61,581 nt of DNA, from positions 1 to 61,581 of the forward strand of contig CAYURH010000004.1 in NCBI GenBank assembly GCA_964447105.1, in the 5' to 3' direction. Source of the stretch: an uncultured Candidatus Saccharibacteria bacterium. GTDB lineage: Bacteria > Patescibacteriota > Saccharimonadia > Saccharimonadales > EFPC-124. Below the pieces are notes generated by a model. The model was not told where the DNA came from. It saw nothing but the letters and a program-made list of their open reading frames with translations, and made no database searches. Position 1 is the first letter of the stretch. Every line of letters starts with the position of its first letter. The position numbers and the translations under genes are program-made. Below are positions 1 through 61,581 of this stretch, piece by piece.

Positions 1-170
1 TGCCGCTCCTGGCCTGGGCTAACGAAGGGCTCTACCAGGCGTCTATCGTCGATGAACGCTTCCAGTTCTCCGACGTGTGCTACATCACTGTGGGCCTAAT
101 CGCCGCCGCAGCCGGCGTATACACGATCTGGCGCACAAGCTCGGACAAGGAGAACAAGGTCACCGCCTGA
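1..170 (+). CDS. 3' end of a GC-rich orphan membrane protein (partial)
   Basis: Open frame from nt 3 (PLLAWANEG...YITVGLIAAAAGVYTIWRTSSDKENKVTA*) to TGA 168-170, with a hydrophobic segment, followed by GC hairpin 182-214. Confidence 0.7.
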   Translation, partial: PLLAWANEGLYQASIVDERFQFSDVCYITVGLIAAAAGVYTIWRTSSDKENKVTA

Positions 171-181
171 CCCACCTACTA

Positions 182-214
182 CCACGCCGCCCCAAGTATC
201 TCGGGGCGGCGTGG
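182..214 (+). terminator. GC-rich hairpin without U-tract (cassette 3' element)
   Basis: ccacgccgcccc / ggggcggcgtgg, 12-bp perfect stem. Confidence 0.65.
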
Positions 215-232
215 CGCAAAATTGTCATTATA

Positions 233-1528
233 TTATATGGTGTTTCTGCCGCCCAAATAGCCGCGTAGTACTTCCGGCACCGTTACGCTACCATCAGCGT
301 TTTGGAAATTTTCGATGATAGCGATGAGTGGACGCTGCGAAAACACAGTAGCGTCGTTGGTATGCAGCAACTCTATCTGGCCGCCACTACGGCGCAGACG
401 AGTCTGCATGCGCCGCGCCTGATAATCCGTAATGTAGTCTGCAGTATGCGTTTCGCGGTATGCTTGCTGCCCCGGCAACCAGCTATCGATGTCCACACCA
501 GCGGCATTGGGCCCGCCGATGTCGGCAGTGCATTTTTGTAGCACGCGGTATGGCACACCCAGTTTGCTCATCAGATATTCCTGAATGGCAATCATAAATG
601 TATGTTCATCTAGGCCAGTTTCGGGCGTGGTGAAGCTTTCCATTTCTAACTTGTCGAACTGATGCAAGCGGAATATCCCTTCGGCGTCTTTGCCGTAGCT
701 GCCCGCTTCGCGGCGAAAGGCTGTGGTGTAACCTACCATGCGGATGGGTAGATCGGCTTCGTCTAAAATTTCACCCATGTACATTGGCGCCATGGTGTGT
801 TCGGCGCTGGCATTGAGCCACAGGTCGTCATCGGCCAGTTTGTAGGTTTGTTCTTCTTTATTGAGCCGTCCGGTGGCGTCGTAGACTTCGGTGCGGGCTA
901 CGGCGGGAGGCATGACGGGCGTAAAAGGTTTACTGCTGATGTTTAGGTTGTTGTCAGCAATAATTTGCTTTAGAATTTCTTCGTTCGTCAGTACATCCAT
1001 GCCAAATTGCACCAGCGCAAAGTGCAGGCGCACCAAATCGCCTTTGAGATACGCAAACCGTGCACCGGCTACTTTGGCGGCACGTTCTTTGTCGATCCAG
1101 CCGCGGGCCTGGGCAATATCCCAGTGGTTTTTGGGTTCGAAATCAAAATGTGGCGGTTCGCCTACCGTTTTGGCTACCACGTTTTCATCTTCGGACGCAC
1201 CTACTGGCACGTAGTCCAGCGGCATATTGGGGATTTTTTTGAGCGCACCAATAAATTCAGATTCAGCCTGAGCAAGCTTATCTTCAAGCCCAGCCAATTG
1301 TTCTTTGATGCCACGGCCTTTGGCAATTTGCTCGTCAGTGGGCTTGCCCTGCTTGAGCTGATCGGCCAGTTCATTGCGAGATTGACGGAGCGCGTCAACG
1401 TGGGTTTGCAGTTCGCGGCGTGTGTCATCGAGTTTAAGTAAGCCCGATACATCTACTCTGTAGCCTTTTTGTTGAGATTTTTGCTGGACGGCTTCGGGAT
1501 TTTCGCGGATGTATCGTATGTCTAACAT
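233..1528 (-). CDS. serS: Serine--tRNA ligase
   Basis: MLDIRYIREN start, N-terminal coiled coil, FRREAGSYGKD..GIFRLHQFDKLE motif 2; start placed 7 nt after TATAAT (1541-1536). Confidence 0.97.
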   Translation of the reverse strand: MLDIRYIRENPEAVQQKSQQKGYRVDVSGLLKLDDTRRELQTHVDALRQSRNELADQLKQGKPTDEQIAKGRGIKEQLAGLEDKLAQAESEFIGALKKIPNMPLDYVPVGASEDENVVAKTVGEPPHFDFEPKNHWDIAQARGWIDKERAAKVAGARFAYLKGDLVRLHFALVQFGMDVLTNEEILKQIIADNNLNISSKPFTPVMPPAVARTEVYDATGRLNKEEQTYKLADDDLWLNASAEHTMAPMYMGEILDEADLPIRMVGYTTAFRREAGSYGKDAEGIFRLHQFDKLEMESFTTPETGLDEHTFMIAIQEYLMSKLGVPYRVLQKCTADIGGPNAAGVDIDSWLPGQQAYRETHTADYITDYQARRMQTRLRRSGGQIELLHTNDATVFSQRPLIAIIENFQNADGSVTVPEVLRGYLGGRNTI

Positions 1529-1570
1529 GAAGCTCATTATAAGAGGTGCGGGCGCACGGCGCAACCAAAC

Positions 1571-1590
1571 AAAAAAGACCCGTTAGGGTC
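1571..1590 (-). terminator. Intrinsic terminator
   Basis: gaccc-taac-gggtc-tttttt on the minus strand. Confidence 0.6.
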
Positions 1591-1606
1591 AATGTAAATT
1601 TGCCGT

Positions 1607-1639
1607 GGCGGCGACGGTCCACATGGAACCGTCGCCGCC
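1607..1639 (-). terminator. GC-rich hairpin without U-tract (cassette 3' element)
   Basis: ggcggcgacggt / accgtcgccgcc, 12-bp stem 13 nt after the stop of 1653-2042. Confidence 0.65.
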
Positions 1640-1652
1640 TGCCGCCACGAGG

Positions 1653-2042
1653 CTAGCTGCGTGGCGCTGCACCGTTGCGCCATTCCCCTTCGATCACCGG
1701 CGGCTCATCAGTAGCCGTCGGCTTCGACAGAAGAAGTTCAAGATGATCAGCGCCTTCGGGCGACATGTCGCCAACTTGCTGCTCCCACACCTTGCGCACC
1801 ACACCCACCACGAGCATCACGACGGCCAGGTAGGCTGGCGCGTTGATGACTACGTCGGAGCACATTCGCAAGGCGTTGTCGGCCAGGCTGTAGGTGATGA
1901 ACAGCCCACAGGTCGCGAAGGCCGATCCGACCATTAGCGCGCCCCCAAGGTTGTAGGCCCTGTAGGCGTGCTTGATTGCTATGGGTGCAACAACCATCGT
2001 GATGATTCCCATCACGAAGAATACTATCTGCGTCCCAGTCAC
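1653..2042 (-). CDS. Orphan membrane protein (~3 TM), GC-rich cassette gene
   Basis: GTG start with SD ggagga, three hydrophobic segments, TTC/AAG-type codons. Confidence 0.75.
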   Translation of the reverse strand: MTGTQIVFFVMGIITMVVAPIAIKHAYRAYNLGGALMVGSAFATCGLFITYSLADNALRMCSDVVINAPAYLAVVMLVVGVVRKVWEQQVGDMSPEGADHLELLLSKPTATDEPPVIEGEWRNGAAPRS

Positions 2043-2093
2043 AATATTCCTCCACTCGCAATTGGTGTAAGGATTATTATATAATTTTAATAA

Positions 2094-2582
2094 CTATTTT
2101 GCAATAGGCGCATACGGAATGTGGCATGCCCCGATCCCTGTTTTTTGAAAGAATTTTTGGTGATATTCTTCAGCTACATAAAACTCGCCCAGTTTGGTAA
2201 TTTCGGTAACAATGGGTTTGTCAAAGTCTTTTTGCACCATGGTTTTTACTTCTTCAGCGGCCTTTTTCTGTGCATCATCGACGTAAAAAATGGCTGATCG
2301 ATAATTATCCCCCACGTCTGGCCCCTGGCGGTTCATCTGCGTAGGATCGTGCATGCGAAAAAACTGGCGCACCATGTCGCGATAACTAATTTTGCTCGGG
2401 TCAAATTCTATTTGAGTGGCTTCGGCGTGACCCGTGGTGTGCGTGCACACATCTTCATAGGTTGGGTTTGGCGTGTGGCCGCCGGTGTAGCCTACAGTTG
2501 TTGCAAGCACGCCGGGCACTTCATCGAAATACGCCTGCACTCCCCAGAAACAGCCAGCGGCAAAAATAGCAGTTTGGCTCAT
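2094..2582 (-). CDS. msrA: Peptide-methionine (S)-S-oxide reductase
   Basis: AAGCFWGV active site, GHAEA, AEEYHQ motifs. Confidence 0.97.
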   Translation of the reverse strand: MSQTAIFAAGCFWGVQAYFDEVPGVLATTVGYTGGHTPNPTYEDVCTHTTGHAEATQIEFDPSKISYRDMVRQFFRMHDPTQMNRQGPDVGDNYRSAIFYVDDAQKKAAEEVKTMVQKDFDKPIVTEITKLGEFYVAEEYHQKFFQKTGIGACHIPYAPIAK

Positions 2583-3784
2583 CGAGTCAGCCTTTCGAGC
2601 GCCAACGCAAATGCAGCGCGCTTGAGACTGATGTGTTTGATTTGGGCCTGCATAATCATAGAATTGGTCGCGCGCATGAGAATCATATCTAACATGTTAT
2701 TCACTTCTTTTTCAGACCAGTGCTCACCGCGCAGGTTTTGCTGCCACTCAAAGCACGACACAATGACACCGCCAGCGTTGGCCACAATGTCGGGCAATAC
2801 TGTCACGCCTTTTTTATCCAGATAGGCTTCAGCTTCTTGGGTAATGGGGCCGTTGGCCAGCTCGACAATCATGCGCGCCCGCACTTCATGCATATTTTGG
2901 TCTGTCACCGCATCTTCGAGTGCAGCCAGCACTAGCACGTCGGCCTGCACGCCAACTATATCGGTGCTGGGGAGTGGTTTTACGTCTTTTAGGTCGGCCA
3001 GATCTTCGGGGCGGGGCTCGCCTGAAGCAGCGTGTTTGCTTACATCAATACCGTCTGGTTTGTGCCAGGTGTGTTTGCTGTTGGCGACGGCTACGAGTTT
3101 GAGCTGTGGATACTCGCGAAGTGTGTTGGCAAAATGATACCCCACATTTCCAAAACCCTGCAGCGCAATAGTGAGTGGTTGGTCGGCCATTTTGTTGTGC
3201 TTGAGGAGCTGCAGCAGCGCAATCACACCGCCGCGACCGGTGGCTGCGTTGCGGCCCTCGCTACCGCCCTGCCCCACTGGCTTGCCGGTAAACGCCGCTG
3301 CGTCGCGCTGACCTTTCACTCGGGCCAGTTCGTCGGTCATCCAGTCCATAATCTGGGCGTTGGTGTTGACGTCGGGCGCAGGCACGTCTCGGTCGGAACC
3401 AATGTGTGGCGCCAACTGCCGCGCGTAATCACGTGATAATTCTTCGAGCTCGGCCTGGCTGAGTGTGGCTGGGTCTACGATAACCCCACCTTTGCCACCG
3501 CCCAGCGGCAAGCCCACGGCTGCGCATTTAAACGTCATAAGCGTGGCCAAGGCCCGCACTTCATCTAGGCTGACATTGCGGTGAAACCGGATACCACCTT
3601 TGTATGGCCCCAACGTGTTTTTGTGCTGCACACGGTAGGCGGGAAATTTTTTGCCACCGGCCGTGACTTCAAACATATGCTCGTAATCGGGCACTAATAA
3701 TTCTTGCGCCTTGGCTTCACTAATGTCGGCGTCTTGGGCGGCTTGGCGGATGGCAGCCTGTGCAGTGGCGAGCATGCTATTCAT
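2579..3784 (-). CDS. gdhA: Glu/Leu/Phe/Val dehydrogenase (glutamate dehydrogenase)
   Basis: GPYKGGIRF, LPLGGGKGG, DVPAPDVNT, QGFGNVG, ELANGP, PDIVANAGGV. Confidence 0.93.
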   Translation of the reverse strand: MNSMLATAQAAIRQAAQDADISEAKAQELLVPDYEHMFEVTAGGKKFPAYRVQHKNTLGPYKGGIRFHRNVSLDEVRALATLMTFKCAAVGLPLGGGKGGVIVDPATLSQAELEELSRDYARQLAPHIGSDRDVPAPDVNTNAQIMDWMTDELARVKGQRDAAAFTGKPVGQGGSEGRNAATGRGGVIALLQLLKHNKMADQPLTIALQGFGNVGYHFANTLREYPQLKLVAVANSKHTWHKPDGIDVSKHAASGEPRPEDLADLKDVKPLPSTDIVGVQADVLVLAALEDAVTDQNMHEVRARMIVELANGPITQEAEAYLDKKGVTVLPDIVANAGGVIVSCFEWQQNLRGEHWSEKEVNNMLDMILMRATNSMIMQAQIKHISLKRAAFALALERLTR

Positions 3785-3953
3785 ATTTCCCTCGGTTTTA
3801 AGCTCTCATTATTATACTCCCAGCCGCGTTTTTGCGCCCGTCTTGCCCAGTATGATATACTGCCGGCGGTAGGTCACGCGCAAGTGACTTAAGCAAAACA
3901 ATTTCACAACAACTCAATAGTTGGACAAGCCCCTAGCAGGAAGGAAGTGCACG

Positions 3954-4982
3954 ATGCGACTCTTGCGTCGTGTGGGGTTGGTTGCCGCCAGCCTCACCCT
4001 GGTCTTTGGTGGCCAGGTAGCCATGGCCCCGCCGGCCCAAGCCGGTACCGGGCTGTACTACCACGTCATCGACGCGGATACCGACCCCTATTCGGGGATC
4101 TACCTCCGCAACGACCCCAATGACTTCAACAACGCCACGCGGATCACTTCGCGGTACGTGCTGTACGGCACGAGCGTCGAACTGGTCTGCGGCACGTGGG
4201 GCCAGGCCATCGGCCCGTACGCCAACCGGCGCTGGCACCAGATCTACGTCCCCAGCGGCTACGCCGCCGGTCAGACCGGATGGATGCCGGATCGGTACAT
4301 GGATACGCCCAACGCGGCCAACCAGTACACGCCGGGTGAGCCGGAGTGTGTGGCGCCTACGTACAACGGATCCGTGTACTTCAGCTCTACGGATTACGAG
4401 GGCTCGCCGGCCACGGCGCACCGGGCCTACAACCTGTGGACATCGTCGACGCGCTGCGTTCCGGGTGCCGGCGCCAACGACTTCCCGTCGTGGGTGTCGT
4501 GGCAGAACAAGTACATCAAGACTGCGAGCGGATTCAGTATCGGCCGCCTCGGTCCGGTGTACATGCTGGAGCAAGCTCAGGGCAACCCCGGTGGGGGACG
4601 CTGGCAGGAGATCACCTACATCCTGCTGTTCGACCCGGGCAATTACGACGACCTCTTCGTGGACAGCTGCGACACCAGCAACAACCGTGGTCAGCTGTTC
4701 ACCAAGTGGCTCAACGCCAACCCGAACGCTCACCTGGTGATCCTGGCCGGCGCTCGAACGGCCGAGGGTGGCCACAAGGGCATCCAGAAGCTGTACTTCG
4801 ACTACCTGCGCAGCAATGGCGTACAGGGTGCGCGTGATCGTGTGCTGGTGTGCAACTACGACGGTATGGGGCACCGCGCCGTCTACGACAACTACAAGGA
4901 CGCCATGAACAACCCGCCACCGGCCGGACCGCTCACCGCGGCCATCTGCCCCGGCACCGAAAGCTGGGCCTGGCACCCCTAA
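3954..4982 (+). CDS. Secreted protein: signal peptide, SH3b-like domain and probable alpha/beta serine hydrolase; GC-rich cassette gene
   Basis: SD aggaagga before ATG 3954; signal MRLLRRVGLVAASLTLVFGGQVAMAPPAQA; GxSxG elbow (GFSIG); very high GC at third codon positions. Confidence 0.8.
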   Translation: MRLLRRVGLVAASLTLVFGGQVAMAPPAQAGTGLYYHVIDADTDPYSGIYLRNDPNDFNNATRITSRYVLYGTSVELVCGTWGQAIGPYANRRWHQIYVPSGYAAGQTGWMPDRYMDTPNAANQYTPGEPECVAPTYNGSVYFSSTDYEGSPATAHRAYNLWTSSTRCVPGAGANDFPSWVSWQNKYIKTASGFSIGRLGPVYMLEQAQGNPGGGRWQEITYILLFDPGNYDDLFVDSCDTSNNRGQLFTKWLNANPNAHLVILAGARTAEGGHKGIQKLYFDYLRSNGVQGARDRVLVCNYDGMGHRAVYDNYKDAMNNPPPAGPLTAAICPGTESWAWHP

Positions 4983-5003
4983 CAGCCGCCCGTGACCTAC
5001 CGA

Positions 5004-5047
5004 GCGCGACGCCGCAACCCTGTACATCGGGGTTGCGGCGTCCGCGC
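5004..5047 (+). terminator. GC-rich hairpin without U-tract (cassette 3' element)
   Basis: gacgccgcaaccc / gggttgcggcgtc, 13-bp stem, extendable. Confidence 0.65.
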
Positions 5048-5078
5048 CGCACAAACTGAACTTATTTTGGCAGAGCGA

Positions 5079-6782
5079 CTACCAGCCGCCGCCTCCCCCG
5101 CCTCCGCCACCACCACCGGCGCCGCCGCTGAAGCCGCTGCCCGATGAACTGCTGGGCGGGTTGAACGTAACTGAACTCGCACTCACGAAATGCCCCAAAC
5201 CATATGGACCGTAATAATCCCCTACATACCAGTCCGGCGGTTGTTCATACAGATCGGCAAATTGTTTCATCCACTGCTTTTCTATGCCAAACAATATGGC
5301 GTACGGCAGCAATCGCTCATATAGTTTGATCAGCTGGCCTTTGTTGGCCACATCTATTTTTTCGGTCAATTCGCCATGCGGGCTCTGCAATAGCTTAATG
5401 CGATCCGCTTCGGCGAGTTTCATGTAATCCCTCATGCCCAGCAAGTAATTACGCAGCTCTACGCCTTTAGCTGTGCGCGCCGGCATAACCCACGCGCCGA
5501 TAAACAATAGAGCGCCGGCAGCACTCACCCCCAAACTTATTGGCGGCGCAAAAAACCCAACGACAAACAAAATACCGCCAAAAATCTGCCATGGCTGCCG
5601 TGCTTTGTTGGGGTCAGCCGCAAAATATCCGGCTTTGGTCACACGCTTGCCCACCGCTTGGCCCAAACTTTCTGATTTGCTCCCCAGCGTTTGGCGCAGC
5701 GGCTCCATATCTACGATTGCACCCACCGGCCGCTCACCAAATAGCATCACCAGCACGGCGCGATCGTCGACATTGAGGCCTTTGGGTTCTTTGACAAGCT
5801 CTAGCCGATACGATTTTTTGTCTTCGTAAATTTTGATGTAATGTCGTACGGCCAGATCTACAATGGTGGCTGACACGGCTTTGGATTCAAACTTTTCAGC
5901 AAGCACTGCGTTGCTCGCCAGCACCGACACGCCCGCAGGTGGTAGATATTCCGGTACGATCGCGTGACGGGCGGGCGCGTCACGGCCTTTGCGTCGCCAC
6001 CCAATCAGCACCACTACGCCCGCCAAAACCACCGGCGCAGCAACCGCCAACCCCATCAACACCCAATGCATTATTTGCCCAGCACTTGGCTGATACCCTG
6101 CAAACGTCCCCGGCGCAAAAGCTAACACCACGGTCAATGTCTGACTCGCGTTCAGGCTATGCGTCGTGACGGTCGTCACGGTGTCATGGCCGTCATCGGT
6201 GATAGTACAGCTGGATTGTACCGAGCCAAAAAAGCCGCTATAGCATGTCCGATGCCCATTGAGCTGTTGGAACAGATCGTTCGGCATATGTACACGGGCG
6301 GTTACTTGTTCAAAAGTCTGCGACCACTGATCACCGTTGATATCCCAATACAATTCGTCATGGTCACCCAGCGGCTGCACAACGCCGCGCAAAGTGTAGC
6401 CAATGTTGTATTGTTGCACACCATGCACATAGGTGTCGGCGTCGCCGATTTTGAGCACTAAATTATCGTTTTCGGTGTACGATTCGTAGTGCAATTTTTT
6501 GCCTACAGCGTCGGTGACAGCCAGCACCGTTACTTCGAGCGAATGGTTTTGATAGCTTTTGGGGATAGCGCGCAATATGCCGTGGTTTTGGTTAAAGTCT
6601 GGAAATTCAGCCACGATACGCTCGTCGACTTTCATTTCCGACACGCGGTTGGCGTCGCGCGATAGATAATAATCGGCATCAAAAGCATGGATGACAAAAT
6701 CTTGCGTACTCGCCTGCGCTGGCCGCGCACCTACGAATAGTACCAGCAGCAATAGTGGGATGAGTTTGAACAGCCTCATCAC
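5079..6782 (-). CDS. DUF2207-family membrane protein
   Basis: Signal peptide, HGILRAIP, DELYWDING, ERLLPYAILFGIEKQW and terminal GGGGGGGGGGW. Confidence 0.9.
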   Translation of the reverse strand: MMRLFKLIPLLLLVLFVGARPAQASTQDFVIHAFDADYYLSRDANRVSEMKVDERIVAEFPDFNQNHGILRAIPKSYQNHSLEVTVLAVTDAVGKKLHYESYTENDNLVLKIGDADTYVHGVQQYNIGYTLRGVVQPLGDHDELYWDINGDQWSQTFEQVTARVHMPNDLFQQLNGHRTCYSGFFGSVQSSCTITDDGHDTVTTVTTHSLNASQTLTVVLAFAPGTFAGYQPSAGQIMHWVLMGLAVAAPVVLAGVVVLIGWRRKGRDAPARHAIVPEYLPPAGVSVLASNAVLAEKFESKAVSATIVDLAVRHYIKIYEDKKSYRLELVKEPKGLNVDDRAVLVMLFGERPVGAIVDMEPLRQTLGSKSESLGQAVGKRVTKAGYFAADPNKARQPWQIFGGILFVVGFFAPPISLGVSAAGALLFIGAWVMPARTAKGVELRNYLLGMRDYMKLAEADRIKLLQSPHGELTEKIDVANKGQLIKLYERLLPYAILFGIEKQWMKQFADLYEQPPDWYVGDYYGPYGLGHFVSASSVTFNPPSSSSGSGFSGGAGGGGGGGGGGGW

Positions 6783-7579
6783 GCCGCCTCAATATCTCGT
6801 CGTTGATACACTACCAGCCCAACCAAACCAAACACTACCGGCGCAGCCGCCAAAACTACAACATGCCACCAATCTACTCCGCCCACCACTGGTTGCGGAT
6901 TGTTGAAATAATAGTACAGCGTAAATTTATAAACATCTTGCAACCAATCCACCGATGACGCAAACCACGCCAGGAAAATATTATACACAGCAAACAGCGA
7001 CACCAGCCCCACGGTCAACGATTTGCGCCCCGTGGCAAAGCCCACCATAAACCCAAATGCCGCTACTCCAAACGACAATAACCACAACAGCGTTGTAGCG
7101 TACAGCAGATCGCCCGCATCGATGGTGCCTTTGTTGATTAGTGCCGCGCCAATCAACACGCCGGGTACCGCCGCAAACGTGACCAACCCAGTGATTAACC
7201 CCAGAGACAACCATTTAGCGATCACCACACTACGCCGCGCAATCGGCAGGCTTTGCAATGTCTTAAGCGTGCCAGATTCTTCTTCGCTCACGGTCAAGCC
7301 AACGGCCATCACCACTGCCAATACAATAGTGAGAAGCGGCAAGCGGATATCGTACAATTGCGCGCCTACGTAGTTGGGCAGTTTGCGAAATGTGTCGCTG
7401 TCGCCTAGTAAACCCTGAAACTGTTGGGGTAGGTTTTTGAAAATTTCGTCAAACGCTTTGGTCTCGCTAAACGTAGGGAAAAAACTGAGCGTAAATATAC
7501 ACAGCAGCCCCATGCCCAGCATCCAGCCTAGTATTACCCAGCGTTTGTCGCGAAGCGTTTTCTTGAGTAGCGGCAGCAT
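6779..7579 (-). CDS. ABC-2 type transporter permease
   Basis: About 6 TM segments, EEESGTLKTLQSLPIARR motif, directly downstream of an ABC ATPase. Confidence 0.9.
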   Translation of the reverse strand: MLPLLKKTLRDKRWVILGWMLGMGLLCIFTLSFFPTFSETKAFDEIFKNLPQQFQGLLGDSDTFRKLPNYVGAQLYDIRLPLLTIVLAVVMAVGLTVSEEESGTLKTLQSLPIARRSVVIAKWLSLGLITGLVTFAAVPGVLIGAALINKGTIDAGDLLYATTLLWLLSFGVAAFGFMVGFATGRKSLTVGLVSLFAVYNIFLAWFASSVDWLQDVYKFTLYYYFNNPQPVVGGVDWWHVVVLAAAPVVFGLVGLVVYQRRDIEAA

Positions 7580-8475
7580 TATTTTTCTCCCCCACCTTCG
7601 TAGTAGCGCATGAATATTTCTTCGAGCTCGGGCGGCGCCACGGTGATGTCTTGGATTTTTTGCAGCGGCATGGCCGCGAGCACATGGGCTGGATTACCGG
7701 TGACTTCGAAGTGCGCGTGATGATCATCAACGCGAAATCCCTGCACGCCTTTGATTTTGGCAATGGTTTGCAGCACCGTAGGTGCAGCCGACACCACGAC
7801 GCGCTTGTTGATACGTCCCATCACCTCGCGCAAATTGCCTACAGCGATAATTTTGCCTTCTTTGATAAACGCTACGCGGTCGCACAGCGTCTGCACCTCG
7901 CTAAGCACGTGCGACGATATAAATACTGTGCCGCCAGCATTGCGATAGTCGATCATCAGTTCATTGAACTGCTTTTGGATCAAGGGGTCTAGACCACTGG
8001 TGGGCTCATCGAGTATCAACAATTTGGTTGGGCGTACCAGCGCCGCTACCAAGCCGATTTTTTGGCGGTTGCCACGCGAAAGAGTATGAATTTTGCGCCC
8101 CAGCGCCGCGTCGAGTCGCTCGGCTAGTTCGCGCGCTCGATCCATAGATACGCCGCCCGCAATATCGCCCACCAAGCGCAGGTATTGCCAGCCCGTCAGA
8201 TTGCCATATAGCTCCATGTCGCCATACAGATAGCCAATGTTACGTCGCACTTCGGGCATGTCGCCGTGCAGCCGTTGACCGAGCACCCACACTTCCCCGT
8301 CAGTCGGCCAGATAATATTGAGGAGCATGTTGATAGTCGTCGTCTTGCCCGCGCCATCGGGGCCCAAAAATCCAAAAATCTCGCCATGGTTCACCACCAA
8401 GTCGACTTTGCTAATACCCCTACTCTGTCCGTAAAATTTGGTCAATTTCTTGAGCCGGATCGCCGCTTCTGCCAC
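7579..8475 (-). CDS. ABC transporter ATP-binding protein
   Basis: Walker A GPDGAGKT, signature LSRGNRQK, Walker B LILDEP, H-loop SSH. Confidence 0.95.
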   Translation of the reverse strand: MAEAAIRLKKLTKFYGQSRGISKVDLVVNHGEIFGFLGPDGAGKTTTINMLLNIIWPTDGEVWVLGQRLHGDMPEVRRNIGYLYGDMELYGNLTGWQYLRLVGDIAGGVSMDRARELAERLDAALGRKIHTLSRGNRQKIGLVAALVRPTKLLILDEPTSGLDPLIQKQFNELMIDYRNAGGTVFISSHVLSEVQTLCDRVAFIKEGKIIAVGNLREVMGRINKRVVVSAAPTVLQTIAKIKGVQGFRVDDHHAHFEVTGNPAHVLAAMPLQKIQDITVAPPELEEIFMRYYEGGGEK

Positions 8476-8579
8476 TTCATTGCTCCCTTTTGCTTCAGTA
8501 TACGCATAAAAGGCTTGCGCTGGAAATAGCTTATGCTATATATTCATACTATTAACAAAAACAAAAAGGGGTGCTTACT

Positions 8580-8699
8580 ATGAAAGAAATTTCAGAGCTA
8601 TTGCCGCTGGTGGTGATCACGGCAATTTTGGCGTTTAGCGCCGTTGCTGGATGGCGTCTCAAATCGGGCGAAATCCACTGGAACGACTACCTACAATAG
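8580..8699 (+). CDS. 39-aa single-TM small protein (not in ORF track)
   Basis: MKEISELLPLVVITAILAFSAVAGWRLKSGEIHWNDYLQ*; aagggg SD-like site and AT-rich promoter upstream; fills the intergenic gap. Confidence 0.65.
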   Translation: MKEISELLPLVVITAILAFSAVAGWRLKSGEIHWNDYLQ

Positions 8700-8724
8700 G
8701 TCAAAACAAACAAAGACACCCTCG

Positions 8725-9102
8725 CTACTCTTGCGGGGGTGTTTTGCGTTTTCCAAGGTGCTGCATAAATTCTGGACCATCCGACTGAGCTACAGCATGC
8801 TTGGCGATCAACTGTAGCGCACCCAACATTGCACCCACACCCAAGAACAAATAAAACACCGTAAACAGCCGGCCAATGTCGGTGTGCGGCATCAGGTCAC
8901 CTGTGCCTACCGTGGTAAGCGTGAGTACGCAGTAATAAAACGCGCGTACAAAGTCCCAATGCTCAATTTCTATAAAAAATATCGTGCCACTAGCCAGAAT
9001 AATCAGTACAAAAAATATCAGTGCTTTGGCGGCGGTATCGTTTTTGAGCGTGCGCCAAAACGCAGCAGTCACTCGAGCAATCACGATAAAAAATTCAATC
9101 AT
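8725..9102 (-). CDS. Two-TM potassium-channel-family protein (Ion_trans_2)
   Basis: AFYYCVLTLTTVGTGDLMPHTDIGRLF pore loop between two TM helices. Confidence 0.9.
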   Translation of the reverse strand: MIEFFIVIARVTAAFWRTLKNDTAAKALIFFVLIILASGTIFFIEIEHWDFVRAFYYCVLTLTTVGTGDLMPHTDIGRLFTVFYLFLGVGAMLGALQLIAKHAVAQSDGPEFMQHLGKRKTPPQE

Positions 9103-9118
9103 GGGTTTAGTATACCGC

Positions 9119-9616
9119 CTAGCCCTCTATCCGGAAATGCCGAAATATGAGTCCATCAAGCAACAAGTGGCTAAAATACCCCGCCACCGCCGCTCCATAG
9201 TACACAATACTCACCGGCAACATAGCCGGATTGTACAGATATGGCACTAGCAAAATCGGCAGTGGCACCAACACCATGGCGAGCTTGCTATGCGTCCAGC
9301 CCCTGTGCTTACCCACCACCGGCGTCATAGCCAGCAAACCCAGATACGCCGCCGCTTCGATGTGCCCCGTGGCAATAAGAACAATGTCTAATATAAATGC
9401 CGTGCCTAGGAAAATATTCTGCGCTTTACTATTAGTGTCGATATCCGGAAAAAGCCCAAACAACATCCCCAGTACAAACACTGCCGCAATCGCCTGCCAA
9501 CCTTGTAATACGCCAGCCGATTCGGCAAACAACTGGATAGGCACAAACATCAGCACCGATGTATACACCGCTGCTAGCGCGAACCCGCCCACAATATGCC
9601 CTTTGTAATTTGCCAT
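9119..9616 (-). CDS. Membrane-bound metal-dependent hydrolase (YdjM-like)
   Basis: N-terminal GH, FPDID, HRGWTHS and SHLLLD motifs. Confidence 0.88.
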   Translation of the reverse strand: MANYKGHIVGGFALAAVYTSVLMFVPIQLFAESAGVLQGWQAIAAVFVLGMLFGLFPDIDTNSKAQNIFLGTAFILDIVLIATGHIEAAAYLGLLAMTPVVGKHRGWTHSKLAMVLVPLPILLVPYLYNPAMLPVSIVYYGAAVAGYFSHLLLDGLIFRHFRIEG

Positions 9617-9658
9617 GGCTGACATAAGCATAAATAATAATGCCACAAAAATCTATCG

Positions 9659-9692
9659 CTGGCCGCCGCACGTGTGCGCATGCGGCGGCCAG
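9659..9692 (-). terminator. GC-rich hairpin (cassette 3' element)
   Basis: ctggccgccgca / tgcggcggccag, 12-bp stem. Confidence 0.65.
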
Positions 9693-9703
9693 AATGGGGC
9701 GGA

Positions 9704-10060
9704 TCAGCTGAACACGGTGACGCAGGTCAGGACCACGCTCATCACGATGCCCAGGATGGCGCCGACCAGAACGAACAGCCGAGGGCTCTCGCCCGCCCGC
9801 TTCTCCGCCCGCGCTTCATCTTCGGCGGTGCCAGCGAGCATGAACGCGCCCAGGCCCGACAGAACGGCACCCAGTACGCCGAACGTTATGCAGAACTGGG
9901 TGAAGTTGGCCGTGCCGGGCACCATGTGCGCGCGGACCAGGCTGCCCACGATCACCAGCAGGTTGATACCCACGCCGACGTACCCAACCTTGCGGCTGCG
10001 TCGCCGGGTGCGCATGAGCCCCGAAATTCCTTCGGGCTGTTCCGAGGTGGGGTTACTCAC
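9704..10060 (-). CDS. Orphan 3-TM membrane protein, GC-rich cassette gene
   Basis: GTG 10060 with SD aaggagg; three hydrophobic segments. Confidence 0.75.
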   Translation of the reverse strand: MSNPTSEQPEGISGLMRTRRRSRKVGYVGVGINLLVIVGSLVRAHMVPGTANFTQFCITFGVLGAVLSGLGAFMLAGTAEDEARAEKRAGESPRLFVLVGAILGIVMSVVLTCVTVFS

Positions 10061-10091
10061 GTTTCCGCCTCCTTCGAGGGGTGAATAGTGG

Positions 10092-10355
10092 TCAATACGG
10101 CACGCAGGCGGCGAGTGTCGCTCCCATCGCAACGACAAACGCAATCGCCGCACCACGACCACGCTGGTTCCACGCCCAAAACATGGCGCAGACATTGATC
10201 AGAATCGCCAGCACAGCGGCGGCGACCTGAAACCCTACGGGCCCAGGTTCATCGTCCATACGCGGTACAAACAACCACGCTTGAGCAGCGAGCAGTCCTA
10301 CCGCGACGGCCAGAAGCAGCCGAGCACGCCAGAACGATGTCGTTTTTTGGTCCAA
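10092..10355 (-). CDS. Orphan 3-TM membrane protein, GC-rich cassette gene
   Basis: TTG start with SD aggagg and TATAAT upstream; three hydrophobic segments. Confidence 0.72.
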   Translation of the reverse strand: MDQKTTSFWRARLLLAVAVGLLAAQAWLFVPRMDDEPGPVGFQVAAAVLAILINVCAMFWAWNQRGRGAAIAFVVAMGATLAACVPY

Positions 10356-10389
10356 CAGTCCTCCTACAGACGTCGGTAACCAAATTATA

Positions 10390-10863
10390 CTATCTATTTA
10401 CGATATGTACAGAGTCGGCAGTAAACGTATTGCTGTTGGTGGTGCCACGCACCATTACGCTATCGTTCACTGCCACCTTGTCTTTGCCGACGTATGATGT
10501 GTTGCTCGTGGCGGTAATGGTTTTGGTTGTGCCATTGCCAGCGATCGTAAATCCACTCGCGCTCACTTGCGTTACGACGCCAGTTAACACCGTGCGGCTG
10601 GTGCCGTCGGTGGGATTGTCGAATGTTTTCTCACCGCCATCAAAATGCCTCAGTCCCCCACCACCCATAGCGAACTGGCCATGCATCTCTACCTTGTTGG
10701 CCAGGCCAATTTCTGCCATCTGGCGCCAATGGTGCATGAACCAAAACCCGCCCATTATCCCGCTAAAAAGTAAGCAGACTATGATAATCACAAATATTGT
10801 CTTATTCCCCCATCGTTGCGTTGCCTGAGGTGATGTACCCTTTGATTCAGCTGGTTTATCCAT
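10390..10863 (-). CDS. Membrane-anchored protein with DUF5666-like beta domain
   Basis: One TM segment, then TGVVTQVSASGFTI...VAVNDSVMVRGTT..FTADSVHI. Confidence 0.7.
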   Translation of the reverse strand: MDKPAESKGTSPQATQRWGNKTIFVIIIVCLLFSGIMGGFWFMHHWRQMAEIGLANKVEMHGQFAMGGGGLRHFDGGEKTFDNPTDGTSRTVLTGVVTQVSASGFTIAGNGTTKTITATSNTSYVGKDKVAVNDSVMVRGTTNSNTFTADSVHIVNR

Positions 10864-10924
10864 ATTTTCTCCTTATGGCCCCAGTATGCCAGGGCCCAGC
10901 TGAAAAATGGCTTATACTAAATAT

Positions 10925-11170
10925 ATGAGTGAACATCGTGAAGAATTCAAAGTCGACGGCGAGCAACTGCTGGCCAAAGTAAAAGAACTGATCAAAGAAG
11001 GCAACGTGCGCCGGATAATCATAAAAGACAAAGCCGGCAAAACGCTAGTCGAACTGCCGCTGACCATCGGCGTGGTGGGAGCTGTTTTGGCTCCCCCGCT
11101 GGCAGCGGTCGGGGCGATCGCGGCGTTGGTGACAGAATGCACGATTTTGGTGGTACGCGAAGACTCTTAA
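10925..11170 (+). CDS. DUF4342 protein
   Basis: EEFKVDGEQLLAKVKELIKEGNVRRIIIK...ELPLTIG; leaderless start 6 nt after TATACT. Confidence 0.88.
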   Translation: MSEHREEFKVDGEQLLAKVKELIKEGNVRRIIIKDKAGKTLVELPLTIGVVGAVLAPPLAAVGAIAALVTECTILVVREDS

Positions 11171-12009
11171 TTTTTCTTATCTAGGCTAGGTACCGGAGCG
11201 AGTCTGTAATCCCCTGCCTCGTATCTACTTGTGCGATCGCCCAACCTGGACATCAAATAATCTACAAAGTTATCAAGCAACAACCGAGAGTCGCCAGTAA
11301 GTTCCTGGTATTTTGGACTTGCGTATAAATCCCCAAAGCCCCATGCCATTGGCGTTACACTGCGGTTCTGCTTTATAAACTGTGTTGTTATACCAATTTT
11401 TTCTTGAGCTTCAGGAATATGGCCCTTAATTAATTCGATAACAACCGAAAAATAATGCGCTTGCAGTTGTTCTTTGGCACTTATACACCGTTTTTTAAAA
11501 TCAGGAGTTAGCGACTCGGCTTTGGCTAAATCTCCATCCAGGATACAGGTCTCAATATAATTAGCCGCCGGCCTAATGTCTTCAGGGTCTATTTCAACTA
11601 TACGTTCATACTTTTGTATGGCGCGAGCGTACTCTTGAGATCGAAGCAAATCGTCTGCATCCTCAACAAGCTTGTCTTTTCTGCTCTCTAAAAGTTGTCT
11701 AAAGGCAAAATAACCAATATAAACCGCGAAGGTCAATCCTGAAAATTGATTGAGTATAGAAATTGCCGCTTCCAAATAACTAGGCCCGACCAACCACAGT
11801 ACGACGGCATACAGTAGCACAAAAAAAGCCCCAAGTATTGAAATGATCTTCCAATACTCTTGAAGGACTTTTGTTTTTCTCCTGATCTTAGACCAGAGCA
11901 AGTATCTCGGCCTTTTTGTAACGGTCATCACTAAGGCACCGAGTATAAAACAAACAACCATGAGCAGAATAAGATTTTGCATAGAATACCTTTCTGCCCA
12001 CCCAACCAT
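11167..12009 (-). CDS. Membrane protein with TPR-like C-terminal region
   Basis: Three TM segments, then EYARAIQKYERIVEIDPED TPR-like helices; AT-richer than neighbours; start uncertain (11982 possible). Confidence 0.75.
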   Translation of the reverse strand: MVGWAERYSMQNLILLMVVCFILGALVMTVTKRPRYLLWSKIRRKTKVLQEYWKIISILGAFFVLLYAVVLWLVGPSYLEAAISILNQFSGLTFAVYIGYFAFRQLLESRKDKLVEDADDLLRSQEYARAIQKYERIVEIDPEDIRPAANYIETCILDGDLAKAESLTPDFKKRCISAKEQLQAHYFSVVIELIKGHIPEAQEKIGITTQFIKQNRSVTPMAWGFGDLYASPKYQELTGDSRLLLDNFVDYLMSRLGDRTSRYEAGDYRLAPVPSLDKKN

Positions 12010-12017
12010 TTATCTAG

Positions 12018-13496
12018 TTATTCGCGTCTGAGCTGGGGGAATACCACCCCTTCCCTTGCCGTCACCCCTTCAAGCATCCAGAAAAGCCGCTCGCTATAGC
12101 CCAACCCGCACGCTGGCGGCATGGCGTATTCCAGTGCTTCCACGTAGTCCATGTCTAGCATTTGGGCCTCACTGTCGCCGGCGTCGCGCATGTGTTGCTG
12201 TTCGGCAAATCTGTTTAGCTGGTCGATGGGATCGTTTAACTCAGAGTATGCTTTGCAGACTTCGGTGCCGCCCAAGATGAGGTTGAACTGCTCGGTGAGT
12301 TCTGGTTTGCCGGGCTGCGTTTTGGCTAGTGGCTGCAAAAACGTGGGGATGTCTACCAGAAACGCCGGGCCGGGCAAGGTAACGCGTACTTTTTTCCATA
12401 ATTTGTCGATGCCGCGCGATATGTTGTCGTGCTTTTCGACTTCGATTTTATGCTGGGCCAGGGCAGCTTGCACTTCTTTGAGGTCGGTGGCAAATACGTC
12501 GATCCCGTAATGGTCTTTGATGATTTGCACAAAACTAATGCGCGGCCAGTCTTGGCCATCTGCGCCCAAATCAATTGTGTGCCCATTGAGTAATGTAAAT
12601 TCTCGCCTGCCCCACGTTTGGTCGGCCACATGGCGCACATGGCGCTCGGTGAGTTTCATGCCCATATTCCAGTCGGCGTACGCCCAGTACCATTCCATAG
12701 CGATGTGTTCGGGCAGGTGCTCGTCGCTGTAGTTTTCGTTGCGAAAACGGGGGCCAATGTCGAACACTTTTTCGTAGCCGCCCACCAGCAAACGCTTCAG
12801 TGGTAGTTCGTGACTAATGCGCAGATAAAAATCTTGATCCAGCGCGTCCATGTGCGTCACAAACGGATTGGCATCGGCACCCCCAGTAGTGAGTTCAAGC
12901 ACGGGGATATTGATTTCGATAAACCCTTCGATTTCCAAAAACTGACGCGTGGCTTGCCAAAATTTACTGCGACGAATAAAACGCTGATACACATCGGGGT
13001 TCACGTTGGTGTCGACGTAGCGACGGCGCAAGCGCTCTTCTTTGTTGCTAAACCCGTCGTGGGTGGTGGGCAGTGGGCGCAGGCTTTTGGTGAGCAGACG
13101 CAGGGCGTGCACTTCTACCGACATTTCGCCGGTTTGCGTTTTGACCACGGGGCCGCTGGCTTGCACAAAATCGCCACTGTCGAGGAGCGGTAGTTGTTCA
13201 AATCCCAATTGGCTATTGGCAGCATCTAGCCCGGCCACTTTGTCGGCGCCCAAAAATAATTGCAGTGAAGCCGTGGCGTCTTTGACCACCACAAAAGCGA
13301 TCTTGCCAAATTTGCGAATGTTGGTAATGCGCCCCACCACGCTCACCTGCTGGCCCTGCAGCGTATCAAAATCATCGATAATATGGCCCAGCGTGTGAGT
13401 ACGCTCGGTGTTGGCCGGATAAGCGTTGACGCCCAGCTTTTTTAGATCATCTAATTTGCGCAGGCGCTCATCGCGCAGTTCTTTGAGTGTTGCCAT
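12018..13496 (-). CDS. lysS: Lysine--tRNA ligase (class II)
   Basis: OB anticodon domain, GGADANPFVTH, YLRISHEL, FRNE, MPPACGLG. Confidence 0.97.
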   Translation of the reverse strand: MATLKELRDERLRKLDDLKKLGVNAYPANTERTHTLGHIIDDFDTLQGQQVSVVGRITNIRKFGKIAFVVVKDATASLQLFLGADKVAGLDAANSQLGFEQLPLLDSGDFVQASGPVVKTQTGEMSVEVHALRLLTKSLRPLPTTHDGFSNKEERLRRRYVDTNVNPDVYQRFIRRSKFWQATRQFLEIEGFIEINIPVLELTTGGADANPFVTHMDALDQDFYLRISHELPLKRLLVGGYEKVFDIGPRFRNENYSDEHLPEHIAMEWYWAYADWNMGMKLTERHVRHVADQTWGRREFTLLNGHTIDLGADGQDWPRISFVQIIKDHYGIDVFATDLKEVQAALAQHKIEVEKHDNISRGIDKLWKKVRVTLPGPAFLVDIPTFLQPLAKTQPGKPELTEQFNLILGGTEVCKAYSELNDPIDQLNRFAEQQHMRDAGDSEAQMLDMDYVEALEYAMPPACGLGYSERLFWMLEGVTAREGVVFPQLRRE

Positions 13497-13542
13497 ATGG
13501 GGTTATTGTACCATTGGCCAGATAGATAAGTAAAAATTTCGC

Positions 13543-13580
13543 CGAGCGGACGACTGCCGGGGTCGGCAGCCGTCCGCTCG
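13543..13580 (-). terminator. GC-rich hairpin (cassette 3' element)
   Basis: cgagcggacggctgccg-accc-cggcagtcgtccgctcg, 17-bp stem with one G-U. Confidence 0.7.
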
Positions 13581-13602
13581 CGGTGGGGTTGCGTGAAGGA
13601 AG

Positions 13603-14013
13603 TCATCTCCCAGCCGACAGCTCGCCGCGACGCAGGGCCAGCATGGCCCGAGCCTCCTCGGCGGCTTTCGCCAGGAACCGTTCGACATCTTCCACCATGT
13701 GTGTATACAGCCACTCCCGGGTCTCGTTGTCGACATCGTCCTCTCTGGGGATGACGACGCTGTACGTTGCCAGTAGCGGCGAAACGCGCAGGATCCCGCG
13801 GCACGCTTGGTTCGGGCACGTGCCCCGACCCAAAAGCGTCAGGGGGTAGCTGGTGGTCGTCGGCAGCTGCACCTCGAGCCGGCCCACAACGGACAGGTTG
13901 TTGATGTATCCCAGCTCGCCGAACGTGGGCGGCAGATGACCTTCGAACTCCGTACCGGCGCCGGCATGACTCAAGGGCCCTCTGCCGTAAGCCGGACATA
14001 TGATGAGCCTCAC
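13603..14013 (-). CDS. Orphan soluble protein, GC-rich cassette gene
   Basis: GTG with SD aggaggtg; very AT-rich promoter region 14040-14075; hairpin after the stop. Confidence 0.72.
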   Translation of the reverse strand: MRLIICPAYGRGPLSHAGAGTEFEGHLPPTFGELGYINNLSVVGRLEVQLPTTTSYPLTLLGRGTCPNQACRGILRVSPLLATYSVVIPREDDVDNETREWLYTHMVEDVERFLAKAAEEARAMLALRRGELSAGR

Positions 14014-14074
14014 AGCCCATCACCTCCTATGTTGTTGTCACTATATATAAAATACCATAATAAATTTATAAGTC

Positions 14075-14100
14075 AAAAGAACCCCATACGGAGTTCTTTT
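14075..14100 (-). terminator. greA intrinsic terminator
   Basis: aaaagaac...gttctttt inverted repeat with A/T tracts. Confidence 0.7.
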
Positions 14101-14118
14101 GAACTGTATACCCTAGCG

Positions 14119-14577
14119 TTAGCTAATGGCTACAACTTTGTACGTCACTTCACCATTTGGCGTCTTGATGGTGGCGCTGTCGCCGACTTTTTTGTTCATC
14201 AACGCTTTGCCGATTGGCGATTCGTTGCTGATTTTGCCCTCTAGCGGATCGGCTTCGACTGAACCCACAATGCGGTATTCAACTTTTTTGCCTTCACCGT
14301 TCTTTAGCTCGACAGCACTGCCCACAATGACTTTGTCGCTGGCTTTGATTTTGATCAGGCTGGCATTTTTCAGAATCTCTTCGATTTCGGCAATGCGGCT
14401 TTCAACCTGACTTTGTTCGTCGCGGGCGGCGCTATATTCGGCGTTTTCGCTGAGGTCGCCATAATCACGAGCGTCAGCAATTTTTTGAGCGATGTCACTG
14501 CGGCGGGATTTGAGCTCCAGTAGCTCTTCTTCTAAATCTAATTTTCCAGCCGCCGTCAATTGGTAGGCCTTTTTCAT
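14119..14577 (-). CDS. greA: Transcription elongation factor GreA
   Basis: GDLSENAEY, ISNESPIGKAL. Confidence 0.97.
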   Translation of the reverse strand: MKKAYQLTAAGKLDLEEELLELKSRRSDIAQKIADARDYGDLSENAEYSAARDEQSQVESRIAEIEEILKNASLIKIKASDKVIVGSAVELKNGEGKKVEYRIVGSVEADPLEGKISNESPIGKALMNKKVGDSATIKTPNGEVTYKVVAIS

Positions 14578-14612
14578 ATGTCCTTAAACTCACTTTCTTA
14601 CAAATAAAATTC

Positions 14613-14669
14613 ACGAGTCAGCGGGAAAGTTAAGTCTGGCCATTTCCCGGAACTTTCGTTCCAACTCGT
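14613..14669 (-). promoter_or_regulatory. Structured greA 5' leader (three-way junction)
   Basis: acgagt/actcgt closes ggaac-gaaa-gttcc and gggaaa...tttccc; starts just after the extended -10 TGcTATACT. Confidence 0.6.
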
Positions 14670-14712
14670 CTAAATTCTAGTATAGCAAACTATGCAAGGG
14701 CTGCAAGTTCTG

Positions 14713-16134
14713 TTAATAGGATTGAGCAAAAATCCAGATATCTTTCGCGGGTTTACCGGTATAAAAATCCACACCATCGCCGCTGCCAATACGACAACGA
14801 CTCGTGGCTTTGGTCTCGGCTTTTACTTTGGCTTCGACTTCCGGATCGTCGTTCCAGTAGACTTCGATCAGCCCTTTGTCTTCGCGCGCCATGAGTTGCT
14901 TGAACTCGTCATAGTTAGCGGCTTTGCGGGTGTTGTCGTCGGTGTGTTTGCGGGACGCATCGAGCATAGTCTGCTGGATCTCATCGAGTTTGTTCTGCAC
15001 ATCGGCTACAAACGCATCACGCGGCACTGTCACTTTGGCGCCGTCCCAGCGGCGAGCCACAGTCACCTGCCCAGCTTCGACTTCGCGTTTGCCAATTTCT
15101 ACGCGCAGCGGCACACCTTTGACTTCCCATTTGTTGATCTTGTAGCCCAATCGTTCGTCTTCTCGATCATCTACGAGCACACGGACACCTTTTTGCTTCA
15201 ATTCGTCGGCTAGTTTGTGGGCGTATTCTACCAATTGTTGGTCGGCCACTACGGGCACGATCACTACTTGCGTGGGCGCGAGCTTAGGGGGCAGACGCAG
15301 CCCATTGTCGTCGCCATGCATCAATATCAAACCGCCCAAACTGCGAGCCGAAAACCCCCAGCTGGTTTGCCATACGTATGATTGGTTGCCTTCTTTGTCC
15401 TGGAATTTCGTTTCGAATGCTTTGGCAAAATTCTGCCCCAAATCGTGCGATGTGCAACTCTGCAACGCCTTGCCGCTGGGCATAAGGTGCTCCATGGTCA
15501 ACGTGTCATCGGCGCCGGCAAAGCGTTCGTTGGTCGATTTGTTGCCACGTTTGCCATACAGCGCAAAAAAATTCTCATACACATCTTGGTAAACGTCCAT
15601 CGCCCACTTTTGAGTGGCTTGGGCTTCCGGGTGAGTGGCGTGGATGGTATGGCCTTCTTGCCACAAGAATTCGCTAGTACGGATGAATGGCATGGTACGC
15701 TTTTCCCAGCGGACCACGCTGCACCACTGATTGATCTGCATAGGCAGATCGCGCCATGACTGCACCCAGTTACTAAACGAATTGTTGATGATAGTTTCAC
15801 TCGTCGGGCGCACCACCAGCGGCTCTTCTAACTTTTCGCCGCCACCATGGGTGACAACTGCCAGTTCAGGCGCGAAGCCTTCGACATGGCTCTTTTCTTT
15901 TTCTATAAAAGACATGGGGATAAACAGCGGAAAATACGCATTTTGCACGCCGTGGGCTTTGAACCGTTCATCGAGCGCAGCCTGCGCTAACTCCCAAATC
16001 GCGTAGCCATACGGGCGGATGATCATGGTGCCTTTGCTGGGGCCATAATCCGCCAGCTCGGCTAGTTGAATGATGGTCGTGTACCAATCAGCCAAATCGC
16101 CTGTTTTTTTAGGCAAAAGTTTTTTTTCGTTCAT
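14713..16134 (-). CDS. proS: Proline--tRNA ligase (archaeal/eukaryote-like type)
   Basis: HVEGFAPE, RPTSET, EFLWQEGH, HDLGQNF, QTSWG, C-terminal FAQSY. Confidence 0.97.
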   Translation of the reverse strand: MNEKKLLPKKTGDLADWYTTIIQLAELADYGPSKGTMIIRPYGYAIWELAQAALDERFKAHGVQNAYFPLFIPMSFIEKEKSHVEGFAPELAVVTHGGGEKLEEPLVVRPTSETIINNSFSNWVQSWRDLPMQINQWCSVVRWEKRTMPFIRTSEFLWQEGHTIHATHPEAQATQKWAMDVYQDVYENFFALYGKRGNKSTNERFAGADDTLTMEHLMPSGKALQSCTSHDLGQNFAKAFETKFQDKEGNQSYVWQTSWGFSARSLGGLILMHGDDNGLRLPPKLAPTQVVIVPVVADQQLVEYAHKLADELKQKGVRVLVDDREDERLGYKINKWEVKGVPLRVEIGKREVEAGQVTVARRWDGAKVTVPRDAFVADVQNKLDEIQQTMLDASRKHTDDNTRKAANYDEFKQLMAREDKGLIEVYWNDDPEVEAKVKAETKATSRCRIGSGDGVDFYTGKPAKDIWIFAQSY

Positions 16135-16175
16135 ACAAGTTCTCGTTAAGGTAAATAAATCTGAGGTATATCAAA

Positions 16176-16229
16176 CTACGGCCGGGTGGCCGGGATGCGC
16201 GGGTAAGCTGTCGTCTGATAGTGCGTCAT
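16176..16229 (-). CDS. Putative proS leader peptide (17 aa)
   Basis: MTHYQTTAYPRIPATRP*, three CCG Pro codons in the last 8 codons. Confidence 0.5.
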   Translation of the reverse strand: MTHYQTTAYPRIPATRP

Positions 16230-16230
16230 A

Positions 16231-16956
16231 CTACTTAGGCCCAGTATAAACAAACAGGTACAAAAAGGCTATTCCGTTCTTGAGAGCGTGCAGCATGATG
16301 CCCGGCCACAGACTGTGCGTTTTTTCGCGCAAGAAGCAAAGCACCAGGCTGAGCGCAAACACGTCGAGCCCCACATTCACTTGCCCGTGCGCCAGCGCAA
16401 ACAGCCCGCTTATTATAAGTGCGGTTGCCCAAAACGGCAGCTTGTTGCGCAGACCGGTAAACAAAAACCCACGGAATAATATTTCTTCGGCCAACGGCGG
16501 CAACACCACCAACCCCAAAAACACCCACACATATTCGATGGCTTGTGGCGCTTCAAATCCCAGTTCTTGTTTTTGGTCAAAATTAATATGCCAGATCCAC
16601 CCCGCCACTACGCTAATAGCTATTGATAACGCAAAATACACCACTACGCCGGCCAGCGCCCGCCACACAAACCCCCAACGCCACTTACCCAACCCAATGT
16701 CCGTTAGTCGCTTGCCATAGGCTCGCACCAGCAACACTACACACAGCACGGTCAGTGCTTCGAGTAGCATGGCAAAGATAAAATTCAAAATGTTATCGCT
16801 ATACGGCAACAACCGTGCCAACGGCGGCCAAAACCCAACCAGTATCAACTGCGGCGCTATAAATAGCAACGCGCTCAGGCCAATCGCGCTCAGCACGCCA
16901 CCGATACGCGCGCCAATTGTCAGCGGTTTTTTAGTGCTGGAAAAGTCGTCCAACAT
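16231..16956 (-). CDS. CPBP/Abi (CAAX) intramembrane metalloprotease
   Basis: EEILFRG, FALAH, GIMLHALKN. Confidence 0.93.
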   Translation of the reverse strand: MLDDFSSTKKPLTIGARIGGVLSAIGLSALLFIAPQLILVGFWPPLARLLPYSDNILNFIFAMLLEALTVLCVVLLVRAYGKRLTDIGLGKWRWGFVWRALAGVVVYFALSIAISVVAGWIWHINFDQKQELGFEAPQAIEYVWVFLGLVVLPPLAEEILFRGFLFTGLRNKLPFWATALIISGLFALAHGQVNVGLDVFALSLVLCFLREKTHSLWPGIMLHALKNGIAFLYLFVYTGPK

Positions 16957-18028
16957 CGGTGATAGTGATTAGTAAAACGAGTGACATAATCAACACAAAA
17001 CCCACCGTTTGGATTTTTTCCTCGCGCGATTTGGTGAGCGGCCGGCGTAGCGCACGATACACAAGCGTCACAAATAATCGTCCGCCATCGAGCGCCGGGA
17101 TAGGCAGCACGTTCATCACGGCCAGCGTCAGGGATATGATACCTATCAGGAACAGCACGAACGTAAAACCGGTATCGCTGCTTGTTTTGAGAATCCCAAC
17201 CACGCCAACGGGCCCCGCAACATTCTGCCCTGCTTCCGAAAAATGTCCTTCGAACAATTTACCAATTGTCATCCACAAACCTTTGAATGTTTCATAGGTA
17301 AATTGTGCCGTGACGCCCACGCCCACAATCGGCGCCGACCACGTAGCTCGTTGCAACGTTTGCTCGCCCGGGCTAACACCCAAGTAACCTTGGCCGGCAA
17401 CGCGCTCTGTGTTCAAAGTGGGTTGCAGGGTTTGACGTTGACCGTTGCGCTCGATAACTAAATCGACTTTTTGGCCAGCATGGGCGGCAGTTTGTTGGCT
17501 GAAGTCTTCGGCACTGGTAACCGGTTCACCAGCAATCGAAATAATATCGTCCCCAGGCTGCAAGCCAATTTTGCTTGCCGGTGTTCCACCGCTCACTGCT
17601 GCGACCGAAATATTATTGTGTATAACATACGTGTCGCCGGCCACAGAAAATTGATGAGATAGTACTTTGGGCATGCCAAATAGTGCCAAAATAGTGAATA
17701 TCACCACTGCCGTCAGCCAGTTTACGACAACACCTGCAAGCAAAATTTTGGTCTTCACCCAGATACTCGCGCCACCATATGTGCCGGGGCCCTCAGCCGA
17801 ATCATGCTCGCCATGCAGACGCACAAACCCACCGATCGGCAACCAGTTGAGGCTAAAAATCGTACCGTTTTTGAGTTTGCGTTTCCAGGCGCGCGGCGGG
17901 AAGCCTACACCAAATTCATCGACTCGCACCCCATTGCGGCGAGCCGCCAGCGCGTGACCAAATTCGTGCACCACTACTAGCGCAACAAACAGTATAATCC
18001 CAATAATAAAATAGAGTGTGCTCATCAT
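16931..18028 (-). CDS. rseP: RseP-like M50 intramembrane metalloprotease with PDZ domain
   Basis: HEFGH, PIGGFV, PDZ region, NVLPIPALDGGR. Confidence 0.93.
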   Translation of the reverse strand: MMSTLYFIIGIILFVALVVVHEFGHALAARRNGVRVDEFGVGFPPRAWKRKLKNGTIFSLNWLPIGGFVRLHGEHDSAEGPGTYGGASIWVKTKILLAGVVVNWLTAVVIFTILALFGMPKVLSHQFSVAGDTYVIHNNISVAAVSGGTPASKIGLQPGDDIISIAGEPVTSAEDFSQQTAAHAGQKVDLVIERNGQRQTLQPTLNTERVAGQGYLGVSPGEQTLQRATWSAPIVGVGVTAQFTYETFKGLWMTIGKLFEGHFSEAGQNVAGPVGVVGILKTSSDTGFTFVLFLIGIISLTLAVMNVLPIPALDGGRLFVTLVYRALRRPLTKSREEKIQTVGFVLIMSLVLLITITDVGRLFQH

Positions 18029-18037
18029 CTGAGGCTA

Positions 18038-18838
18038 TTATACCCCACGTTGTCTGAGAGTTTCGTACATTACAATCGCTGCCGATATAGCCACATTGAG
18101 CGAATCAGCAATGCCAGCCATAGGTATACGAATCAGCGCGTCGCTTTTACTCATCCAGAAATCGCTCAGCCCGTATTGCTCACTCCCCATCACCAGAGCC
18201 AAGGGACCTTTGAGGTCGGCGGCGGAATACAGCACATCGGTGTGTGGTGTGGTGGAGACAATCTTCACTTTTTTGGCGTGCAGCCAATCATATACCGACT
18301 GCGAATCGCTCACTACCACCGGCACATTGAACAGTACGCCGGTTGAAGCACGCACCACGTTGGGGTTGAATATATCGGTCACTTGGTCGCAAACAATTAC
18401 CAAATCCACGCCAGCACCATCGGCGCATCGCAGCATAGTGCCCAGATTGCCCGGTTTTTCGATAGCTTCGAGCACCAACACAAACGGATCTTTGGGCAGC
18501 TTGATGTCGTCGAGCCCGCGCTTCCACTGCGGCGCCACAGCCAACAAACCGTCGGGCCGGTCACGATACGAACATCGCTCGAACACATCTTTGGTAAGTT
18601 CAAACAATTGCGCGCCCGCAGCTTCGGCCTGTTTGATCAGCGCTGGTTCGTTGCTGCCCAGAAACCAGTCGGGCGAATAGTAGAGTTCGCGAATAGCCAC
18701 GCCTTTTTGCAAAGCGCGCTGTACTTCGCGGTAGCCTTCTATCAAAAACAGCCCGGCGTCGTCGCGATCGCGGCGCTTGCGCAGGTTTACCAATTGCTTC
18801 ACGCGCGGGTTTTGGCGGCTGGTGATATGTTGGACCAT
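18038..18838 (-). CDS. TrmH/SpoU-family RNA methyltransferase
   Basis: EKPGNLGTMLR, GSEQYGL, IPMAGIADSLNVA. Confidence 0.93.
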   Translation of the reverse strand: MVQHITSRQNPRVKQLVNLRKRRDRDDAGLFLIEGYREVQRALQKGVAIRELYYSPDWFLGSNEPALIKQAEAAGAQLFELTKDVFERCSYRDRPDGLLAVAPQWKRGLDDIKLPKDPFVLVLEAIEKPGNLGTMLRCADGAGVDLVIVCDQVTDIFNPNVVRASTGVLFNVPVVVSDSQSVYDWLHAKKVKIVSTTPHTDVLYSAADLKGPLALVMGSEQYGLSDFWMSKSDALIRIPMAGIADSLNVAISAAIVMYETLRQRGV

Positions 18839-18841
18839 GAA

Positions 18842-19396
18842 CTACAGGGTCATTATTTCTTGTTCTTTGGCTTTGGCGGCAGCTTCAAGCTTGGCTTGCA
18901 TATCGCGCATGGCGTCGTCCATGAATTTTTCGGCGCGTTTTACGTCGTCTTCGCTTAATTCTTTGGCGTCTTTTTTGGTTTTGGCATCTTTCAGCGCGTC
19001 ATGGCGTACGTTGCGCATGGCGATGCGCGCTTCTTCTACTTTTTCGTTGAGTTGCTTCACGATCTGTTGACGGCGCTCGGTAGTGAGCGCTGGTACGGGT
19101 ACGCGCACCACTCGTCCGTCGTCGCTGGGATTAAAGCCGAGGCCCTGGTCGTCGCGTATGGCGCTGGCGATCGCTGCAACGTTGGTGGGGTCAAATGGAT
19201 TAATTTGCAGCAACTGCGGCTCCGGCACAGTGATCGTGGCCACCTGGATCAGCGGCATTTTCTGGCCATAAGCTTCGACCATTACGCCATCGAGCATGCC
19301 AGGATTGGCGCGCCCAGTACGCAGTTTTTTGACTTCGTCTTCAAAATGCAGCACAGCCAACTGCATACGTTCTTGGTAGGGTTTGGTATCAAACAT
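18842..19396 (-). CDS. frr: Ribosome recycling factor
   Basis: LRTGRANP, GFNPSDDG, LTTERR. Confidence 0.97.
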   Translation of the reverse strand: MFDTKPYQERMQLAVLHFEDEVKKLRTGRANPGMLDGVMVEAYGQKMPLIQVATITVPEPQLLQINPFDPTNVAAIASAIRDDQGLGFNPSDDGRVVRVPVPALTTERRQQIVKQLNEKVEEARIAMRNVRHDALKDAKTKKDAKELSEDDVKRAEKFMDDAMRDMQAKLEAAAKAKEQEIMTL

Positions 19397-19475
19397 ATCT
19401 TAAGTGTAACGCGTGTTATACAAATGAACAAAAAAATTATATAATTGCTGGCGTCCCCGATGAAAGAGGTTACTG

Positions 19476-19910
19476 ATGGCAACACCCAAACGTGCAGTGG
19501 TAGTAGTAACCACTGTCACGGGCGAGGTAGCCCTGGTACTCAATACCGAAGAAGGCCTGTACTACGAGCCCATCGTCTTCGACGACCTCCCCGATTACTC
19601 GGGTAATACTCATGACGAAGTGGCCGAAGCCATGCGCGTAGCGCTGGAAACGTTCCTTGCCGAAACCTTCGGCGAGAACTTGCGGTGGGAAACTGCCGTC
19701 ACCGTCGCGGCCAATCAGACACTGATGGTCGTCACAACCAATCTGCCGTACGAATTGGAGCAACGCGTTCGTCGACTTGCCCGGGAGGGCAAGCCTCCGG
19801 CGCTGGCCTTCGTGATGCGAGCACAGCTCACGCGTCGCGGCGCCAAGGTGAACGGCCTCGGCTTCGGCCCGCAGACCAACCTTCTCACCGCCAAGACCAA
19901 GGATCTCTAG
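19476..19910 (+). CDS. Orphan protein (possible degenerate Nudix fold), GC-rich cassette gene
   Basis: TATAAT and SD gaaagagg; TTC/AAG codons; hairpin 19919-19953 after the stop. Confidence 0.75.
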   Translation: MATPKRAVVVVTTVTGEVALVLNTEEGLYYEPIVFDDLPDYSGNTHDEVAEAMRVALETFLAETFGENLRWETAVTVAANQTLMVVTTNLPYELEQRVRRLAREGKPPALAFVMRAQLTRRGAKVNGLGFGPQTNLLTAKTKDL

Positions 19911-19918
19911 ACGGGTGC

Positions 19919-19953
19919 GTGTGGGCGGTTCGGTTCGCGCCGGACCGCCACAC
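19919..19953 (+). terminator. GC-rich hairpin followed by an A-tract (cassette 3' element)
   Basis: ggcggttcgg-ttcgcg-ccggaccgcc. Confidence 0.6.
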
Positions 19954-19973
19954 AAAAATAACTTATCTCATAC

Positions 19974-20003
19974 AAAAATCGCCCCGTGATTGAGGCGATT
20001 TTT
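19974..20003 (-). terminator. tsf intrinsic terminator (bidirectional shape)
   Basis: aaaaatcgcc...ggcgattttt. Confidence 0.75.
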
Positions 20004-20019
20004 GATTTCTGGCAAAAAT

Positions 20020-20616
20020 TTATTCGCTTACGCCCAGTTCAAACCGCGCCATACGGCGCACCACAATATTTTCGCCTAGTTTGGCGATGTGGGTTTTGAT
20101 GAGCTCACCCGCTGTCTGATTGGGGTCTTTGATGAACGGTTGGTCGTGCAGGCAGAGTTCGGCAAAATATTTTTTGAGCATGCCATCCACGATTTGCTGT
20201 ACCATGGCGTCGGGCTTGCCTTCGGCTTTGGCTTTTTCGGCAAATTCGGCTGCTTTGGCGTCGCGCACGTCGGCCGGGATGTCGTCCATGCTGACATACT
20301 GCGGGTTGGTGGCGGCAATATGCATAGCTAGGTCATGCACCAAGTTTTTAAAATCGTCGGTGCGCGCCACGAAGTCAGTTTCGCAGTTAACTTCCACTAG
20401 CACGCCAATGCGATTGCCATGCACGTAGCTGTCTACCAGGCCCTGGCTGGCTTCGCGTTCGCCGCGCTTTTCGGCTTTGGTCAAGCCTTTTTTGCGCATT
20501 TCAGCCAGCGCTTTGTCGAAATCGCCACTGGCAGCTTCGAGTGCTTGTTTGGCATCGGTCAGGCCTACGCCAGTGAGGTCTTTCAATTTTTTAACATCAT
20601 CGAGTGAAACGCCCAT
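20020..20616 (-). CDS. tsf: Elongation factor Ts (short form)
   Basis: VEVNCETDFVAR, LAMHIAA. Confidence 0.97.
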   Translation of the reverse strand: MGVSLDDVKKLKDLTGVGLTDAKQALEAASGDFDKALAEMRKKGLTKAEKRGEREASQGLVDSYVHGNRIGVLVEVNCETDFVARTDDFKNLVHDLAMHIAATNPQYVSMDDIPADVRDAKAAEFAEKAKAEGKPDAMVQQIVDGMLKKYFAELCLHDQPFIKDPNQTAGELIKTHIAKLGENIVVRRMARFELGVSE

Positions 20617-21333
20617 TTACTCCCCCTTTGCGTCGGCTGTTTTGCGGCTGCTCATGCCTTCGGCAACAGCTTGTTTGATGTAGTCTACAATGATTTGGAT
20701 ACTTTTGATTGCGTCGTCGTTGGCTGGAATGGCATAGTCGGCCAGAGTTGGGTCGGCGTTGGTGTCGGTAATAGCGACAACCGGGATGTTTAGGCGACGG
20801 GCTTCAGCTACAGCGTTTTTGTCGGCCAGCATGTCGACCACAAATACGATACCGGGTTGGCCGTTCATATCTTTGATACCGCTATATTTTAGGTTCAAAC
20901 TGTCAATTTCTTCTTGGAAACGTTGCACTTCCAGTTTGCTGTAGCGATTGGCCAATTCACCGCTCGCCATGCGGGTTTCGAGCATTTTCAGATGCTTGAT
21001 ACGAGTGCTCGTCGTCAGTACGTTGGTAAGCATGCCACCAAGCCAGCGTTCGGTAACGTATGGCATTTTTGCATCGATGGCAGCAGCACGCACAATGTCT
21101 TTGGCTTGGCGCTTGGTGCCCACAAGTAGTATTTGTTTGCCATCAGCAACAGATTTAGTAATAAATGGCAACGCTTTGTCGAGCGCTTCCACTGTTTTGG
21201 TAAGGTCAATTACATGGCTACCAGCCCGTTTACTATGAATGTAAGGGGCCATTTTGGGGTGCCAACGGCTTGTTTTGTGGCCAAAATGCGCGCCTGCGGC
21301 GAGCAAAGCCTTGATATCTACGGCAACTGCCAT
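20617..21333 (-). CDS. rpsB: 30S ribosomal protein S2
   Basis: AGAHFGHKTSRWHPKM, RWLGGMLTN, IPANDDAI. Confidence 0.98.
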   Translation of the reverse strand: MAVAVDIKALLAAGAHFGHKTSRWHPKMAPYIHSKRAGSHVIDLTKTVEALDKALPFITKSVADGKQILLVGTKRQAKDIVRAAAIDAKMPYVTERWLGGMLTNVLTTSTRIKHLKMLETRMASGELANRYSKLEVQRFQEEIDSLNLKYSGIKDMNGQPGIVFVVDMLADKNAVAEARRLNIPVVAITDTNADPTLADYAIPANDDAIKSIQIIVDYIKQAVAEGMSSRKTADAKGE

Positions 21334-21412
21334 AATCCTTCTTTCTTCCCCTGCGCATTTACCCGAGTGGGAGGATTGTACGCGCGTCAGGGTGTGTCGT
21401 TAAAAGTTATTG
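21334..21412 (-). promoter_or_regulatory. Probable rpsB (S2) autoregulatory leader
   Basis: TACAAT at 21424-21419, then acacac-cctg-acgcgcgt...atgcgc-agggg stem before rpsB; S2 leaders are widespread. Confidence 0.45.
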
Positions 21413-21523
21413 CTTGTTATTGTACCAGCCTTTCCAATATTTGTCGATAGTTGCACAGCCAATCAAACGGTTGTATAAATAAAAAGCCACAATTAGGCTA
21501 GTCGGATATGAAAGGCACCGTTC

Positions 21524-22114
21524 GTGTCTGGTACATCTCAGGAGGGCCCAGGCTCATTGAGCCTGACCCAGCAATTCGCACTGCAAAACCCCGGCGTAGC
21601 ACGAGAAGCCGATGAAGTCTGGCGAGCGCTCACGCGGGTGGCTGCGCAAGAACTGGCAAGAGAAGTAGAAGCTGCAGCACAGCAACTACGCGTGTGTGTG
21701 GTTGATACTGCTCTGTTGCTGCAGATTCAGGAAGCTCCCGACATGATGAGCCTGTTCGCGAGCATCGCCCGCAGACTGGAGGCAACACTGCGCGAGCTGT
21801 TCACCTTTACCCAAAGCGAACCTGGCAGCCACACCAAGCGTGCGCAAGCCCATGACGATCGCCAGCAATTCGAACAGCAATACAAGTGGCTGCTGATCCT
21901 GCTGGATCTGCGGCAGTTGTACGAGGAGATCTTCGACATCATCGCTGATCCTGCTGGCTTCAACGCTTCGGAGTTGTACGAGCGAATCATTGTACGCTTC
22001 GGTATAATGCTACACCAGCTCGGTGTGCACGCCCCGAGCGATGAAGCCTGCGCCGCCTTAAAGCAAGGAATCGCGACTGCAGTCGCTACCCAAGCTCACC
22101 CGCCCCAAGGCTGA
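21524..22114 (+). CDS. Orphan alpha-helical protein, cassette gene
   Basis: GTG with gaaagg SD; 196-aa ORF; hairpin 22135-22191 with U-tract after the stop. Confidence 0.75.
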   Translation: MSGTSQEGPGSLSLTQQFALQNPGVAREADEVWRALTRVAAQELAREVEAAAQQLRVCVVDTALLLQIQEAPDMMSLFASIARRLEATLRELFTFTQSEPGSHTKRAQAHDDRQQFEQQYKWLLILLDLRQLYEEIFDIIADPAGFNASELYERIIVRFGIMLHQLGVHAPSDEACAALKQGIATAVATQAHPPQG

Positions 22115-22251
22115 CACCCATACACCCGCTACAAGCAAGCCCGCCCGGAGCCACACCGCTCTGATGGCACCGCTGCTTCTGGCGGGCTTGTTCTTTTGAG
22201 CAGTTATTTTTATAGTGCAGACAGACGCCGTCAAATACTCAGGAGGTGAAG

Positions 22252-22521
22252 ATGGCGGGCAAGGTAGACATAGTGCAGATCGTACGCAACTACCTGCAAC
22301 GGCTCAGTGCCGACGGCCACACGTTGTCGAGTACCGACCACGATCTGCTCATCCGGCGCGTCGTCCAGTTGCTAGGAGATAGAGACGACATCGAGCCACG
22401 CATTTGTCGCGCCATCGCGAGGGCGCTCGGCCCCAACGACCCCGACGTATGGCTGCGCACGGTCGAGCGTGATCTGCTTGTCAGACTGCGCACCACACTT
22501 GCGCGTGCCACGGCGTCATAA
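22252..22521 (+). CDS. Orphan small protein, cassette gene
   Basis: TATAGT, SD aggaggtg, ATG 22252; hairpin gcccgcagaagtg/cacttctgcgggc at 22525-22561. Confidence 0.72.
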   Translation: MAGKVDIVQIVRNYLQRLSADGHTLSSTDHDLLIRRVVQLLGDRDDIEPRICRAIARALGPNDPDVWLRTVERDLLVRLRTTLARATAS

Positions 22522-22579
22522 GCCGCCCGCAGAAGTGAATTTCCTCCCCACTTCTGCGGGCCCAACCCTTCTAAACTGT

Positions 22580-22608
22580 TTGACATCTGTAAAAAAAACA
22601 GATACAAT
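22580..22608 (+). promoter_or_regulatory. Sigma70 promoter of rpmE-prfA-prmC
   Basis: TTGACA-17-TACAAT. Confidence 0.8.
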
Positions 22609-22619
22609 ACGCCCTAGTT

Positions 22620-22952
22620 ATGAAAAAAGAGCTTCATCCAAACGAATACCGCCCCATGGTCATTCAGGACCCCAGCGCTGGTTTTGCGTTTTTGACCAAA
22701 TCCACCGCCAAGACCGACAAAACCATCAAATGGGAAGATGGCCAAGAATATCCTCTGCTTGAGGTGTTTATTAGTAGCGCCTCTCACCCGTTCTACACCG
22801 GCAAAGAAACATTGGTAGACACCGAAGGTCGCGTGGACCGCTTCAAAGCGCGCGCCGAAGCTGCCAAAGCTCGCCAGGCTGCCCTCGCTAGCAAAGCCAA
22901 AAAAACTGTTGCTCGCGCCGCCAAAAAAACCGATAAAACAACCGATAAGTAA
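22620..22952 (+). CDS. rpmE: 50S ribosomal protein L31 type B with Lys/Ala-rich tail
   Basis: [31 protein letters not shown]; no Zn-binding cysteines. Confidence 0.95.
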
Positions 22953-22988
22953 CTACAGGCGGATACGCCTGCCGTGGGGGCCCAGTAA

Positions 22989-24061
<1,073 letters not shown>

Positions 24062-24065
<4 letters not shown>

Positions 24066-24868
24066 CTATCGACCAATATATAGCCGAGTCTACCAGGCAG
24101 CTTACTGCCGCCGGTATCGCATCGGCGCGGCTGGATGTGTTGGTGCTGCTAAGCGATGCGCTCCAACACGACAAATCATGGGTTTTGGCACATGGCGACG
24201 ACACCCTTGCGCCAGGGCCAATAGCTCAACTCCAGACGCAGATTCGTCAGCGCTGCAGGCGGGTGCCGCTGGCCTACATTCGTGGCCATCAAGAGTTTTA
24301 TGGTCGCGAATTCACCGTCAATCCAGATGTGTTAATCCCCAGGCCGGAAACCGAAACGCTCATTGATCTAGCCAAAAATTATATCCGCAGCGGCCACATA
24401 CTCGACGTAGGCACAGGCAGTGGCGCAATCGCCGTGACGCTGGCACTGGAACTTCCCAATGCAACAATCACTGCGTGCGATATTAGCCCGCTAGCACTCA
24501 AAGTTGCGCAACAAAACGCCCGTACACTACAAGCAAATGTGCGTTTTTTTGAATCCGACCTCTTGAGCAATGCTAGCGACAGGTACCATGCGATTATCGC
24601 CAATTTACCATATGTTAGTCGCGGCTGGGAGGTATCTCCAGAAACAGCCGCCGAACCAGCGATGGCACTATACGCCAATGATAACGGTCTAGAATTGATC
24701 AACAAACTGCTCGCCCAAGCGCCTCATCATTTACGTACAGGCGGTCATCTGTTGCTTGAAGCTGACCCGCGCCAACACGCGACTATCACACAATCCGCCC
24801 ACAGGTTTACCCGCGTCAGCACACACGGTTTCTGCATAGTCCTACGATTATCCGATGTTGACAAGTAG
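24062..24868 (+). CDS. prmC: Release factor glutamine methyltransferase
   Basis: [21 protein letters not shown]; follows prfA. Confidence 0.95.
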
Positions 24869-25016
24869 ATATATTTACAATACAATAGCTTTTATGCTTA
24901 ACTGGCTACCCCTACAAACTGCTTTGCATCATGCCCGCTTTCTACCTCGGTGAAAGTGGTTTGCTGTGATTATCTAACAACGACATCAATCCCCTCTCAA
25001 CCGAGAGGGGCTTTTT
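24858..25016 (+). promoter_or_regulatory. Promoter, leader peptide and intrinsic terminator (attenuator)
   Basis: TTGACA-17-TACAAT (24858-24886); uORF 24894-24953; cccctctc-aacc-gagagggg-ctttttt (24991-25017). Confidence 0.7.
24894..24953 (+). CDS. Putative leaderless leader peptide (19 aa)
   Basis: MLNWLPLQTALHHARFLPR*, ATG 7 nt after the -10 box. Confidence 0.6.
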   Translation: MLNWLPLQTALHHARFLPR

Positions 25017-25062
25017 TACTCAAAAAGTCACGCACATTCCCAAACCAAGGAGCAGCGGCCAC

Positions 25063-26019
25063 ATGACAGCGAGATTTAGAACATTCCCGCTCGACAGATC
25101 ACAAGTAGCGGCCTCAATCTGCAACGAATATGTACAAACCGGCGTCACAGGCTGGGAATATGTACCTCTTCGACACAGGTTTGCCGCCGACGGCATAAGC
25201 CTTGACGGGCCTACAGTACGGCAATTGCGCCAGTTTACGAACGCCTACGCCACATTTATGGGCGCGCCGGACGACTACTACCGATTGGATCTGTATATCA
25301 CGCCAGATTCCCTGGCAGTACTCGAAGTCAACGCCGATTTTGTAGATGGCTGGGGCACGGCGCTCAATATCGCTCGTGCCGCAGGCATTGAGACTACGGT
25401 TGCAAGCAGGCACTTCCCGAGCTGTTTTGTGCTTGCGAACTATGCTTACCGGCCCGAACTAGAACTGTTGCTTGCCGAACTGGGCGGCACTCGCCACCAC
25501 ATCTGCGCTCAGCCCAAACCAACCTGCAGCGATCCGCTGTACTTGTACGGCCGCGCACTGCCGCCCCAACACGCTCACCGAAGCCGCTACGGTAGCAGCG
25601 CGTACGACGACAAACACAGGCTGGCTGAGTTCGCCACCAGTTGGTCGGGTGATCTAGTACGCATACCCCAGATCTACACATCCGCAAGCACCGCTTGGGG
25701 CGACATCCCCAACGACGCATTCCTGAAATTCGCGCAAAAATCTGGCCCCCAAAGTGAAGCCGCAAGATTTAGCGTGCGATACGGCAAGCCCTTGGGCAAG
25801 GCCAAATTTCTGCAAGCGTGTTGGCGAGACGGTAGCCTGATCGCCCAAGCAAACGTGGATGGGCTCGGCAGATATGGCCAGCCGGCCGTGGGCGTGCTCA
25901 ACCCCTGCGCGCAGCTGGTAGTGCTTGCGCATCGTGGCCATCTGGCGGGCTACGTGCAGTACGATGTACGGCGCATTATTACCGACGATTCGGTACATGC
26001 CCCCCTGTATTTTGCGTAA
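25063..26019 (+). CDS. Glutathionylspermidine-synthase-like ATP-grasp protein
   Basis: RLD...LEVNAD motif, AFLK, LIAQ, C-terminal IITDDSVHAPLYF resembling GspS/YgiC; SD aaggag; hairpin 26028-26054 after the stop. Confidence 0.65.
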   Translation: MTARFRTFPLDRSQVAASICNEYVQTGVTGWEYVPLRHRFAADGISLDGPTVRQLRQFTNAYATFMGAPDDYYRLDLYITPDSLAVLEVNADFVDGWGTALNIARAAGIETTVASRHFPSCFVLANYAYRPELELLLAELGGTRHHICAQPKPTCSDPLYLYGRALPPQHAHRSRYGSSAYDDKHRLAEFATSWSGDLVRIPQIYTSASTAWGDIPNDAFLKFAQKSGPQSEAARFSVRYGKPLGKAKFLQACWRDGSLIAQANVDGLGRYGQPAVGVLNPCAQLVVLAHRGHLAGYVQYDVRRIITDDSVHAPLYFA

Positions 26020-26081
26020 TAGCGCACCGGCGGGGTGGTCCAACCACCCCGCCGACAAATAAACCAAACTATAGGATTTTT

Positions 26082-26597
26082 ATGAAGACACTCATTTTTG
26101 ACATTGACGGCACGCTCACCGACATGAGCTCAATTGAACGGGCGGTATATCAAACAATCAACAAGCGCTACGCGGGTGCCGGTAGGCGTCGTGCCGATTA
26201 CCGTGACGCTTTTGTCCGGCTAGCTAATGCCAATGCGCTACCTATACCCAATGCGTATAAAACTGTACAGTTTATACGACAATACGCCAGCAACTATATT
26301 TTTGTCTACGCTACGGGCGCGCAAGACGTCGAAGTGGCATACGTATTACAATCGTTGGGCATACGACAGTTTTTTGATGAGCAATACTCGACCACCATCA
26401 CTAACTGTCGCTTTAGCAAAAAGACCGGCATCCCGTTGCGACGAATCGCCAAGCGTTATCCAGACTGCCTGCTCATAACCGACAGTTCGTCAGATGTAGC
26501 CGGTGCCCAAAAGGCCCATGTGCCCGCCGTACTACTGCAACCCAACGCTAAGCTAACTACCCGGGGCATAGAAAAAGCGGCGCGTCTATACCGTTAG
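26082..26597 (+). CDS. HAD-family hydrolase
   Basis: IFDIDGTLTD motif I, YATG motif II, K, TDSSSDVAGA motif IV-like. Confidence 0.88.
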   Translation: MKTLIFDIDGTLTDMSSIERAVYQTINKRYAGAGRRRADYRDAFVRLANANALPIPNAYKTVQFIRQYASNYIFVYATGAQDVEVAYVLQSLGIRQFFDEQYSTTITNCRFSKKTGIPLRRIAKRYPDCLLITDSSSDVAGAQKAHVPAVLLQPNAKLTTRGIEKAARLYR

Positions 26598-26611
26598 GTA
26601 AGACGGCCGCG

Positions 26612-26824
26612 TATAGATGTGCTGCGCGTGCCTATGGGCAACACGGACACACCTGCGGTATGTGGGAGCTGGGGTGGCAGGCGGGTCTGTAGCCCGCCAC
26701 CCCAGCTCGGGCCAGCAGTGCAGTTCTGGGAGTGCCCGGTGGGTATTCCCTGCTCCCAGCGCGCGCCTCGGCCTCGCGGCCGGTGGAGCGCATTGCACGA
26801 TCCGGCCCCACAACAAGGTCTATA
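26612..26824 (-). ncRNA. Candidate multi-branched structured RNA of unknown class
   Basis: 5' and 3' ends pair; four inner arms; GCGA tetraloop; G-U pairs favour the minus strand; extended -10 TGcTATGCT just upstream. Confidence 0.6.
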
Positions 26825-26864
26825 TGTAGCATAGCAGATCCGCAGGCGGCCTTTCAAACGAACA

Positions 26865-28049
26865 CTAGTTGTTGTAGGTGTCGAGCATGACGTCGACTTT
26901 CATTTCTTTGTCGTCGCGAATAAATGTAATAGTGATTTTGTTGCCCGGATCAAACTGCGCCAAACGGCCGGCCAGTCCGTGGCCAATATCGACTGGTGCG
27001 TCATTTATTTTGGTAATCACATCACCTTCGCGAATACCCGCCTTGGCCGCCGGGCTACCCGGTTCGACGCTGGGCTCACCATTGCCGCCCAGTACAAGCG
27101 CGCCCGACGTTTCTTTAACATGCAGATCATATGACACATCTGGGTCCAGGCTGACATAGTGCACACCCAAATATGGTTTGACAATCTTGCCAGTCTTCAG
27201 CATAGAATCAATCACTTTTTTGATATTGCTAATAGGAATCGCAAAGCCGATGGCCTGGCCCTCTTCGGATACCGCCGTATTGATCCCAATCACTTGGCCG
27301 GCCAGATTTACCAATGGCCCACCGGAATTGCCTGGATTGATAGCCGCGTCTGTTTGCAGCAGATCTTCCAATTGTTCCGCGCTACTGCCACCTTCATCTT
27401 GCGCCTGAATCGGTCGGCCCAGGCCAGATATTATGCCGGCGCTCACACTGTTGCGGAATATGCCGAGCGCGTTGCCAATAGCTACCACCTGCTGGCCAGG
27501 TTGCACTTGCGTGGAATCACCGATTTGCGCTGGCGTAAGGTTGGTCACGCCATCGATCTTCAAAAAAGCAATATCGTTCATGGGGTCACGGCCCACGATA
27601 CGTACAGTGTCGTACTGCTTACCGTCAGCCATAACTACCGTTACACTTTTGGTCCCTTCCGGCACCACATGTTTGTTGGTCAATATATAACCATCTTTGG
27701 AAATCACGATACCACTGCCTGCCCCCTGGATTTGCTGTGTGCCCCTGAAACCGTAACTCACGGTACCGAGAGTGGTGATAGCCACCGTGCTGGGGTTCAC
27801 TTTTTTAAACACATCCGCCACTATTTCACCCTGTTGCAGCACGATCTTTTCGCGGTTCTGCGTAATGGTCTGGCCAACATCCAAATGCACTATGCCCGTG
27901 GCCAATAGCGCCCACACGCCACCCGCACTGGCAAATACACATATCACGGCCGTGACGATGGCAAATATAATTCTATTCGACGTATTGCTGGCTGGCCTTT
28001 TAACCACCGGACTGACTGGCGTTGGTTCAGTTCGTTCGTTCATACCCAC
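26865..28049 (-). CDS. htrA: HtrA/DegP-family serine protease with PDZ domain
   Basis: TM anchor, LTNKHVV, DIAFLK, TDAAINPGNSGGPL, PDZ. Confidence 0.93.
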   Translation of the reverse strand: MGMNERTEPTPVSPVVKRPASNTSNRIIFAIVTAVICVFASAGGVWALLATGIVHLDVGQTITQNREKIVLQQGEIVADVFKKVNPSTVAITTLGTVSYGFRGTQQIQGAGSGIVISKDGYILTNKHVVPEGTKSVTVVMADGKQYDTVRIVGRDPMNDIAFLKIDGVTNLTPAQIGDSTQVQPGQQVVAIGNALGIFRNSVSAGIISGLGRPIQAQDEGGSSAEQLEDLLQTDAAINPGNSGGPLVNLAGQVIGINTAVSEEGQAIGFAIPISNIKKVIDSMLKTGKIVKPYLGVHYVSLDPDVSYDLHVKETSGALVLGGNGEPSVEPGSPAAKAGIREGDVITKINDAPVDIGHGLAGRLAQFDPGNKITITFIRDDKEMKVDVMLDTYNN

Positions 28050-28064
28050 TCCTTGATCGCCAAT

Positions 28065-28829
28065 TTAGATTGTTACATCCCAGGGCGAAAAGAGGAGAAT
28101 CACCCCCAGTAAAATTGCCCCAAACAGTACTGTGCCGCGCAATGTTCCACGGTCTAGCTTGTCTGTTTTGGCCATGTGGTACATGCGGCCAGCGCAAAAA
28201 CCAATTACCAGCATGATAAGTGCAATCTGCGGAATAAGAATCGGCAAACCTAAATTGTACGCCGTAGTCCAATGGATCAATAGCCACGCCAGTTCAGCCA
28301 GCAACATACCCCACATGGTAGCCCACAGTTCAACGTAACGCTCTTCGTAGTTGCTCACCACATGACGAGCACTCACGTAGCCTACAATGCCACTAGCCAA
28401 GATCACGAAGGGCTCGTTAAATACAGCCGACAGGCTAAACAACACTACCAGGCTCAAAAATTGCGCGATCCCAGCTTGCGCCATAATGCCATAATGCCCC
28501 GAACGCGGCTTGATGACCACTTGCCACACTCCGTACCCAAGCATGATCATAATCTGCACTATCAAATCGCCCGACGCCAAATACATAAGACCCACGACGC
28601 TCAGCCCCACCAACACGTCCACCAAATTGGCTTTTATATTAGTCCACCAAAACCGCGGACGCAGCGCAAAAATGCGCCATTTACTCAACAACACCAATGC
28701 AATAGCGAGGTATGGCGGATCAAACCCGCGCACCAATATCAACACCGCCACCGGTAGCAAGGCGTTGAACACGATGTAGAAAATTTCGCTCACGCGCGTA
28801 CGCGCGGCCCGTGATCTGAGTAGATCCAT
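28065..28829 (-). CDS. Conserved hypothetical multi-TM protein
   Basis: About 8 TM segments, LSKWRIFALRPRFWWTNIKAN motif; TATAAT just upstream. Confidence 0.85.
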   Translation of the reverse strand: MDLLRSRAARTRVSEIFYIVFNALLPVAVLILVRGFDPPYLAIALVLLSKWRIFALRPRFWWTNIKANLVDVLVGLSVVGLMYLASGDLIVQIMIMLGYGVWQVVIKPRSGHYGIMAQAGIAQFLSLVVLFSLSAVFNEPFVILASGIVGYVSARHVVSNYEERYVELWATMWGMLLAELAWLLIHWTTAYNLGLPILIPQIALIMLVIGFCAGRMYHMAKTDKLDRGTLRGTVLFGAILLGVILLFSPWDVTI

Positions 28830-28877
28830 CACAATACCCCAATTATATCCTATGTTACCGGTGAGCAACACTTTTTG

Positions 28878-30563
28878 TTAGTGTGACGATGTGTTGCTGG
28901 CTGGTGTCGTGCCTATGATGACGACAAAGTCTGAGTTGGAGCTGATGCCAGCTGGCAACGTGGTTTTGGCGGTCACGCCCAGCATGGATTGTAGCTTCTT
29001 CAATGTTTGTGGTTTTTTGCCGCCGCTGAGGTCGTAAAGTTGGATCGGAGCGGTATTGAGCGTGGTAGGTGCGTTGCTGATTTTGACCACTTTGAATCCG
29101 GCGTCTTCTAGACTGTCAGCCTGGGTCTGCGCTTTGCCCGCTTCGCCGCTGGCGTTAAGCACGTCGACAGGGGCTTTTTCGATGGCTACAAAATTACCCG
29201 TGGCATAGGCCTTCACCGTAGCCTGGATGTCTGTGTAAACCCCCACCCCAGCGACTGGTTTTACAATGCTCTGGCCGTTAATATTACCGGTGTTTACCAA
29301 AGGATGATCTGGGTCATTGAGCGGAAGTGACATAATGTCATTGCTGTTGACGTCTTGCCCTAATTTGACCAAAGTCTTAATCTCTTCTGCATCAAAATTA
29401 GTGCGCACATTGTTGCCCAGGGCGTCGAGCAAATTGTTCACGGCTACAGGGTTGGCCAACGTACCGGCGCTCACTGCTTTGTCTTTGAGCGCAATCAAGA
29501 TGGCGCGCTGATATTTCTCGCGGTCGAAATTGGCCTGCGGGAACCCGTAGGTGCGCCCTAGCGGGTCATCACCGCGAGCGCGGGCCAGGTATAATGCGTG
29601 TTTGCCATCGAGCTGCACAGGCCCGTTGGGATATTTAACGTTGTAGCATGTTTGCGAACCTTTGGGGCAATCCCAGTCGAAGTTACGGTCGAGCACACCA
29701 CGCGAATCTTTGCTGTCGATCACCACCGTGATACCTCCCACGGCATCCACTGCCTGACGCAGTGCGGTGTAATTCAGATGGGTGGCGTATTGCACGTCGA
29801 GGCCCAGCACTTGACCCACTTTTTTGCGTAGCGCTTCCTGAGCGGTCTCTTCCCCTTGAGATTTTACGCAGCTATACAGTGCATTTATCCTACCCTGCAG
29901 CCCAGCGGGGCACGTGCGACTATAGTCTACCCACAGATCACGAGGGATACTCACCAGGAATGCATCTTTTTTAGTCTGGTTCACACTGACCACCATAATG
30001 GAATCGGTCAAATCGCCACCGGGATGACCTGGATCGTCTTCGGAAGTTCCAAATAACAGGATGTTGGTGCGGCCATTGGCGTCTTGCTGCAACGGCTTGG
30101 CTTGGTTAAAGATGGCGCTTACTACGTTGCCTTTAAAGATTTTGCTGCCGGTGCTCAAAAATTTGAACACAAAATAACCGCCCAAACTCAGCCCAGCCAA
30201 GACAACCAGCACAATGGCAATGATAATGGCACGTTTCACCCATGGGCGCTTGCCGCTAATTTTGTCTTTTTTGTTACGCCGGTCACGCCGCCGGTCACCA
30301 CGAGACTTCGGTGGTTCGTCGTCGAGACTCAGGTCGATCCCTAAATCTTTGTGCGACACGCTATGTCCTGGGTTTACCACCTGCGGCCTGGTTGTCCCAG
30401 TCAGCTGGCTGGCGTTGGCATGTTTGTGCGGGTCGGCTGGGTCCACCAGATACTTAGGCGGCAAGGATTCTTTGGATACATCCAAGCTAGGCTTGTCGCC
30501 ACCAGGGGAAGCAACACGTCGCGGAATAACAAAACCATCGGTGTTTGATCGTCTATGTTTCAT
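28878..30563 (-). CDS. LCP (LytR-CpsA-Psr) protein with LytR_C domain
   Basis: NILLFG, TDSIMV, VSIPRDLWV, LARAR, VDVLNASG. Confidence 0.93.
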   Translation of the reverse strand: MKHRRSNTDGFVIPRRVASPGGDKPSLDVSKESLPPKYLVDPADPHKHANASQLTGTTRPQVVNPGHSVSHKDLGIDLSLDDEPPKSRGDRRRDRRNKKDKISGKRPWVKRAIIIAIVLVVLAGLSLGGYFVFKFLSTGSKIFKGNVVSAIFNQAKPLQQDANGRTNILLFGTSEDDPGHPGGDLTDSIMVVSVNQTKKDAFLVSIPRDLWVDYSRTCPAGLQGRINALYSCVKSQGEETAQEALRKKVGQVLGLDVQYATHLNYTALRQAVDAVGGITVVIDSKDSRGVLDRNFDWDCPKGSQTCYNVKYPNGPVQLDGKHALYLARARGDDPLGRTYGFPQANFDREKYQRAILIALKDKAVSAGTLANPVAVNNLLDALGNNVRTNFDAEEIKTLVKLGQDVNSNDIMSLPLNDPDHPLVNTGNINGQSIVKPVAGVGVYTDIQATVKAYATGNFVAIEKAPVDVLNASGEAGKAQTQADSLEDAGFKVVKISNAPTTLNTAPIQLYDLSGGKKPQTLKKLQSMLGVTAKTTLPAGISSNSDFVVIIGTTPASNTSSH

Positions 30564-30671
30564 AAAACCGTTCTTAAAACTATAGCGTCTTTAACGAGTA
30601 TCGTAAACCCAACGTGAGTACACGTTGGCGCAGTCAACCATGGAAATTTGATGCCCACCCAGCTATTATAT

Positions 30672-31769
30672 ATGGGTATGCAGACAGATCAACCACTCCA
30701 TGATATTGATGACTCGGCTTTTTCTCCCATCACCAGCCCACCCGACCCCAACTCCACACCGGCCCGTCCGGCTCAAGCTGCAAGTCCATATAATTCCATG
30801 CCAGCTGCACAACCCGGCGCTCCCACCCCTTCACCAGTCCAACAAGCCGCGCCCACACCCACACCAGTCGTACCAGTGACATCTGTACCGCCTGCAGCGC
30901 CAGTAAGCGCCAGCTTGCCGGCAGCGCCCGCACCGCAGCCCGCGCCATCACGCCCACAAATGGCCGATGTTGTAGCGCCTGCTACCGCTATAAATGCCCC
31001 TCCCCGTCCACGCAGCGCATCGGCTACATCGTATAGCCCACCCTCGCAAACCGCGCTGCAGCACGTACCCGACGAAGTCATCAAAAAAATCAGCGAAGCG
31101 CCCGAGCGCACCGCGCGCGAAATCGAATCCGACATGCACCATAAACCTCACAACTGGCACCCCCGTCGCATACTGTCTATCGCAATGTTCGGCGTACTCA
31201 TTTTTGCAGTAGCCTGGTTGATTAACCTGTTTGTGTTTCAGTCATACTTCGTGGAAGGGACGAGCATGACACCCACACTGCAAAACGGTGATCGTTTGAT
31301 CATTAGCAAAGTTGAAAAATCCATCGCCGCAGCCCAAGGCAAGCCCTACATCCCCAACCGCGGCCAAATAGTAGTACTCGACAGCACCATCGTGGGTAGC
31401 AATGGCCAAGAAGAGCAACTGATCAAACGAGTAATTGGCTTGCCGGGCGATGCCATTCATATACAGGACGGCAAAGTACTCATCAGAAACAGCGAATTCC
31501 CCGACGGATTCGACGCCAATGTCACTCTGGGACTCAAACTTGAGTCTACCTACACTGATGGGCCACTTGATTTCACCGTGGGCGACCACCAAGTGTTTGT
31601 GATGGGCGACAACCGCGTGCAAAACGGTAGTTATGATTCACGCGCTTTTGGGCCGGTGGATGTCAAAAACCTAGAAGGCCGCTTGTGGGCGCGCATTTTA
31701 CCAGTCGATCAAGCCAAAGTGTTTAGCAGCCTACAGCCCTGGATGTGGCAAAAATCTTTGCTGCGATAA
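30672..31769 (+). CDS. lepB: Signal peptidase I with long Pro/Ala-rich N-terminus
   Basis: GTSMTPTL, LIKRVIGLPGD, VMGDNR..SYDSRAFG; start uncertain (30648/30672/30678). Confidence 0.93.
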   Translation: MGMQTDQPLHDIDDSAFSPITSPPDPNSTPARPAQAASPYNSMPAAQPGAPTPSPVQQAAPTPTPVVPVTSVPPAAPVSASLPAAPAPQPAPSRPQMADVVAPATAINAPPRPRSASATSYSPPSQTALQHVPDEVIKKISEAPERTAREIESDMHHKPHNWHPRRILSIAMFGVLIFAVAWLINLFVFQSYFVEGTSMTPTLQNGDRLIISKVEKSIAAAQGKPYIPNRGQIVVLDSTIVGSNGQEEQLIKRVIGLPGDAIHIQDGKVLIRNSEFPDGFDANVTLGLKLESTYTDGPLDFTVGDHQVFVMGDNRVQNGSYDSRAFGPVDVKNLEGRLWARILPVDQAKVFSSLQPWMWQKSLLR

Positions 31770-32189
31770 TCGCAAACCAGACCTTAGCTGCTCGGTCACT
31801 TCTGACTTCGACAAACGTGACGGTATGTGTAAAAAGGCAATCCGTTTCTGCGGATAGCTTTTCACCAATCCAGCAGCCAGCATATTGCACCAAGAATTTT
31901 TTATAGTAAGCGTTTTTCGAAAAAGCTCGCCATCTGCCAGGGATGTGTCTAGGAGATACTGGCCCGAGTCGTCTGCACAGACACCCTCAACGTGCACATA
32001 CTGCGACTGCAGGCCACGATACACGCCGGCAGCTACAATGTAATCCGCGTCGCGCACCACGTCGGAGGCACAAAATTCATCAATGAGTCTCCGGCTGGAA
32101 CCCACCTCGAAATACATATATTCGTCAGCCAAACGTCGCACAATATTTGCCGCAACTGTACCCCTAAAAGCAACTAATGCGACAGTCAT
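31731..32189 (-). CDS. Pyroglutamyl-peptidase I (C15)-like protein
   Basis: VHVEG, SWCN and AFLHIP match the Glu/Cys/His triad spacing; overlaps the parB stop. Confidence 0.55.
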   Translation of the reverse strand: MTVALVAFRGTVAANIVRRLADEYMYFEVGSSRRLIDEFCASDVVRDADYIVAAGVYRGLQSQYVHVEGVCADDSGQYLLDTSLADGELFRKTLTIKNSWCNMLAAGLVKSYPQKRIAFLHIPSRLSKSEVTEQLRSGLRLSQQRFLPHPGL

Positions 32190-33079
32190 TAATCAAGCAA
32201 CGCGCCGGTGATGCGTTTGAATTCGGCATCACTTTTGAATTCGATAATCAGTCGCCCGCCTTTGGCCATATGCTTCACCACGACTGGTGTGTTCAGGCGC
32301 TGGCCGAGTGCTTTGGTTTCGCGCGTTTCGGTTTGCGTTTTGGCGGCGGCACGTTCGCGTTTTTTGCTCTTGGATCCTTCTTTGTAGCCAATCACAAACT
32401 GTTCGGCTTTGCGCACTGACCAGCCTTGGCTAATGATGAGGCTTAGCAGTTCGTCTTGTACATCGGCTTCTTGGATAGCCAAAATCTGGCGAGCATGGCC
32501 TTCACTAATCTGACCGTCGACCAGTGCTTGCTTGGCGTTTTTGGGCAAACTCAGTAGGCGCATGGTGTTGCTGATGGTACTCACCGCCCGGCCACCGCCC
32601 ACTTGTTTGCCGATCTCTTCGTAAGTCATGTTGAACTGCTGATGCAATTTCAGATATGCCGTGGCGGTTTCGAGCGGATTGAGGTCCTCGCGCTGTAGGT
32701 TTTCGATGAGCGCTACTTCCAGTTTGTGCTGGTCGGTGTAGCTACGCACAATAGCCGGAATGTCAGTTTTGCCAGCCGCTTGCGACGCTCGCCAGCGACG
32801 CTCGCCAGCGACGATTTCGTAGCTGCCGTCGCGAGGCATCACCACAATCGGCTGCAACACGCCGTGTTGTTTAATAGATTCAGTCAACTCATCGAGCGCC
32901 GTTTGATCAAAATGGCGGCGCGGCTGCTCGGGATTGGCCACCACTTTGTCGACAGGGATATTGCGCAGCTCGCTCAACTGTTCATCTTGCGCCTGTGTGG
33001 GGTCAAATTCTTCGTCGAGTAGCTGGGTAGGTATGAGCGAATCAAAGCCCCGCCCTAGGCCTTTTTTAACGTTTGGCAC
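32189..33079 (-). CDS. parB: Chromosome partitioning protein ParB
   Basis: KKGLGRG, QPRRHF, IVAGERRWRA, ENLQREDL. Confidence 0.97.
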   Translation of the reverse strand: MPNVKKGLGRGFDSLIPTQLLDEEFDPTQAQDEQLSELRNIPVDKVVANPEQPRRHFDQTALDELTESIKQHGVLQPIVVMPRDGSYEIVAGERRWRASQAAGKTDIPAIVRSYTDQHKLEVALIENLQREDLNPLETATAYLKLHQQFNMTYEEIGKQVGGGRAVSTISNTMRLLSLPKNAKQALVDGQISEGHARQILAIQEADVQDELLSLIISQGWSVRKAEQFVIGYKEGSKSKKRERAAAKTQTETRETKALGQRLNTPVVVKHMAKGGRLIIEFKSDAEFKRITGALLD

Positions 33080-33830
33080 GCTCTGTCACCTCCTTTGTCA
33101 GCGCTTTGTAAGCACGGGAACCTTTACTCCACCGGTCATACACGCCAATTGGCATGCCGTGGCTTGGTGCCTCGGCCAATCTGACGTTACGCGGAATAAT
33201 TGTATTAAAAACTTTGCCGGGAAAATGTTTTTGCACTTCAGCCTGCACCTGAGAAGACAGTGTAGTGCGGCTATCTACCATAGTAAGCACCACACCCAAC
33301 AGCTCAAGCTGTGGGTTGAGTTGTTTGCGCACCAGCTGCATGGTCTCAAGCAATTGGCCCAAGCCTTCGAGCGCGTAGAATTCGGCCTGCACCGGCAGCA
33401 GCACATGGTGGGCGGCGATCAGCGAATTCACAGTGAGCAAACTCAAACTAGGCGGGCAATCAATCACCACCACCTGATATGAATTGTTTTCGAGTGCGTG
33501 ACGCAGGCGGGTAAACTTGCGCTCGGCTTTGGCCAGTTCTACTTCGGCATTGGCAAGCTGAGGCGTACTGGGCAAAACATGAAGATTCTTGAACTTGGTG
33601 GCCACCACACATTCGTTGAGTGGCTTCGCGCCCTCGAGCACATCGATAACCGTACGCTGGAGTTCTCTTTTTTCGATCCCCAAGCCACTCGTAGCATTAC
33701 CTTGTGGGTCAAAATCCACTAGCAAGGTGCTAAGACCGCTTTTGGCCAAGAAATAGGCTACGTTAACAGCCGTCGTCGTCTTGCCCACTCCCCCTTTTTG
33801 ATTGGTGACAGCAATAATTGTGCCGGCCAT
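33066..33830 (-). CDS. parA: Chromosome partitioning ATPase ParA/Soj
   Basis: NQKGGVGKTT, DPQGN, IDCPP, IPRNVRLAEAPS. Confidence 0.97.
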   Translation of the reverse strand: MAGTIIAVTNQKGGVGKTTTAVNVAYFLAKSGLSTLLVDFDPQGNATSGLGIEKRELQRTVIDVLEGAKPLNECVVATKFKNLHVLPSTPQLANAEVELAKAERKFTRLRHALENNSYQVVVIDCPPSLSLLTVNSLIAAHHVLLPVQAEFYALEGLGQLLETMQLVRKQLNPQLELLGVVLTMVDSRTTLSSQVQAEVQKHFPGKVFNTIIPRNVRLAEAPSHGMPIGVYDRWSKGSRAYKALTKEVTERAKR

Positions 33831-33926
33831 ATCTGTTGGTTTTAACCCTCTCGTCAAATGCTACGCCTCATTGTAACAGGTTTTGCCCATGTGGTGAAAA
33901 ACTGCATGAGCTGTATACTATAGACA

Positions 33927-34526
33927 ATGACAATGTTTTTGATTGGATTGAGCGCTTTTCTAACAATTGCAAGCGCCATCCCCTACATGGTGGAAATCGT
34001 TCAAGGCAAAGCAAAACCACGCATTGTGTCGTGGTTTACATGGTCGCTCCTAACCGCAATCGCCTGCGCTGCATCTTTTGCTGATGGCCAGGTAGCTGGC
34101 GGCGTATTATTGTTGGCAGCAACAATTGAAACGTTTTTGGTTGTTGTTTTGGGTCTTAAATATGGCGACCGCAAATTCGAACGCTTTGACATTGTGTGTC
34201 AGATCGGAGCGCTCGTTGGCTTGGTGCTGTGGTTGGTATTTAATTCGCCAGCAATTGCTATTGTCGCCACTGTAACCATCGACTGCATTGGCATGCTTCC
34301 TACCATAAAACACTCCTGGCAAAAGCCGCACGAAGAAACATGGATAACGTTTTTTATGGCAGGTCTGGCCAGCATATTTACACTTGTGGCCGCCAACAAC
34401 TGGAGCATCACCGCGGCAGCTTACCCCATGTACATTGTGGTAGCTAATCTGCTGCTTGTAGCGATTATCTTTGCCAGCCCTCATCGTCACAAAAAAACCG
34501 CGCCCAAAGAACTACGACACTTATAA
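33927..34526 (+). CDS. Hypothetical 7-TM protein (PQ-loop-like duplicated halves)
   Basis: IPYM..KP..SWF and LPTI..KP.E.W repeats; leaderless start after TATACT. Confidence 0.8.
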   Translation: MTMFLIGLSAFLTIASAIPYMVEIVQGKAKPRIVSWFTWSLLTAIACAASFADGQVAGGVLLLAATIETFLVVVLGLKYGDRKFERFDIVCQIGALVGLVLWLVFNSPAIAIVATVTIDCIGMLPTIKHSWQKPHEETWITFFMAGLASIFTLVAANNWSITAAAYPMYIVVANLLLVAIIFASPHRHKKTAPKELRHL

Positions 34527-34551
34527 AAACCCGCCTTCGTGGGCGGGTTTT
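34526..34551. terminator. Bidirectional terminator
   Basis: aaaacccgcc-ttcgtg-ggcgggtttt between convergent genes. Confidence 0.8.
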
Positions 34552-34553
34552 GC

Positions 34554-34862
34554 TTAGGCGCTGATTTTGCTGATTTCGATTTGGGTGTATTTTTGGCGGT
34601 GGCCGGTGATTTTTTTGACGCGTTTTTTGGATTCAAACCGTACGACTTTCAATTTGTCGCCTTTAACTTCTGGTTCCAATACTTTGGCGCTGACTTTGGC
34701 GCCTTTGACCACAGGAGTACCTACGGTAACGGTGGCGTCGTCAAAGACCATCAGTGGTTCGAGGTCGAGGGTTTTGGTGGCGTCATCAAGCTTGTCAACC
34801 AAAAGCGTTTGCTTTTCGGCTACGATGTATTGCTTGCCGCCAACTGTAATAATTGCTTTCAT
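34554..34862 (-). CDS. rplU: 50S ribosomal protein L21
   Basis: GGKQYIV, GHRQKYT. Confidence 0.97.
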   Translation of the reverse strand: MKAIITVGGKQYIVAEKQTLLVDKLDDATKTLDLEPLMVFDDATVTVGTPVVKGAKVSAKVLEPEVKGDKLKVVRFESKKRVKKITGHRQKYTQIEISKISA

Positions 34863-34927
34863 CTAAATCTCGTTAAATGTTACGTATCTCGAACAATTTT
34901 AACAGAGTAAGGCCAGGTTGTAAAGCG

Positions 34928-35170
34928 TTACTTGCCAGCATCTTCGGGTTGCATAGCGCCAAGTTCTTCGACGGCGCGTTCCCAGAATCGATCAAGCTTG
35001 TCTGGGTCGATGGTATCGTGTAGATCCCAGTACTGTTCGTCTGCTGAACCGATGGGATCTTCGTCGATTGCTTTGATAAGCTCGTCCGAGGGGTCGTCAA
35101 TCGGCACAGGTGCCAATTGCATACGACCGCGGGGACTAGGGATAGTAAGGGTGTTTTCTTTTGTTGCCAT
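34928..35170 (-). CDS. Small acidic hypothetical protein
   Basis: 80-aa ORF with its own TTGACA-17-TAATGT promoter. Confidence 0.7.
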   Translation of the reverse strand: MATKENTLTIPSPRGRMQLAPVPIDDPSDELIKAIDEDPIGSADEQYWDLHDTIDPDKLDRFWERAVEELGAMQPEDAGK

Positions 35171-35241
35171 GTATTTGTTTTAATTTTGTTATATTCAAAC
35201 ATTAGCACAATGATGCGCAGATGTCAATTGTATGTCTATAG

Positions 35242-38091
35242 TTATGCTTTTTGCAACGAGATGGTCACCTGTACGCCATCTACTTTGGCAGCTTCGGTGT
35301 GCGCTTGCGGTTCGTCGGCCATACGAGTAGCGAGCGTTTCTTGGGCGATCACATCGGTAAAATCTGCCAACGCGCGTTGGATCAGCACATCAGCACTCCT
35401 AATATGCAAAGATATGCGGTCGTCCACGTTGAGCCCGGCTGTTTTGCGCAGATTTTGCACCAGGCGTACAATGTCGCGCATCACACCTTCGGCTTTGAGT
35501 TCGTCGGTGATTTCGGTGTCCAGTTTGACGCTTTTGCCACTCACCTTGGCCACTTTGACGTTTAGTTCGTCGGCCACGATATCCAAGTATCCCTCGGGTA
35601 ATTCGGGGATGGTGACTTTGGCGAGCGGTTGGCGAACTTTTACTTTGGCCGCAGCACGTTGCGACAGGCCTTCGGTAATAAAATCGCGCGCCTGCTGCAT
35701 GTCAGTGAGCGTTTTTTGATTCACTTTGCCAGTCGCTGGCCAGTCGCTTAGGTGGACCGATTTGGGCAGGTTTGTGCCAACAACCAGCGTTCGCCATGAT
35801 TCATCACTCACAAATGGCGCCCAGGGTGCTAGCAACTGTGCTATGCGAACCAAGGTGTAGTGCAACGTTTCGTACGCGCTCTGCTTGTCGCCATCGTCTT
35901 CGCTTTTCCAAAAGCGGCGGCGACTGCGACGAACAAACCAGTTTGACGTGTCATCGAGCAAATCAGCCAGCAGCTTCATGGATTTTGGAATTTCGTATGC
36001 GTCAACACTGTGGGTGATGTCATTGATAGCGAGCTGCAGCCGCGCTAGCATCCATTTATCCAAAATATTTTTCGATACAGGTTCGGAAAATTCTGAATTA
36101 GGTCGCCATTTATCAACCTTGGCATACATACTAAAGAAACTACCGATATTTTTGAAACGCTGGATCACATTGCGCTGGGTTTCTGTAAGCGCTTTTTTGT
36201 CGAATGCCGATGATTCGCCACTCATAACTGCGGTGCCAAGCATGTAAACACGCAACGCATCGGCGCCGTATTCGTTAAATGCCAGGTTAACATCAGGGTA
36301 ATTACGCAGCCGTTTGCTTAATTTGCGGCCGTCGTCGCCCAGCAAAATGCCATGGGCCATACAATTTTTGAATGCTTCGCGGCCAAACAAAGCCACCTGC
36401 ATAACCAGCAGGGTGTAAAACCAGCCGCGGGTTTGGCCAATATATTCGGTAATAAAGTCAGCTGGAAAGCCTTCTTCGAACCGTTTTTTGTTTTCAAACG
36501 GATAGTGCATTTGGGCGAACGGCATGCTGCCGCTTTCGAACCAACAGTCCAAAACATCTTCAACACGATGTGCCAAACGACCATCTTTGGTTTTGAGCAC
36601 AATTTTATCAATGAATGGACGATGCAGATCCGTGACAAGCGATGGATCAACCGCCAAATCACGCAGTTCTTTGATGCTACCGGGTACGATCAGTTCACCG
36701 TCGTCAGTCTTCCACACAGGAATCGGTGCACCCCAAAAACGCTTGCGGCTGATGTTCCATTCGCGCGCACCCTCTAGCCACTTGCCCATTGCCCCATTTT
36801 GGACATTGGCAGGAACCCAATTGATGTTTTGGTTGACGCGCAACAGGTCTTTTTTGATCTTGGGCACGTCAACAAACCAAGCGCTCATGGCTCGGTAGAT
36901 GATTGGCACATCAGTTCGCCAACAGTGCGGATATTTGTGCGTATACAGCGCCGATTTAAACAGTTTTTTACTTTTTTCTAGATCGGCAACAATTTCGTTA
37001 TTGGCGTCAAACACCAAGCGACCGGCATAATCGCTCACGTCGTTGGTAAAACAGCCGGCGTCGTCGACCGGACTAACAATAGGTACTTTTTCGCGTTTGC
37101 CCAGCCAAAAGTCATCTTCGCCATGACCCGGAGCAACATGCACTACGCCGGTGCCTTCGTCGGTGCTCACAAAATCGGCTGCCACCACGCGAAAAGCGGT
37201 TGGCGCATCTTTGAAGTAATCAAATGGTGGTTCGTAAGTCATACCCACCAATTTGTTGCCTTTTATGCGGCGAACTACTTCCCCATCATCGAGTTCCGGG
37301 TAGCGTTCGAGCGCGGCTTCGGCCAGAATATACCTCACACCATCGTCTTCGACTTCTACATAATCGATGTTACTGCCTACTGCCAACAACATATTGGCGG
37401 GCAACGTCCACGGCGTGGTTGTCCAGCCTAGCATGTAGCGACCGTCTGGCAACCTAAATTTAATGGTAGCGGTAATGTCTTCGCGGTCGCGATAGCTGTC
37501 GTCTTGCCGGGTTTCAAAGTTGCTTAGCGCGGTTTGCGCCCCATAACTATAGGGCACTACCCGTTCACCTTCGTAGATTAGACCTTTTTTGTAGAGCTCT
37601 TTAAACGCCCACATGACACTCTCCATGTAGGGTTGGTCCATAGTGCGATAGTCATCGTCGAAATCTACCCACCGGCCCAGTCGCTGGATATATTCGTGCC
37701 ATTCGCCAGTGTAGCGCAGCACTGACTCGCGACAATAGGTATTAAATTTATCGATACCATAAGCCACAATCGCTTTTTTGCCGGAAACACCCAGTTCTTT
37801 TTCGGCTAACATTTCTGGTGGTAGGCCGTGACAGTCCCAGCCAAATCGACGCGGCGCCAAGTAGCCACGCATGGTTTTATAGCGTGGGATCGCGTCTTTG
37901 AGCACGCTGGTTGCCAGATGGCCGTAGTGCGGCAAGCCGTTGGCAAATGGCGGCCCGTCATAAAAACTAAATAGTTCTTTGCCTTTGCGGGCGGCGACGC
38001 TTTTTTCGAACGTCTTTTCTTTTTGCCACAACGCCAACATGGTCTCTTCACCGAGCGCCAATGCGGATTTTTTAACTTCAGATTTGTCCAT
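35242..38091 (-). CDS. ileS: Isoleucine--tRNA ligase, type 2 (IleRS2)
   Basis: DGPPFANGLPHYGH, WTTTPWTLP, HCWR, QTRGWFY, KLSKR. Confidence 0.97.
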   Translation of the reverse strand: MDKSEVKKSALALGEETMLALWQKEKTFEKSVAARKGKELFSFYDGPPFANGLPHYGHLATSVLKDAIPRYKTMRGYLAPRRFGWDCHGLPPEMLAEKELGVSGKKAIVAYGIDKFNTYCRESVLRYTGEWHEYIQRLGRWVDFDDDYRTMDQPYMESVMWAFKELYKKGLIYEGERVVPYSYGAQTALSNFETRQDDSYRDREDITATIKFRLPDGRYMLGWTTTPWTLPANMLLAVGSNIDYVEVEDDGVRYILAEAALERYPELDDGEVVRRIKGNKLVGMTYEPPFDYFKDAPTAFRVVAADFVSTDEGTGVVHVAPGHGEDDFWLGKREKVPIVSPVDDAGCFTNDVSDYAGRLVFDANNEIVADLEKSKKLFKSALYTHKYPHCWRTDVPIIYRAMSAWFVDVPKIKKDLLRVNQNINWVPANVQNGAMGKWLEGAREWNISRKRFWGAPIPVWKTDDGELIVPGSIKELRDLAVDPSLVTDLHRPFIDKIVLKTKDGRLAHRVEDVLDCWFESGSMPFAQMHYPFENKKRFEEGFPADFITEYIGQTRGWFYTLLVMQVALFGREAFKNCMAHGILLGDDGRKLSKRLRNYPDVNLAFNEYGADALRVYMLGTAVMSGESSAFDKKALTETQRNVIQRFKNIGSFFSMYAKVDKWRPNSEFSEPVSKNILDKWMLARLQLAINDITHSVDAYEIPKSMKLLADLLDDTSNWFVRRSRRRFWKSEDDGDKQSAYETLHYTLVRIAQLLAPWAPFVSDESWRTLVVGTNLPKSVHLSDWPATGKVNQKTLTDMQQARDFITEGLSQRAAAKVKVRQPLAKVTIPELPEGYLDIVADELNVKVAKVSGKSVKLDTEITDELKAEGVMRDIVRLVQNLRKTAGLNVDDRISLHIRSADVLIQRALADFTDVIAQETLATRMADEPQAHTEAAKVDGVQVTISLQKA

Positions 38092-38109
38092 GAATTACCT
38101 CTTTAAAAT

Positions 38110-38302
38110 AACAAAAAGCCCTTCGAGATCACTGGAACCCATCTAGTAAAGGGGCGGTACCATCCAGTTTCCGAAAAGGCAGTCTTTTGCGGCGCTTATT
38201 TGTTGCTATGACGGGCTTACCCGGCGGGTTCTAGTAGGCCGGAGCCGTTCTTCCCGCTGCTTCGTGGTTGATAGCCACTCACCTCTTGCGAGGACGCAGT
38301 AT
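38110..38302 (-). ncRNA. Ile T-box riboswitch with ultrashort Stem I
   Basis: gtgg-ctAUCaa-ccac specifier (38272-38270); Stem II gggaagaac...tagaaccc; cggg-taag-cccgtcatagc; T-box ggaTGGTACCgc; terminator gccc...gggc-ttttt. Confidence 0.88.
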
Positions 38303-38337
38303 GGTTAGAGTGTATAGGATTATGGCCGCTGTGGCAA

Positions 38338-38961
38338 CTAACCAAAAATATCTGGGAATTTAACAAATACGATCACTATCAGCGCTACTACCCAGGCGGC
38401 CACAATAAATTTATCCCAGTCTTTGCGCACTATTTTGCTCATCTGTTCGTGTGTACGCGACGGCAGGTTAAAAGTATTCTCGCGCAAATTGTAGCGTGTG
38501 ATTGCTTCAAAGATCATAGTGGTCGAAAACGTCACCATCAAACACCACGGGCACAACACTTGAATCACAAATACGCTTTGGAAAAACAACCAATACGCAA
38601 AGATCAATCCCAGCAACGCACCGATCTGTGCGCCCACCATAAACCACCGCTTGTACCGTGCACCGGCAAAGTACCCGACCGCCAGGGTAATGAGCACGGG
38701 GTAGGCCATCATACCAATGTACGAGTTGGGGAACCCAAACAATGTCGCCTGCCATGTCTTCATGACCGACGCACAGTTGAGCACTGCATTGAGGTTGCAA
38801 CTGAGTGCGGCGTTGGGGTTTTGCAATAGCTCAATTTTCTCCACCGACAGCGTAAAGGACGCCAGTAACCCCACAGTGGCAAAAAATAAAATTACACCAA
38901 AAATCCAATTGTTCGATCGCTGCACGTCAGGGTGTGGTGAATGTTTTGTCGTCTTGGACAT
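38338..38961 (-). CDS. Vitamin K epoxide reductase (VKOR) family protein
   Basis: Loop cysteines SCNLNAVLNC, FGFPN, CPWC active site. Confidence 0.93.
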   Translation of the reverse strand: MSKTTKHSPHPDVQRSNNWIFGVILFFATVGLLASFTLSVEKIELLQNPNAALSCNLNAVLNCASVMKTWQATLFGFPNSYIGMMAYPVLITLAVGYFAGARYKRWFMVGAQIGALLGLIFAYWLFFQSVFVIQVLCPWCLMVTFSTTMIFEAITRYNLRENTFNLPSRTHEQMSKIVRKDWDKFIVAAWVVALIVIVFVKFPDIFG

Positions 38962-39211
38962 AGTAGCCAGCCTCGCTTATGGTTGGTAATTGGTCGCCGG
39001 TCCACATGTTTTGGACATGGCCTTCATTGTCGGCGACGAGCAATGTGGGATAATCCACTACATCGTACAACCCAGCCATGTCACTCCCCTCGGGCGAATC
39101 CGCATCCAGCAGGGGCAAATCTTTGCCTGTTTGCATTTTGATATCGCGCACGTAATCCAGCGCGCGACGTTCATGGTCGCTGTTGGGGCGATAGAGCATG
39201 ACTGCTTTCAT
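38927..39211 (-). CDS. Small thioredoxin-like hypothetical protein lacking CxxC
   Basis: YDVVDYPTLLV cis-Pro-like segment; overlaps the VKOR start. Confidence 0.75.
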   Translation of the reverse strand: MKAVMLYRPNSDHERRALDYVRDIKMQTGKDLPLLDADSPEGSDMAGLYDVVDYPTLLVADNEGHVQNMWTGDQLPTISEAGYYVQDDKTFTTP

Positions 39212-39297
39212 ACCACCAGTCTACCATTAAACGAATTGACCAACACTTGAAGTGCGAGTATTATTCGCTCATCATCCCTTCGACTACAGGGGCGCAC

Positions 39298-39891
39298 ATG
39301 ATGTTGTGGTATGACCGCTTCGACCGCGCCACAGTGCGGGCGGTCCAATGGTACCGATTCTGGCGACTTGTGGGGCGAATTTGGTCTTTCAGGTTGCTGG
39401 CGGAAGCGATCGGCGTGTCGACTTTTGGGTTACTCGCCGTGCTGTACGGCGCACTGGCAGCTGGCTGTGTCGCGCTGATAGCGTGGCAGCAGTTCGACGT
39501 ACTGCGTGTGGTTGGCTGGGTGCTCGCCGCCTATATTGCAGGCCTGGTGCTATCTGGGCTAACGTACTGGCGTAGTGCGAGTCGTCTGCGGTGGAAGTTC
39601 ACTATATCGGTGATGTTCGCCAATACTGACGAGTGGCGACGGTTGGACTCGGGGCTACGGCAGCAGCCAGGCCCCACCGATCTACTCACACTCATACAGG
39701 CCGGACGTGACTCCGAAATGGTCACATCCTATATTCGTATCTACCTACGCGCTCACCACGAGTTGGCAGGTTCGACTACGGCGTGCGGACAACTCACCCA
39801 AGGCACCCGACAACGAATGGTGAGTGCAGCCACCACGGCCGCGGAATCCATCAAGCAAACGCTGAATGGAGGCACTGGCACCAGTCGCTAG
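39298..39891 (+). CDS. Orphan 2-TM protein, cassette gene
   Basis: TTGACC-17-TATTAT promoter, agggg SD-like site, ATG 39298; hairpin 39897-39916. Confidence 0.72.
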   Translation: MMLWYDRFDRATVRAVQWYRFWRLVGRIWSFRLLAEAIGVSTFGLLAVLYGALAAGCVALIAWQQFDVLRVVGWVLAAYIAGLVLSGLTYWRSASRLRWKFTISVMFANTDEWRRLDSGLRQQPGPTDLLTLIQAGRDSEMVTSYIRIYLRAHHELAGSTTACGQLTQGTRQRMVSAATTAAESIKQTLNGGTGTSR

Positions 39892-39933
39892 GGATAGGGG
39901 TCGCGAAAACGGCCCCAAATCCAGTCTTATATA

Positions 39934-39961
39934 TAAACGAGCTCCATGTGGAGCTCGTTTA
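39934..39961. terminator. nrdJ terminator hairpin
   Basis: taaacgagctcc-atgt-ggagctcgttta. Confidence 0.7.
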
Positions 39962-39978
39962 GTTGATGCACGCAGACT

Positions 39979-42738
39979 TTAGCTACAGCCAGTGGTGGCG
40001 CCGCAACTGGTACATACATAGCAGCTGCCGGCACGCTGCGTCATGTTGCCACAGGCGCTGCATAGGGGCGCAGCCGCGCTGCTGCTTGTCTTTTTCACTT
40101 CTTTGCTAGCTATTGGTTTGCTTTGTGGTGTGCTTTCGGTTTCGACTTCCGTATTGGATACCGTGGTCGTTTCTTCGGGCAGCAAGCTCGCCTGATTTTC
40201 GGACTGTTCTAGGTCGTCGAAGCTAGCCAGCCCCAACTCTAGGCGGTCATCAAAACTGAGGTAATCCATGGCCAGGCGACGCATGATATAGTCGATCAAA
40301 CTACTCGCGGTTTTGATCTGCGGATCGTCGGTCATACCGGCGGGCGCAAAGCTCATGCTGCTGAGTGTTTTGACATAGCTTTTCAGTGGTACGCCGTACT
40401 GCAAACCGTGGCTCACGCTAATGGCAAAACTGTCCATGATGCCACTCAGGGTTGAGCCTTGTTTGGCTACGCGCACAAACAGTTCGCCAGGCTTACCGTC
40501 TTCGTACTCGCCCACTGTCACAAAACCTTTGAGGTCGGCCACGTGGAATTCATAGGTACGACCACGACGAGCGCGTGGCAATTCTCGTTTTACAGTGCCG
40601 GCAGCCACAACAACTTGTGGTACAGATTCTACTTTGTCTTTGCTCTCTTTTTCGTCCTGCTTCTTGCTACTCAATGGCTGCCAGGCTTTACAGTTATCGC
40701 GGTAGATGGCGATAGCTTTGATGCCCATTTTCCAGGCATCCATGTGCAGCTGTTCTACATCTTCTACAGTCACATTCTCGGGCATGTTCACCGTTTTGCT
40801 AATGGCACCAGAGATAAATGGCTGCACGGCGCTCATCATTTTGACATGGCCCAAGTAGTGGATAGCATTTTGACCCACGGCACAGGCAAAAACATCGAGA
40901 TGTTCGGGCTTCAAGTGCGGGGCGCCTACCACTGAGCCGTTGTCTTGGATGTACTGCACTATGGCATCGCTCTGCTGTTTGTTGTAACCGAGCGTCTTGA
41001 GCGCACGCGGCACGGTTTGGTTGACGATGACCATGGAGCCACCCCCCACCAACGTTTTGTATTTGGTTAGAGCAAAATCAGGCTCAATACCAGTAGTGTC
41101 ACAGTCCATCATGAAGGCGATGGTGCCCGTAGGCGCCAGCACTGTGGCCTGGCTGTTGCGTACGCCATATCTGGCACCCAGCTCTACGGCATCATCCCAG
41201 GCGCTAGCAGCAGCGCTGAGCAGCTCCTCGCTTACCGAACTAGCGTCGATGTCGCGCACGGCATCGCGATGCTGGCGCAAGACGCGATTCATACCCTCTT
41301 CGTCTTTGGTGTAGCCGGCGAATGGCCCCACGCGCTTGGCAATTTTGGCGCTGGTAGCGTAGCCATAGCCAGTCATCAGCGCAGTAATGGCTGCAGCTTG
41401 GGCTCGACCTTCGTCGCTGTCATATGGCAAGCCTTGGGCCATGAGCATGGCTCCCAGGTTGGCGTAGCCCATGCCCAATTCGCGGTAAGCACGGGCGTTT
41501 TTGTCGATAGATTCGGTGGGATATTCGCTAAATCCTACCAAAATTTCTTGGGCCAAAAATATAGTTTCGACAGTGTGTTTAAACGCCGGCACATCAAACG
41601 AACCGTCGGCTTTTAGGAATGTCAGCAAGTTTATGCTGGCCAAGTTGCAGGCTGAGTTGTCCAAATGCATATATTCAGAGCATGGGTTGCTACCGTTGAT
41701 ACGACCAGCTTTGGGTGTGGTGTGCCAGTGGTTGATGGTGGTATCAAACTGCATGCCAGGGTCGGCGCATTCCCAAGCGGCTTGAGCGATTTCGCGGAAG
41801 AGTGAGCGGGCTTTGAGTGTTTTATAGGTTTTATTGTCACGCACGCCTACCAGATTCCAGTCTTTGTCGGCTTCGACAGCTTTCATGAAATCATCGGTAA
41901 CACGCACCGAGTTGTTGGCGTTTTGGTACTGAATGCTTATGCTGTCCTTGCCATCCAACCCCATGTCAAACCCGAGTTCCTGCAGTGCATGGGCTTTGCG
42001 CTCTTCACGCGCTTTACACTGGATGAACTCTTGGATGTCGGGGTGGTCGATGTTGAGGATCACCATTTTGGCTGCACGGCGGGTTTTGCCACCACTCTTA
42101 ATCATACCCGCTACTGAGTCAGCACCACGCATGAAGCTGACCGGACCAGACGATTTGCCACCACTCCCACTCAAGCTCTCATAGCTTGAACGGAGCGCGC
42201 TCAAATTGATACCTGCGCCAGATCCGCCTTTGAAAATCATACCTTCTTCGCGGAACCAGTTAAGGATAGATGGCAGTGTGTCTTCGACCTTCAGGATGAA
42301 GCACGCGCTCGCTTGCTGCGCACGACCAGCTGCGCCAATATTGAACCATACCGGGCTATTAAACGCCGCTCGCTGTGTGGCCAAAATATATTTCAGCTCG
42401 TCGTTGTAGGCGTCGGCCTCAGCTTCGTCGACAAAATAGCCCTGATCATACCCATATTTGGTGATTGTGTCGGCCACGCGGTCAACAAGCTGGCGCAACG
42501 ACTGTTCTCGCTCTTTGGTGCCCGGTGTACCCCAAAAATATTTTTGAGCCACTATGTTAACGGCGTTCATCGACCATGTGTCTGGAAATTCCACCTGCTT
42601 TTGGTCGAATACCGCTTTGCCCGTAGCTGGATTTACAATTAATGCGTCGCGACGAACCCATGTGAGCTCGTCATAAGGATCTACTCCTTCTTGTGTAAAA
42701 TAGCGCTCAAGCGCTAAAGTGGCAGTTACGTCCGCCAT
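39979..42738 (-). CDS. nrdJ: Class II (adenosylcobalamin-dependent) ribonucleotide reductase
   Basis: FNSPVWFN, SACFI, SNPCSEY, ACNLAS, APTGTI, C-terminal CxxC...CxxCG..GCS. Confidence 0.95.
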   Translation of the reverse strand: MADVTATLALERYFTQEGVDPYDELTWVRRDALIVNPATGKAVFDQKQVEFPDTWSMNAVNIVAQKYFWGTPGTKEREQSLRQLVDRVADTITKYGYDQGYFVDEAEADAYNDELKYILATQRAAFNSPVWFNIGAAGRAQQASACFILKVEDTLPSILNWFREEGMIFKGGSGAGINLSALRSSYESLSGSGGKSSGPVSFMRGADSVAGMIKSGGKTRRAAKMVILNIDHPDIQEFIQCKAREERKAHALQELGFDMGLDGKDSISIQYQNANNSVRVTDDFMKAVEADKDWNLVGVRDNKTYKTLKARSLFREIAQAAWECADPGMQFDTTINHWHTTPKAGRINGSNPCSEYMHLDNSACNLASINLLTFLKADGSFDVPAFKHTVETIFLAQEILVGFSEYPTESIDKNARAYRELGMGYANLGAMLMAQGLPYDSDEGRAQAAAITALMTGYGYATSAKIAKRVGPFAGYTKDEEGMNRVLRQHRDAVRDIDASSVSEELLSAAASAWDDAVELGARYGVRNSQATVLAPTGTIAFMMDCDTTGIEPDFALTKYKTLVGGGSMVIVNQTVPRALKTLGYNKQQSDAIVQYIQDNGSVVGAPHLKPEHLDVFACAVGQNAIHYLGHVKMMSAVQPFISGAISKTVNMPENVTVEDVEQLHMDAWKMGIKAIAIYRDNCKAWQPLSSKKQDEKESKDKVESVPQVVVAAGTVKRELPRARRGRTYEFHVADLKGFVTVGEYEDGKPGELFVRVAKQGSTLSGIMDSFAISVSHGLQYGVPLKSYVKTLSSMSFAPAGMTDDPQIKTASSLIDYIMRRLAMDYLSFDDRLELGLASFDDLEQSENQASLLPEETTTVSNTEVETESTPQSKPIASKEVKKTSSSAAAPLCSACGNMTQRAGSCYVCTSCGATTGCS

Positions 42739-42869
42739 AGCCTTACCCCTCCTCTTTTTATAATGTTTGGAACTGTTGTTTTTGTTTGCCGCTTAGCCAA
42801 AGGCACCTCTCCCCAGCCAGCACTTGCTACCCTTTGTTGTACACCAAGTCCTGGCACTATTGCAATGGT

Positions 42870-43331
42870 TTATCGCGTCAGACGATGTTTGATTCGCTCC
42901 AACTCGCGTTCAAAGCTCTCTATGTCGGTGAAATTACGATACACACTGGCAAACCGCACATACGCCACTTGATTGGCTTGTGCCAACGCATCCATCACAA
43001 TCTGGCCAATTTGATGCGACGTAATGTCGCTATCAGCGGTATCATAGATGGTTTTTTCGATTTTGCCCGTGAGTTCTTCGAACTGCTCGCTGGTGATGGT
43101 GGTTTTTTCGCACGCCTTTTGGAGGCCCGCCACCAGTTTGACGCGATCGTAGAGCTGGCGCGACCCATCTTTTTTGATGATGTTTAGCGCTGGTCGTTCC
43201 AATCGCTCATATGTAGTGTAGCGATAGTGGCAATGCAAACACTCGCGGCGGCGCCGAATGCTTTCGCCCCCAGCCACATCGCGTGATTCTATCACCTTAC
43301 TTTCGCTCTGCTGACAGTTCTGACACTTCAT
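42870..43331 (-). CDS. nrdR: Transcriptional repressor NrdR
   Basis: MKCxxC..SKVIESR..IRRRREC..C..RYTTYER, ATP cone, VAYVRFASVY. Confidence 0.97.
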   Translation of the reverse strand: MKCQNCQQSESKVIESRDVAGGESIRRRRECLHCHYRYTTYERLERPALNIIKKDGSRQLYDRVKLVAGLQKACEKTTITSEQFEELTGKIEKTIYDTADSDITSHQIGQIVMDALAQANQVAYVRFASVYRNFTDIESFERELERIKHRLTR

Positions 43332-43391
43332 AGAATATCGTCTATCCTCTACATGCCGCTCACAGGAGCAGTGTAGCTACAACTTAGCATA

Positions 43392-43440
43392 ACGCTATAT
43401 ATAGGCCCACGCCAAGCGTAATTGCTACAACATATAGCGT
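43392..43440. promoter_or_regulatory. Tandem NrdR boxes
   Basis: acgCTATATATAGgcc (43392-43407) and ctaCAACATATAGcgt (43425-43440), 33 bp apart, matching acaCwAtATaTwGtgt. Confidence 0.8.
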
Positions 43441-43447
43441 AGTTGTA

Positions 43448-44680
43448 TTAATTTTGGTCGTCGTCTTTTTTCTTACGGCGGCGCATAAACGCCGGTAGAT
43501 CATCTTCGTCGCCTGATCCGTAATGCCAGATACTGCGTTTGGGTTCGTCTTCTTTGGTGAAGTCTTCGTGATCTTCGTCGGGCTTATCCAAATCCATATC
43601 GATGCGCTTCATGTCTTCTTCTTTCACCGCTTCAGCCACGTCGGCGACTGGCTGTGGAGCGGGTGCGGGGCTCGTAGCAGGCGTGTCGTTGCCCTGCAAT
43701 GCACCAGCTTTTTCTTGGAAGTAGGCGGAATCAAAACCGGTTGCAATCACTGTAATGATCAGCTCATCTTCTAGTTCAGGTTTGAGCGTAGCACCAAAGA
43801 TTATGTTGGCATCGGGAGCCACGGCGTTGGTAATAACTTCGGCGGCTTCGTTGATTTCGTGCATGGACATGTCGTAACCACCAGAAATATTGAACAGTAC
43901 ACCACGAGCACCATCGATGGAAACTTCGAGGAGCGGTGATTCGATTGCTTGTTGCGCAGCTTGCACGGCGCGATTCTCGCCACTGGCGCGGCCAATACCC
44001 ATCAGGGCTGACCCAGCATTTTGCATAATGGTTTTAACGTCGGCAAAGTCGAGGTTGATGAGCCCATGCTCGGTAATCAGCTCCGAGATACCTTGTACAC
44101 CCTGGCGTAATACGTCGTCGGCGATCTTGAAGGTTTCGAGCAGTGGTGTGCGGCGATCAATAGTCTGCAGCAAGCGATCGTTGGGAATAGTGATGAGGGT
44201 GTCGACTTGCTGGCCGAGTTTGGTGATAGCCCATTCGGCGTTTTGACGGCGTTTTTCACCTTCAAAGCTAAATGGTTTGGTAACTACGCCAACAGTCAAA
44301 ATACCTTCTTCACGCGCCACTTCAGCGACGACATGGCCCGCACCACTGCCAGTACCACCACCGGCGCCCAGGGTGATAAAGAGTAGGTCAGCACCCTGCA
44401 GTGCTTTACGGATCTCGTCGCGCGACTCTTCGGCGGCTTTTTGGCCCACAGACGGGTCAGCGCCGGCCCCCAGACCGCGTGTTGTGTCTTTGCCGATATG
44501 AATTTTGACGTCGGCTTTTGAATTGTGCAGCGCCTGTGCGTCGGTGTTGATGGCAATAAATTGTACGCCGCTCAGATCGGCTTCTGCCATGCGGTTTACG
44601 GCTGCGCCGCCGGCACCACCAACAGCAGCAACTTTGATGCTGGCAAATGTTTGTATATCAGCTGGTTTGATTTCTGGCAT
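43448..44680 (-). CDS. ftsZ: Cell division protein FtsZ
   Basis: [24 protein letters not shown]-terminal DLPAFMRR. Confidence 0.98.
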
Positions 44681-44783
44681 GCAAAGGTCCCTCGTTGTTC
44701 ACATTTAGTATACATGGCCTTTTGGCGTTATACAAATGCGTGTTCACGATTTTTATGCCCGCATGGGGTTGAATAAAAATGTA

Positions 44784-46037
44784 TTACGACTTGAACTTCT
44801 TAAATGCGTCGGTGGCTGATTTGAACAATTTGCCTAACGCCGGATTGCCGACGGCAGGTCCTTTGCCTCGTTTGGGCTGGCTACCATCACTAGATTCTAG
44901 GTCAGCCAACATCAAACCAAGCGCGGTCGCGAATTCTGGCGCTGCCACCGCATCACTCATGCCGCCAAATCCAGCAGGATGAGCCACGCGTACGGGCAAG
45001 CGTAATTTGTCTTTGGCGTACTCAGCGAGTTGTTTCAGGTTTGCCCCGCCGCCGGTCAAGATGACGCCGCCGGGTAATTTACCAGCGCGGTCAATACTGG
45101 CCAGTTCTTTATCGATGAGTTCAAAAATTTCATCCAATCGTGCGCCCACGATCATCTCTATGTCTTTGCTGCTAAATTCGAGCGACTCATTGCCGTGCTT
45201 ATGAGTCACGGTCTGTTTGGCTTTTTCTTTGCCGGCTGGCATAGCGCTGGCATGATGGAGCTTAATCTCTTCCGCAATGTCTAGATCCGTCCGCAAACCA
45301 ATCGCTAAATCATTGGTAATGTTCACGCTTCCCATCGGAATGACAGATGCGTGCTGCAAGTCACCTTCTTCAAATACCACCACACTAGTGGTGGCTGCAC
45401 CCAAATCTACCACCGCCGCGCCATTTTCGATAAGTTGCGGCGAAGCCACAGCCCGAGCAGCAGCGAGACCCGCCACCATAATACGGTTACTCCCGGTATG
45501 AGTCATTTCTAGAGATTTGAGTACATTTTTGACATTAGGCGACAGTGCAGTGATGACATGTGCGTCTACTTCGAGTCGCACGCCACTCATACCCAATGGG
45601 TCTTTGATGTTTTCGTGACCATCTAACTGATAGCTACGAGGCGTTACTTGCAAAATCTCGCGGTTGGCCGGCAGCTGCACCACAGTGGCGGCTTCTTGTG
45701 CGCGAGCGATGTCGTCTTCGGTAATCTCATGGTTGGGCGAATTAACGGCAATTACCCCTTTGGAGCTCATAGCCATAATGTGCGAGCCGTTGATGCTCAC
45801 GGTCGTCGCGTCAATCTGTTGGCCCGACATGCGTTCAGCTTCTTCCAGCGCACGATCGATTGCCTGGGCAGTATTGACGATATTTACCACTTCGCCTTTG
45901 CGCATGCCGTTGTTGTGCGACGAACCTACACCGACAATCGTTGCTTGATGATCAGTAGCGTCAATATGACCAACGACACAGCGAACATTGGTGGTCCCTA
46001 TATCGAGCCCCACAGCATAACGTGTTGCTTCTTGCAT
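44784..46037 (-). CDS. ftsA: Cell division protein FtsA
   Basis: GLDIGTT, DPLGMSGVRLE, ILTGGGA, C-terminal amphipathic helix. Confidence 0.97.
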   Translation of the reverse strand: MQEATRYAVGLDIGTTNVRCVVGHIDATDHQATIVGVGSSHNNGMRKGEVVNIVNTAQAIDRALEEAERMSGQQIDATTVSINGSHIMAMSSKGVIAVNSPNHEITEDDIARAQEAATVVQLPANREILQVTPRSYQLDGHENIKDPLGMSGVRLEVDAHVITALSPNVKNVLKSLEMTHTGSNRIMVAGLAAARAVASPQLIENGAAVVDLGAATTSVVVFEEGDLQHASVIPMGSVNITNDLAIGLRTDLDIAEEIKLHHASAMPAGKEKAKQTVTHKHGNESLEFSSKDIEMIVGARLDEIFELIDKELASIDRAGKLPGGVILTGGGANLKQLAEYAKDKLRLPVRVAHPAGFGGMSDAVAAPEFATALGLMLADLESSDGSQPKRGKGPAVGNPALGKLFKSATDAFKKFKS

Positions 46038-46074
46038 GTCCCCTAGTATAACGGTTATGCCACAGAGCGCGCAA

Positions 46075-46827
46075 CTAGAGTGTGGTCAGGATTTCGTAGC
46101 TGTCAGGGGTGATCAGAACGGTATGCTCAAAATGCGCAGCCAGAGATTTGTCGAGTGTACGCACAGTCCAGCCATCGGTGTCTAACATAATGTGATGATC
46201 ACCGATAGTCGCCATGGGTTCGATAGCAACCGTCATGCCCGCTTTGAGCATAGCCCCAGTGCCGGCCATGCCGTAGTTAGCGATATTGGGGTCTTCATGT
46301 ACATGATGTCCTACGCCGTGACCCACAAGCTCGCGCACAATCCCCAAGTTGGCACCATCTAGCACAGCCTGAACTGCCGCACCAATATCGCCCACGCGCA
46401 CACCGTCTCTGAGCTGATCAATACCAGCATACATAGCGCGCTCCGTCATTTTGATCAGTCTGTCGACTTTGGGGCTGGGCGCTTGACCAATACATACCGT
46501 GCGGGCGCCATCAGTAATCATCCCCTGATATGTCACCCCAAAATCAAACCCCACGACATCACCTTCTTTAAATGGCGCATCGTTGGGTATGCCGTGCACC
46601 ACAGCATCATTGACCGAAATACAGATAACATCGGGGAAACCCTGGTAACCCAAAAAACTCGCCGTTGCACCCTGTGCTCGCAGTTCGTCGCGCGCCAACT
46701 GCGATATATCTTTGCCGCTCATGCCCGGCTTCACAGCGTCTTGAATCTTCTGTAATACGCTTGCCAGTATCTGGCCGCTTCGCCGCATCGCCTCAATCTC
46801 GGCGCTCGTTTTTACACGAGTGAACAC
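46075..46827 (-). CDS. map: Methionine aminopeptidase type I
   Basis: SVNDAVVHGIP, GHGVG, IEPM, AHFEHT. Confidence 0.97.
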   Translation of the reverse strand: MFTRVKTSAEIEAMRRSGQILASVLQKIQDAVKPGMSGKDISQLARDELRAQGATASFLGYQGFPDVICISVNDAVVHGIPNDAPFKEGDVVGFDFGVTYQGMITDGARTVCIGQAPSPKVDRLIKMTERAMYAGIDQLRDGVRVGDIGAAVQAVLDGANLGIVRELVGHGVGHHVHEDPNIANYGMAGTGAMLKAGMTVAIEPMATIGDHHIMLDTDGWTVRTLDKSLAAHFEHTVLITPDSYEILTTL

Positions 46828-47357
46828 GCTTGCAGCTCCGCCTCTAGTCGTTCGTGCACGTCGTGTATACTCCCTATACCGTCGACATGCACCACTTTGA
46901 TACCTTGCTCTTCGAAATAATCCAACGCTTCTTTAACTTCATGCTCATATATTTCAAGGCGCTCTTCAATCGCTTGAGGCGTATCATCTGACCGCGCCCG
47001 GAGTTTGAGACGCTTCACGATTTCTTCGTGGGGCACATCCAACACGAGTATCAGGCTGATTGAACGGCCATGCTGCGGCTGTGAATCAATGAGCCACTGC
47101 GCCTGTGGTTTGTGGCGCGGAAATCCATCGATAATGACATGGTCCACATCGTGCGACTTACTGAGCGCTTGGGCCACAATTGCATTTACTTTGTCGTCAT
47201 CCACCAGATCGCCCGTGCTCATGGTTTTGAGCAAATCGTGGTCATGAGTGTCGCGGAGGAGCTGCCCCACCGATAGCCAGCGCCAGTGGTGGCGCGCCGC
47301 AAGGAGCTGCCCCTGCACACTTTTACCCGACCCAGCTGCCCCAAAAAAGATCACCAT
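46812..47357 (-). CDS. adk: Adenylate kinase (short LID)
   Basis: GAAGSGKS, SVGQLLR, IDGFPR, RARSDD; next to map. Confidence 0.9.
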   Translation of the reverse strand: MVIFFGAAGSGKSVQGQLLAARHHWRWLSVGQLLRDTHDHDLLKTMSTGDLVDDDKVNAIVAQALSKSHDVDHVIIDGFPRHKPQAQWLIDSQPQHGRSISLILVLDVPHEEIVKRLKLRARSDDTPQAIEERLEIYEHEVKEALDYFEEQGIKVVHVDGIGSIHDVHERLEAELQACSLV

Positions 47358-47366
47358 GCCCGTGGT

Positions 47367-47810
47367 CTACCCTGCTAGCTTTGCCTTTACTGCGGCAGCG
47401 ATACGACCGCCATCGGCACTGGTGCCTACTTTGGCACGGACCGCACCGATAGCTTGGCCCATTTGGGCGCCAGGCATACTGGCCACAATGTCATCGACAA
47501 TAGTTTGTAGCTCGGCATCGTCGAGCTGTTTGGGCAGATACGTGTCAATAATAGCTTTTTCTTGTAGTTCAGTTTGAGCGCGGTCGTCGGCGCCACCTTT
47601 GGCAAACTGATCGGCGCTTTCGGCCCGCTTTTTGGCTTCGCGAGCAAATACGGCTAGAATTTGGTCGTCGCTCAGGCCATCGTCGCGTACCTTTTGGGCA
47701 ACTTCTTCATACTGAATAGCGCTTTTGAGCGAGCGCAACACTTCCACTTTGGCTTTTTCGCCAGCAAGCAGAGCAGATTTGATATCGCTATTGAGACGAT
47801 CTTTGAGCAT
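47367..47810 (-). CDS. GatB/YqeY domain protein
   Basis: KKRAESADQF, YLPKQL, MGQAIG, ADGG; follows rpsU. Confidence 0.93.
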   Translation of the reverse strand: MLKDRLNSDIKSALLAGEKAKVEVLRSLKSAIQYEEVAQKVRDDGLSDDQILAVFAREAKKRAESADQFAKGGADDRAQTELQEKAIIDTYLPKQLDDAELQTIVDDIVASMPGAQMGQAIGAVRAKVGTSADGGRIAAAVKAKLAG

Positions 47811-48025
47811 TAGCGCTCACCCAAACGAATTCGCTTGAGTTTGTCGGCTTTGCGGGCTTTGCGGATGATAGCGCGAGCGCGGCGATCGCGCTTGCTGATG
47901 GCTTTTTCAAAAAATTGCAGGCTCTTGGCACGAGAAAGAACGCCGGACTGTTGCACCTTGCGGTTAAAGCGGCGAATCAGGTTTTCGTTGGCCTCTTGTG
48001 GGTCTTTACGAGTGACTTGAATCAT
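47810..48025 (-). CDS. rpsU: 30S ribosomal protein S21
   Basis: MIQVTRK...ENLIRRFNRKVQQSGVL...FFEK; rpsU-yqeY synteny. Confidence 0.88.
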   Translation of the reverse strand: MIQVTRKDPQEANENLIRRFNRKVQQSGVLSRAKSLQFFEKAISKRDRRARAIIRKARKADKLKRIRLGER

Positions 48026-48076
48026 ATCTTTGACTACTCTAGCAGAACAGAGACAGATGCGCAAGAGTTTAGGTTG

Positions 48077-48112
48077 GGTGGCGACTCGAGGGACAAGCTC
48101 AGAGTCGCCACC
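48077..48112 (-). terminator. GC-rich hairpin without U-tract (cassette 3' element)
   Basis: ggtggcgactc / gagtcgccacc. Confidence 0.6.
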
Positions 48113-48124
48113 ACATACTACACC

Positions 48125-48685
48125 CTAGTCGGTATCGACACGCACCTTGGACTTTGGTCGAGTGAAGACCGGGTCTTTGGCCTGTGCGACGCGGAAGAAA
48201 TGCGGCTCCCCAAACTGTGCAAGGACACTGATAGTCCCGTCGACCTTACTCCAATCGGCAGTGACATACGCTCTCATGAGCAGGCGGTTTACGCTCGGCT
48301 CATTAGACACCACCACGGGAATAACGTTGGGCAGCAGTTTGACCTCGGACAGGAAATCTTCCAACAGGATCCGCTCAAAGCTCAGACTCTTTGCGCGTTC
48401 ACCGAGTAGCGCGTAGAGCCGCCTCGCCGATTCAGCAATCATGCCGCTGCCAGCGCTCGACACTCCAAAGACACAGAACGTCGTTTGATGGCCGTAGTGA
48501 GCTTGGATGGCCGTAGCGGCCGCGACCAGTTGAGCCTCCCCGGCGGCCGACAGCCTGTCGCTCCCATCGTCACCGAATTCGCAGTCCGCCCGACGCAGCA
48601 CCGTAAACGGATGCTCCGACGTATAGGGCGAACTTGTTTGCGTCATCACTTCCCTTATTCTGGATATCCATTGACGAACACCCAC
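48125..48685 (-). CDS. Orphan protein resembling a degenerate SixA/histidine phosphatase, cassette gene
   Basis: GTG with aggaaggtgg SD; FTVLRRA..DRLSAAGEAQ..VSS..VVSNEP. Confidence 0.7.
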   Translation of the reverse strand: MGVRQWISRIREVMTQTSSPYTSEHPFTVLRRADCEFGDDGSDRLSAAGEAQLVAAATAIQAHYGHQTTFCVFGVSSAGSGMIAESARRLYALLGERAKSLSFERILLEDFLSEVKLLPNVIPVVVSNEPSVNRLLMRAYVTADWSKVDGTISVLAQFGEPHFFRVAQAKDPVFTRPKSKVRVDTD

Positions 48686-48743
48686 AGGGCACCACCTTCC
48701 TATACTCGTGGCACATATAGCTTACGAAAATATCATTATAAAA

Positions 48744-50390
48744 TCAATGTTCACTGTCTGCAACCCTAACAATCTGGCCTTCTAGCTTAACAACTCCTCG
48801 CCACTCGTTTTCGAGCATGGTAAACCATACAGCTACTTTATCTCCCACATCTTGGGAATATTTGTGGGCCATACTAAAGCCGATCAATGACCATGGGCGA
48901 CCAGCGTTGTCGGTGACTTCTAATTTAAGATGCGTCTTGTCTTTGCCCATTAGCTGTCGGCGCGTTACTGTGGCCGATTGCAAATGCAAAATCGGCTCGT
49001 GATTGCCATGCCCAAATGGTTCGAGCGTTTTTAAAAAAGCCATAAGGTCTTGATTGAGTTCGGCAATATCTCGCAGCACGGCATCAGCTTTGGGTTCAAA
49101 ATGGCGCAGCTGATCTTTGAGTCCCAAATTTTTATAAAAATCATTCAGCGACTGCCGAAAATCAGCAATGTGTTTGGTCTGCAATGTCACCCCTGCTGCC
49201 AACTTGTGCCCGCCGCCTTTTATGAGCCACTGGTCGCTGGCGCGGATAGCATCCACTGCGCTAAAATCGCCAAAACTTCGCGCCGAGCCTTTGGACGTAT
49301 CGTCCCCCATCTCTTGCAACACAAACGTTGGTTTGTGCATACGCTCCAAGACTTTGGCGGCCACAATGCCAACGATGCCATGCGACCAATCAGGGTGCGA
49401 CAACACCAATACAGGATCGTCGGTGAATGTTTCAGCCTGGGCTAATGCGCCTTTGTAAATTTTGTCTTGGTTGGCCCGACGCTCTTGGTTCATTTCGCGC
49501 AATTTGTATGCGATCTCCGTAGCTTGCATGGGGTCGGTCGCGGTTAGTAAATCCAGGCTAAACTGCGCGGTTTCCAGTCGGCCCGAGGCATTGAGATGCG
49601 GACCAATCACAAACCCCAGCGAACGCGCATGCAGTTTGTCCATCTGTAGACCTGCTACCTGCGCCATGGCGCGGATGCCAGGCCGACGTGTTTTGGCCAT
49701 AACTTGCAAACCCCAAAACACATTGGCGCGATTTTCGTCCGCCAGTTGCACTACGTCACACACTGTGCCGAGCGCCACCAAATCGAGGAGCCACTTCTCC
49801 TGTCCATTAGGTAGCCCGGGCAGTTTGGTCTGCAACGCCTGAACTAGTTTAAACGCCACGCCCACTCCAGCCAGGTCGATAAACGGATACTGATGATCCG
49901 GCCGCTTTGGGTTAATAGTTGCTACTGCAGCCGGCATGGTGGGCGCTACGCTGTGGTGATCGGTCACAATCACATCCATGCCCAGCTCGTTGGCCAGGTC
50001 TATCTCGGCATGGCTCAGGCTACCACAGTCCACAGTCACTACCAGCTGTGCGCCACGCTGCGCCAACTCGCGTATGGCTTTTTTACTAAGCCCATAGCCA
50101 TCAACGAATCGATTTGGGATAAACGCCTCGCGCCGGATACCAAATTGAGCCAACGCGTCGAGTAGCAATGTGGTGGCGGTCAGCCCATCGATGTCATAGT
50201 CGCCATAAATATACACCAGCTCGTCATTTTGCTTCGCTTGCACCAAGCGATCTACAGCCGCAGCCATATCGGGCAATAAGAATGGGTCGTGCCGCATAGC
50301 GTCATATGACGGCGCACAAAACAGCGCTCGCGCTGCAGCATCTTGCAACCCGCGCGACGCCAAAATTTGATCAATTACCCCCGACAACAT
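48744..50390 (-). CDS. recJ: Single-stranded-DNA exonuclease RecJ
   Basis: YGDYDIDG, TVDCG, TDHH, KGSARS, GGH. Confidence 0.97.
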   Translation of the reverse strand: MLSGVIDQILASRGLQDAAARALFCAPSYDAMRHDPFLLPDMAAAVDRLVQAKQNDELVYIYGDYDIDGLTATTLLLDALAQFGIRREAFIPNRFVDGYGLSKKAIRELAQRGAQLVVTVDCGSLSHAEIDLANELGMDVIVTDHHSVAPTMPAAVATINPKRPDHQYPFIDLAGVGVAFKLVQALQTKLPGLPNGQEKWLLDLVALGTVCDVVQLADENRANVFWGLQVMAKTRRPGIRAMAQVAGLQMDKLHARSLGFVIGPHLNASGRLETAQFSLDLLTATDPMQATEIAYKLREMNQERRANQDKIYKGALAQAETFTDDPVLVLSHPDWSHGIVGIVAAKVLERMHKPTFVLQEMGDDTSKGSARSFGDFSAVDAIRASDQWLIKGGGHKLAAGVTLQTKHIADFRQSLNDFYKNLGLKDQLRHFEPKADAVLRDIAELNQDLMAFLKTLEPFGHGNHEPILHLQSATVTRRQLMGKDKTHLKLEVTDNAGRPWSLIGFSMAHKYSQDVGDKVAVWFTMLENEWRGVVKLEGQIVRVADSEH

Positions 50391-50414
50391 AGCCCTGTTA
50401 TATCACACCTTGGG

Positions 50415-50705
50415 CTATTTGGTGTCGCGTTTGGCTTTTGTAGTGTGTTGTGATTTGAGAACGATGCCTTGGAGTTCTTTGAAGATAGCGAATTGCTTGT
50501 TGGTAAAGTAGATTTTGGTATTACCCTGGCGCTCGGCGTGCAAGAAACCGACTTTTTCGAGCCGCTTCAACTCACGCTGAATGTTGCCTGGATCTTCTTT
50601 AATAAGCTTGGCGAGGCCACGGACGTGGGTGCGAAAATCGGGGTATTTAGCATACACCACAATAATTTTTCGTCGCACTCTTGATGTGATAAAAACGTCC
50701 AACAT
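50415..50705 (-). CDS. Winged helix-turn-helix protein
   Basis: HVRGLAKLIKEDPGNIQRELKRLEKVGFL. Confidence 0.85.
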   Translation of the reverse strand: MLDVFITSRVRRKIIVVYAKYPDFRTHVRGLAKLIKEDPGNIQRELKRLEKVGFLHAERQGNTKIYFTNKQFAIFKELQGIVLKSQHTTKAKRDTK

Positions 50706-50797
50706 GTATCTTGCTTCACCCCGCTATGCATTATCCGGTCGTTGATAATAATTCTACACAGTCGCGGGCCAAAAAACAACCCAAACCATGCCACATT

Positions 50798-51451
50798 TTA
50801 ATGCCATTTCAAAATTATATTTTTGATTTTCTCGAGAGCCTGCTCGCGCGTGGGTGCGTCGTGCAAGTCATAATAATGGCTAGTGGCCAAGTAATTTTCG
50901 ATCACGCCCAGACAGTGTAGCTCGTCGGCCATAATATGCATGCGATCCACGGCCGTTACCGAGGCTATGGGCACTGCTATGATAAGTCGCTTCATTTTCA
51001 CCGGCTTTAGAAACTCAGCCGCAGCATCCAGTAGCGCTGTCGTTTTCAGCCCATCGGCCACGAGTATCACCACGTGCTCGCGTAGCATATCGGGTTGGAT
51101 GGCACCGCCTTCTGCGAGTAAGTGGTTGATGCGCTCAAAGTGCTCGCGTTTTTGGTCGTCTATGTAGGCGTGGTATTCAGCGTAATAATCGTCTGATTCG
51201 GATTCTGAAAGTTCACTATTGGGGCTAAACTGGCCCCCTTGATCTACGCTCCCCATCACAATATCTTCACCTGGGATACTCACCTTTTCGCTCAAAAAAA
51301 GCGTCAGCGTACTGTGGAGCGCTGCGGCAATCGGCTCTCCCACTGCGACGCCGCCATGATTGAGCGCCACCACTACCGTGTTTTCGTAGCGGTAGGATGC
51401 CAGCTGCGTCGCCAGCTGCTCGCCGGCCTGTGCGCGTGATTGGAAGTACAT
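50798..51451 (-). CDS. Phosphoribosyltransferase-family protein (degenerate PRPP loop)
   Basis: FQSRAQAGEQLA, ALNHGGV, VILVADGLKT, IAVP. Confidence 0.85.
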   Translation of the reverse strand: MYFQSRAQAGEQLATQLASYRYENTVVVALNHGGVAVGEPIAAALHSTLTLFLSEKVSIPGEDIVMGSVDQGGQFSPNSELSESESDDYYAEYHAYIDDQKREHFERINHLLAEGGAIQPDMLREHVVILVADGLKTTALLDAAAEFLKPVKMKRLIIAVPIASVTAVDRMHIMADELHCLGVIENYLATSHYYDLHDAPTREQALEKIKNIILKWH

Positions 51452-51487
51452 ATACCTATATGGTAACAAAGCACGTATAGTAGCACT

Positions 51488-53422
51488 ATGTACTTCTACC
51501 TTATTGCTCCTGCAATTGTGGTTCGGTCAGATGAAACTGCGTTTACCTATCATTCCAAAACACCACTTGCTGTCGGTACTTTAGTCCGCGTAAGCGTCGG
51601 TAAACGTCTCGTAAATGGTGTGATCGTGAGTGTCGTCAAAGACAAGCCACAATTCGCCACCAAACCAATTGAAACCATCGTAACCGACACGCCACTTCCA
51701 TTGCCTCTTTTGAAACTCGCCGAGTGGATGAGTGACTATTACGCTGCGCATTTAGGGCTTGTGTTGCAGACAATTCTGCCTACCGGGCTCCACAAACAAC
51801 GCCGCGCTACACAGCCCGCCAGCCCTTATCCTATTCGAAAACGAACAAAAATTGTGCTCAAACCAGAACAACAAAAAGCACTCATGATCATTGGGAAGCA
51901 ACAGTCCGGCACCATGCTGCTCCATGGTGTTACCGGGTCGGGCAAAACACAAGTCTACATTGAAATCGCCAAACAGCTAGCGCGTCAAGGCAAATCAAGC
52001 ATCATATTAGTGCCCGAAATTGCGCTTACACCACAGCTGGTTGCCGAATTTGCCAATCACTTCCAAAACCTCATCGTCACCCACTCCGGCATGACCGAAT
52101 CTGCCCGTCACAAAGCCTGGCTAGAAGCACTCGATGCCCAGGCGCCTACAGTTGTCATAGGCCCGCGTTCGGCACTATTCATGCCACTTAGCAACTTAGG
52201 ACTTGTGGTAGTAGACGAATGCCACGAACCGAGTTACAAACAAGAGCAAACGCCGCGCTACTTAGCTCTGCGCGCCGCAACTATACTGGCATCGCTCCAC
52301 GATCAAGCCAAAGCTATCCTGGGAAGCGCCACGCCAGCAGTGGCCGACTACTATCTTGCGCAGAGCACCAAACGGCCCATCATCAAACTCTCCCAACCTA
52401 TTAGTACACAGGTACAGCCGCATATTGCCATTATCGATAATAAGCAGCGCGATAACTTCAAACGACACCGTTTCTTATCAGATGCACTACTTACCAGGAT
52501 CGAAGAAACTATTGCACAAGGCCAGCAAGTGCTACTCTTCCACAACCGCCGTGGCACCTCCCCGACCACCATGTGCGAACAATGTGGCTGGATGGCCGAA
52601 TGCCCCACTTGCTTCTTGCCGCTGACGCTTCACGCCGACACACACAAGCTACGTTGCCACCTATGCGGATTTGAACAACATGTGCCGCCCAGCTGCCCAG
52701 TGTGTCAGCAACCCACAATTACGTTCAAAGGTGTCGGCACCAAACTTATCGAAGCCGAAGTTACCAAGCTCTTCCCCAAAGCTCGCATTGCTCGCTTCGA
52801 TGCCGATACAGCAGAGGCCGAGGCCGTACATCACCGCTACCAAGAATTGTACGACGGCCACATCGATATCATGATTGGCACCCAAATGTTAGCCAAGGGC
52901 CTCGACCTGCCAAACCTCACGCTCGTAGGCGTAGTACAGGCCGACAGCGGGCTGATTTTACCAGATTATTTAGCTGATGAACGCGTATTCCAATTGCTTT
53001 ACCAAGTGATTGGCCGCGTCGGCCGCAACCATCACCAAGGCAATGTGGTGATACAGACATATCAGCCCGACCACCCCATTGTGAAAGCGGCTGTCGCGCG
53101 CGACTATCAAGCATTCTATCAAGCCGAGATCAAACATCGCGAAGCCGGGCACTTCCCGCCATTTCGCTATCTGCTCAAACTCGTATGCACATACAAAACC
53201 GAAAAAGGCGTCATCGAAGCAAGCAAAAAGCTAGCGCGTGAACTCCGCACCAACAAAGACTTAGAGGTATTGGGCCCCACTCCATCGTTCCACGAACGGC
53301 TAGGCGGCACTTATCGTTGGCAACTCATCGTCAAAGCCAAAAAACGCAGTGATTTGGCTGATATCGCCAGAAAAATGGGGGCGAATTGGCAGGCTGATAT
53401 CGACCCACTTAGCTTGCTGTAA
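51488..53422 (+). CDS. priA: Primosomal protein N'
   Basis: GVTGSGKT, DECH, SATP, four CxxC pairs, QVIGRVGR. Confidence 0.97.
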   Translation: MYFYLIAPAIVVRSDETAFTYHSKTPLAVGTLVRVSVGKRLVNGVIVSVVKDKPQFATKPIETIVTDTPLPLPLLKLAEWMSDYYAAHLGLVLQTILPTGLHKQRRATQPASPYPIRKRTKIVLKPEQQKALMIIGKQQSGTMLLHGVTGSGKTQVYIEIAKQLARQGKSSIILVPEIALTPQLVAEFANHFQNLIVTHSGMTESARHKAWLEALDAQAPTVVIGPRSALFMPLSNLGLVVVDECHEPSYKQEQTPRYLALRAATILASLHDQAKAILGSATPAVADYYLAQSTKRPIIKLSQPISTQVQPHIAIIDNKQRDNFKRHRFLSDALLTRIEETIAQGQQVLLFHNRRGTSPTTMCEQCGWMAECPTCFLPLTLHADTHKLRCHLCGFEQHVPPSCPVCQQPTITFKGVGTKLIEAEVTKLFPKARIARFDADTAEAEAVHHRYQELYDGHIDIMIGTQMLAKGLDLPNLTLVGVVQADSGLILPDYLADERVFQLLYQVIGRVGRNHHQGNVVIQTYQPDHPIVKAAVARDYQAFYQAEIKHREAGHFPPFRYLLKLVCTYKTEKGVIEASKKLARELRTNKDLEVLGPTPSFHERLGGTYRWQLIVKAKKRSDLADIARKMGANWQADIDPLSLL

Positions 53423-53449
53423 TCTGTTGAGTGCGGTATAGTTCGAGCA

Positions 53450-54019
53450 ATGATGACACGCGCCAATATAATCACCCTGCCCCATCCACATTTGCGACAC
53501 AAATCCAAACGCGTCCACATTGTGACCGACGCAGTGCAACAATTAATCACTGATATGCAAGCCGCCACTCTAGACTGGGAAGACCATCGCCCACATGAGC
53601 TAGGCGTGGCTTTGGCTGCCGTGCAGGTCGACCATCTGGAACGAGTGGTGATTATCCGCAATGATTTTGAAAACAAAGAGGACCGTACCTTTGTGCCACT
53701 CATCAACCCCGAGATCGTAAAACTTGAAGGCGATATCGTCTACGACCACGAAGGCTGCCTAAGCGTGCCCGACATCTACGGACTCGTACCCCGCCACACC
53801 AAAGTGCGCGTCAAAGCCCTAAACGAAAAGGGGCAAGAGGTGCGTATCAAAGCCGAAGGCTTCCTTGCCCGCGTACTGCAACACGAAATCGACCACACCA
53901 ACGGCATTGTGTTTATCGACCACATCAAAGACAACGATGTGTTCTTCCACCTCGACCCAGACGGCAAACTAATCAAGGTTGCACATGACAAAATCATCAA
54001 AAATCATCTTCTTTGGTAG
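53450..54019 (+). CDS. def: Peptide deformylase
   Basis: GVALAAVQ, EGCLS, QHEIDH. Confidence 0.97.
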   Translation: MMTRANIITLPHPHLRHKSKRVHIVTDAVQQLITDMQAATLDWEDHRPHELGVALAAVQVDHLERVVIIRNDFENKEDRTFVPLINPEIVKLEGDIVYDHEGCLSVPDIYGLVPRHTKVRVKALNEKGQEVRIKAEGFLARVLQHEIDHTNGIVFIDHIKDNDVFFHLDPDGKLIKVAHDKIIKNHLLW

Positions 54020-54866
54020 TGGGCCAGTAGCCACCGCAACCCTTGTCGGCCTGCTTCCCTACTTTGATATAGAAGCAATTATCACTAAGCCCAAACCCGA
54101 AAATCATCGCGGCAGCGTGCCAGTATTAGAGTTTGCTCAGACGCACGAGATTCCTTTTTATACCCCCCGCACAAAAGATGAATTGACGGAGCTTTTTGGC
54201 AAAACACATTTTACAAGTCAGGCGGGGTTGGTTGTTGATTACGGGATTATTATTAGTTCCATTGTCATCCAATCATTCGCTAAAGGAATCGTTAATAGCC
54301 ACTTTTCGCTCTTGCCCGAATGGCGCGGCGCCGATCCGATCACGTTTAGCATACTTGGTGGTCGACCTGAAACTGTCGGAGTAAGCTTGATGCTTATTAA
54401 TGACAAGCTCGATGAAGGTCAGTTGCTTGCTCAAAAACCTTTCGCACTCAGTGCAACGATTACTACGCCAGAGCTTACTGACAAGCTTGTGCAGCTAAGC
54501 AATACTATGCTCACTGAAATACTGCCCAAATATCTTAAGGGCCAGATTAGCCCGTATGATCAACCAGCCGCCACCCCCACTTATTCACGTAAGCTAACCA
54601 AACAAGATAGCTTACTGGATACCACTAAACCGGCCTATCTGTTGGAACGCGAAATACGCGCGTTTGCCGGCTGGCCCAAAAGCCACGTCACTCTTTTTGG
54701 CAACGATGTCGTCGTTAAGAAAGCTCGCATTGCCCATAGTCTCACTGACGGAGATTTGGTGGTTGCCTGTGGCAATAATACTTTCCTTGAAATCCTGCAG
54801 CTCACAGGCCCTTCTGGCCGCACCATGAGCGGCGCTGATTATATGCGTGGCTACCAAAAGCCTTAG
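53985..54866 (+). CDS. fmt: Methionyl-tRNA formyltransferase
   Basis: IIFFGS, YGIII, NSHFSLLPEWRGADPI, LDEG; follows def. Confidence 0.95.
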   Translation: MTKSSKIIFFGSGPVATATLVGLLPYFDIEAIITKPKPENHRGSVPVLEFAQTHEIPFYTPRTKDELTELFGKTHFTSQAGLVVDYGIIISSIVIQSFAKGIVNSHFSLLPEWRGADPITFSILGGRPETVGVSLMLINDKLDEGQLLAQKPFALSATITTPELTDKLVQLSNTMLTEILPKYLKGQISPYDQPAATPTYSRKLTKQDSLLDTTKPAYLLEREIRAFAGWPKSHVTLFGNDVVVKKARIAHSLTDGDLVVACGNNTFLEILQLTGPSGRTMSGADYMRGYQKP

Positions 54867-55171
54867 GCTACACCCAAGATAGTATCTTTGTTGGCTATAA
54901 CTTCTTGCTTGAGTATTTCTAGCTCTTCGGCCACCACTTGCTTGTAGTCGGGCCGGTTTGTTTCCAACCATTTCAGCGCGCCAGTTTCATCGTTGGCTTC
55001 GACTAATTTTTCGAACTCATCGAGCACCTGTTCAGACAAGCCTTCCGACAAACGCGTACCCACACGGAGCTCCAGTTCTTCATATAGGTGATCCAAAAAT
55101 GCTTGCTGCTGGTCATCGGGCATATCGCCCAATCCCATATCCTGCAAAAAGCTTTTATCCAACTTAAACAT
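54863..55171 (-). CDS. DUF5663-like protein
   Basis: LEL RVGTRLSEGLS...WLETNRPDYKQVVAEEL pattern recalled from CPR proteins. Confidence 0.75.
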   Translation of the reverse strand: MFKLDKSFLQDMGLGDMPDDQQQAFLDHLYEELELRVGTRLSEGLSEQVLDEFEKLVEANDETGALKWLETNRPDYKQVVAEELEILKQEVIANKDTILGVA

Positions 55172-55212
55172 AATATTAGACTACCACAAGACACTACTGT
55201 TGGCGACTAGAT

Positions 55213-56088
55213 CTAGCGAGCAGCAGCTTGGCTTTTTAAGCGCATACCATGAACTGTTTGTTCATAGGGAATCGCATACTGCAAAGAATCTCGATTGAGC
55301 TCGGCATATTTCAAATGATCGGCTTTAAATATTTCCCAATCAACTTTCCGGTGCTGTGTCTTATACACATTACCTTGTGAGTCATAGTTGGTTACTTTGA
55401 TCGTTCGTGGCGCCAGCAGACGACGTGTATTGTCCGTATGGCGCAACGGGTCAAGCTCTACGTCAAAAAACGAACCGTCAGGATAGATCACGCTAAATCC
55501 TTCACCAGTGTTCATGCCTAGTGGACCATATAATTCTTCATATTCTTTGCTCGAAAGCGTGGCATCGATTTCTCTTGGGTTCTGTTCACCTTTGGCGCGT
55601 TGCAACTGATCAAGTAAGATCATGGCATCCTCGGTAGATAGTTCTGCATGTTGGCTGCGTTCTACTTGCCGAGTAGGATCACTATTGGTGTTGATACGCT
55701 CTTCTAAGACAATCACGCCACCGTTGGGGCTGCGACCAACGACTTGCTGGCTTTCTAAAATACCATTGCCCAAGTCGATAGTAATTTTGGAGCCCTTGTA
55801 GGCCACTTTAGCTTCGTGCCGTTCGTGGGCAGAACCTTCTTCGGACTCTACTGCGTGCTTAGCTTGATACCCCCCTACCAGAGAAGCAACGGCTTCGATC
55901 GGCGGCTGGTCTTGATGGATTTGATCATGGCTACCATTAGGCTGCACCGGCATACCATCAAATTGCCCCGACATTCGATCGGAGGCTTCTTGCGCAAACT
56001 GCCCGCCCACCGGTTCATATACGCCAAACTCAGATTGACCGGCAGATAACCCTGGCTCAGCTGATGCCTCTAGTGTTTGTCCGTTCAT
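55213..56088 (-). CDS. Hypothetical acidic protein
   Basis: 291-aa ORF filling the gap, with its own AT-rich promoter. Confidence 0.75.
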   Translation of the reverse strand: MNGQTLEASAEPGLSAGQSEFGVYEPVGGQFAQEASDRMSGQFDGMPVQPNGSHDQIHQDQPPIEAVASLVGGYQAKHAVESEEGSAHERHEAKVAYKGSKITIDLGNGILESQQVVGRSPNGGVIVLEERINTNSDPTRQVERSQHAELSTEDAMILLDQLQRAKGEQNPREIDATLSSKEYEELYGPLGMNTGEGFSVIYPDGSFFDVELDPLRHTDNTRRLLAPRTIKVTNYDSQGNVYKTQHRKVDWEIFKADHLKYAELNRDSLQYAIPYEQTVHGMRLKSQAAAR

Positions 56089-56178
56089 ATATGTTTTCGA
56101 TTTTTTATTTTTGATTGAATCCTAATATTATTCATAGCATAAGCGCTATAAAGAATCAAGATGCTTAAGTAGGTTTGT

Positions 56179-57948
56179 TTACAAACTGCGCTTTTTCAAT
56201 TCGCGCGTAAACAACTCAAGTCTGTCGCCTTCTTGCAACAAAACTTTGCCTTTGGTTTTGAGTTGTAGACCACACATTTCACCTTCGAACACTTCGCGTG
56301 CGTCGGCGCGGTCGCGTTGCACTTTGGTAACTTCGGCCTCGGTGATCTGCTCGCCGTCGTGTTTGACACGCACTAGTTGTCCGGCTTCGATCTTGCCTTT
56401 GGTGACTTCGCCGCCACAGATCACTTCATCTTTGGATGTTCGGAAGACGCCGCGGATGATGAGTTTACCCACTTCAGTTTCGATGACTTCAGGAGCGAGC
56501 AGGTCTTCGAGCGACTGCTTAGCGTCGTCGATGAGTTCGTAGATGATACGGAATATACGCACCTGTACTTTGTCGCGCAGCGCCAAACGCTTCACGGCTG
56601 GCGGCAACTGTACGTTAAATCCATAGATGATAGCATCTGACCCGGCAGCCATGCGCACGTCGTTTTCGGATATATTGCCCACACCGGAGCTGATAATTCG
56701 CGGGGCTACTTCAGCGGTTTCGAGCAATTTCAAACTGTCGCTTACGGATGTCAGCGAGCCTTGCACGTCGGCTTTGATGATCATGTTTACCAATTGGCGC
56801 TCTTTGCGTCGGTTCATCATGTTCAGTAAATCAGTGCTAGATACAGCAGCAGCTTGAATATCTTGTTTACTCTCGCTGGCGAGCTTGGCGGCTAGATTGC
56901 GGGCTTCTTTTTCGTTGGCTACGATCTGGAAGCGATCACCGAATTCAGGCAGCGACTTAAAACCAGTCACTGTTACTGGCGTAGATGGACCAGCGTCTTT
57001 GATTGGCCTACCTGCGTAATCGAGCAGTGTCCGTACTTTGCCGTACGAACCGCCGGCTACAATGAAGCTACCAGTTCGCATGATGCCATGCTCTACCAGC
57101 AGATTCACGACTGCACCGCGCCCTTGCTCCATGTGCGATTCGATAACCAGGCCTTCGGATGGACCGTCTACTTCGGCACGCAGCTCTTCCAAATCTGTTA
57201 CTAGCAACACAAGTTCTAGTAGTTTATCGAGGCCCTGTTTGGTTTTGGCTGATACTTCTACCATGACAGTATCACCGCCCCACTCTTCAGGGGTGAGTTT
57301 ATGATCAGTAGCAAGTTGTTGTTTGACGCGGTTGGCGTCGGCGTCTGGCTTGTCGATTTTGTTGATCGCCACGACGATGCGGGCGTTGGCAGCCTGGGCG
57401 AATTTAATGGCTTCGACGGTTTGCGGCTTCACACCGTCGTCGGCAGCCACCACGATAATGACAACATCGGTCAACGCAGCACCGTGTTGACGCAACGCAC
57501 TAAACGCTTCGTGACCAGGAGTATCAAGCAGAGTAATCTTGCGACCATTGTATTCGGTCTGATATGCAGCAATGTGCTGAGTAATGCCACCAGCTTCGCC
57601 ACTCGCTACTTTGGTGTCGAGCACTGCGTCGAGCAGGCTGGTTTTGCCATGATCGACATGACCCATCACCGCCACAATAGGTGCGCGGCTCTGGGCTTTG
57701 TCGCTCAACGCACGTTGACTTTTTTCGACGGCAGCGGCTTGAGTTTGCTCTTTTTCTTGCAGTTCTATCTCGAGACCCAATTCATCTACGATAATCTGGG
57801 CGGTTTCCAGGTCAATGCGCTGGTTCACCGTAGCCATGATGCCGTTTTTGAACAACTCACCAATGAGTCGAGTCACAGGTAAGTCAATTTGGGCCGCCAA
57901 TTCACCGACGGTGATCATGCCAGGTACTAGCAGTGTCTTTTTAGCCAT
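56179..57948 (-). CDS. infB: Translation initiation factor IF-2 (short)
   Basis: [33 protein letters not shown]. Confidence 0.98.
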
Positions 57949-57980
57949 GATAGCTCCTAACTTAGGCGGCCCGATTGGGC

Positions 57981-59051
57981 TTATTTATTCTTGAGACTCA
58001 GGGAAATCTTGCGACTGTCTTTGTCGATGTCCAAGATTTTGAACGTCTTTTTCTCGTTGAGCTTGAAGATCTTTTCAGGGTCGACGCCATCGCCTTCACC
58101 AAGTTCGGTGACATGCACCAGAGCTTCAACGGCAGGGCTCAGTTGGATGAAAGCGCCAAATGGCGTGATACGAGTTACCGTACCTTCAACTTCGTCACCT
58201 TTGCCGAATTTTTCGACTTCTTTGGCCCATGGGTCTTCTTGCAGTTGTTTCAGGCTAAGGCTCAAACGGTCTTTATCGATAGCGATGATCTTGGCCTCGA
58301 CAGTATCTCCCACTTTCACGTAATCACCAGGGTTGTTGACACGCTCCCAGCTAATTTCGCTAATATGGATCAGACCTTCGATACCACTCACGTTTACGAA
58401 TGCGCCAAAGTCTACCACGCCAGTGACCACGCCTTTGACGGTGTCACCGACTTTGAGTTTCTCAAACCGTTCAGCCAAACCTTCACGGATAGCTTCTTTT
58501 TCTGAGAATATCAATTTGTTAGCTTTACGATCAGCATCGAGGACACGCACACTGATAGGTTTGTTAACCAATGCGTTGAGTCGCTGCAAGATCTCATCTT
58601 TGTCCGCACCACTCACACGTGGGTAGTGTTCGGCGCTCAGTTGGCTCACGGGCATAAAGCCGCGGATACCTTCTAGTTCAATCAGCAGACCGCCGCGGTT
58701 GGCGTCATAGGCGCTGACTTCAATCACTTCACCAGCGTCAAAAATACGCTTGATTTCGTCCCAACCACGGTCTTTGGCGGCTTTGCGCAGGCTGAGCAGC
58801 GCGTGACCTTCTTCGATTTCTGGTTCGACAATGCTGGCAGTTACCGCGTCACCCTCTTTGAGCGTACGCATACCACCGATTTCGCGACGCGGCACGAGTC
58901 CAACGCCGTAGGGGCCCAAGTCTACCCACAGTTCGTGTTTGCGAACGGATAGAACTTTGCCCTCCACCACCTCACCTGGTGTTAGTTGTGGGACTTGCTC
59001 CTGTGCCAGGAGTTCGTCCATAGTAATAGTATTAGTGGCTTTCGAGGCCAT
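57981..59051 (-). CDS. rpsA: 30S ribosomal protein S1 (4 S1 domains)
   Basis: Repeated S1 motifs: GFMPVSQ, DFGAFV..GLIHISE, PFGAFI..LVHVTE. Confidence 0.95.
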   Translation of the reverse strand: MASKATNTITMDELLAQEQVPQLTPGEVVEGKVLSVRKHELWVDLGPYGVGLVPRREIGGMRTLKEGDAVTASIVEPEIEEGHALLSLRKAAKDRGWDEIKRIFDAGEVIEVSAYDANRGGLLIELEGIRGFMPVSQLSAEHYPRVSGADKDEILQRLNALVNKPISVRVLDADRKANKLIFSEKEAIREGLAERFEKLKVGDTVKGVVTGVVDFGAFVNVSGIEGLIHISEISWERVNNPGDYVKVGDTVEAKIIAIDKDRLSLSLKQLQEDPWAKEVEKFGKGDEVEGTVTRITPFGAFIQLSPAVEALVHVTELGEGDGVDPEKIFKLNEKKTFKILDIDKDSRKISLSLKNK

Positions 59052-59159
59052 AGTGTGTAATCACACTCCTTCCATGATGTATTTCTCGAAGTGCGCCAAA
59101 AACAGACACACCAAAAGATTACCTTTATTGTACCCTGGTCTACCCCTAAAAGTAAAGGG

Positions 59160-59528
59160 CTAGCGCAGGGCCGCTAGACGGCGTCGAGTCTGCACATAGG
59201 CGCCCAGGCTAAACGCGATACTCATAGCTCCGATAACCGTTATCGCAACATTGCTTGCGCCAGTTGCCGGTACTGTCGGTGGCGTCACTGCTGGCTGGGT
59301 AGCTGGATGCGTTTCGGTACTGGACGTAGCAGATGGCTGATTCTGAGCAGTATCTTGTTTGGGCCCAGATTGTTCAGTATCTTTGCTACTATCCTGCTGA
59401 GCAACAGTCGTTTTGTTGGAATTAGCCGCAGCAAAATGTTGTGAACGGTTTTTGGCCCACAAAATACCGCCGATCAACGCCAGCCCTAACACCAACACTA
59501 TTCCCGTGTACACCATCACCTTCTGCAT
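59160..59528 (-). CDS. Small surface protein with N-terminal TM and C-terminal VPATG sorting-like signal
   Basis: TM, S/T/Q/P-rich linker, VPATG, hydrophobic helix, RRR tail. Confidence 0.75.
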   Translation of the reverse strand: MQKVMVYTGIVLVLGLALIGGILWAKNRSQHFAAANSNKTTVAQQDSSKDTEQSGPKQDTAQNQPSATSSTETHPATQPAVTPPTVPATGASNVAITVIGAMSIAFSLGAYVQTRRRLAALR

Positions 59529-59609
59529 ATCTTTCCCCTCTGTAATATTCCTACTATATAACCTGCGTCGACAAAAAACAAATGCTCACACGCATGATAC
59601 ACTACTAAC

Positions 59610-60413
59610 ATGATTACGACGGTAGATATCGGGGGAACAAAAACACTTATTGCTCAGTTCGGTGACAGTCTAGAGCCGCAAAACAGCCGGAGGTTCGAAA
59701 CACCCAAGGACCCCCAACAATTTATGGCCAGACTCCTGCAAGAATTGGCCACATTACAAGAAATAGACTCACTCGTTATCGGCGCACCCGGGATCGTGAG
59801 TAACGACGGAGCTATTGTACGCTGCGGGAATCTACCATGGACCAACTTTCGACTTCGTGACCAGTTAGCCAACACCTATCCGTGCCCAATCTATGTCTTG
59901 AACGACGCCAAGCTAGCCGGGTTGGCCGAAATCAACAGCATTACACCCGTCCCAGCATTGGGGCTATACATCAGCGTCGGTACCGGCATTGGTACTGCAA
60001 TAATTACCGATGGCAAACTTCTTGCCGCGCTCGCCAATAGTGAGGGTGGCCACAGCACTATCTGGGATGGATCACAATGGCAATCTTGGGAAGCGGTGGC
60101 CTCGGGGCGCGCGCTCTCAGCGCATTTCGGCAAATATCTGCAGGATTTGCAAGGAGAGGCCGAATGGCGCTGGGTGGCTGAGAAGATGGCGCTGGGGTTG
60201 TACAGTTTGATCCCTACGTTGCAACCACAGGTAGTAGTGTTTGGTGGTGGTGCTGGACAATATTTCGAACGGTTCCGTGAACAGTTGGTCCCTCTTGTCC
60301 AAGAACATATCTCGAGCTACATTCAGCTCCCTGAAATGCGTACCGCAGTCCACGCCGAACAAGCAGTTATTTATGGTGGCTACTACTATGCCAGGCATCA
60401 GCGAGCTATTTGA
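59610..60413 (+). CDS. ROK-family sugar kinase
   Basis: DIGGTK, LNDAKLAGLAE, GTGIG, EGGH, WEAVASG. Confidence 0.93.
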   Translation: MITTVDIGGTKTLIAQFGDSLEPQNSRRFETPKDPQQFMARLLQELATLQEIDSLVIGAPGIVSNDGAIVRCGNLPWTNFRLRDQLANTYPCPIYVLNDAKLAGLAEINSITPVPALGLYISVGTGIGTAIITDGKLLAALANSEGGHSTIWDGSQWQSWEAVASGRALSAHFGKYLQDLQGEAEWRWVAEKMALGLYSLIPTLQPQVVVFGGGAGQYFERFREQLVPLVQEHISSYIQLPEMRTAVHAEQAVIYGGYYYARHQRAI

Positions 60414-60864
60414 GCGTTTTAAACGCGATTTTCCATACCACTTCGCACTTGGAGACGATTTTCAATGGTCGGCGGCTAGCGGGACCATTACACACCCTCT
60501 TATCGAACGTGTTGAGCACTTATGGAGCCTACTACACGAAATCGCGCACGCCGAGCTCGCTCACGCGACATATGAGCTGGACATCCATCTGATCGGGCTA
60601 GAATCGACCGCTTGGGAATGGGCTGTTAAGCACCTCGCGCCTGCATACGACCTCAGCATCGATCCCGACTACATTCAAGATCATATGGACACGTATAGAC
60701 TCTGGCTTCATAAGCGCAGCTTGTGCCCCCGCTGCAACCAAAACGGATTTCAGACCAACACAAAAACCTACAGCTGTGTAAACTGTAGGTTTTTGTGGCG
60801 GGCTAATGACGCCCGGATATGTGGCTTGCGTCGGACTAGGCTGCCAAGTCTAGATCAGACTTAG
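60388..60864 (+). CDS. HExxH metallopeptidase-like protein with C-terminal Zn ribbon
   Basis: LLHEIAHA, E..AW, CPRC...CVNC. Confidence 0.8.
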   Translation: MPGISELFERFKRDFPYHFALGDDFQWSAASGTITHPLIERVEHLWSLLHEIAHAELAHATYELDIHLIGLESTAWEWAVKHLAPAYDLSIDPDYIQDHMDTYRLWLHKRSLCPRCNQNGFQTNTKTYSCVNCRFLWRANDARICGLRRTRLPSLDQT

Positions 60865-61069
60865 TAACCGTAGGTTCAACTGCCTTACGGCGGCGGCTGA
60901 TAAGACCACCTTTACGGCCAGCAGCGCGGGCAAGTTCTCGGTTGGCAGCAAAGCCACCCGTGTGGCCTTTGCGGCCACCAATTGCACCAATGCGAGCGTA
61001 AAAGTCTTTACCGTGACGAGCCTTGTTAGTACCGGCAGCGCGTTTGCCACCAATAACAGTACCTGGCAT
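60836..61069 (-). CDS. KGG-repeat general stress protein
   Basis: FYARIGAIGGRKG, GGFAANRELARAAGRKGG; TTGACA-17-TATAAT promoter 61142-61114. Confidence 0.88.
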   Translation of the reverse strand: MPGTVIGGKRAAGTNKARHGKDFYARIGAIGGRKGHTGGFAANRELARAAGRKGGLISRRRKAVEPTVTKSDLDLAA

Positions 61070-61185
61070 ATTTACTTCTCCATTACCTCACATATGATCT
61101 GTGATTGAATTAGATTATAGCAATGTTTATGCTTTATGTCAATATTTACACAAGCATTTACGGTGTTTAAATAAACTTTTCATAA

Positions 61186-61220
61186 AGAGAAAACCCCCGG
61201 CGTAAACCGAGGGCTTTCTA
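61186..61220 (-). terminator. rRNA operon terminator
   Basis: gaaagccctcgg-tttacg-ccgggggttttc followed by T-rich sequence. Confidence 0.7.
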
Positions 61221-61223
61221 TAA

Positions 61224-61333
61224 AACGGCACCGTGCTAGTTTCCCACCAAAAGGCAGTATAATCGCCGCTACTGGGCTTAACTTCTGTGTTCGGAATGAG
61301 AACAGGTGTTTCCCCAGTGCCATGGGCACCGAA
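61224..61333 (-). rRNA. rrf: 5S rRNA
   Basis: Minus strand cggtgcc...acacctgttctcattccgaacacagaagttaagc...ggtgccg; ends approximate. Confidence 0.95.
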
Positions 61334-61494
61334 ACTGCGGGCCGACCTTAGTCAGCGCGCACTTTCGGCACCCATACGGACCGTGTTTGTGATGTCAAAG
61401 AATGATTTTGTGGTGATTCACACCAACTACTAGTCAAACCTACCTTATCTCCTTAACTTGTGCAAGCACAAGCGTCCAGAGAAAAGGACATAAA

Positions 61495-61581
61495 AAGTCA
61501 ATGGCCCTATTAGTACGCTTAAGCTCCATGCATTACTGCACTTCCACCTTGCGCCTATCAACCAGATAGTCTTTCTGGGGG
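61495..61581 (-). rRNA. rrl: 23S rRNA 3' end (partial)
   Basis: Plus strand attagtac...agctc...attactgcacttccac...cctatcaacc is the complement of the conserved 23S terminus. Confidence 0.93.

Follow-up and report, generated by a model that had tools for sequence, protein, structure and literature searches.

Actinomycetota are the known hosts of Saccharibacteria. The loci described here, each an ORF with a 3' palindrome, resemble gene cassettes in their layout, the described systems of this kind being integron cassettes (attC), IS200/IS605, and REP elements. Saccharibacteria are reported to be competent for DNA uptake (PMC10633639). In Patescibacteria, as much as 13% of the genome length is reported to stem from horizontal transfer (PMC12455944), and recent transfer has been described for a genus of Saccharimonadia and the actinobacterium that is its partner (10.64898/2026.09.16.751625).

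The window analysed here (61,581 nt) is one of the 43 contigs of a genome of 944,800 bp with a GC content of 0.522. Its source is a tiny soil bacterium in which foreign-looking, GC-rich genes make up about one eighth of all genes. The initial annotation of the window described at least 11 loci as a dispersed class, characterized by a Shine-Dalgarno (SD) sequence, a GC-rich ORF, and a 3' GC hairpin, and attributed them either to repeated capture of single genes from high-GC hosts or to a dedicated set of transcripts fitted to the host machinery, such as effector mRNAs passed to the host.

Genome-wide class of high-GC3 genes

The dispersed class is real and extends through the whole genome. With genes and ORFs taken from our own caller and a cut-off of GC3 ≥0.68, which was picked once the GC3 distribution had been seen and in this respect counts against the capture reading, it comprises 136 of 1125 genes (12% of genes, 70 kb), including eight of the 71 in the window. 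The distribution for all genes has its main mode at 0.52–0.64, with the backbone at ~0.57, and a separate tail at 0.68–0.96 that holds the 136 genes. These are mostly solitary, with 97 of 113 runs consisting of a single gene, although runs of two and three genes and one of six also exist. The class is a discrete one, with features that occur together.

The proposed avoidance of AAA and TTT codons is confirmed, with frequencies per mille of 6.7 in the class vs. 40.6 in the backbone for AAA, and of 5.2 vs. 24.7 for TTT. Ala, Gly, Pro, and Arg are enriched in the encoded proteins, Lys and Ile are depleted, and TGA is the stop codon of 51 of the 136 genes, compared to 164 of the 989 others. GC3 far exceeds GC2 in these ORFs, which requires long evolution under a high-GC bias. 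Separable from the backbone by GC3, the class is also tied to the SD, since GGAG or GAGG precedes 79 of 116 high-GC3 genes (68%) and 138 of 550 backbone genes (25%; OR 6.4, p = 7e-18), the rates in shuffled upstream sequence being 0.135 and 0.068, respectively. Near-consensus σ70 promoters are found for 36% of the class vs. 11% of the backbone, which counts against the capture reading.

For the 3' regions, fold z was scored against dinucleotide shuffles, and z ≤ −3 was taken as structured. Such folds follow 84% of 116 high-GC3 genes vs. 24% of 430 backbone genes (p = 8.5e-34). Their rate is 16–25% in GC3 bins below 0.62 and 34% at 0.62–0.68, jumps to 78% at 0.68–0.76, and climbs further to 83% in the next bin and 96% at GC3 ≥0.84. 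The stems are perfect and each is different, with no conserved core after the stem, and no repeat family was found among the hairpins of the class. In the 8 nt past the GC hairpins the frequency of A is 0.41 and that of T is 0.20, compared to 0.41 for T in backbone terminators; A exceeds T in 33 of 47 tails, and T exceeds A in 11.

All these elements combine into islets placed in spacers between conserved core genes, in which an AT-rich σ70-type promoter is followed by a leader of ~50 nt, a strong SD, an ORF of high GC3 that in most cases has no Pfam match, and a U-poor 3' hairpin rich in GC. The switch in composition coincides with the edge of the transcript, the promoter being AT-rich and the leader, ORF, and hairpin GC-rich; the GC-rich segment begins from a few to ~50 nt ahead of the start codon and stops just past the hairpin. 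Confinement of the host-like composition to the transcript, as claimed initially, is thus correct as an observation, and is attributed here to ancestry, not to tuning for host ribosomes. The foreign DNA is closely trimmed, extending a median of 5 nt upstream of the start codon and 41 nt downstream of the stop codon, which counts against capture, and a boundary survey of the islets revealed only nine GC-rich non-coding segments.

Loci in the window

Each of the 11 listed loci has a 3' stem-loop, and eight are outliers in GC3, whereas ORFs 10092–10355, 21557–22114, 25063–26019, and 39394–39891 are backbone-like. None of the 12 listed ORFs has a Pfam match above the cut-off or a BLASTP match in G005, a relative from another genus. 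An SD-like motif accompanies 10 of the 12.

The window starts with the 3' part of a class member truncated by the contig end (3–170, forward strand, GC3 0.80, TGA stop). The stem-loop at 182–214, with a 12-bp GC stem, is common to this ORF and the convergent serS (233–1537), with fold z of −4.4 3' of the former and −7.3 3' of the latter. On the reverse strand, class member 1653–2042 (GC3 0.73, GGAGG SD) encodes a membrane-like ORFan of 129 aa, followed by a GC hairpin with a 12-bp perfect core (1603–1650, z −3.3); the serS–msrA spacer of G005, only 40 bp long, is an empty site for this ORF. Two membrane ORFs on the same strand, the 118-aa class member 9704–10060 (GC3 0.84, GGAGG SD, TGA stop) and, 31 nt upstream of it, the 87-aa ORF 10092–10355 (GC3 0.61, GC1 0.68, GC2 0.51), are probably co-transcribed. 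The latter lacks a hairpin of its own, and the pair is closed by a GC stem-loop of 12–14 bp (9659–9692); contigs of two further samples run across this junction. The longer start at 10195 suggested for ORF 9704–10060 overlaps the next ORF. Between greA and a lysS-like gene, class member 13603–13974 (reverse strand, GC3 0.78) encodes a 123-aa ORFan; its GC hairpin (13540–13582) has ~19 pairs (z −6.5), and the matching 89-bp spacer in G005 contains only a terminator and a promoter.

The frr–tsf spacer carries a class member on the forward strand (19476–19910, GC3 0.70), a 144-aa ORFan followed by an imperfect GC hairpin (approximately 19920–19954, z −5.4) and AAAAAT, with the canonical terminator of tsf just past it. 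The 89-aa ORFan 22252–22521 (forward strand, GC3 0.73, GGAGG SD, z −9.4), also a class member, has its hairpin at 22525–22561 and occupies the rpsB–rpmE interval, where G005 has a high-GC3 gene too. The 158-aa ORFan 48125–48601 (reverse strand, GC3 0.69, GGAG SD, z −4.2), with a hairpin at 48070–48120, is a borderline member.

Membership is ambiguous for two ORFs on the forward strand. The 185-aa, Pfam-less ORF 21557–22114 (GC3 0.62, GGAGG SD) has a hairpin at 22125–22186 with a T-rich run after it, and the 165-aa, membrane-like ORF 39394–39891 (GC3 0.64), which has no SD, is followed by a stem-loop (39892–39922) and by a canonical bidirectional terminator (39934–39961) that it shares with a 919-aa gene. 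The candidate 25063–26019 (forward strand, GC3 0.62, hairpin at 26028–26054) is ruled out as a class member, being a native conserved CPR gene with backbone-like GC3; homologues of its 318-aa hypothetical protein, four of them named, are 32–48% identical and all belong to CPR or unclassified bacteria (Staskawiczbacteria, Microgenomates, Doudnabacteria).

The 3954–4982 family

Class member 3954–4982 (forward strand, GC3 0.85) encodes a predicted secreted protein of 342 aa that consists of a signal peptide, an SH3-like β domain, and an α/β domain with a G-x-S-x-G motif; its AF2 model has pLDDT of 86, and the matches to the α/β-hydrolase fold are weak. Between gdh and this ORF lies an AT-rich, promoter-like stretch (3805–3875, forward strand; TTGCGC-N18-TATACT, 8 of 12 consensus matches), which includes a 22-nt element identical at 19 of 22 positions in a second Saccharimonadales genome, L034 (BLASTN, upstream regions). 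A GC hairpin of 13–19 bp (~5004–5048, z −6.2) is common to the ORF and the convergent DUF2207 gene (5079–6779). The gdh–DUF2207 spacer in G005 is 53 bp.

The protein is 60–63% identical to proteins from Micromonosporaceae (Plantactinospora, Micromonospora); the best donor identity, 63% to a protein from Micromonospora sp., counts against capture, as no recent donor was found. The family is native to high-GC genomes. Among 34 metagenome homologues, the usable flanks mostly have GC of 0.58–0.70, and three homologues are in low-GC contigs. The family forms a high-GC island in five Saccharimonadia genomes, and trees and AU tests reject a single clade for these five copies (ΔlnL 304, p-AU 1.6e-56). 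In these phylogenies the family falls with Micromonosporaceae, and its copies from Saccharimonadia are polyphyletic, indicating several entries into this class. Two phylogenetically separate copies adjoin gdh in two genomes, which counts against capture. In the closest high-GC homologues (Micromonosporaceae, L125) the ORF is likewise preceded by an SD and followed by a long, U-less hairpin. Among 32 other homologues (the window copy and 31 from further genomes, most of them high-GC) the hairpin rate is 6 of 32, and the rate in the class is far above it, again counting against capture. ORF 3954–4982 is the best-documented captured gene and represents the only family that could be traced outside the genome.

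Homologues and comparison with relatives

Approximately nine tenths of 124 class proteins have no Pfam match, and the matches comprise nine families with one or two members each. Genes taken at random from Actinobacteria would not be so poor in Pfam matches, which counts against capture, as does the presence of real homologues outside the genome for only one of six high-GC3 proteins or families searched. No homologue of ORF 19476–19910 was found in two very large searches, and no usable Atlas match for C16_5117; C2_18108 has only weak partial matches, in 24 of 201 genomes, C11_25214 has none (0 of 351), and the C6 lipoproteins have none in 301 Actinomycetota and 300 genomes of their own class. 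The proven 3954–4982 family, used as a search control, matches only 2 of 350, so these genome samples are insensitive. Four tandem lipoprotein paralogues under a common promoter are 23–28% identical with GC3 of 0.73–0.85, and such divergence with retained high GC3 sits badly with simple amelioration. Sec or lipoprotein signals on several class products predict the cell's own envelope as their destination.

Matches in G005 exist for 4 of the 136 high-GC3 genes (3%) vs. 59.6% of backbone genes; in the reverse comparison, the values are 2 of 78 vs. 68%. Among 393 intervals in synteny, filling is confined to the genome studied here in 38, many of which measure −59 to 143 bp in G005, and to G005 in 13; another 15 carry unrelated genes in both genomes (OR 9.9). 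The class is lineage-specific: many sites have no insert in G005, and the filled ones coincide as insertion hotspots. The tsf–frr spacer, empty in five relatives and containing different high-GC3 ORFs in five others, is a family-wide hotspot. The same class exists in the second genus, with 78 of 898 G005 genes being high-GC3; hairpins (62% vs. 26%), SDs (55% vs. 25%), and TGA stops (44% vs. 16%) are more frequent in them than in the backbone. Same-site homologous cassettes retain high GC3 in different genera, as in L011 and L013 (30% identity) and, for the 3954–4982 family, in the window and L034.

Origin of the islets

The loci belong to a genome-wide class of ~136 genes. These are probably islets, in most cases of one gene each, that evolved in genomes of high GC and arrived by horizontal transfer, with Actinomycetota as the most likely donors. 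Repeated capture from high-GC hosts, the first reading of the initial annotation, is supported by the genome-specific class, the empty sites, and the 3954–4982 family. DNA would enter by natural transformation, ComEC being present in the genome, and would be integrated by illegitimate or homology-facilitated recombination, with the hairpin arriving within the donor transcription unit. Hairpin-bearing units may be kept preferentially, their transcripts being insulated or stabilised in a compact genome, while deletion bias would trim the remaining foreign DNA; expression of the genes, from transcription to translation, would take place within the epibiont. The near-universal hairpin, tight trimming, strong promoters, and many ORFans stand outside this account.

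The coincidence of the composition switch with the transcript, promoters and SD sites stronger than those of the backbone, diverged lipoprotein paralogues with a conserved promoter and high GC3, the many ORFans, and same-site cassettes that remain high in GC3 across genera, would suit a native, fast-evolving accessory class, the transcribed part of which is kept GC-rich by selection or a biased process. We consider such an origin unlikely, since the 3954–4982 family is nested within sequences of high-GC genomes, a single Saccharimonadia clade is rejected, and only 3% of the class is common to both genera. Its extreme form, host-tuned or host-delivered mRNAs, was the second initial reading and is not supported: C34-anticodon tRNAs for G-ending codons are encoded in the genome, signal peptides and lipoboxes indicate destinations in the envelope of the cell itself, and no route of mRNA export is known. 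One cultured Patescibacterium reportedly takes up host RNA and does not supply RNA to the host (10.64898/2026.06.21.733656).

Such uptake is in line with an RNA-mediated route, left formally open by the confinement of composition to the transcript, in which host mRNAs would be taken up, copied to DNA, and integrated, the foreign segment being the transcript itself and requiring a resident promoter. The prevalence of single-gene runs, the edges of the GC-rich segment, the hairpin rate exceeding that of the other 3954–4982 homologues, tails that are A-rich and not U-rich, and promoters of the resident type agree with this route. It is nevertheless quite improbable, as the RVT_1 reverse transcriptase was not found in the genome (98.5% complete), the tail is merely A-enriched with no poly(A) run, pairs, triples, and the run of six occur, and selection for insulated units together with deletion bias can yield the same boundaries. 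Hotspots and one tandem array could also reflect cassettes moved by a dedicated hairpin-recognising recombinase, which seems very doubtful. A single tyrosine recombinase is present (C25, 310 aa), with the composition of the backbone and a counterpart of 75% identity in G005; Y1_Tnp, rve, and DDE_Tnp_1 were not found in the genome, and target duplication is limited to a weak signal from the array, bearing out what was initially said of transposases and duplications; in addition, no conserved core follows the stems, which all differ, and the units are dispersed, each with its own promoter. Chimeric joins of epibiont and high-GC reads, in assembly or binning, are scarcely credible. Islets are in mild excess at contig ends (17 of 86 vs. 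12% expected, p = 0.045), but the junctions are not chimeric, being bridged by contigs of three runs: 60–6668, 7450–12878, and 13484–16354 are spanned when run X1 is assembled separately, and contigs of X2 and X3, from other samples, cross 2042/2094, 9616/9704, and 19396/19476 without differences. Moreover, the same class is present inside the single 889-kb contig of G005.

High-GC3 genes in the genome and in the window

The genome to which the window belongs as contig C4 (G000; 944,800 bp in 43 contigs, GC 0.522, completeness estimated at 98.5%) yielded 1125 gene calls, 71 of them in the window. The calls were made with a home-made ORF caller, which scores codons by log-odds from a training set of 273 ORFs (≥350 aa), adds a small bonus for Shine–Dalgarno (SD) sites, and chooses greedily among overlapping ORFs. 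The GC3 values of these genes form a tight main mode at ~0.57 and a separate upper tail. With a cut-off of 0.68, picked post hoc when the distribution was already known, the tail comprises 136 genes (~12% of all genes; 70,302 bp; GC3 0.68–0.96), nearly all of 50–400 aa, and 97 of its 113 runs are singletons. These genes are called islets here, and the remaining ones, which are not AT-rich (GC1/2/3 of 0.585, 0.416, and 0.578 in long ORFs), the backbone. TGA stops are found in 51 of the 136 tail genes compared with 164 of the 989 backbone genes, whereas the codons AAA (6.7 vs. 40.6 per mille) and TTT (5.2 vs. 24.7) are rare in the tail, the composition of which is foreign to the resident genome in codon, stop-codon, and amino-acid usage alike. 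ORFs with a GC3 of 0.8–0.96, a GC2 near 0.5, and amino acids of the high-GC type can only be the product of long evolution in which high GC was favored; such a make-up makes an origin inside a genome with a GC3 of 0.57 impossible, with no need of any homologue.

Eight of the window genes belong to the tail: 3–170, 1653–2042, 3954–4982, 9704–10060, 13603–13974, 19476–19910, 22252–22521, and 48125–48601. The initial annotation had pointed to 11 loci, with 12 ORFs, that break the backbone in this way, and Pfam gives no above-threshold match for any of the 12. That observation is confirmed, except that 25063–26019 is a conserved CPR gene and that 21557–22114 and 39394–39891 are ambiguous; these three ORFs, as well as 10092–10355, have a backbone-like GC3 of 0.61–0.64. 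The housekeeping genes of the backbone in the window include serS, msrA, gdh, DUF2207, ydjM, a class-II lysS-like synthetase gene, greA, frr, tsf, and rpmE, and no tRNA gene lies within it. Synteny is seen with a named Saccharimonadales MAG (77% identity for msrA and 69% for gdh), the runs that contain window sequence are soil and rhizosphere metagenomes, and the assignment of the window to Saccharibacteria is reasonable.

Initiation signals, promoters, and boundaries

A GGAG or GAGG core placed 4–18 nt 5′ of the start is present in 79 of 116 tail genes but in only 138 of the 550 genes of the backbone when genes preceded by ≥40 nt of spacer are counted (OR 6.4, p = 7e-18), while shuffled upstream sequences give rates of 0.135 and 0.068, respectively. 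Promoter-like sites of the form TTGACA-N16–18-TATAAT, with at least 10 of 12 matches, precede 36% of the tail genes (n = 109) but only 11% of those in the backbone (n = 480). The promoters of the islets, each unit having its own promoter-like site, are of the resident type and nearer to the consensus than those of the backbone. The GC content of tail genes is 0.36–0.42 at positions −75 to −45, rises to ~0.55 in the last 30 nt, is 0.64 in the ORF and 0.65–0.70 for 45 nt 3′ of the stop, and then falls to 0.36. Trimming is tight, with the GC-rich stretch reaching a median of 5 nt 5′ of the start and 41 nt 3′ of the stop, and the whole genome has only nine GC-rich non-coding segments that reach 200 nt. 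The orientation of the islets is random (singletons between co-directional genes: 28 same, 26 opposite). The idea of divergent promoters as a general rule was dropped, a same-strand downstream neighbor being found for 57% of the tail genes and 67% of the backbone genes.

Hairpins downstream of the stop codons

The 70 nt past each stop codon followed by a spacer of at least 40 nt were compared with 30 dinucleotide shuffles. A fold with z ≤ −3 follows 84% of the tail genes (n = 116) but only 24% of those in the backbone (n = 430; Mann–Whitney p = 8.5e-34), the latter rate being 19% in the 328 backbone genes with no adjoining tail gene. By GC3 bin, the rate is 16–25% below 0.62, 34% at 0.62–0.68, 78% at 0.68–0.76, 83% in the following bin, and 96% (24 of 25) at 0.84 and above; the jump between the 0.62–0.68 and 0.68–0.76 bins meets the concern over the post hoc cut-off. 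Perfect GC stems of 9–16 bp located 5–25 nt past the stop are found after 44 of 116 tail genes and 28 of 430 backbone genes (OR 8.8), and in 19 of 32 backbone genes with such a stem it is common to an adjoining tail gene.

The terminators of the backbone are canonical, consisting of an A-tract, a stem, and a T-tract. The islet hairpins have the GC-rich stem-loop of a canonical intrinsic terminator just past the gene and lack the U-tract 3′ of the stem. Within the 8 nt that follow the stem in 47 high-GC3 genes genome-wide, the frequency of A is 0.41 and that of T is 0.20, compared with 0.41 for T in backbone terminators; A exceeds T in 33 of these genes and T exceeds A in 11. This A-rich tail, as at 215–222 and 19955–19963 in the window, is independent of the orientation of the neighboring gene and is the reverse of intrinsic-terminator polarity. 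The hairpins do not form a repeat family, since all their arms differ and none is found in the 20 largest of at least 60 direct-repeat families in the window; repeated palindromes of the REP or MITE type, which would be a family of similar sequences, were rejected. Together, the statistics on SD sites, 3′ structure, codons, stop codons, GC profile, and promoters bear out the description in the initial annotation (SD, avoidance of certain codons, a GC stem past the stop, and an AT-rich promoter), and these features co-occur far beyond chance throughout the genome.

Junctions, empty sites, and hotspots

The probable source run (X1) was also assembled separately; this assembly spans positions 60–6668, 7450–12878, and 13484–16354 of the window, and contigs from two other samples cross three backbone–islet junctions with zero differences. 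Among the contigs compared, none with a joint exactly skipping an islet was seen, although contigs cannot show absence. Of the 86 contig ends of the genome, 17 stop inside a high-GC3 gene (12% expected, p = 0.045), an excess that may reflect strain-level presence/absence variation breaking the assembly.

High-GC3 genes are also present in G005, a relative of a different genus with a GC of 0.448, for which 789 kb of a single 889-kb contig were covered. There, the GC3 of 78 out of 898 genes exceeds the core by more than 3 standard deviations, and these genes differ from the backbone in 3′ structure (62% vs. 26%, with mononucleotide shuffles), SD sites (55% vs. 25%), and TGA stops (44% vs. 16%). 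BLASTP searches (E ≤ 1e-5) against this part of G005 gave a match for 4 of the 136 tail genes compared with 59.6% of the backbone; in the reverse search, 2 of the 78 high-GC3 genes found a match compared with 68% of the backbone. The islet genes turn over faster than genera diverge.

Among 393 syntenic intervals, 38 hold a tail gene in G000 alone and 13 in G005 alone. The G005 spacer measures −59 to 143 bp at many of the 38, and at islet sites of the window it is 40 bp (serS–msrA), 53 bp (gdh–DUF2207), and 89 bp (lysS-like gene–greA). Such patchy presence, with empty sites among relatives, is that of horizontally acquired genomic islets. Fifteen further intervals are filled in both genomes by unrelated high-GC3 genes (OR 9.9, p = 1.3e-7) and represent hotspots. 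The tsf–frr spacer, which houses 19476–19910 in the window, is 10–66 bp long in five of the loci from 30 relatives; in five genomes of the same family it contains different ORFs with a GC3 of 0.75–0.85, all of them accompanied by a GC hairpin and a promoter-like site, and in other families of the order only low-GC3 ORFs are found there.

Origin of the 3954–4982 family

In the product of 3954–4982 (forward strand, 342 aa), a signal peptide is combined with a β domain and an α/β domain that bears the motif G-x-S-x-G. Other proteins carry the β domain in fusion with CHAP and Amidase_6. The AF2 model (pLDDT 86) has only weak Foldseek matches to α/β hydrolases, and the product is predicted to be a secreted protein of the SH3-like/esterase type. 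Its full-length identity to hypothetical proteins of Micromonospora and Plantactinospora is 60–63%, the best donor identity being ~63%. Those of the 34 metagenome homologues that have usable flanks are mostly located in flanks with a GC of 0.58–0.70, indicating that the family is mostly native to high-GC genomes; three are in low-GC contigs. Of 400 other genomes examined from the class, five contain members. Six Saccharimonadia genomes carry the family, and in five of them it forms a high-GC3 island (0.68–0.95) with a 3′ GC hairpin.

The Saccharimonadia copies occupy at least four positions in the tree, with the copy from the window placed in a starred clade with Micromonosporaceae. AU tests, for groups named after inspection of the tree, reject a single clade of five Saccharimonadia copies (delta lnL 304, p = 1.6e-56), as well as a clade of the window copy and locus L034 (p = 1.3e-91). 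A conflict between gene tree and species tree that names a donor group was found for this family only. The layout is the same in the genes from Micromonosporaceae and in the metagenome homologue nearest to the family, with an SD site and then a 16–26-bp U-less hairpin 30–45 nt past the stop. The tree and this layout show that a whole unit of the actinobacterial type was taken over, more than once. Hairpins follow 6 of 32 homologues of the family (31 in other genomes, mostly high-GC, and the window copy), compared with 84% of the tail genes.

The copies of the window and of L034, although not sisters, both directly adjoin gdh in two Saccharimonadales genomes, and a 22-nt element (19 of 22 positions identical; 3853–3874 in the window) precedes both of these gdh-side cassettes. 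The other four Saccharimonadia copies have no gdh within 1.5 kb.

Other islet proteins

Pfam searches with 124 complete tail proteins found nine families with one or two members each, including CHAP, M23, GH16, HbpS-like, FG-GAP, LapA, P450 (weak), and Abhydrolase_6; NCBIfam and PHROGs add few annotations. The PHROGs matches comprise 16 families with a single member each, mainly of peptidase and endolysin types, and no relative of the 3954–4982 family was found in viral contigs; a phage origin of the islets was rejected on these grounds. The 144-aa product of 19476–19910 has no homologue in two very large searches, and its single-sequence AF2 model (pLDDT 49) is uninformative. Protein C16_5117 has no usable Atlas match, and three other islet proteins have no real match in evenly drawn Actinomycetota genomes, an insensitive sample. 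As a control, the proven 3954–4982 family was found in only 2 of 350 such genomes, so the blanks from this sample say little. Altogether, five proteins or families besides 3954–4982 (four and 19476–19910) gave zero usable homologues outside.

Four tandem paralogues of ~200 aa, lipoproteins with a lipobox and four conserved Cys residues, are located on contig C6 of the genome (13852–16742; L050 and L158–L161). They are 23–28% identical, with a GC3 of 0.73–0.85 and a different hairpin each, and have a common promoter, TTGACATTA...TATGCT; an overlapping pair of high-GC3 genes precedes the array. The family was not found in 300 other genomes of the class or in 301 Actinomycetota. Elsewhere, C10:3100–4071 (GC3 0.88) is 48% identical to C3:8517 (303 aa), a gene of backbone composition (GC3 0.55), and seems to be a foreign copy alongside a native one in the same genome. 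The largest islet protein (L047, C3:20414–21886; 490 aa, GC3 0.68) combines CHAP and β-propeller lectin domains, and with this peptidoglycan hydrolase and lectin pairing it is a plausible host-wall attack protein.

Comparison with known systems

Minimal mobile elements of Neisseria consist of different genes between the same conserved flanks, with no mobility genes, in a naturally competent organism. They may be considered the closest formal analogue for the hotspots described here, since the tsf–frr spacer and the 15 common sites likewise hold unrelated inserts with zero transposases; the term itself occurs in the available text of PMC3787668. Unlike in Neisseria, the inserts are high-GC and foreign, mostly single ORFans, with a 3′ hairpin each. 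Exchange by transformation and recombination in the flanks is a trait of the Neisseria elements; of the parts of such a route, ComEC is present in the genome described here.

Integron gene cassettes resemble the islets in comprising one ORF, often an ORFan, followed by a palindromic element. However, integron cassettes are promoterless and arrayed behind one promoter, whereas the islets are dispersed, have their own promoters, and are apparently not accompanied by IntI. The only Phage_integrase match in the genome (310 aa, backbone GC3, 75% identical in G005) looks like an Xer-like recombinase of the conserved housekeeping type. Unlike attC sites, the 47 hairpins have perfect, unrelated stems, are A/C-rich after the stem, and contain no fixed R″/R′ core. 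The islets therefore fail as integron cassettes on integrase, attC core, promoter, and arrangement. Hairpin-dependent transposition of the IS200/IS605 type was rejected as well, PF01797 having no match in the genome.

The "I-shaped" U-poor hairpins of Actinobacteria, as described in the available text of PMC3993855, are likewise GC-rich stem-loops near the stop that lack a U-tract, although the islet hairpins sit in an epibiont with 52% GC and canonical terminators of its own. Termination by U-poor hairpins is disputed, and the title of PMC3993855 states that mycobacterial RNA polymerase needs a U-tract.

Horizontal transfer into Patescibacteria is documented, so the kind of phenomenon is already known. 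The available texts report transferred genes of ~0.9 kb each that account for as much as 13% of the length of a genome (PMC12455944), transferred fragments of 0.5–5.7 kb, half of them unannotated (PMC10031880), and gene transfer linking a genus of Saccharimonadia with its actinobacterial partner (10.64898/2026.09.16.751625, where >99% DNA identity is the criterion for sequence common to Patescibacteria and other phyla). As far as these texts go, such fragments are like the islets in being short, foreign, and often unannotated. For the oral strain TM7x, the available text of PMC7427843 reports no strong host-derived gene signal. Saccharibacteria are described as naturally competent in PMC10633639. 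The promoter–SD–ORF–hairpin layout, the near-universal U-less hairpin, the core-gene hotspots with fast turnover, and the GC3 tail are not described in the main texts compared and appear to be new in this respect.

Proposed mechanism of acquisition

Two explanations had been offered at the outset, namely repeated capture of single genes from high-GC hosts, and a set of transcripts tuned for, or delivered to, the host. Capture, the favored explanation, is supported by the tree and AU tests of the 3954–4982 family, by the empty sites, and by the disparity in G005 matches (4 of 136 vs. 59.6%). The delivery of mRNA to the host finds no support. Expression in the epibiont itself is the simplest reading of these sequences, given the resident promoters, the Sec and lipoprotein signals, and a set of 41 tRNA genes that includes C34 anticodons for G-ending codons. 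The remark that integrase, transposase, attC, and duplication are missing at the loci has held up, with no RT, Y1, rve, DDE, attC core, or convincing duplication found; profiles for Y1 (HUH) transposase (PF01797), rve, and DDE transposase have no match in the genome, which is 98.5% complete. The flanks of 68 islets are slightly more similar than permuted pairs (16.7 vs. 15.4, p = 0.006; eight above the 95th percentile), but this signal is driven by the C6 array and was not accepted as target-site duplication. Under repeated capture, DNA of a host or donor would be integrated into spacers by illegitimate or homology-facilitated recombination, the genome encoding ComEC; units bringing an SD site and a 3′ hairpin would be retained, for insulation or RNA stability, a strong resident promoter would be recruited or evolve, and the remaining foreign DNA would be deleted rapidly.

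Several properties fit plain horizontal transfer poorly, namely the dark proteins, the rarity of homologues, the hairpin rate, the tight trimming, and the resident promoters, as well as the divergent C6 paralogues under one promoter and the non-sister gdh-side copies of the 3954–4982 family. That the units are so uniform is a sign of some filter or mechanism as yet unexplained. We can speculate, while considering it quite improbable, that the 3′ hairpin belongs to the capture itself, with host transcript-sized pieces landing at resident promoters and being fixed either as single-stranded DNA with a hairpin-defined end or through RNA, that is, imported host mRNA ending at the protective hairpin. 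More host DNA might then be anchored by its homology to resident islets; if so, the hotspots and the same-site recurrences would be explained. Copying of host mRNA into DNA followed by its integration would suit the islet boundaries, the restriction to single genes, and the hairpin with the A-rich tail behind it, and its premise, uptake of host RNA by a cultured Patescibacterium, is reported in the available text of 10.64898/2026.06.21.733656; we nevertheless hold it to be highly unlikely, since the enzyme is missing, no profile match to reverse transcriptase (RVT_1) being present in this 98.5% complete genome. Eukaryote retrogenes, its analogy, have similar transcript-sized inserts, A-rich 3′ flanks, and promoters at the landing site, but they differ in having a reverse transcriptase and a true poly(A). 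Retrogene formation is not known from bacteria.

Patescibacteria, Saccharibacteria among them, live on host bacteria, from which gene flow has so far been documented only piecemeal. The soil lineage described here devotes ~12% of its genes to host-like, mostly uncharacterized proteins, the recognizable domains of which include the cell-wall hydrolases CHAP, M23, and GH16. The islets therefore represent a ready list of candidate host-interaction genes, and their composition offers a handle for guessing the hosts of uncultured epibionts. Their regular build, in which boundaries are tight, promoters follow the consensus, and a hairpin lacking the U-tract is nearly universal, calls for a mechanism and is amenable to transformation work in tractable, naturally competent Saccharibacteria.

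Other features of the window

The right end of the window contains genes for a small LPXTG-anchor protein (59160–59528) and a KGG-repeat stress protein (60836–61069), followed by the 5S rRNA gene (61223–61333) and the 3′ end of the 23S rRNA gene (61489–61581). Two low-GC3 outliers, a TPR protein gene at 11167–11820 (GC3 0.39) and an ORF of 291 aa at 55213–56088 (GC3 0.44), neither of which matches G005, may be acquisitions from low-GC donors. Rfam gave nothing for the islets, and only hairpin matches at chance level for the 293-nt segment 26576–26868 (GC ~0.65), located between a HAD hydrolase gene and the gene at 26865–28043. Codon periodicity is seen in 0 of 5 ORFs of this segment, the predicted fold is very stable at −137 kcal/mol for 280 nt, and the segment could be a decayed islet or a novel RNA.

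Follow-up and report, generated by a model that had tools for sequence, protein, structure and literature searches.

Type-I 3'-UTR-derived small RNAs (sRNAs), such as DapZ and MicL in enterobacteria, have their own promoter and a terminator in common with the parent mRNA, and envelope-stress regulons elsewhere are known to host sRNAs derived from 3' UTRs. The locus described here has a similar layout. On the minus strand of the window (the whole stretch of 61,581 nucleotides that was analysed), a promoter-like site lies at the end of an upstream gene, a strongly folding body follows in that gene's 3' UTR, and a single terminator would be common to this element and the mRNA. The parent gene, htrA, encodes an envelope-quality-control protease and is in this respect comparable to the hosts of envelope-stress sRNAs. 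The type-I sRNAs, however, are 80-150 nt in length, carry an exposed seed and are Hfq-dependent, whereas the element would give an RNA of about 250 nt that is almost fully paired, branched, 67% GC and without a homologue.

Other described elements resemble the locus in part. Like the Rfam families raiA, OLE, ROOL, GOLLD and HEARO, it is at least about 200 nt long, is built around multi-helix junctions, is intergenic and has no assigned biochemical role; those families are defined by covariation across many genomes, however, and none of them matches the element, which is without a second member. REP and BIME sequences are GC-rich palindromes found between convergent genes, where they can stabilise the upstream mRNA and buffer transcription. 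The element is likewise GC-rich and palindromic and lies between convergent genes at a gene 3' end, but REP sequences are units of ~35 nt present in tens to hundreds of copies, while the element is a single nested fold of 213 nt. Lysine and cobalamin riboswitches combine a promoter, a junctioned fold of ~200 nt closed by a P1-like stem, and a terminator within 2 nt, an arrangement that is also seen here. Unlike these riboswitches, the element matches no model, has no downstream gene on the same strand and has no credible antiterminator: only the antisense of a HAD hydrolase gene lies downstream, and the sole alternative pairing involves the 3' arm of the terminator.

The window is one contig (C4) of a 0.945-Mb genome in 43 contigs, with 52% GC and a rated completeness of 98.5%. 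The genomes of its relatives are all between 0.5 and 1.7 Mb in size, which indicates that the source organism is an ultra-small bacterium. The element is located in a 267-nt gap (26598-26864) between htrA, on the minus strand, and the convergent HAD hydrolase gene, on the plus strand (Table 1). The source DNA is present in soil metagenome runs; the five sequencing runs listed for the locus include no RNA run. Among four such runs that were compared (X1 to X4), only X1, the possible or probable source, covers the element, and X2 to X4 leave 26538-26960 uncovered. In an independent assembly of X1, a single contig of 6.9 kb spans HAD, element and htrA and shows 0 differences, so the locus is not a join artefact of the window. 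Between ORF318 and the HAD gene there is an 11-bp GC hairpin (CGGCGGGGTGG / CCACCCCGCCG) at 26028-26055; Logan contigs of runs X1 and X4 break at 26039-26087, coinciding with this hairpin, and contain a few mismatches towards their ends. We take this for an assembler break caused by the palindrome and not for a misjoin.

Table 1. Features of the htrA-HAD locus (positions in the window) and four further strongly folding intergenic loci of the same genome (contig and position).
Feature	Position	Strand	Remarks
Lineage-specific segment of ~2 kb (ORF318, HAD, element)	24869-26864		Between prmC and htrA
ORF318	25063-26019	+	No Pfam (E <= 1), NCBIfam or PADLOC family
HAD-IA hydrolase gene, convergent with htrA	26082-26597	+	Rare accessory gene
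Intrinsic-terminator-like hairpin (26610-26577) and UUUUU (26576-26572)	26572-26610	-	-22.7 kcal/mol
Predicted five-helix multibranch fold (closing stem and four arms)	26612-26824	-	77 base pairs
Closing stem, bulged	26824-26810 / 26625-26612	-	MFE
Arm 4, bulged hairpin with CAUA loop	26626-26644	-	MFE, pair probabilities
Arm 3, 7-bp hairpin with GCA loop	26647-26663	-	MFE, pair probabilities
Arm 2, 17-bp hairpin with 9-nt loop	26666-26708	-	Pair probability 1.00
Arm 1, three-way junction with GCGA-capped hairpin and CUGGGAG/CUCCCAG hairpin	26709-26808	-	MFE
Extended -10-like TGcTATGCT	26828-26836	-	Predicted transcription start near 26821
-35-like hexamer TTGAAA	26852-26857	-	8 nt past the htrA stop codon
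htrA-like serine protease gene (Trypsin_2 and PDZ)	26865-28049	-	Element is its 3' flank
Locus L040	C18:14713-14932		z -3.9
Locus L041	C6:12561-12780		z -1.9
Locus L043	C27:2296-2515		z -3.6
Locus L044	C20:18640-18859		z -4.7

The minimum free energy (MFE) structure of the minus strand agrees helix for helix with the multi-branched, GC-rich architecture of the original prediction. The 221 nt from 26828 to 26608 fold at -117.7 kcal/mol, with 52 G-C, 18 A-U and 7 G-U pairs (70 of the 77 Watson-Crick) and a mean pair probability of 0.88, so that in the model the fold ensemble is well defined. Within arm 1 the pair probabilities are 0.95, 0.98 and 0.74. The perfect stem expected in arm 2 is present, at a length of 17 bp instead of the 13 bp originally given. 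The fold is more stable than its composition would explain. A 236-nt segment of the minus strand folds at -121.9 kcal/mol, compared with -98.8 +/- 5.1 kcal/mol for dinucleotide shuffles (z -4.53), and z reaches -6.81 for 266 nt that include the terminator; 0 of 200 shuffles were as stable in either case. Against 100 mononucleotide shuffles the element has a z of -5.3, while the genome's own RNase P RNA and tmRNA have -3.4 and -3.8 (first 220 nt each). Of 212 intergenic gaps of at least 150 nt, delimited by a crude ORF caller, this one ranks first for GC (0.65) and second for low MFE per nt.

The G-U pairs had been thought to fix the strand, and this argument fails: the plus strand has a partly different fold of its own that rivals the minus strand (-119.1 kcal/mol for 221 nt and -122.4 for 236 nt), and only the structure mirrored onto the plus strand is worse, by 6.6 kcal/mol. 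A firmer guide to the strand than the G-U pairs is the U-tract terminator. In the predicted fold nearly all bases are paired and no long single-stranded seed is exposed.

Strong folding is also seen at other intergenic loci of this genome. The most stable intergenic stretch, L039 (C5:3909-4128), consists of two adjacent near-perfect long hairpins (stems of ~27 and 24 bp) between same-strand genes; it has a z of -11.5 against mononucleotide shuffles and, in Rfam, only a sub-threshold match to a plant miRNA hairpin. L040, L041, L043 and L044 have a GC content of 0.62-0.70 and no Rfam match at E <= 0.01, and are unrelated to the element. When 14 other strongly folding intergenic loci were searched with a covariance model built from the single sequence of the element and its MFE structure, none resembled it beyond a hairpin.

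A sigma-70-like site of the form TTGAAA-18-TGcTATGCT is present at 26857-26828 on the minus strand, as had been claimed. It matches the consensus at 9 of 12 positions, and its -10-like part ends 4 nt before the closing stem. One such site was found, where 0.4 +/- 0.5 would be expected from shuffles (per 800 nt). Comparable sites end 8 and 11 nt 5' of the RNase P RNA and tmRNA genes (2/2), which suggests that such promoters are used for RNA genes in this organism. At the other end, the terminator-like hairpin begins 2 nt past the fold and occurs on the minus strand only, with a z of -5.1 and 0 of 200 shuffles as good. It ranks 22nd among the 204 sites in the genome that combine a hairpin with T5; at -20 kcal/mol or below, such sites are about three-fold enriched (34 in the genome, 11.5 in shuffles). 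A consensus terminator scan does not include this hairpin in its list, which holds only two plus-strand sites inside htrA. The hairpin overlaps the end of the HAD gene, whose stop codon lies in the loop and whose last codons make up the 3' arm and the U-tract. On the minus strand the consensus scan gave no terminator-like site from the htrA stop codon as far as the element, which places the fold inside the htrA transcription unit. An independent sRNA gene is expected to have a promoter 5' and an intrinsic terminator 3' on one strand, and both are found here as consensus or energy matches only; judged by sequence, promoter, fold and terminator have the anatomy of a discrete RNA gene.

The reading that we prefer, with about even confidence, is that the element is a lineage-specific structured RNA of the minus strand, which forms the htrA 3' UTR and is probably also made as an RNA of its own. 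Its position is certainly that of an htrA 3' UTR. Transcription would proceed along the minus strand, on which the element follows the htrA stop codon and precedes the first intrinsic terminator, and the htrA transcript would then carry a structured 3' UTR of ~290 nt. The sigma-70-like promoter would in addition probably give a discrete RNA of ~250 nt, predicted to run from about 26821 to 26572, in the manner of a type-I 3'-UTR-derived sRNA. The earlier description of the element as a novel standalone structured RNA is partly supported: the element belongs to no recognised class, but it is at least as much the 3' UTR of htrA as a gene of its own. Since it is paired almost throughout and offers no long exposed seed, a structural action would be the likeliest. 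It may resist exonucleases at the 3' end and so stabilise the htrA message, while also buffering the zone in which convergent htrA and HAD transcription would collide, or it may alternatively be a protein-binding scaffold; regulation by base pairing appears less likely on the modelled structure. As a counter-point, stems this close to perfect would be expected of young or foreign DNA no less than of a selected RNA.

The element is a single-genome orphan in the collections searched. BLAST found it in none of 60 relatives. The covariance model gave no match in 18 same-family, 150 same-order and 150 same-phylum genomes, and its best score at the 18 syntenic htrA loci, searched with filters off, was 8.6 bits (E 1.3). 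The model was likewise without a match in 151 genomes of the high-GC phylum of an actinobacterial MAG, a thin, filter-limited sample (at most 15 candidates per genome) for which an empty answer is uninformative. No match was found in plasmids and phages by blastn, or in viral contigs with two exact patterns. The stem pattern of arm 2 had 4 matches in genome contigs, from Glutamicibacter, Myxococcales, Gemmataceae and Atopobium MAGs; these overlap only arm 2 (model positions 121-163, at most 23.8 bits) and were therefore rejected as homologues and regarded as unrelated hairpins. A metagenome scan seeded with HtrA gave only 5 loci, at 34-35% identity, which are too distant for use. With no homologue found, there is neither covariation nor a sign of purifying selection to cite.

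HtrA orthologues are present in all 18 same-family genomes, with 43-63% identity; one of these genomes is flagged as unpublished, and nothing stated here depends on it alone. In this genome prmC ends at 24868, while in the relatives it adjoins htrA or nearly so: prmC is found in the htrA flank at 15 of the 18 same-family loci, and ORF318 and the HAD gene at none. At 17 of these loci the htrA stop codon is directly adjoined by a long open frame, either the convergent prmC itself or a same-strand ORF of 151-193 aa followed by prmC; the 18th locus has a flank of only 57 nt. Whatever the element does is thus dispensable in the family. Homologues of the HAD hydrolase occur in 3 of 400 other genomes of the phylum. 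ORF318, which is single-copy in the genome, is an orphan accessory gene paired with this rare hydrolase. Upstream of htrA, a 268-aa ORF (28065-28871, minus strand) adjoins htrA at 16 of the 18 same-family loci, with 49-68% identity (33% at one locus) and no Pfam, NCBIfam or PADLOC family.

The GC content of the element, 0.667, compares with 0.51 for the HAD gene, 0.57 for ORF318 and 0.52 for htrA, and with an intergenic mean of 0.483 +/- 0.058 (n = 212). It is far above that of the native structured RNAs (RNase P RNA 0.53, tmRNA 0.47, 5S rRNA 0.52), which points to a foreign or recent origin. By composition the element is foreign, and it lies within or borders on a lineage-specific insertion. 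From its GC content and its place at the margin of this 2-kb insert, it would appear to have come in with a recent insertion or to have arisen at one.

The proposal that the element belongs to no recognised class was borne out by a search of Rfam 15 (4227 models), in which the element reached the gathering score of no family; the only matches in the window are 5S and 23S rRNA, at 61.2-61.6 kb. At E <= 10 there were 10 sub-threshold matches, all of them overlapping arm 2, to nine microRNA-precursor models and the Caulobacter sRNA CC3664. The best score, for mir-3151, was 26.6 bits against a gathering score of 83 (E 0.024), and CC3664 scored 17.8 bits against 60; these matches are hairpin-level noise. 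Among the housekeeping RNA genes whose presence elsewhere had been in question, rnpB and ssrA were located, as RNase P RNA at C13:21789-22140 (254.4 bits) and tmRNA at C13:24882-25282 (100.7 bits), and the element was rejected as a candidate for either, the genome's own copies both being on contig C13. It was also rejected as a relic of a tRNA or tmRNA, neither of which was found in 24000-29000. The other two genes, ffs and ssrS, were not found elsewhere. SRP RNA (RF00169 and RF01854) had no match in the element or in the whole genome, even at E <= 10, and 6S RNA (RF00013) had none in the element or the genome with a model that detects only 5 of 14 control genomes. The MFE structure is a five-way junction and contains no rod with a central bubble, in agreement with the earlier view that it is not a 6S-like rod.

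Both BLAST and the covariance model found the element to be single-copy, with only the self match in the genome. The region 24800-27000 contains 19 families of short two-copy direct repeats, none of which flanks it. Multiple copies with target-site duplications, which would have marked it as a MITE, were thus not seen, although the closing stem does form a terminal inverted repeat. No transposase, integrase or defence gene was found near it. None of the five ORFs over the element has a Pfam match at E <= 1, and two ORFs that span it have no homologue among predicted proteins. Nothing on this RNA was found in the literature searched, including PMC8321541, PMC10768705, PMC8155191 and PMC11606122.

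Because the genome had no SRP RNA match, the element was briefly a candidate for ffs; the protein components of the system are missing as well. For Ffh, PF02978 has no match in the genome and TIGR00959 reaches 13.6 bits, and the match to PF00448, at 21.4 bits, is at the level of the P-loop only. No reading frame in the genome combines a P-loop with the DTAGR motif, and tblastn with the Ffh and FtsY frames of two unrelated bacteria gave nothing below E 0.1. SecY is present, at 309 bits. With Ffh and FtsY missing no SRP RNA is expected, and the element is thus not a hidden SRP RNA. The relatives give a similar picture: RF00169 was found in 0 of 30, PF02978 in 0 of 300 genomes of the phylum, and an Ffh protein query matched one of 300 phylum genomes, partially and at a contig end. 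In 40 same-order genomes PF00448 gave short matches, mostly at P-loop level, of which the best alone scored 22.2 bits; three genomes just reach the 22.7-bit cut-off (22.7-23.1 bits) when neighbouring matches in the same frame are summed. Controls were positive in 14 of 14 model genomes. No statement of SRP loss in this group was found in the literature searched. That the SRP system (RNA, Ffh and FtsY) was not found may already be known or, outside this genome, may reflect a limit of the first-look filter of the search. Although only a by-product of the check for ffs, this absence could matter more than the element.

The main rival reading is that of a non-functional relic: a GC-rich scrap of palindromic DNA, gained laterally or by local duplication and left at the border of the ORF318-HAD insertion. 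Such a scrap would owe its structure to inverted duplications and would be transcribed passively, if at all. We consider this doubtful. It would account for the orphan status in every collection searched, for a GC content of 0.667 where intergenic DNA has 0.483 +/- 0.058 and native structured RNAs 0.47-0.53, and for the location at the boundary of a segment that is missing from all 18 syntenic family loci; near-perfect stems, with 70 of 77 pairs Watson-Crick, are like those of young palindromes, and the two strands fold equally well. A nested five-helix architecture with a z of -5 to -7 is, however, unlike a random foreign fragment, a promoter-like site and a terminator abut both ends on the same strand, and no source sequence was seen in the thinly sampled 151 high-GC-phylum genomes, plasmids or phages. 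It is also conceivable that the nested inverted repeats act as DNA, as a MITE, a transposon end, a recombination site or a single-strand origin. Such an element could explain the terminal inverted repeat TATAGA...TCTATA, the nested palindromes and the position at an insertion boundary, but with a single copy in the genome by BLAST and covariance model, no flanking direct repeat, no transposase, integrase, defence gene or tRNA nearby, and no match in plasmids, phages or viral contigs, it appears quite improbable. If the element is instead an RNA gene, it might be the founding and, so far, sole member of a new standalone class, a five-helix, GC-rich RNA of ~250 nt with its own promoter and terminator, of lateral or recent origin, that binds protein or senses a ligand and is not a base-pairing sRNA; we regard this as unlikely.

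Riboswitch-gated antisense RNAs are known in other bacteria, and the closing stem might decide whether the terminator forms, so that the element would be an attenuator or riboswitch-like leader gating antisense read-through into the convergent HAD-ORF318 pair. The succession of promoter, large junctioned fold and immediate terminator is the layout of a transcription-terminating riboswitch. Moreover, the heptamer UAUAGAC occurs at 26824-26818, on the 5' side of the closing stem, and again at 26590-26584, within the 3' arm of the terminator, and either copy could pair with UCUAUA(C) at 26617-26611. We give this little probability, as the alternative pairing uses the terminator arm that is transcribed last and sets 7 bp against -22.7 kcal/mol, which makes a poor antiterminator, as the riboswitch models of Rfam give no match at E <= 10, as only HAD antisense and no gene follows on the minus strand, and as no conservation marks out a ligand pocket. 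A highly divergent SRP or 6S RNA that escaped the Rfam models is barely plausible. Neither RNA was detected anywhere in the genome, which leaves a place for one, but the lack of Ffh and FtsY removes the expectation of an SRP RNA, the 30 relatives without SRP RNA do not carry the element either, the fold is a branched junction without the rod form and central bubble of 6S RNA, and a housekeeping RNA should be conserved in the family, where the element is found in 0 of 18 genomes. Next to no credence is given to a small protein gene overlapping the element: five frames are open for 66-87 codons, but that five of the six frames should be open is expected by chance at 67% GC, the translations are rich in Arg, Pro, Gly and Ala, and the searches of Pfam (five ORFs, E <= 1) and for homologues (two ORFs) were empty.

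The preferred reading thus remains that of a lineage-specific structured RNA associated with the htrA 3' end, and its present value lies in being a candidate to follow up by metatranscriptomics. Should it prove to be transcribed and functional, it would join the very few structured non-coding RNAs on record for ultra-small bacteria, whose reduced genomes make any 270 nt without coding capacity costly, and would provide a case of a large structured RNA that is not ancient but young or acquired horizontally.
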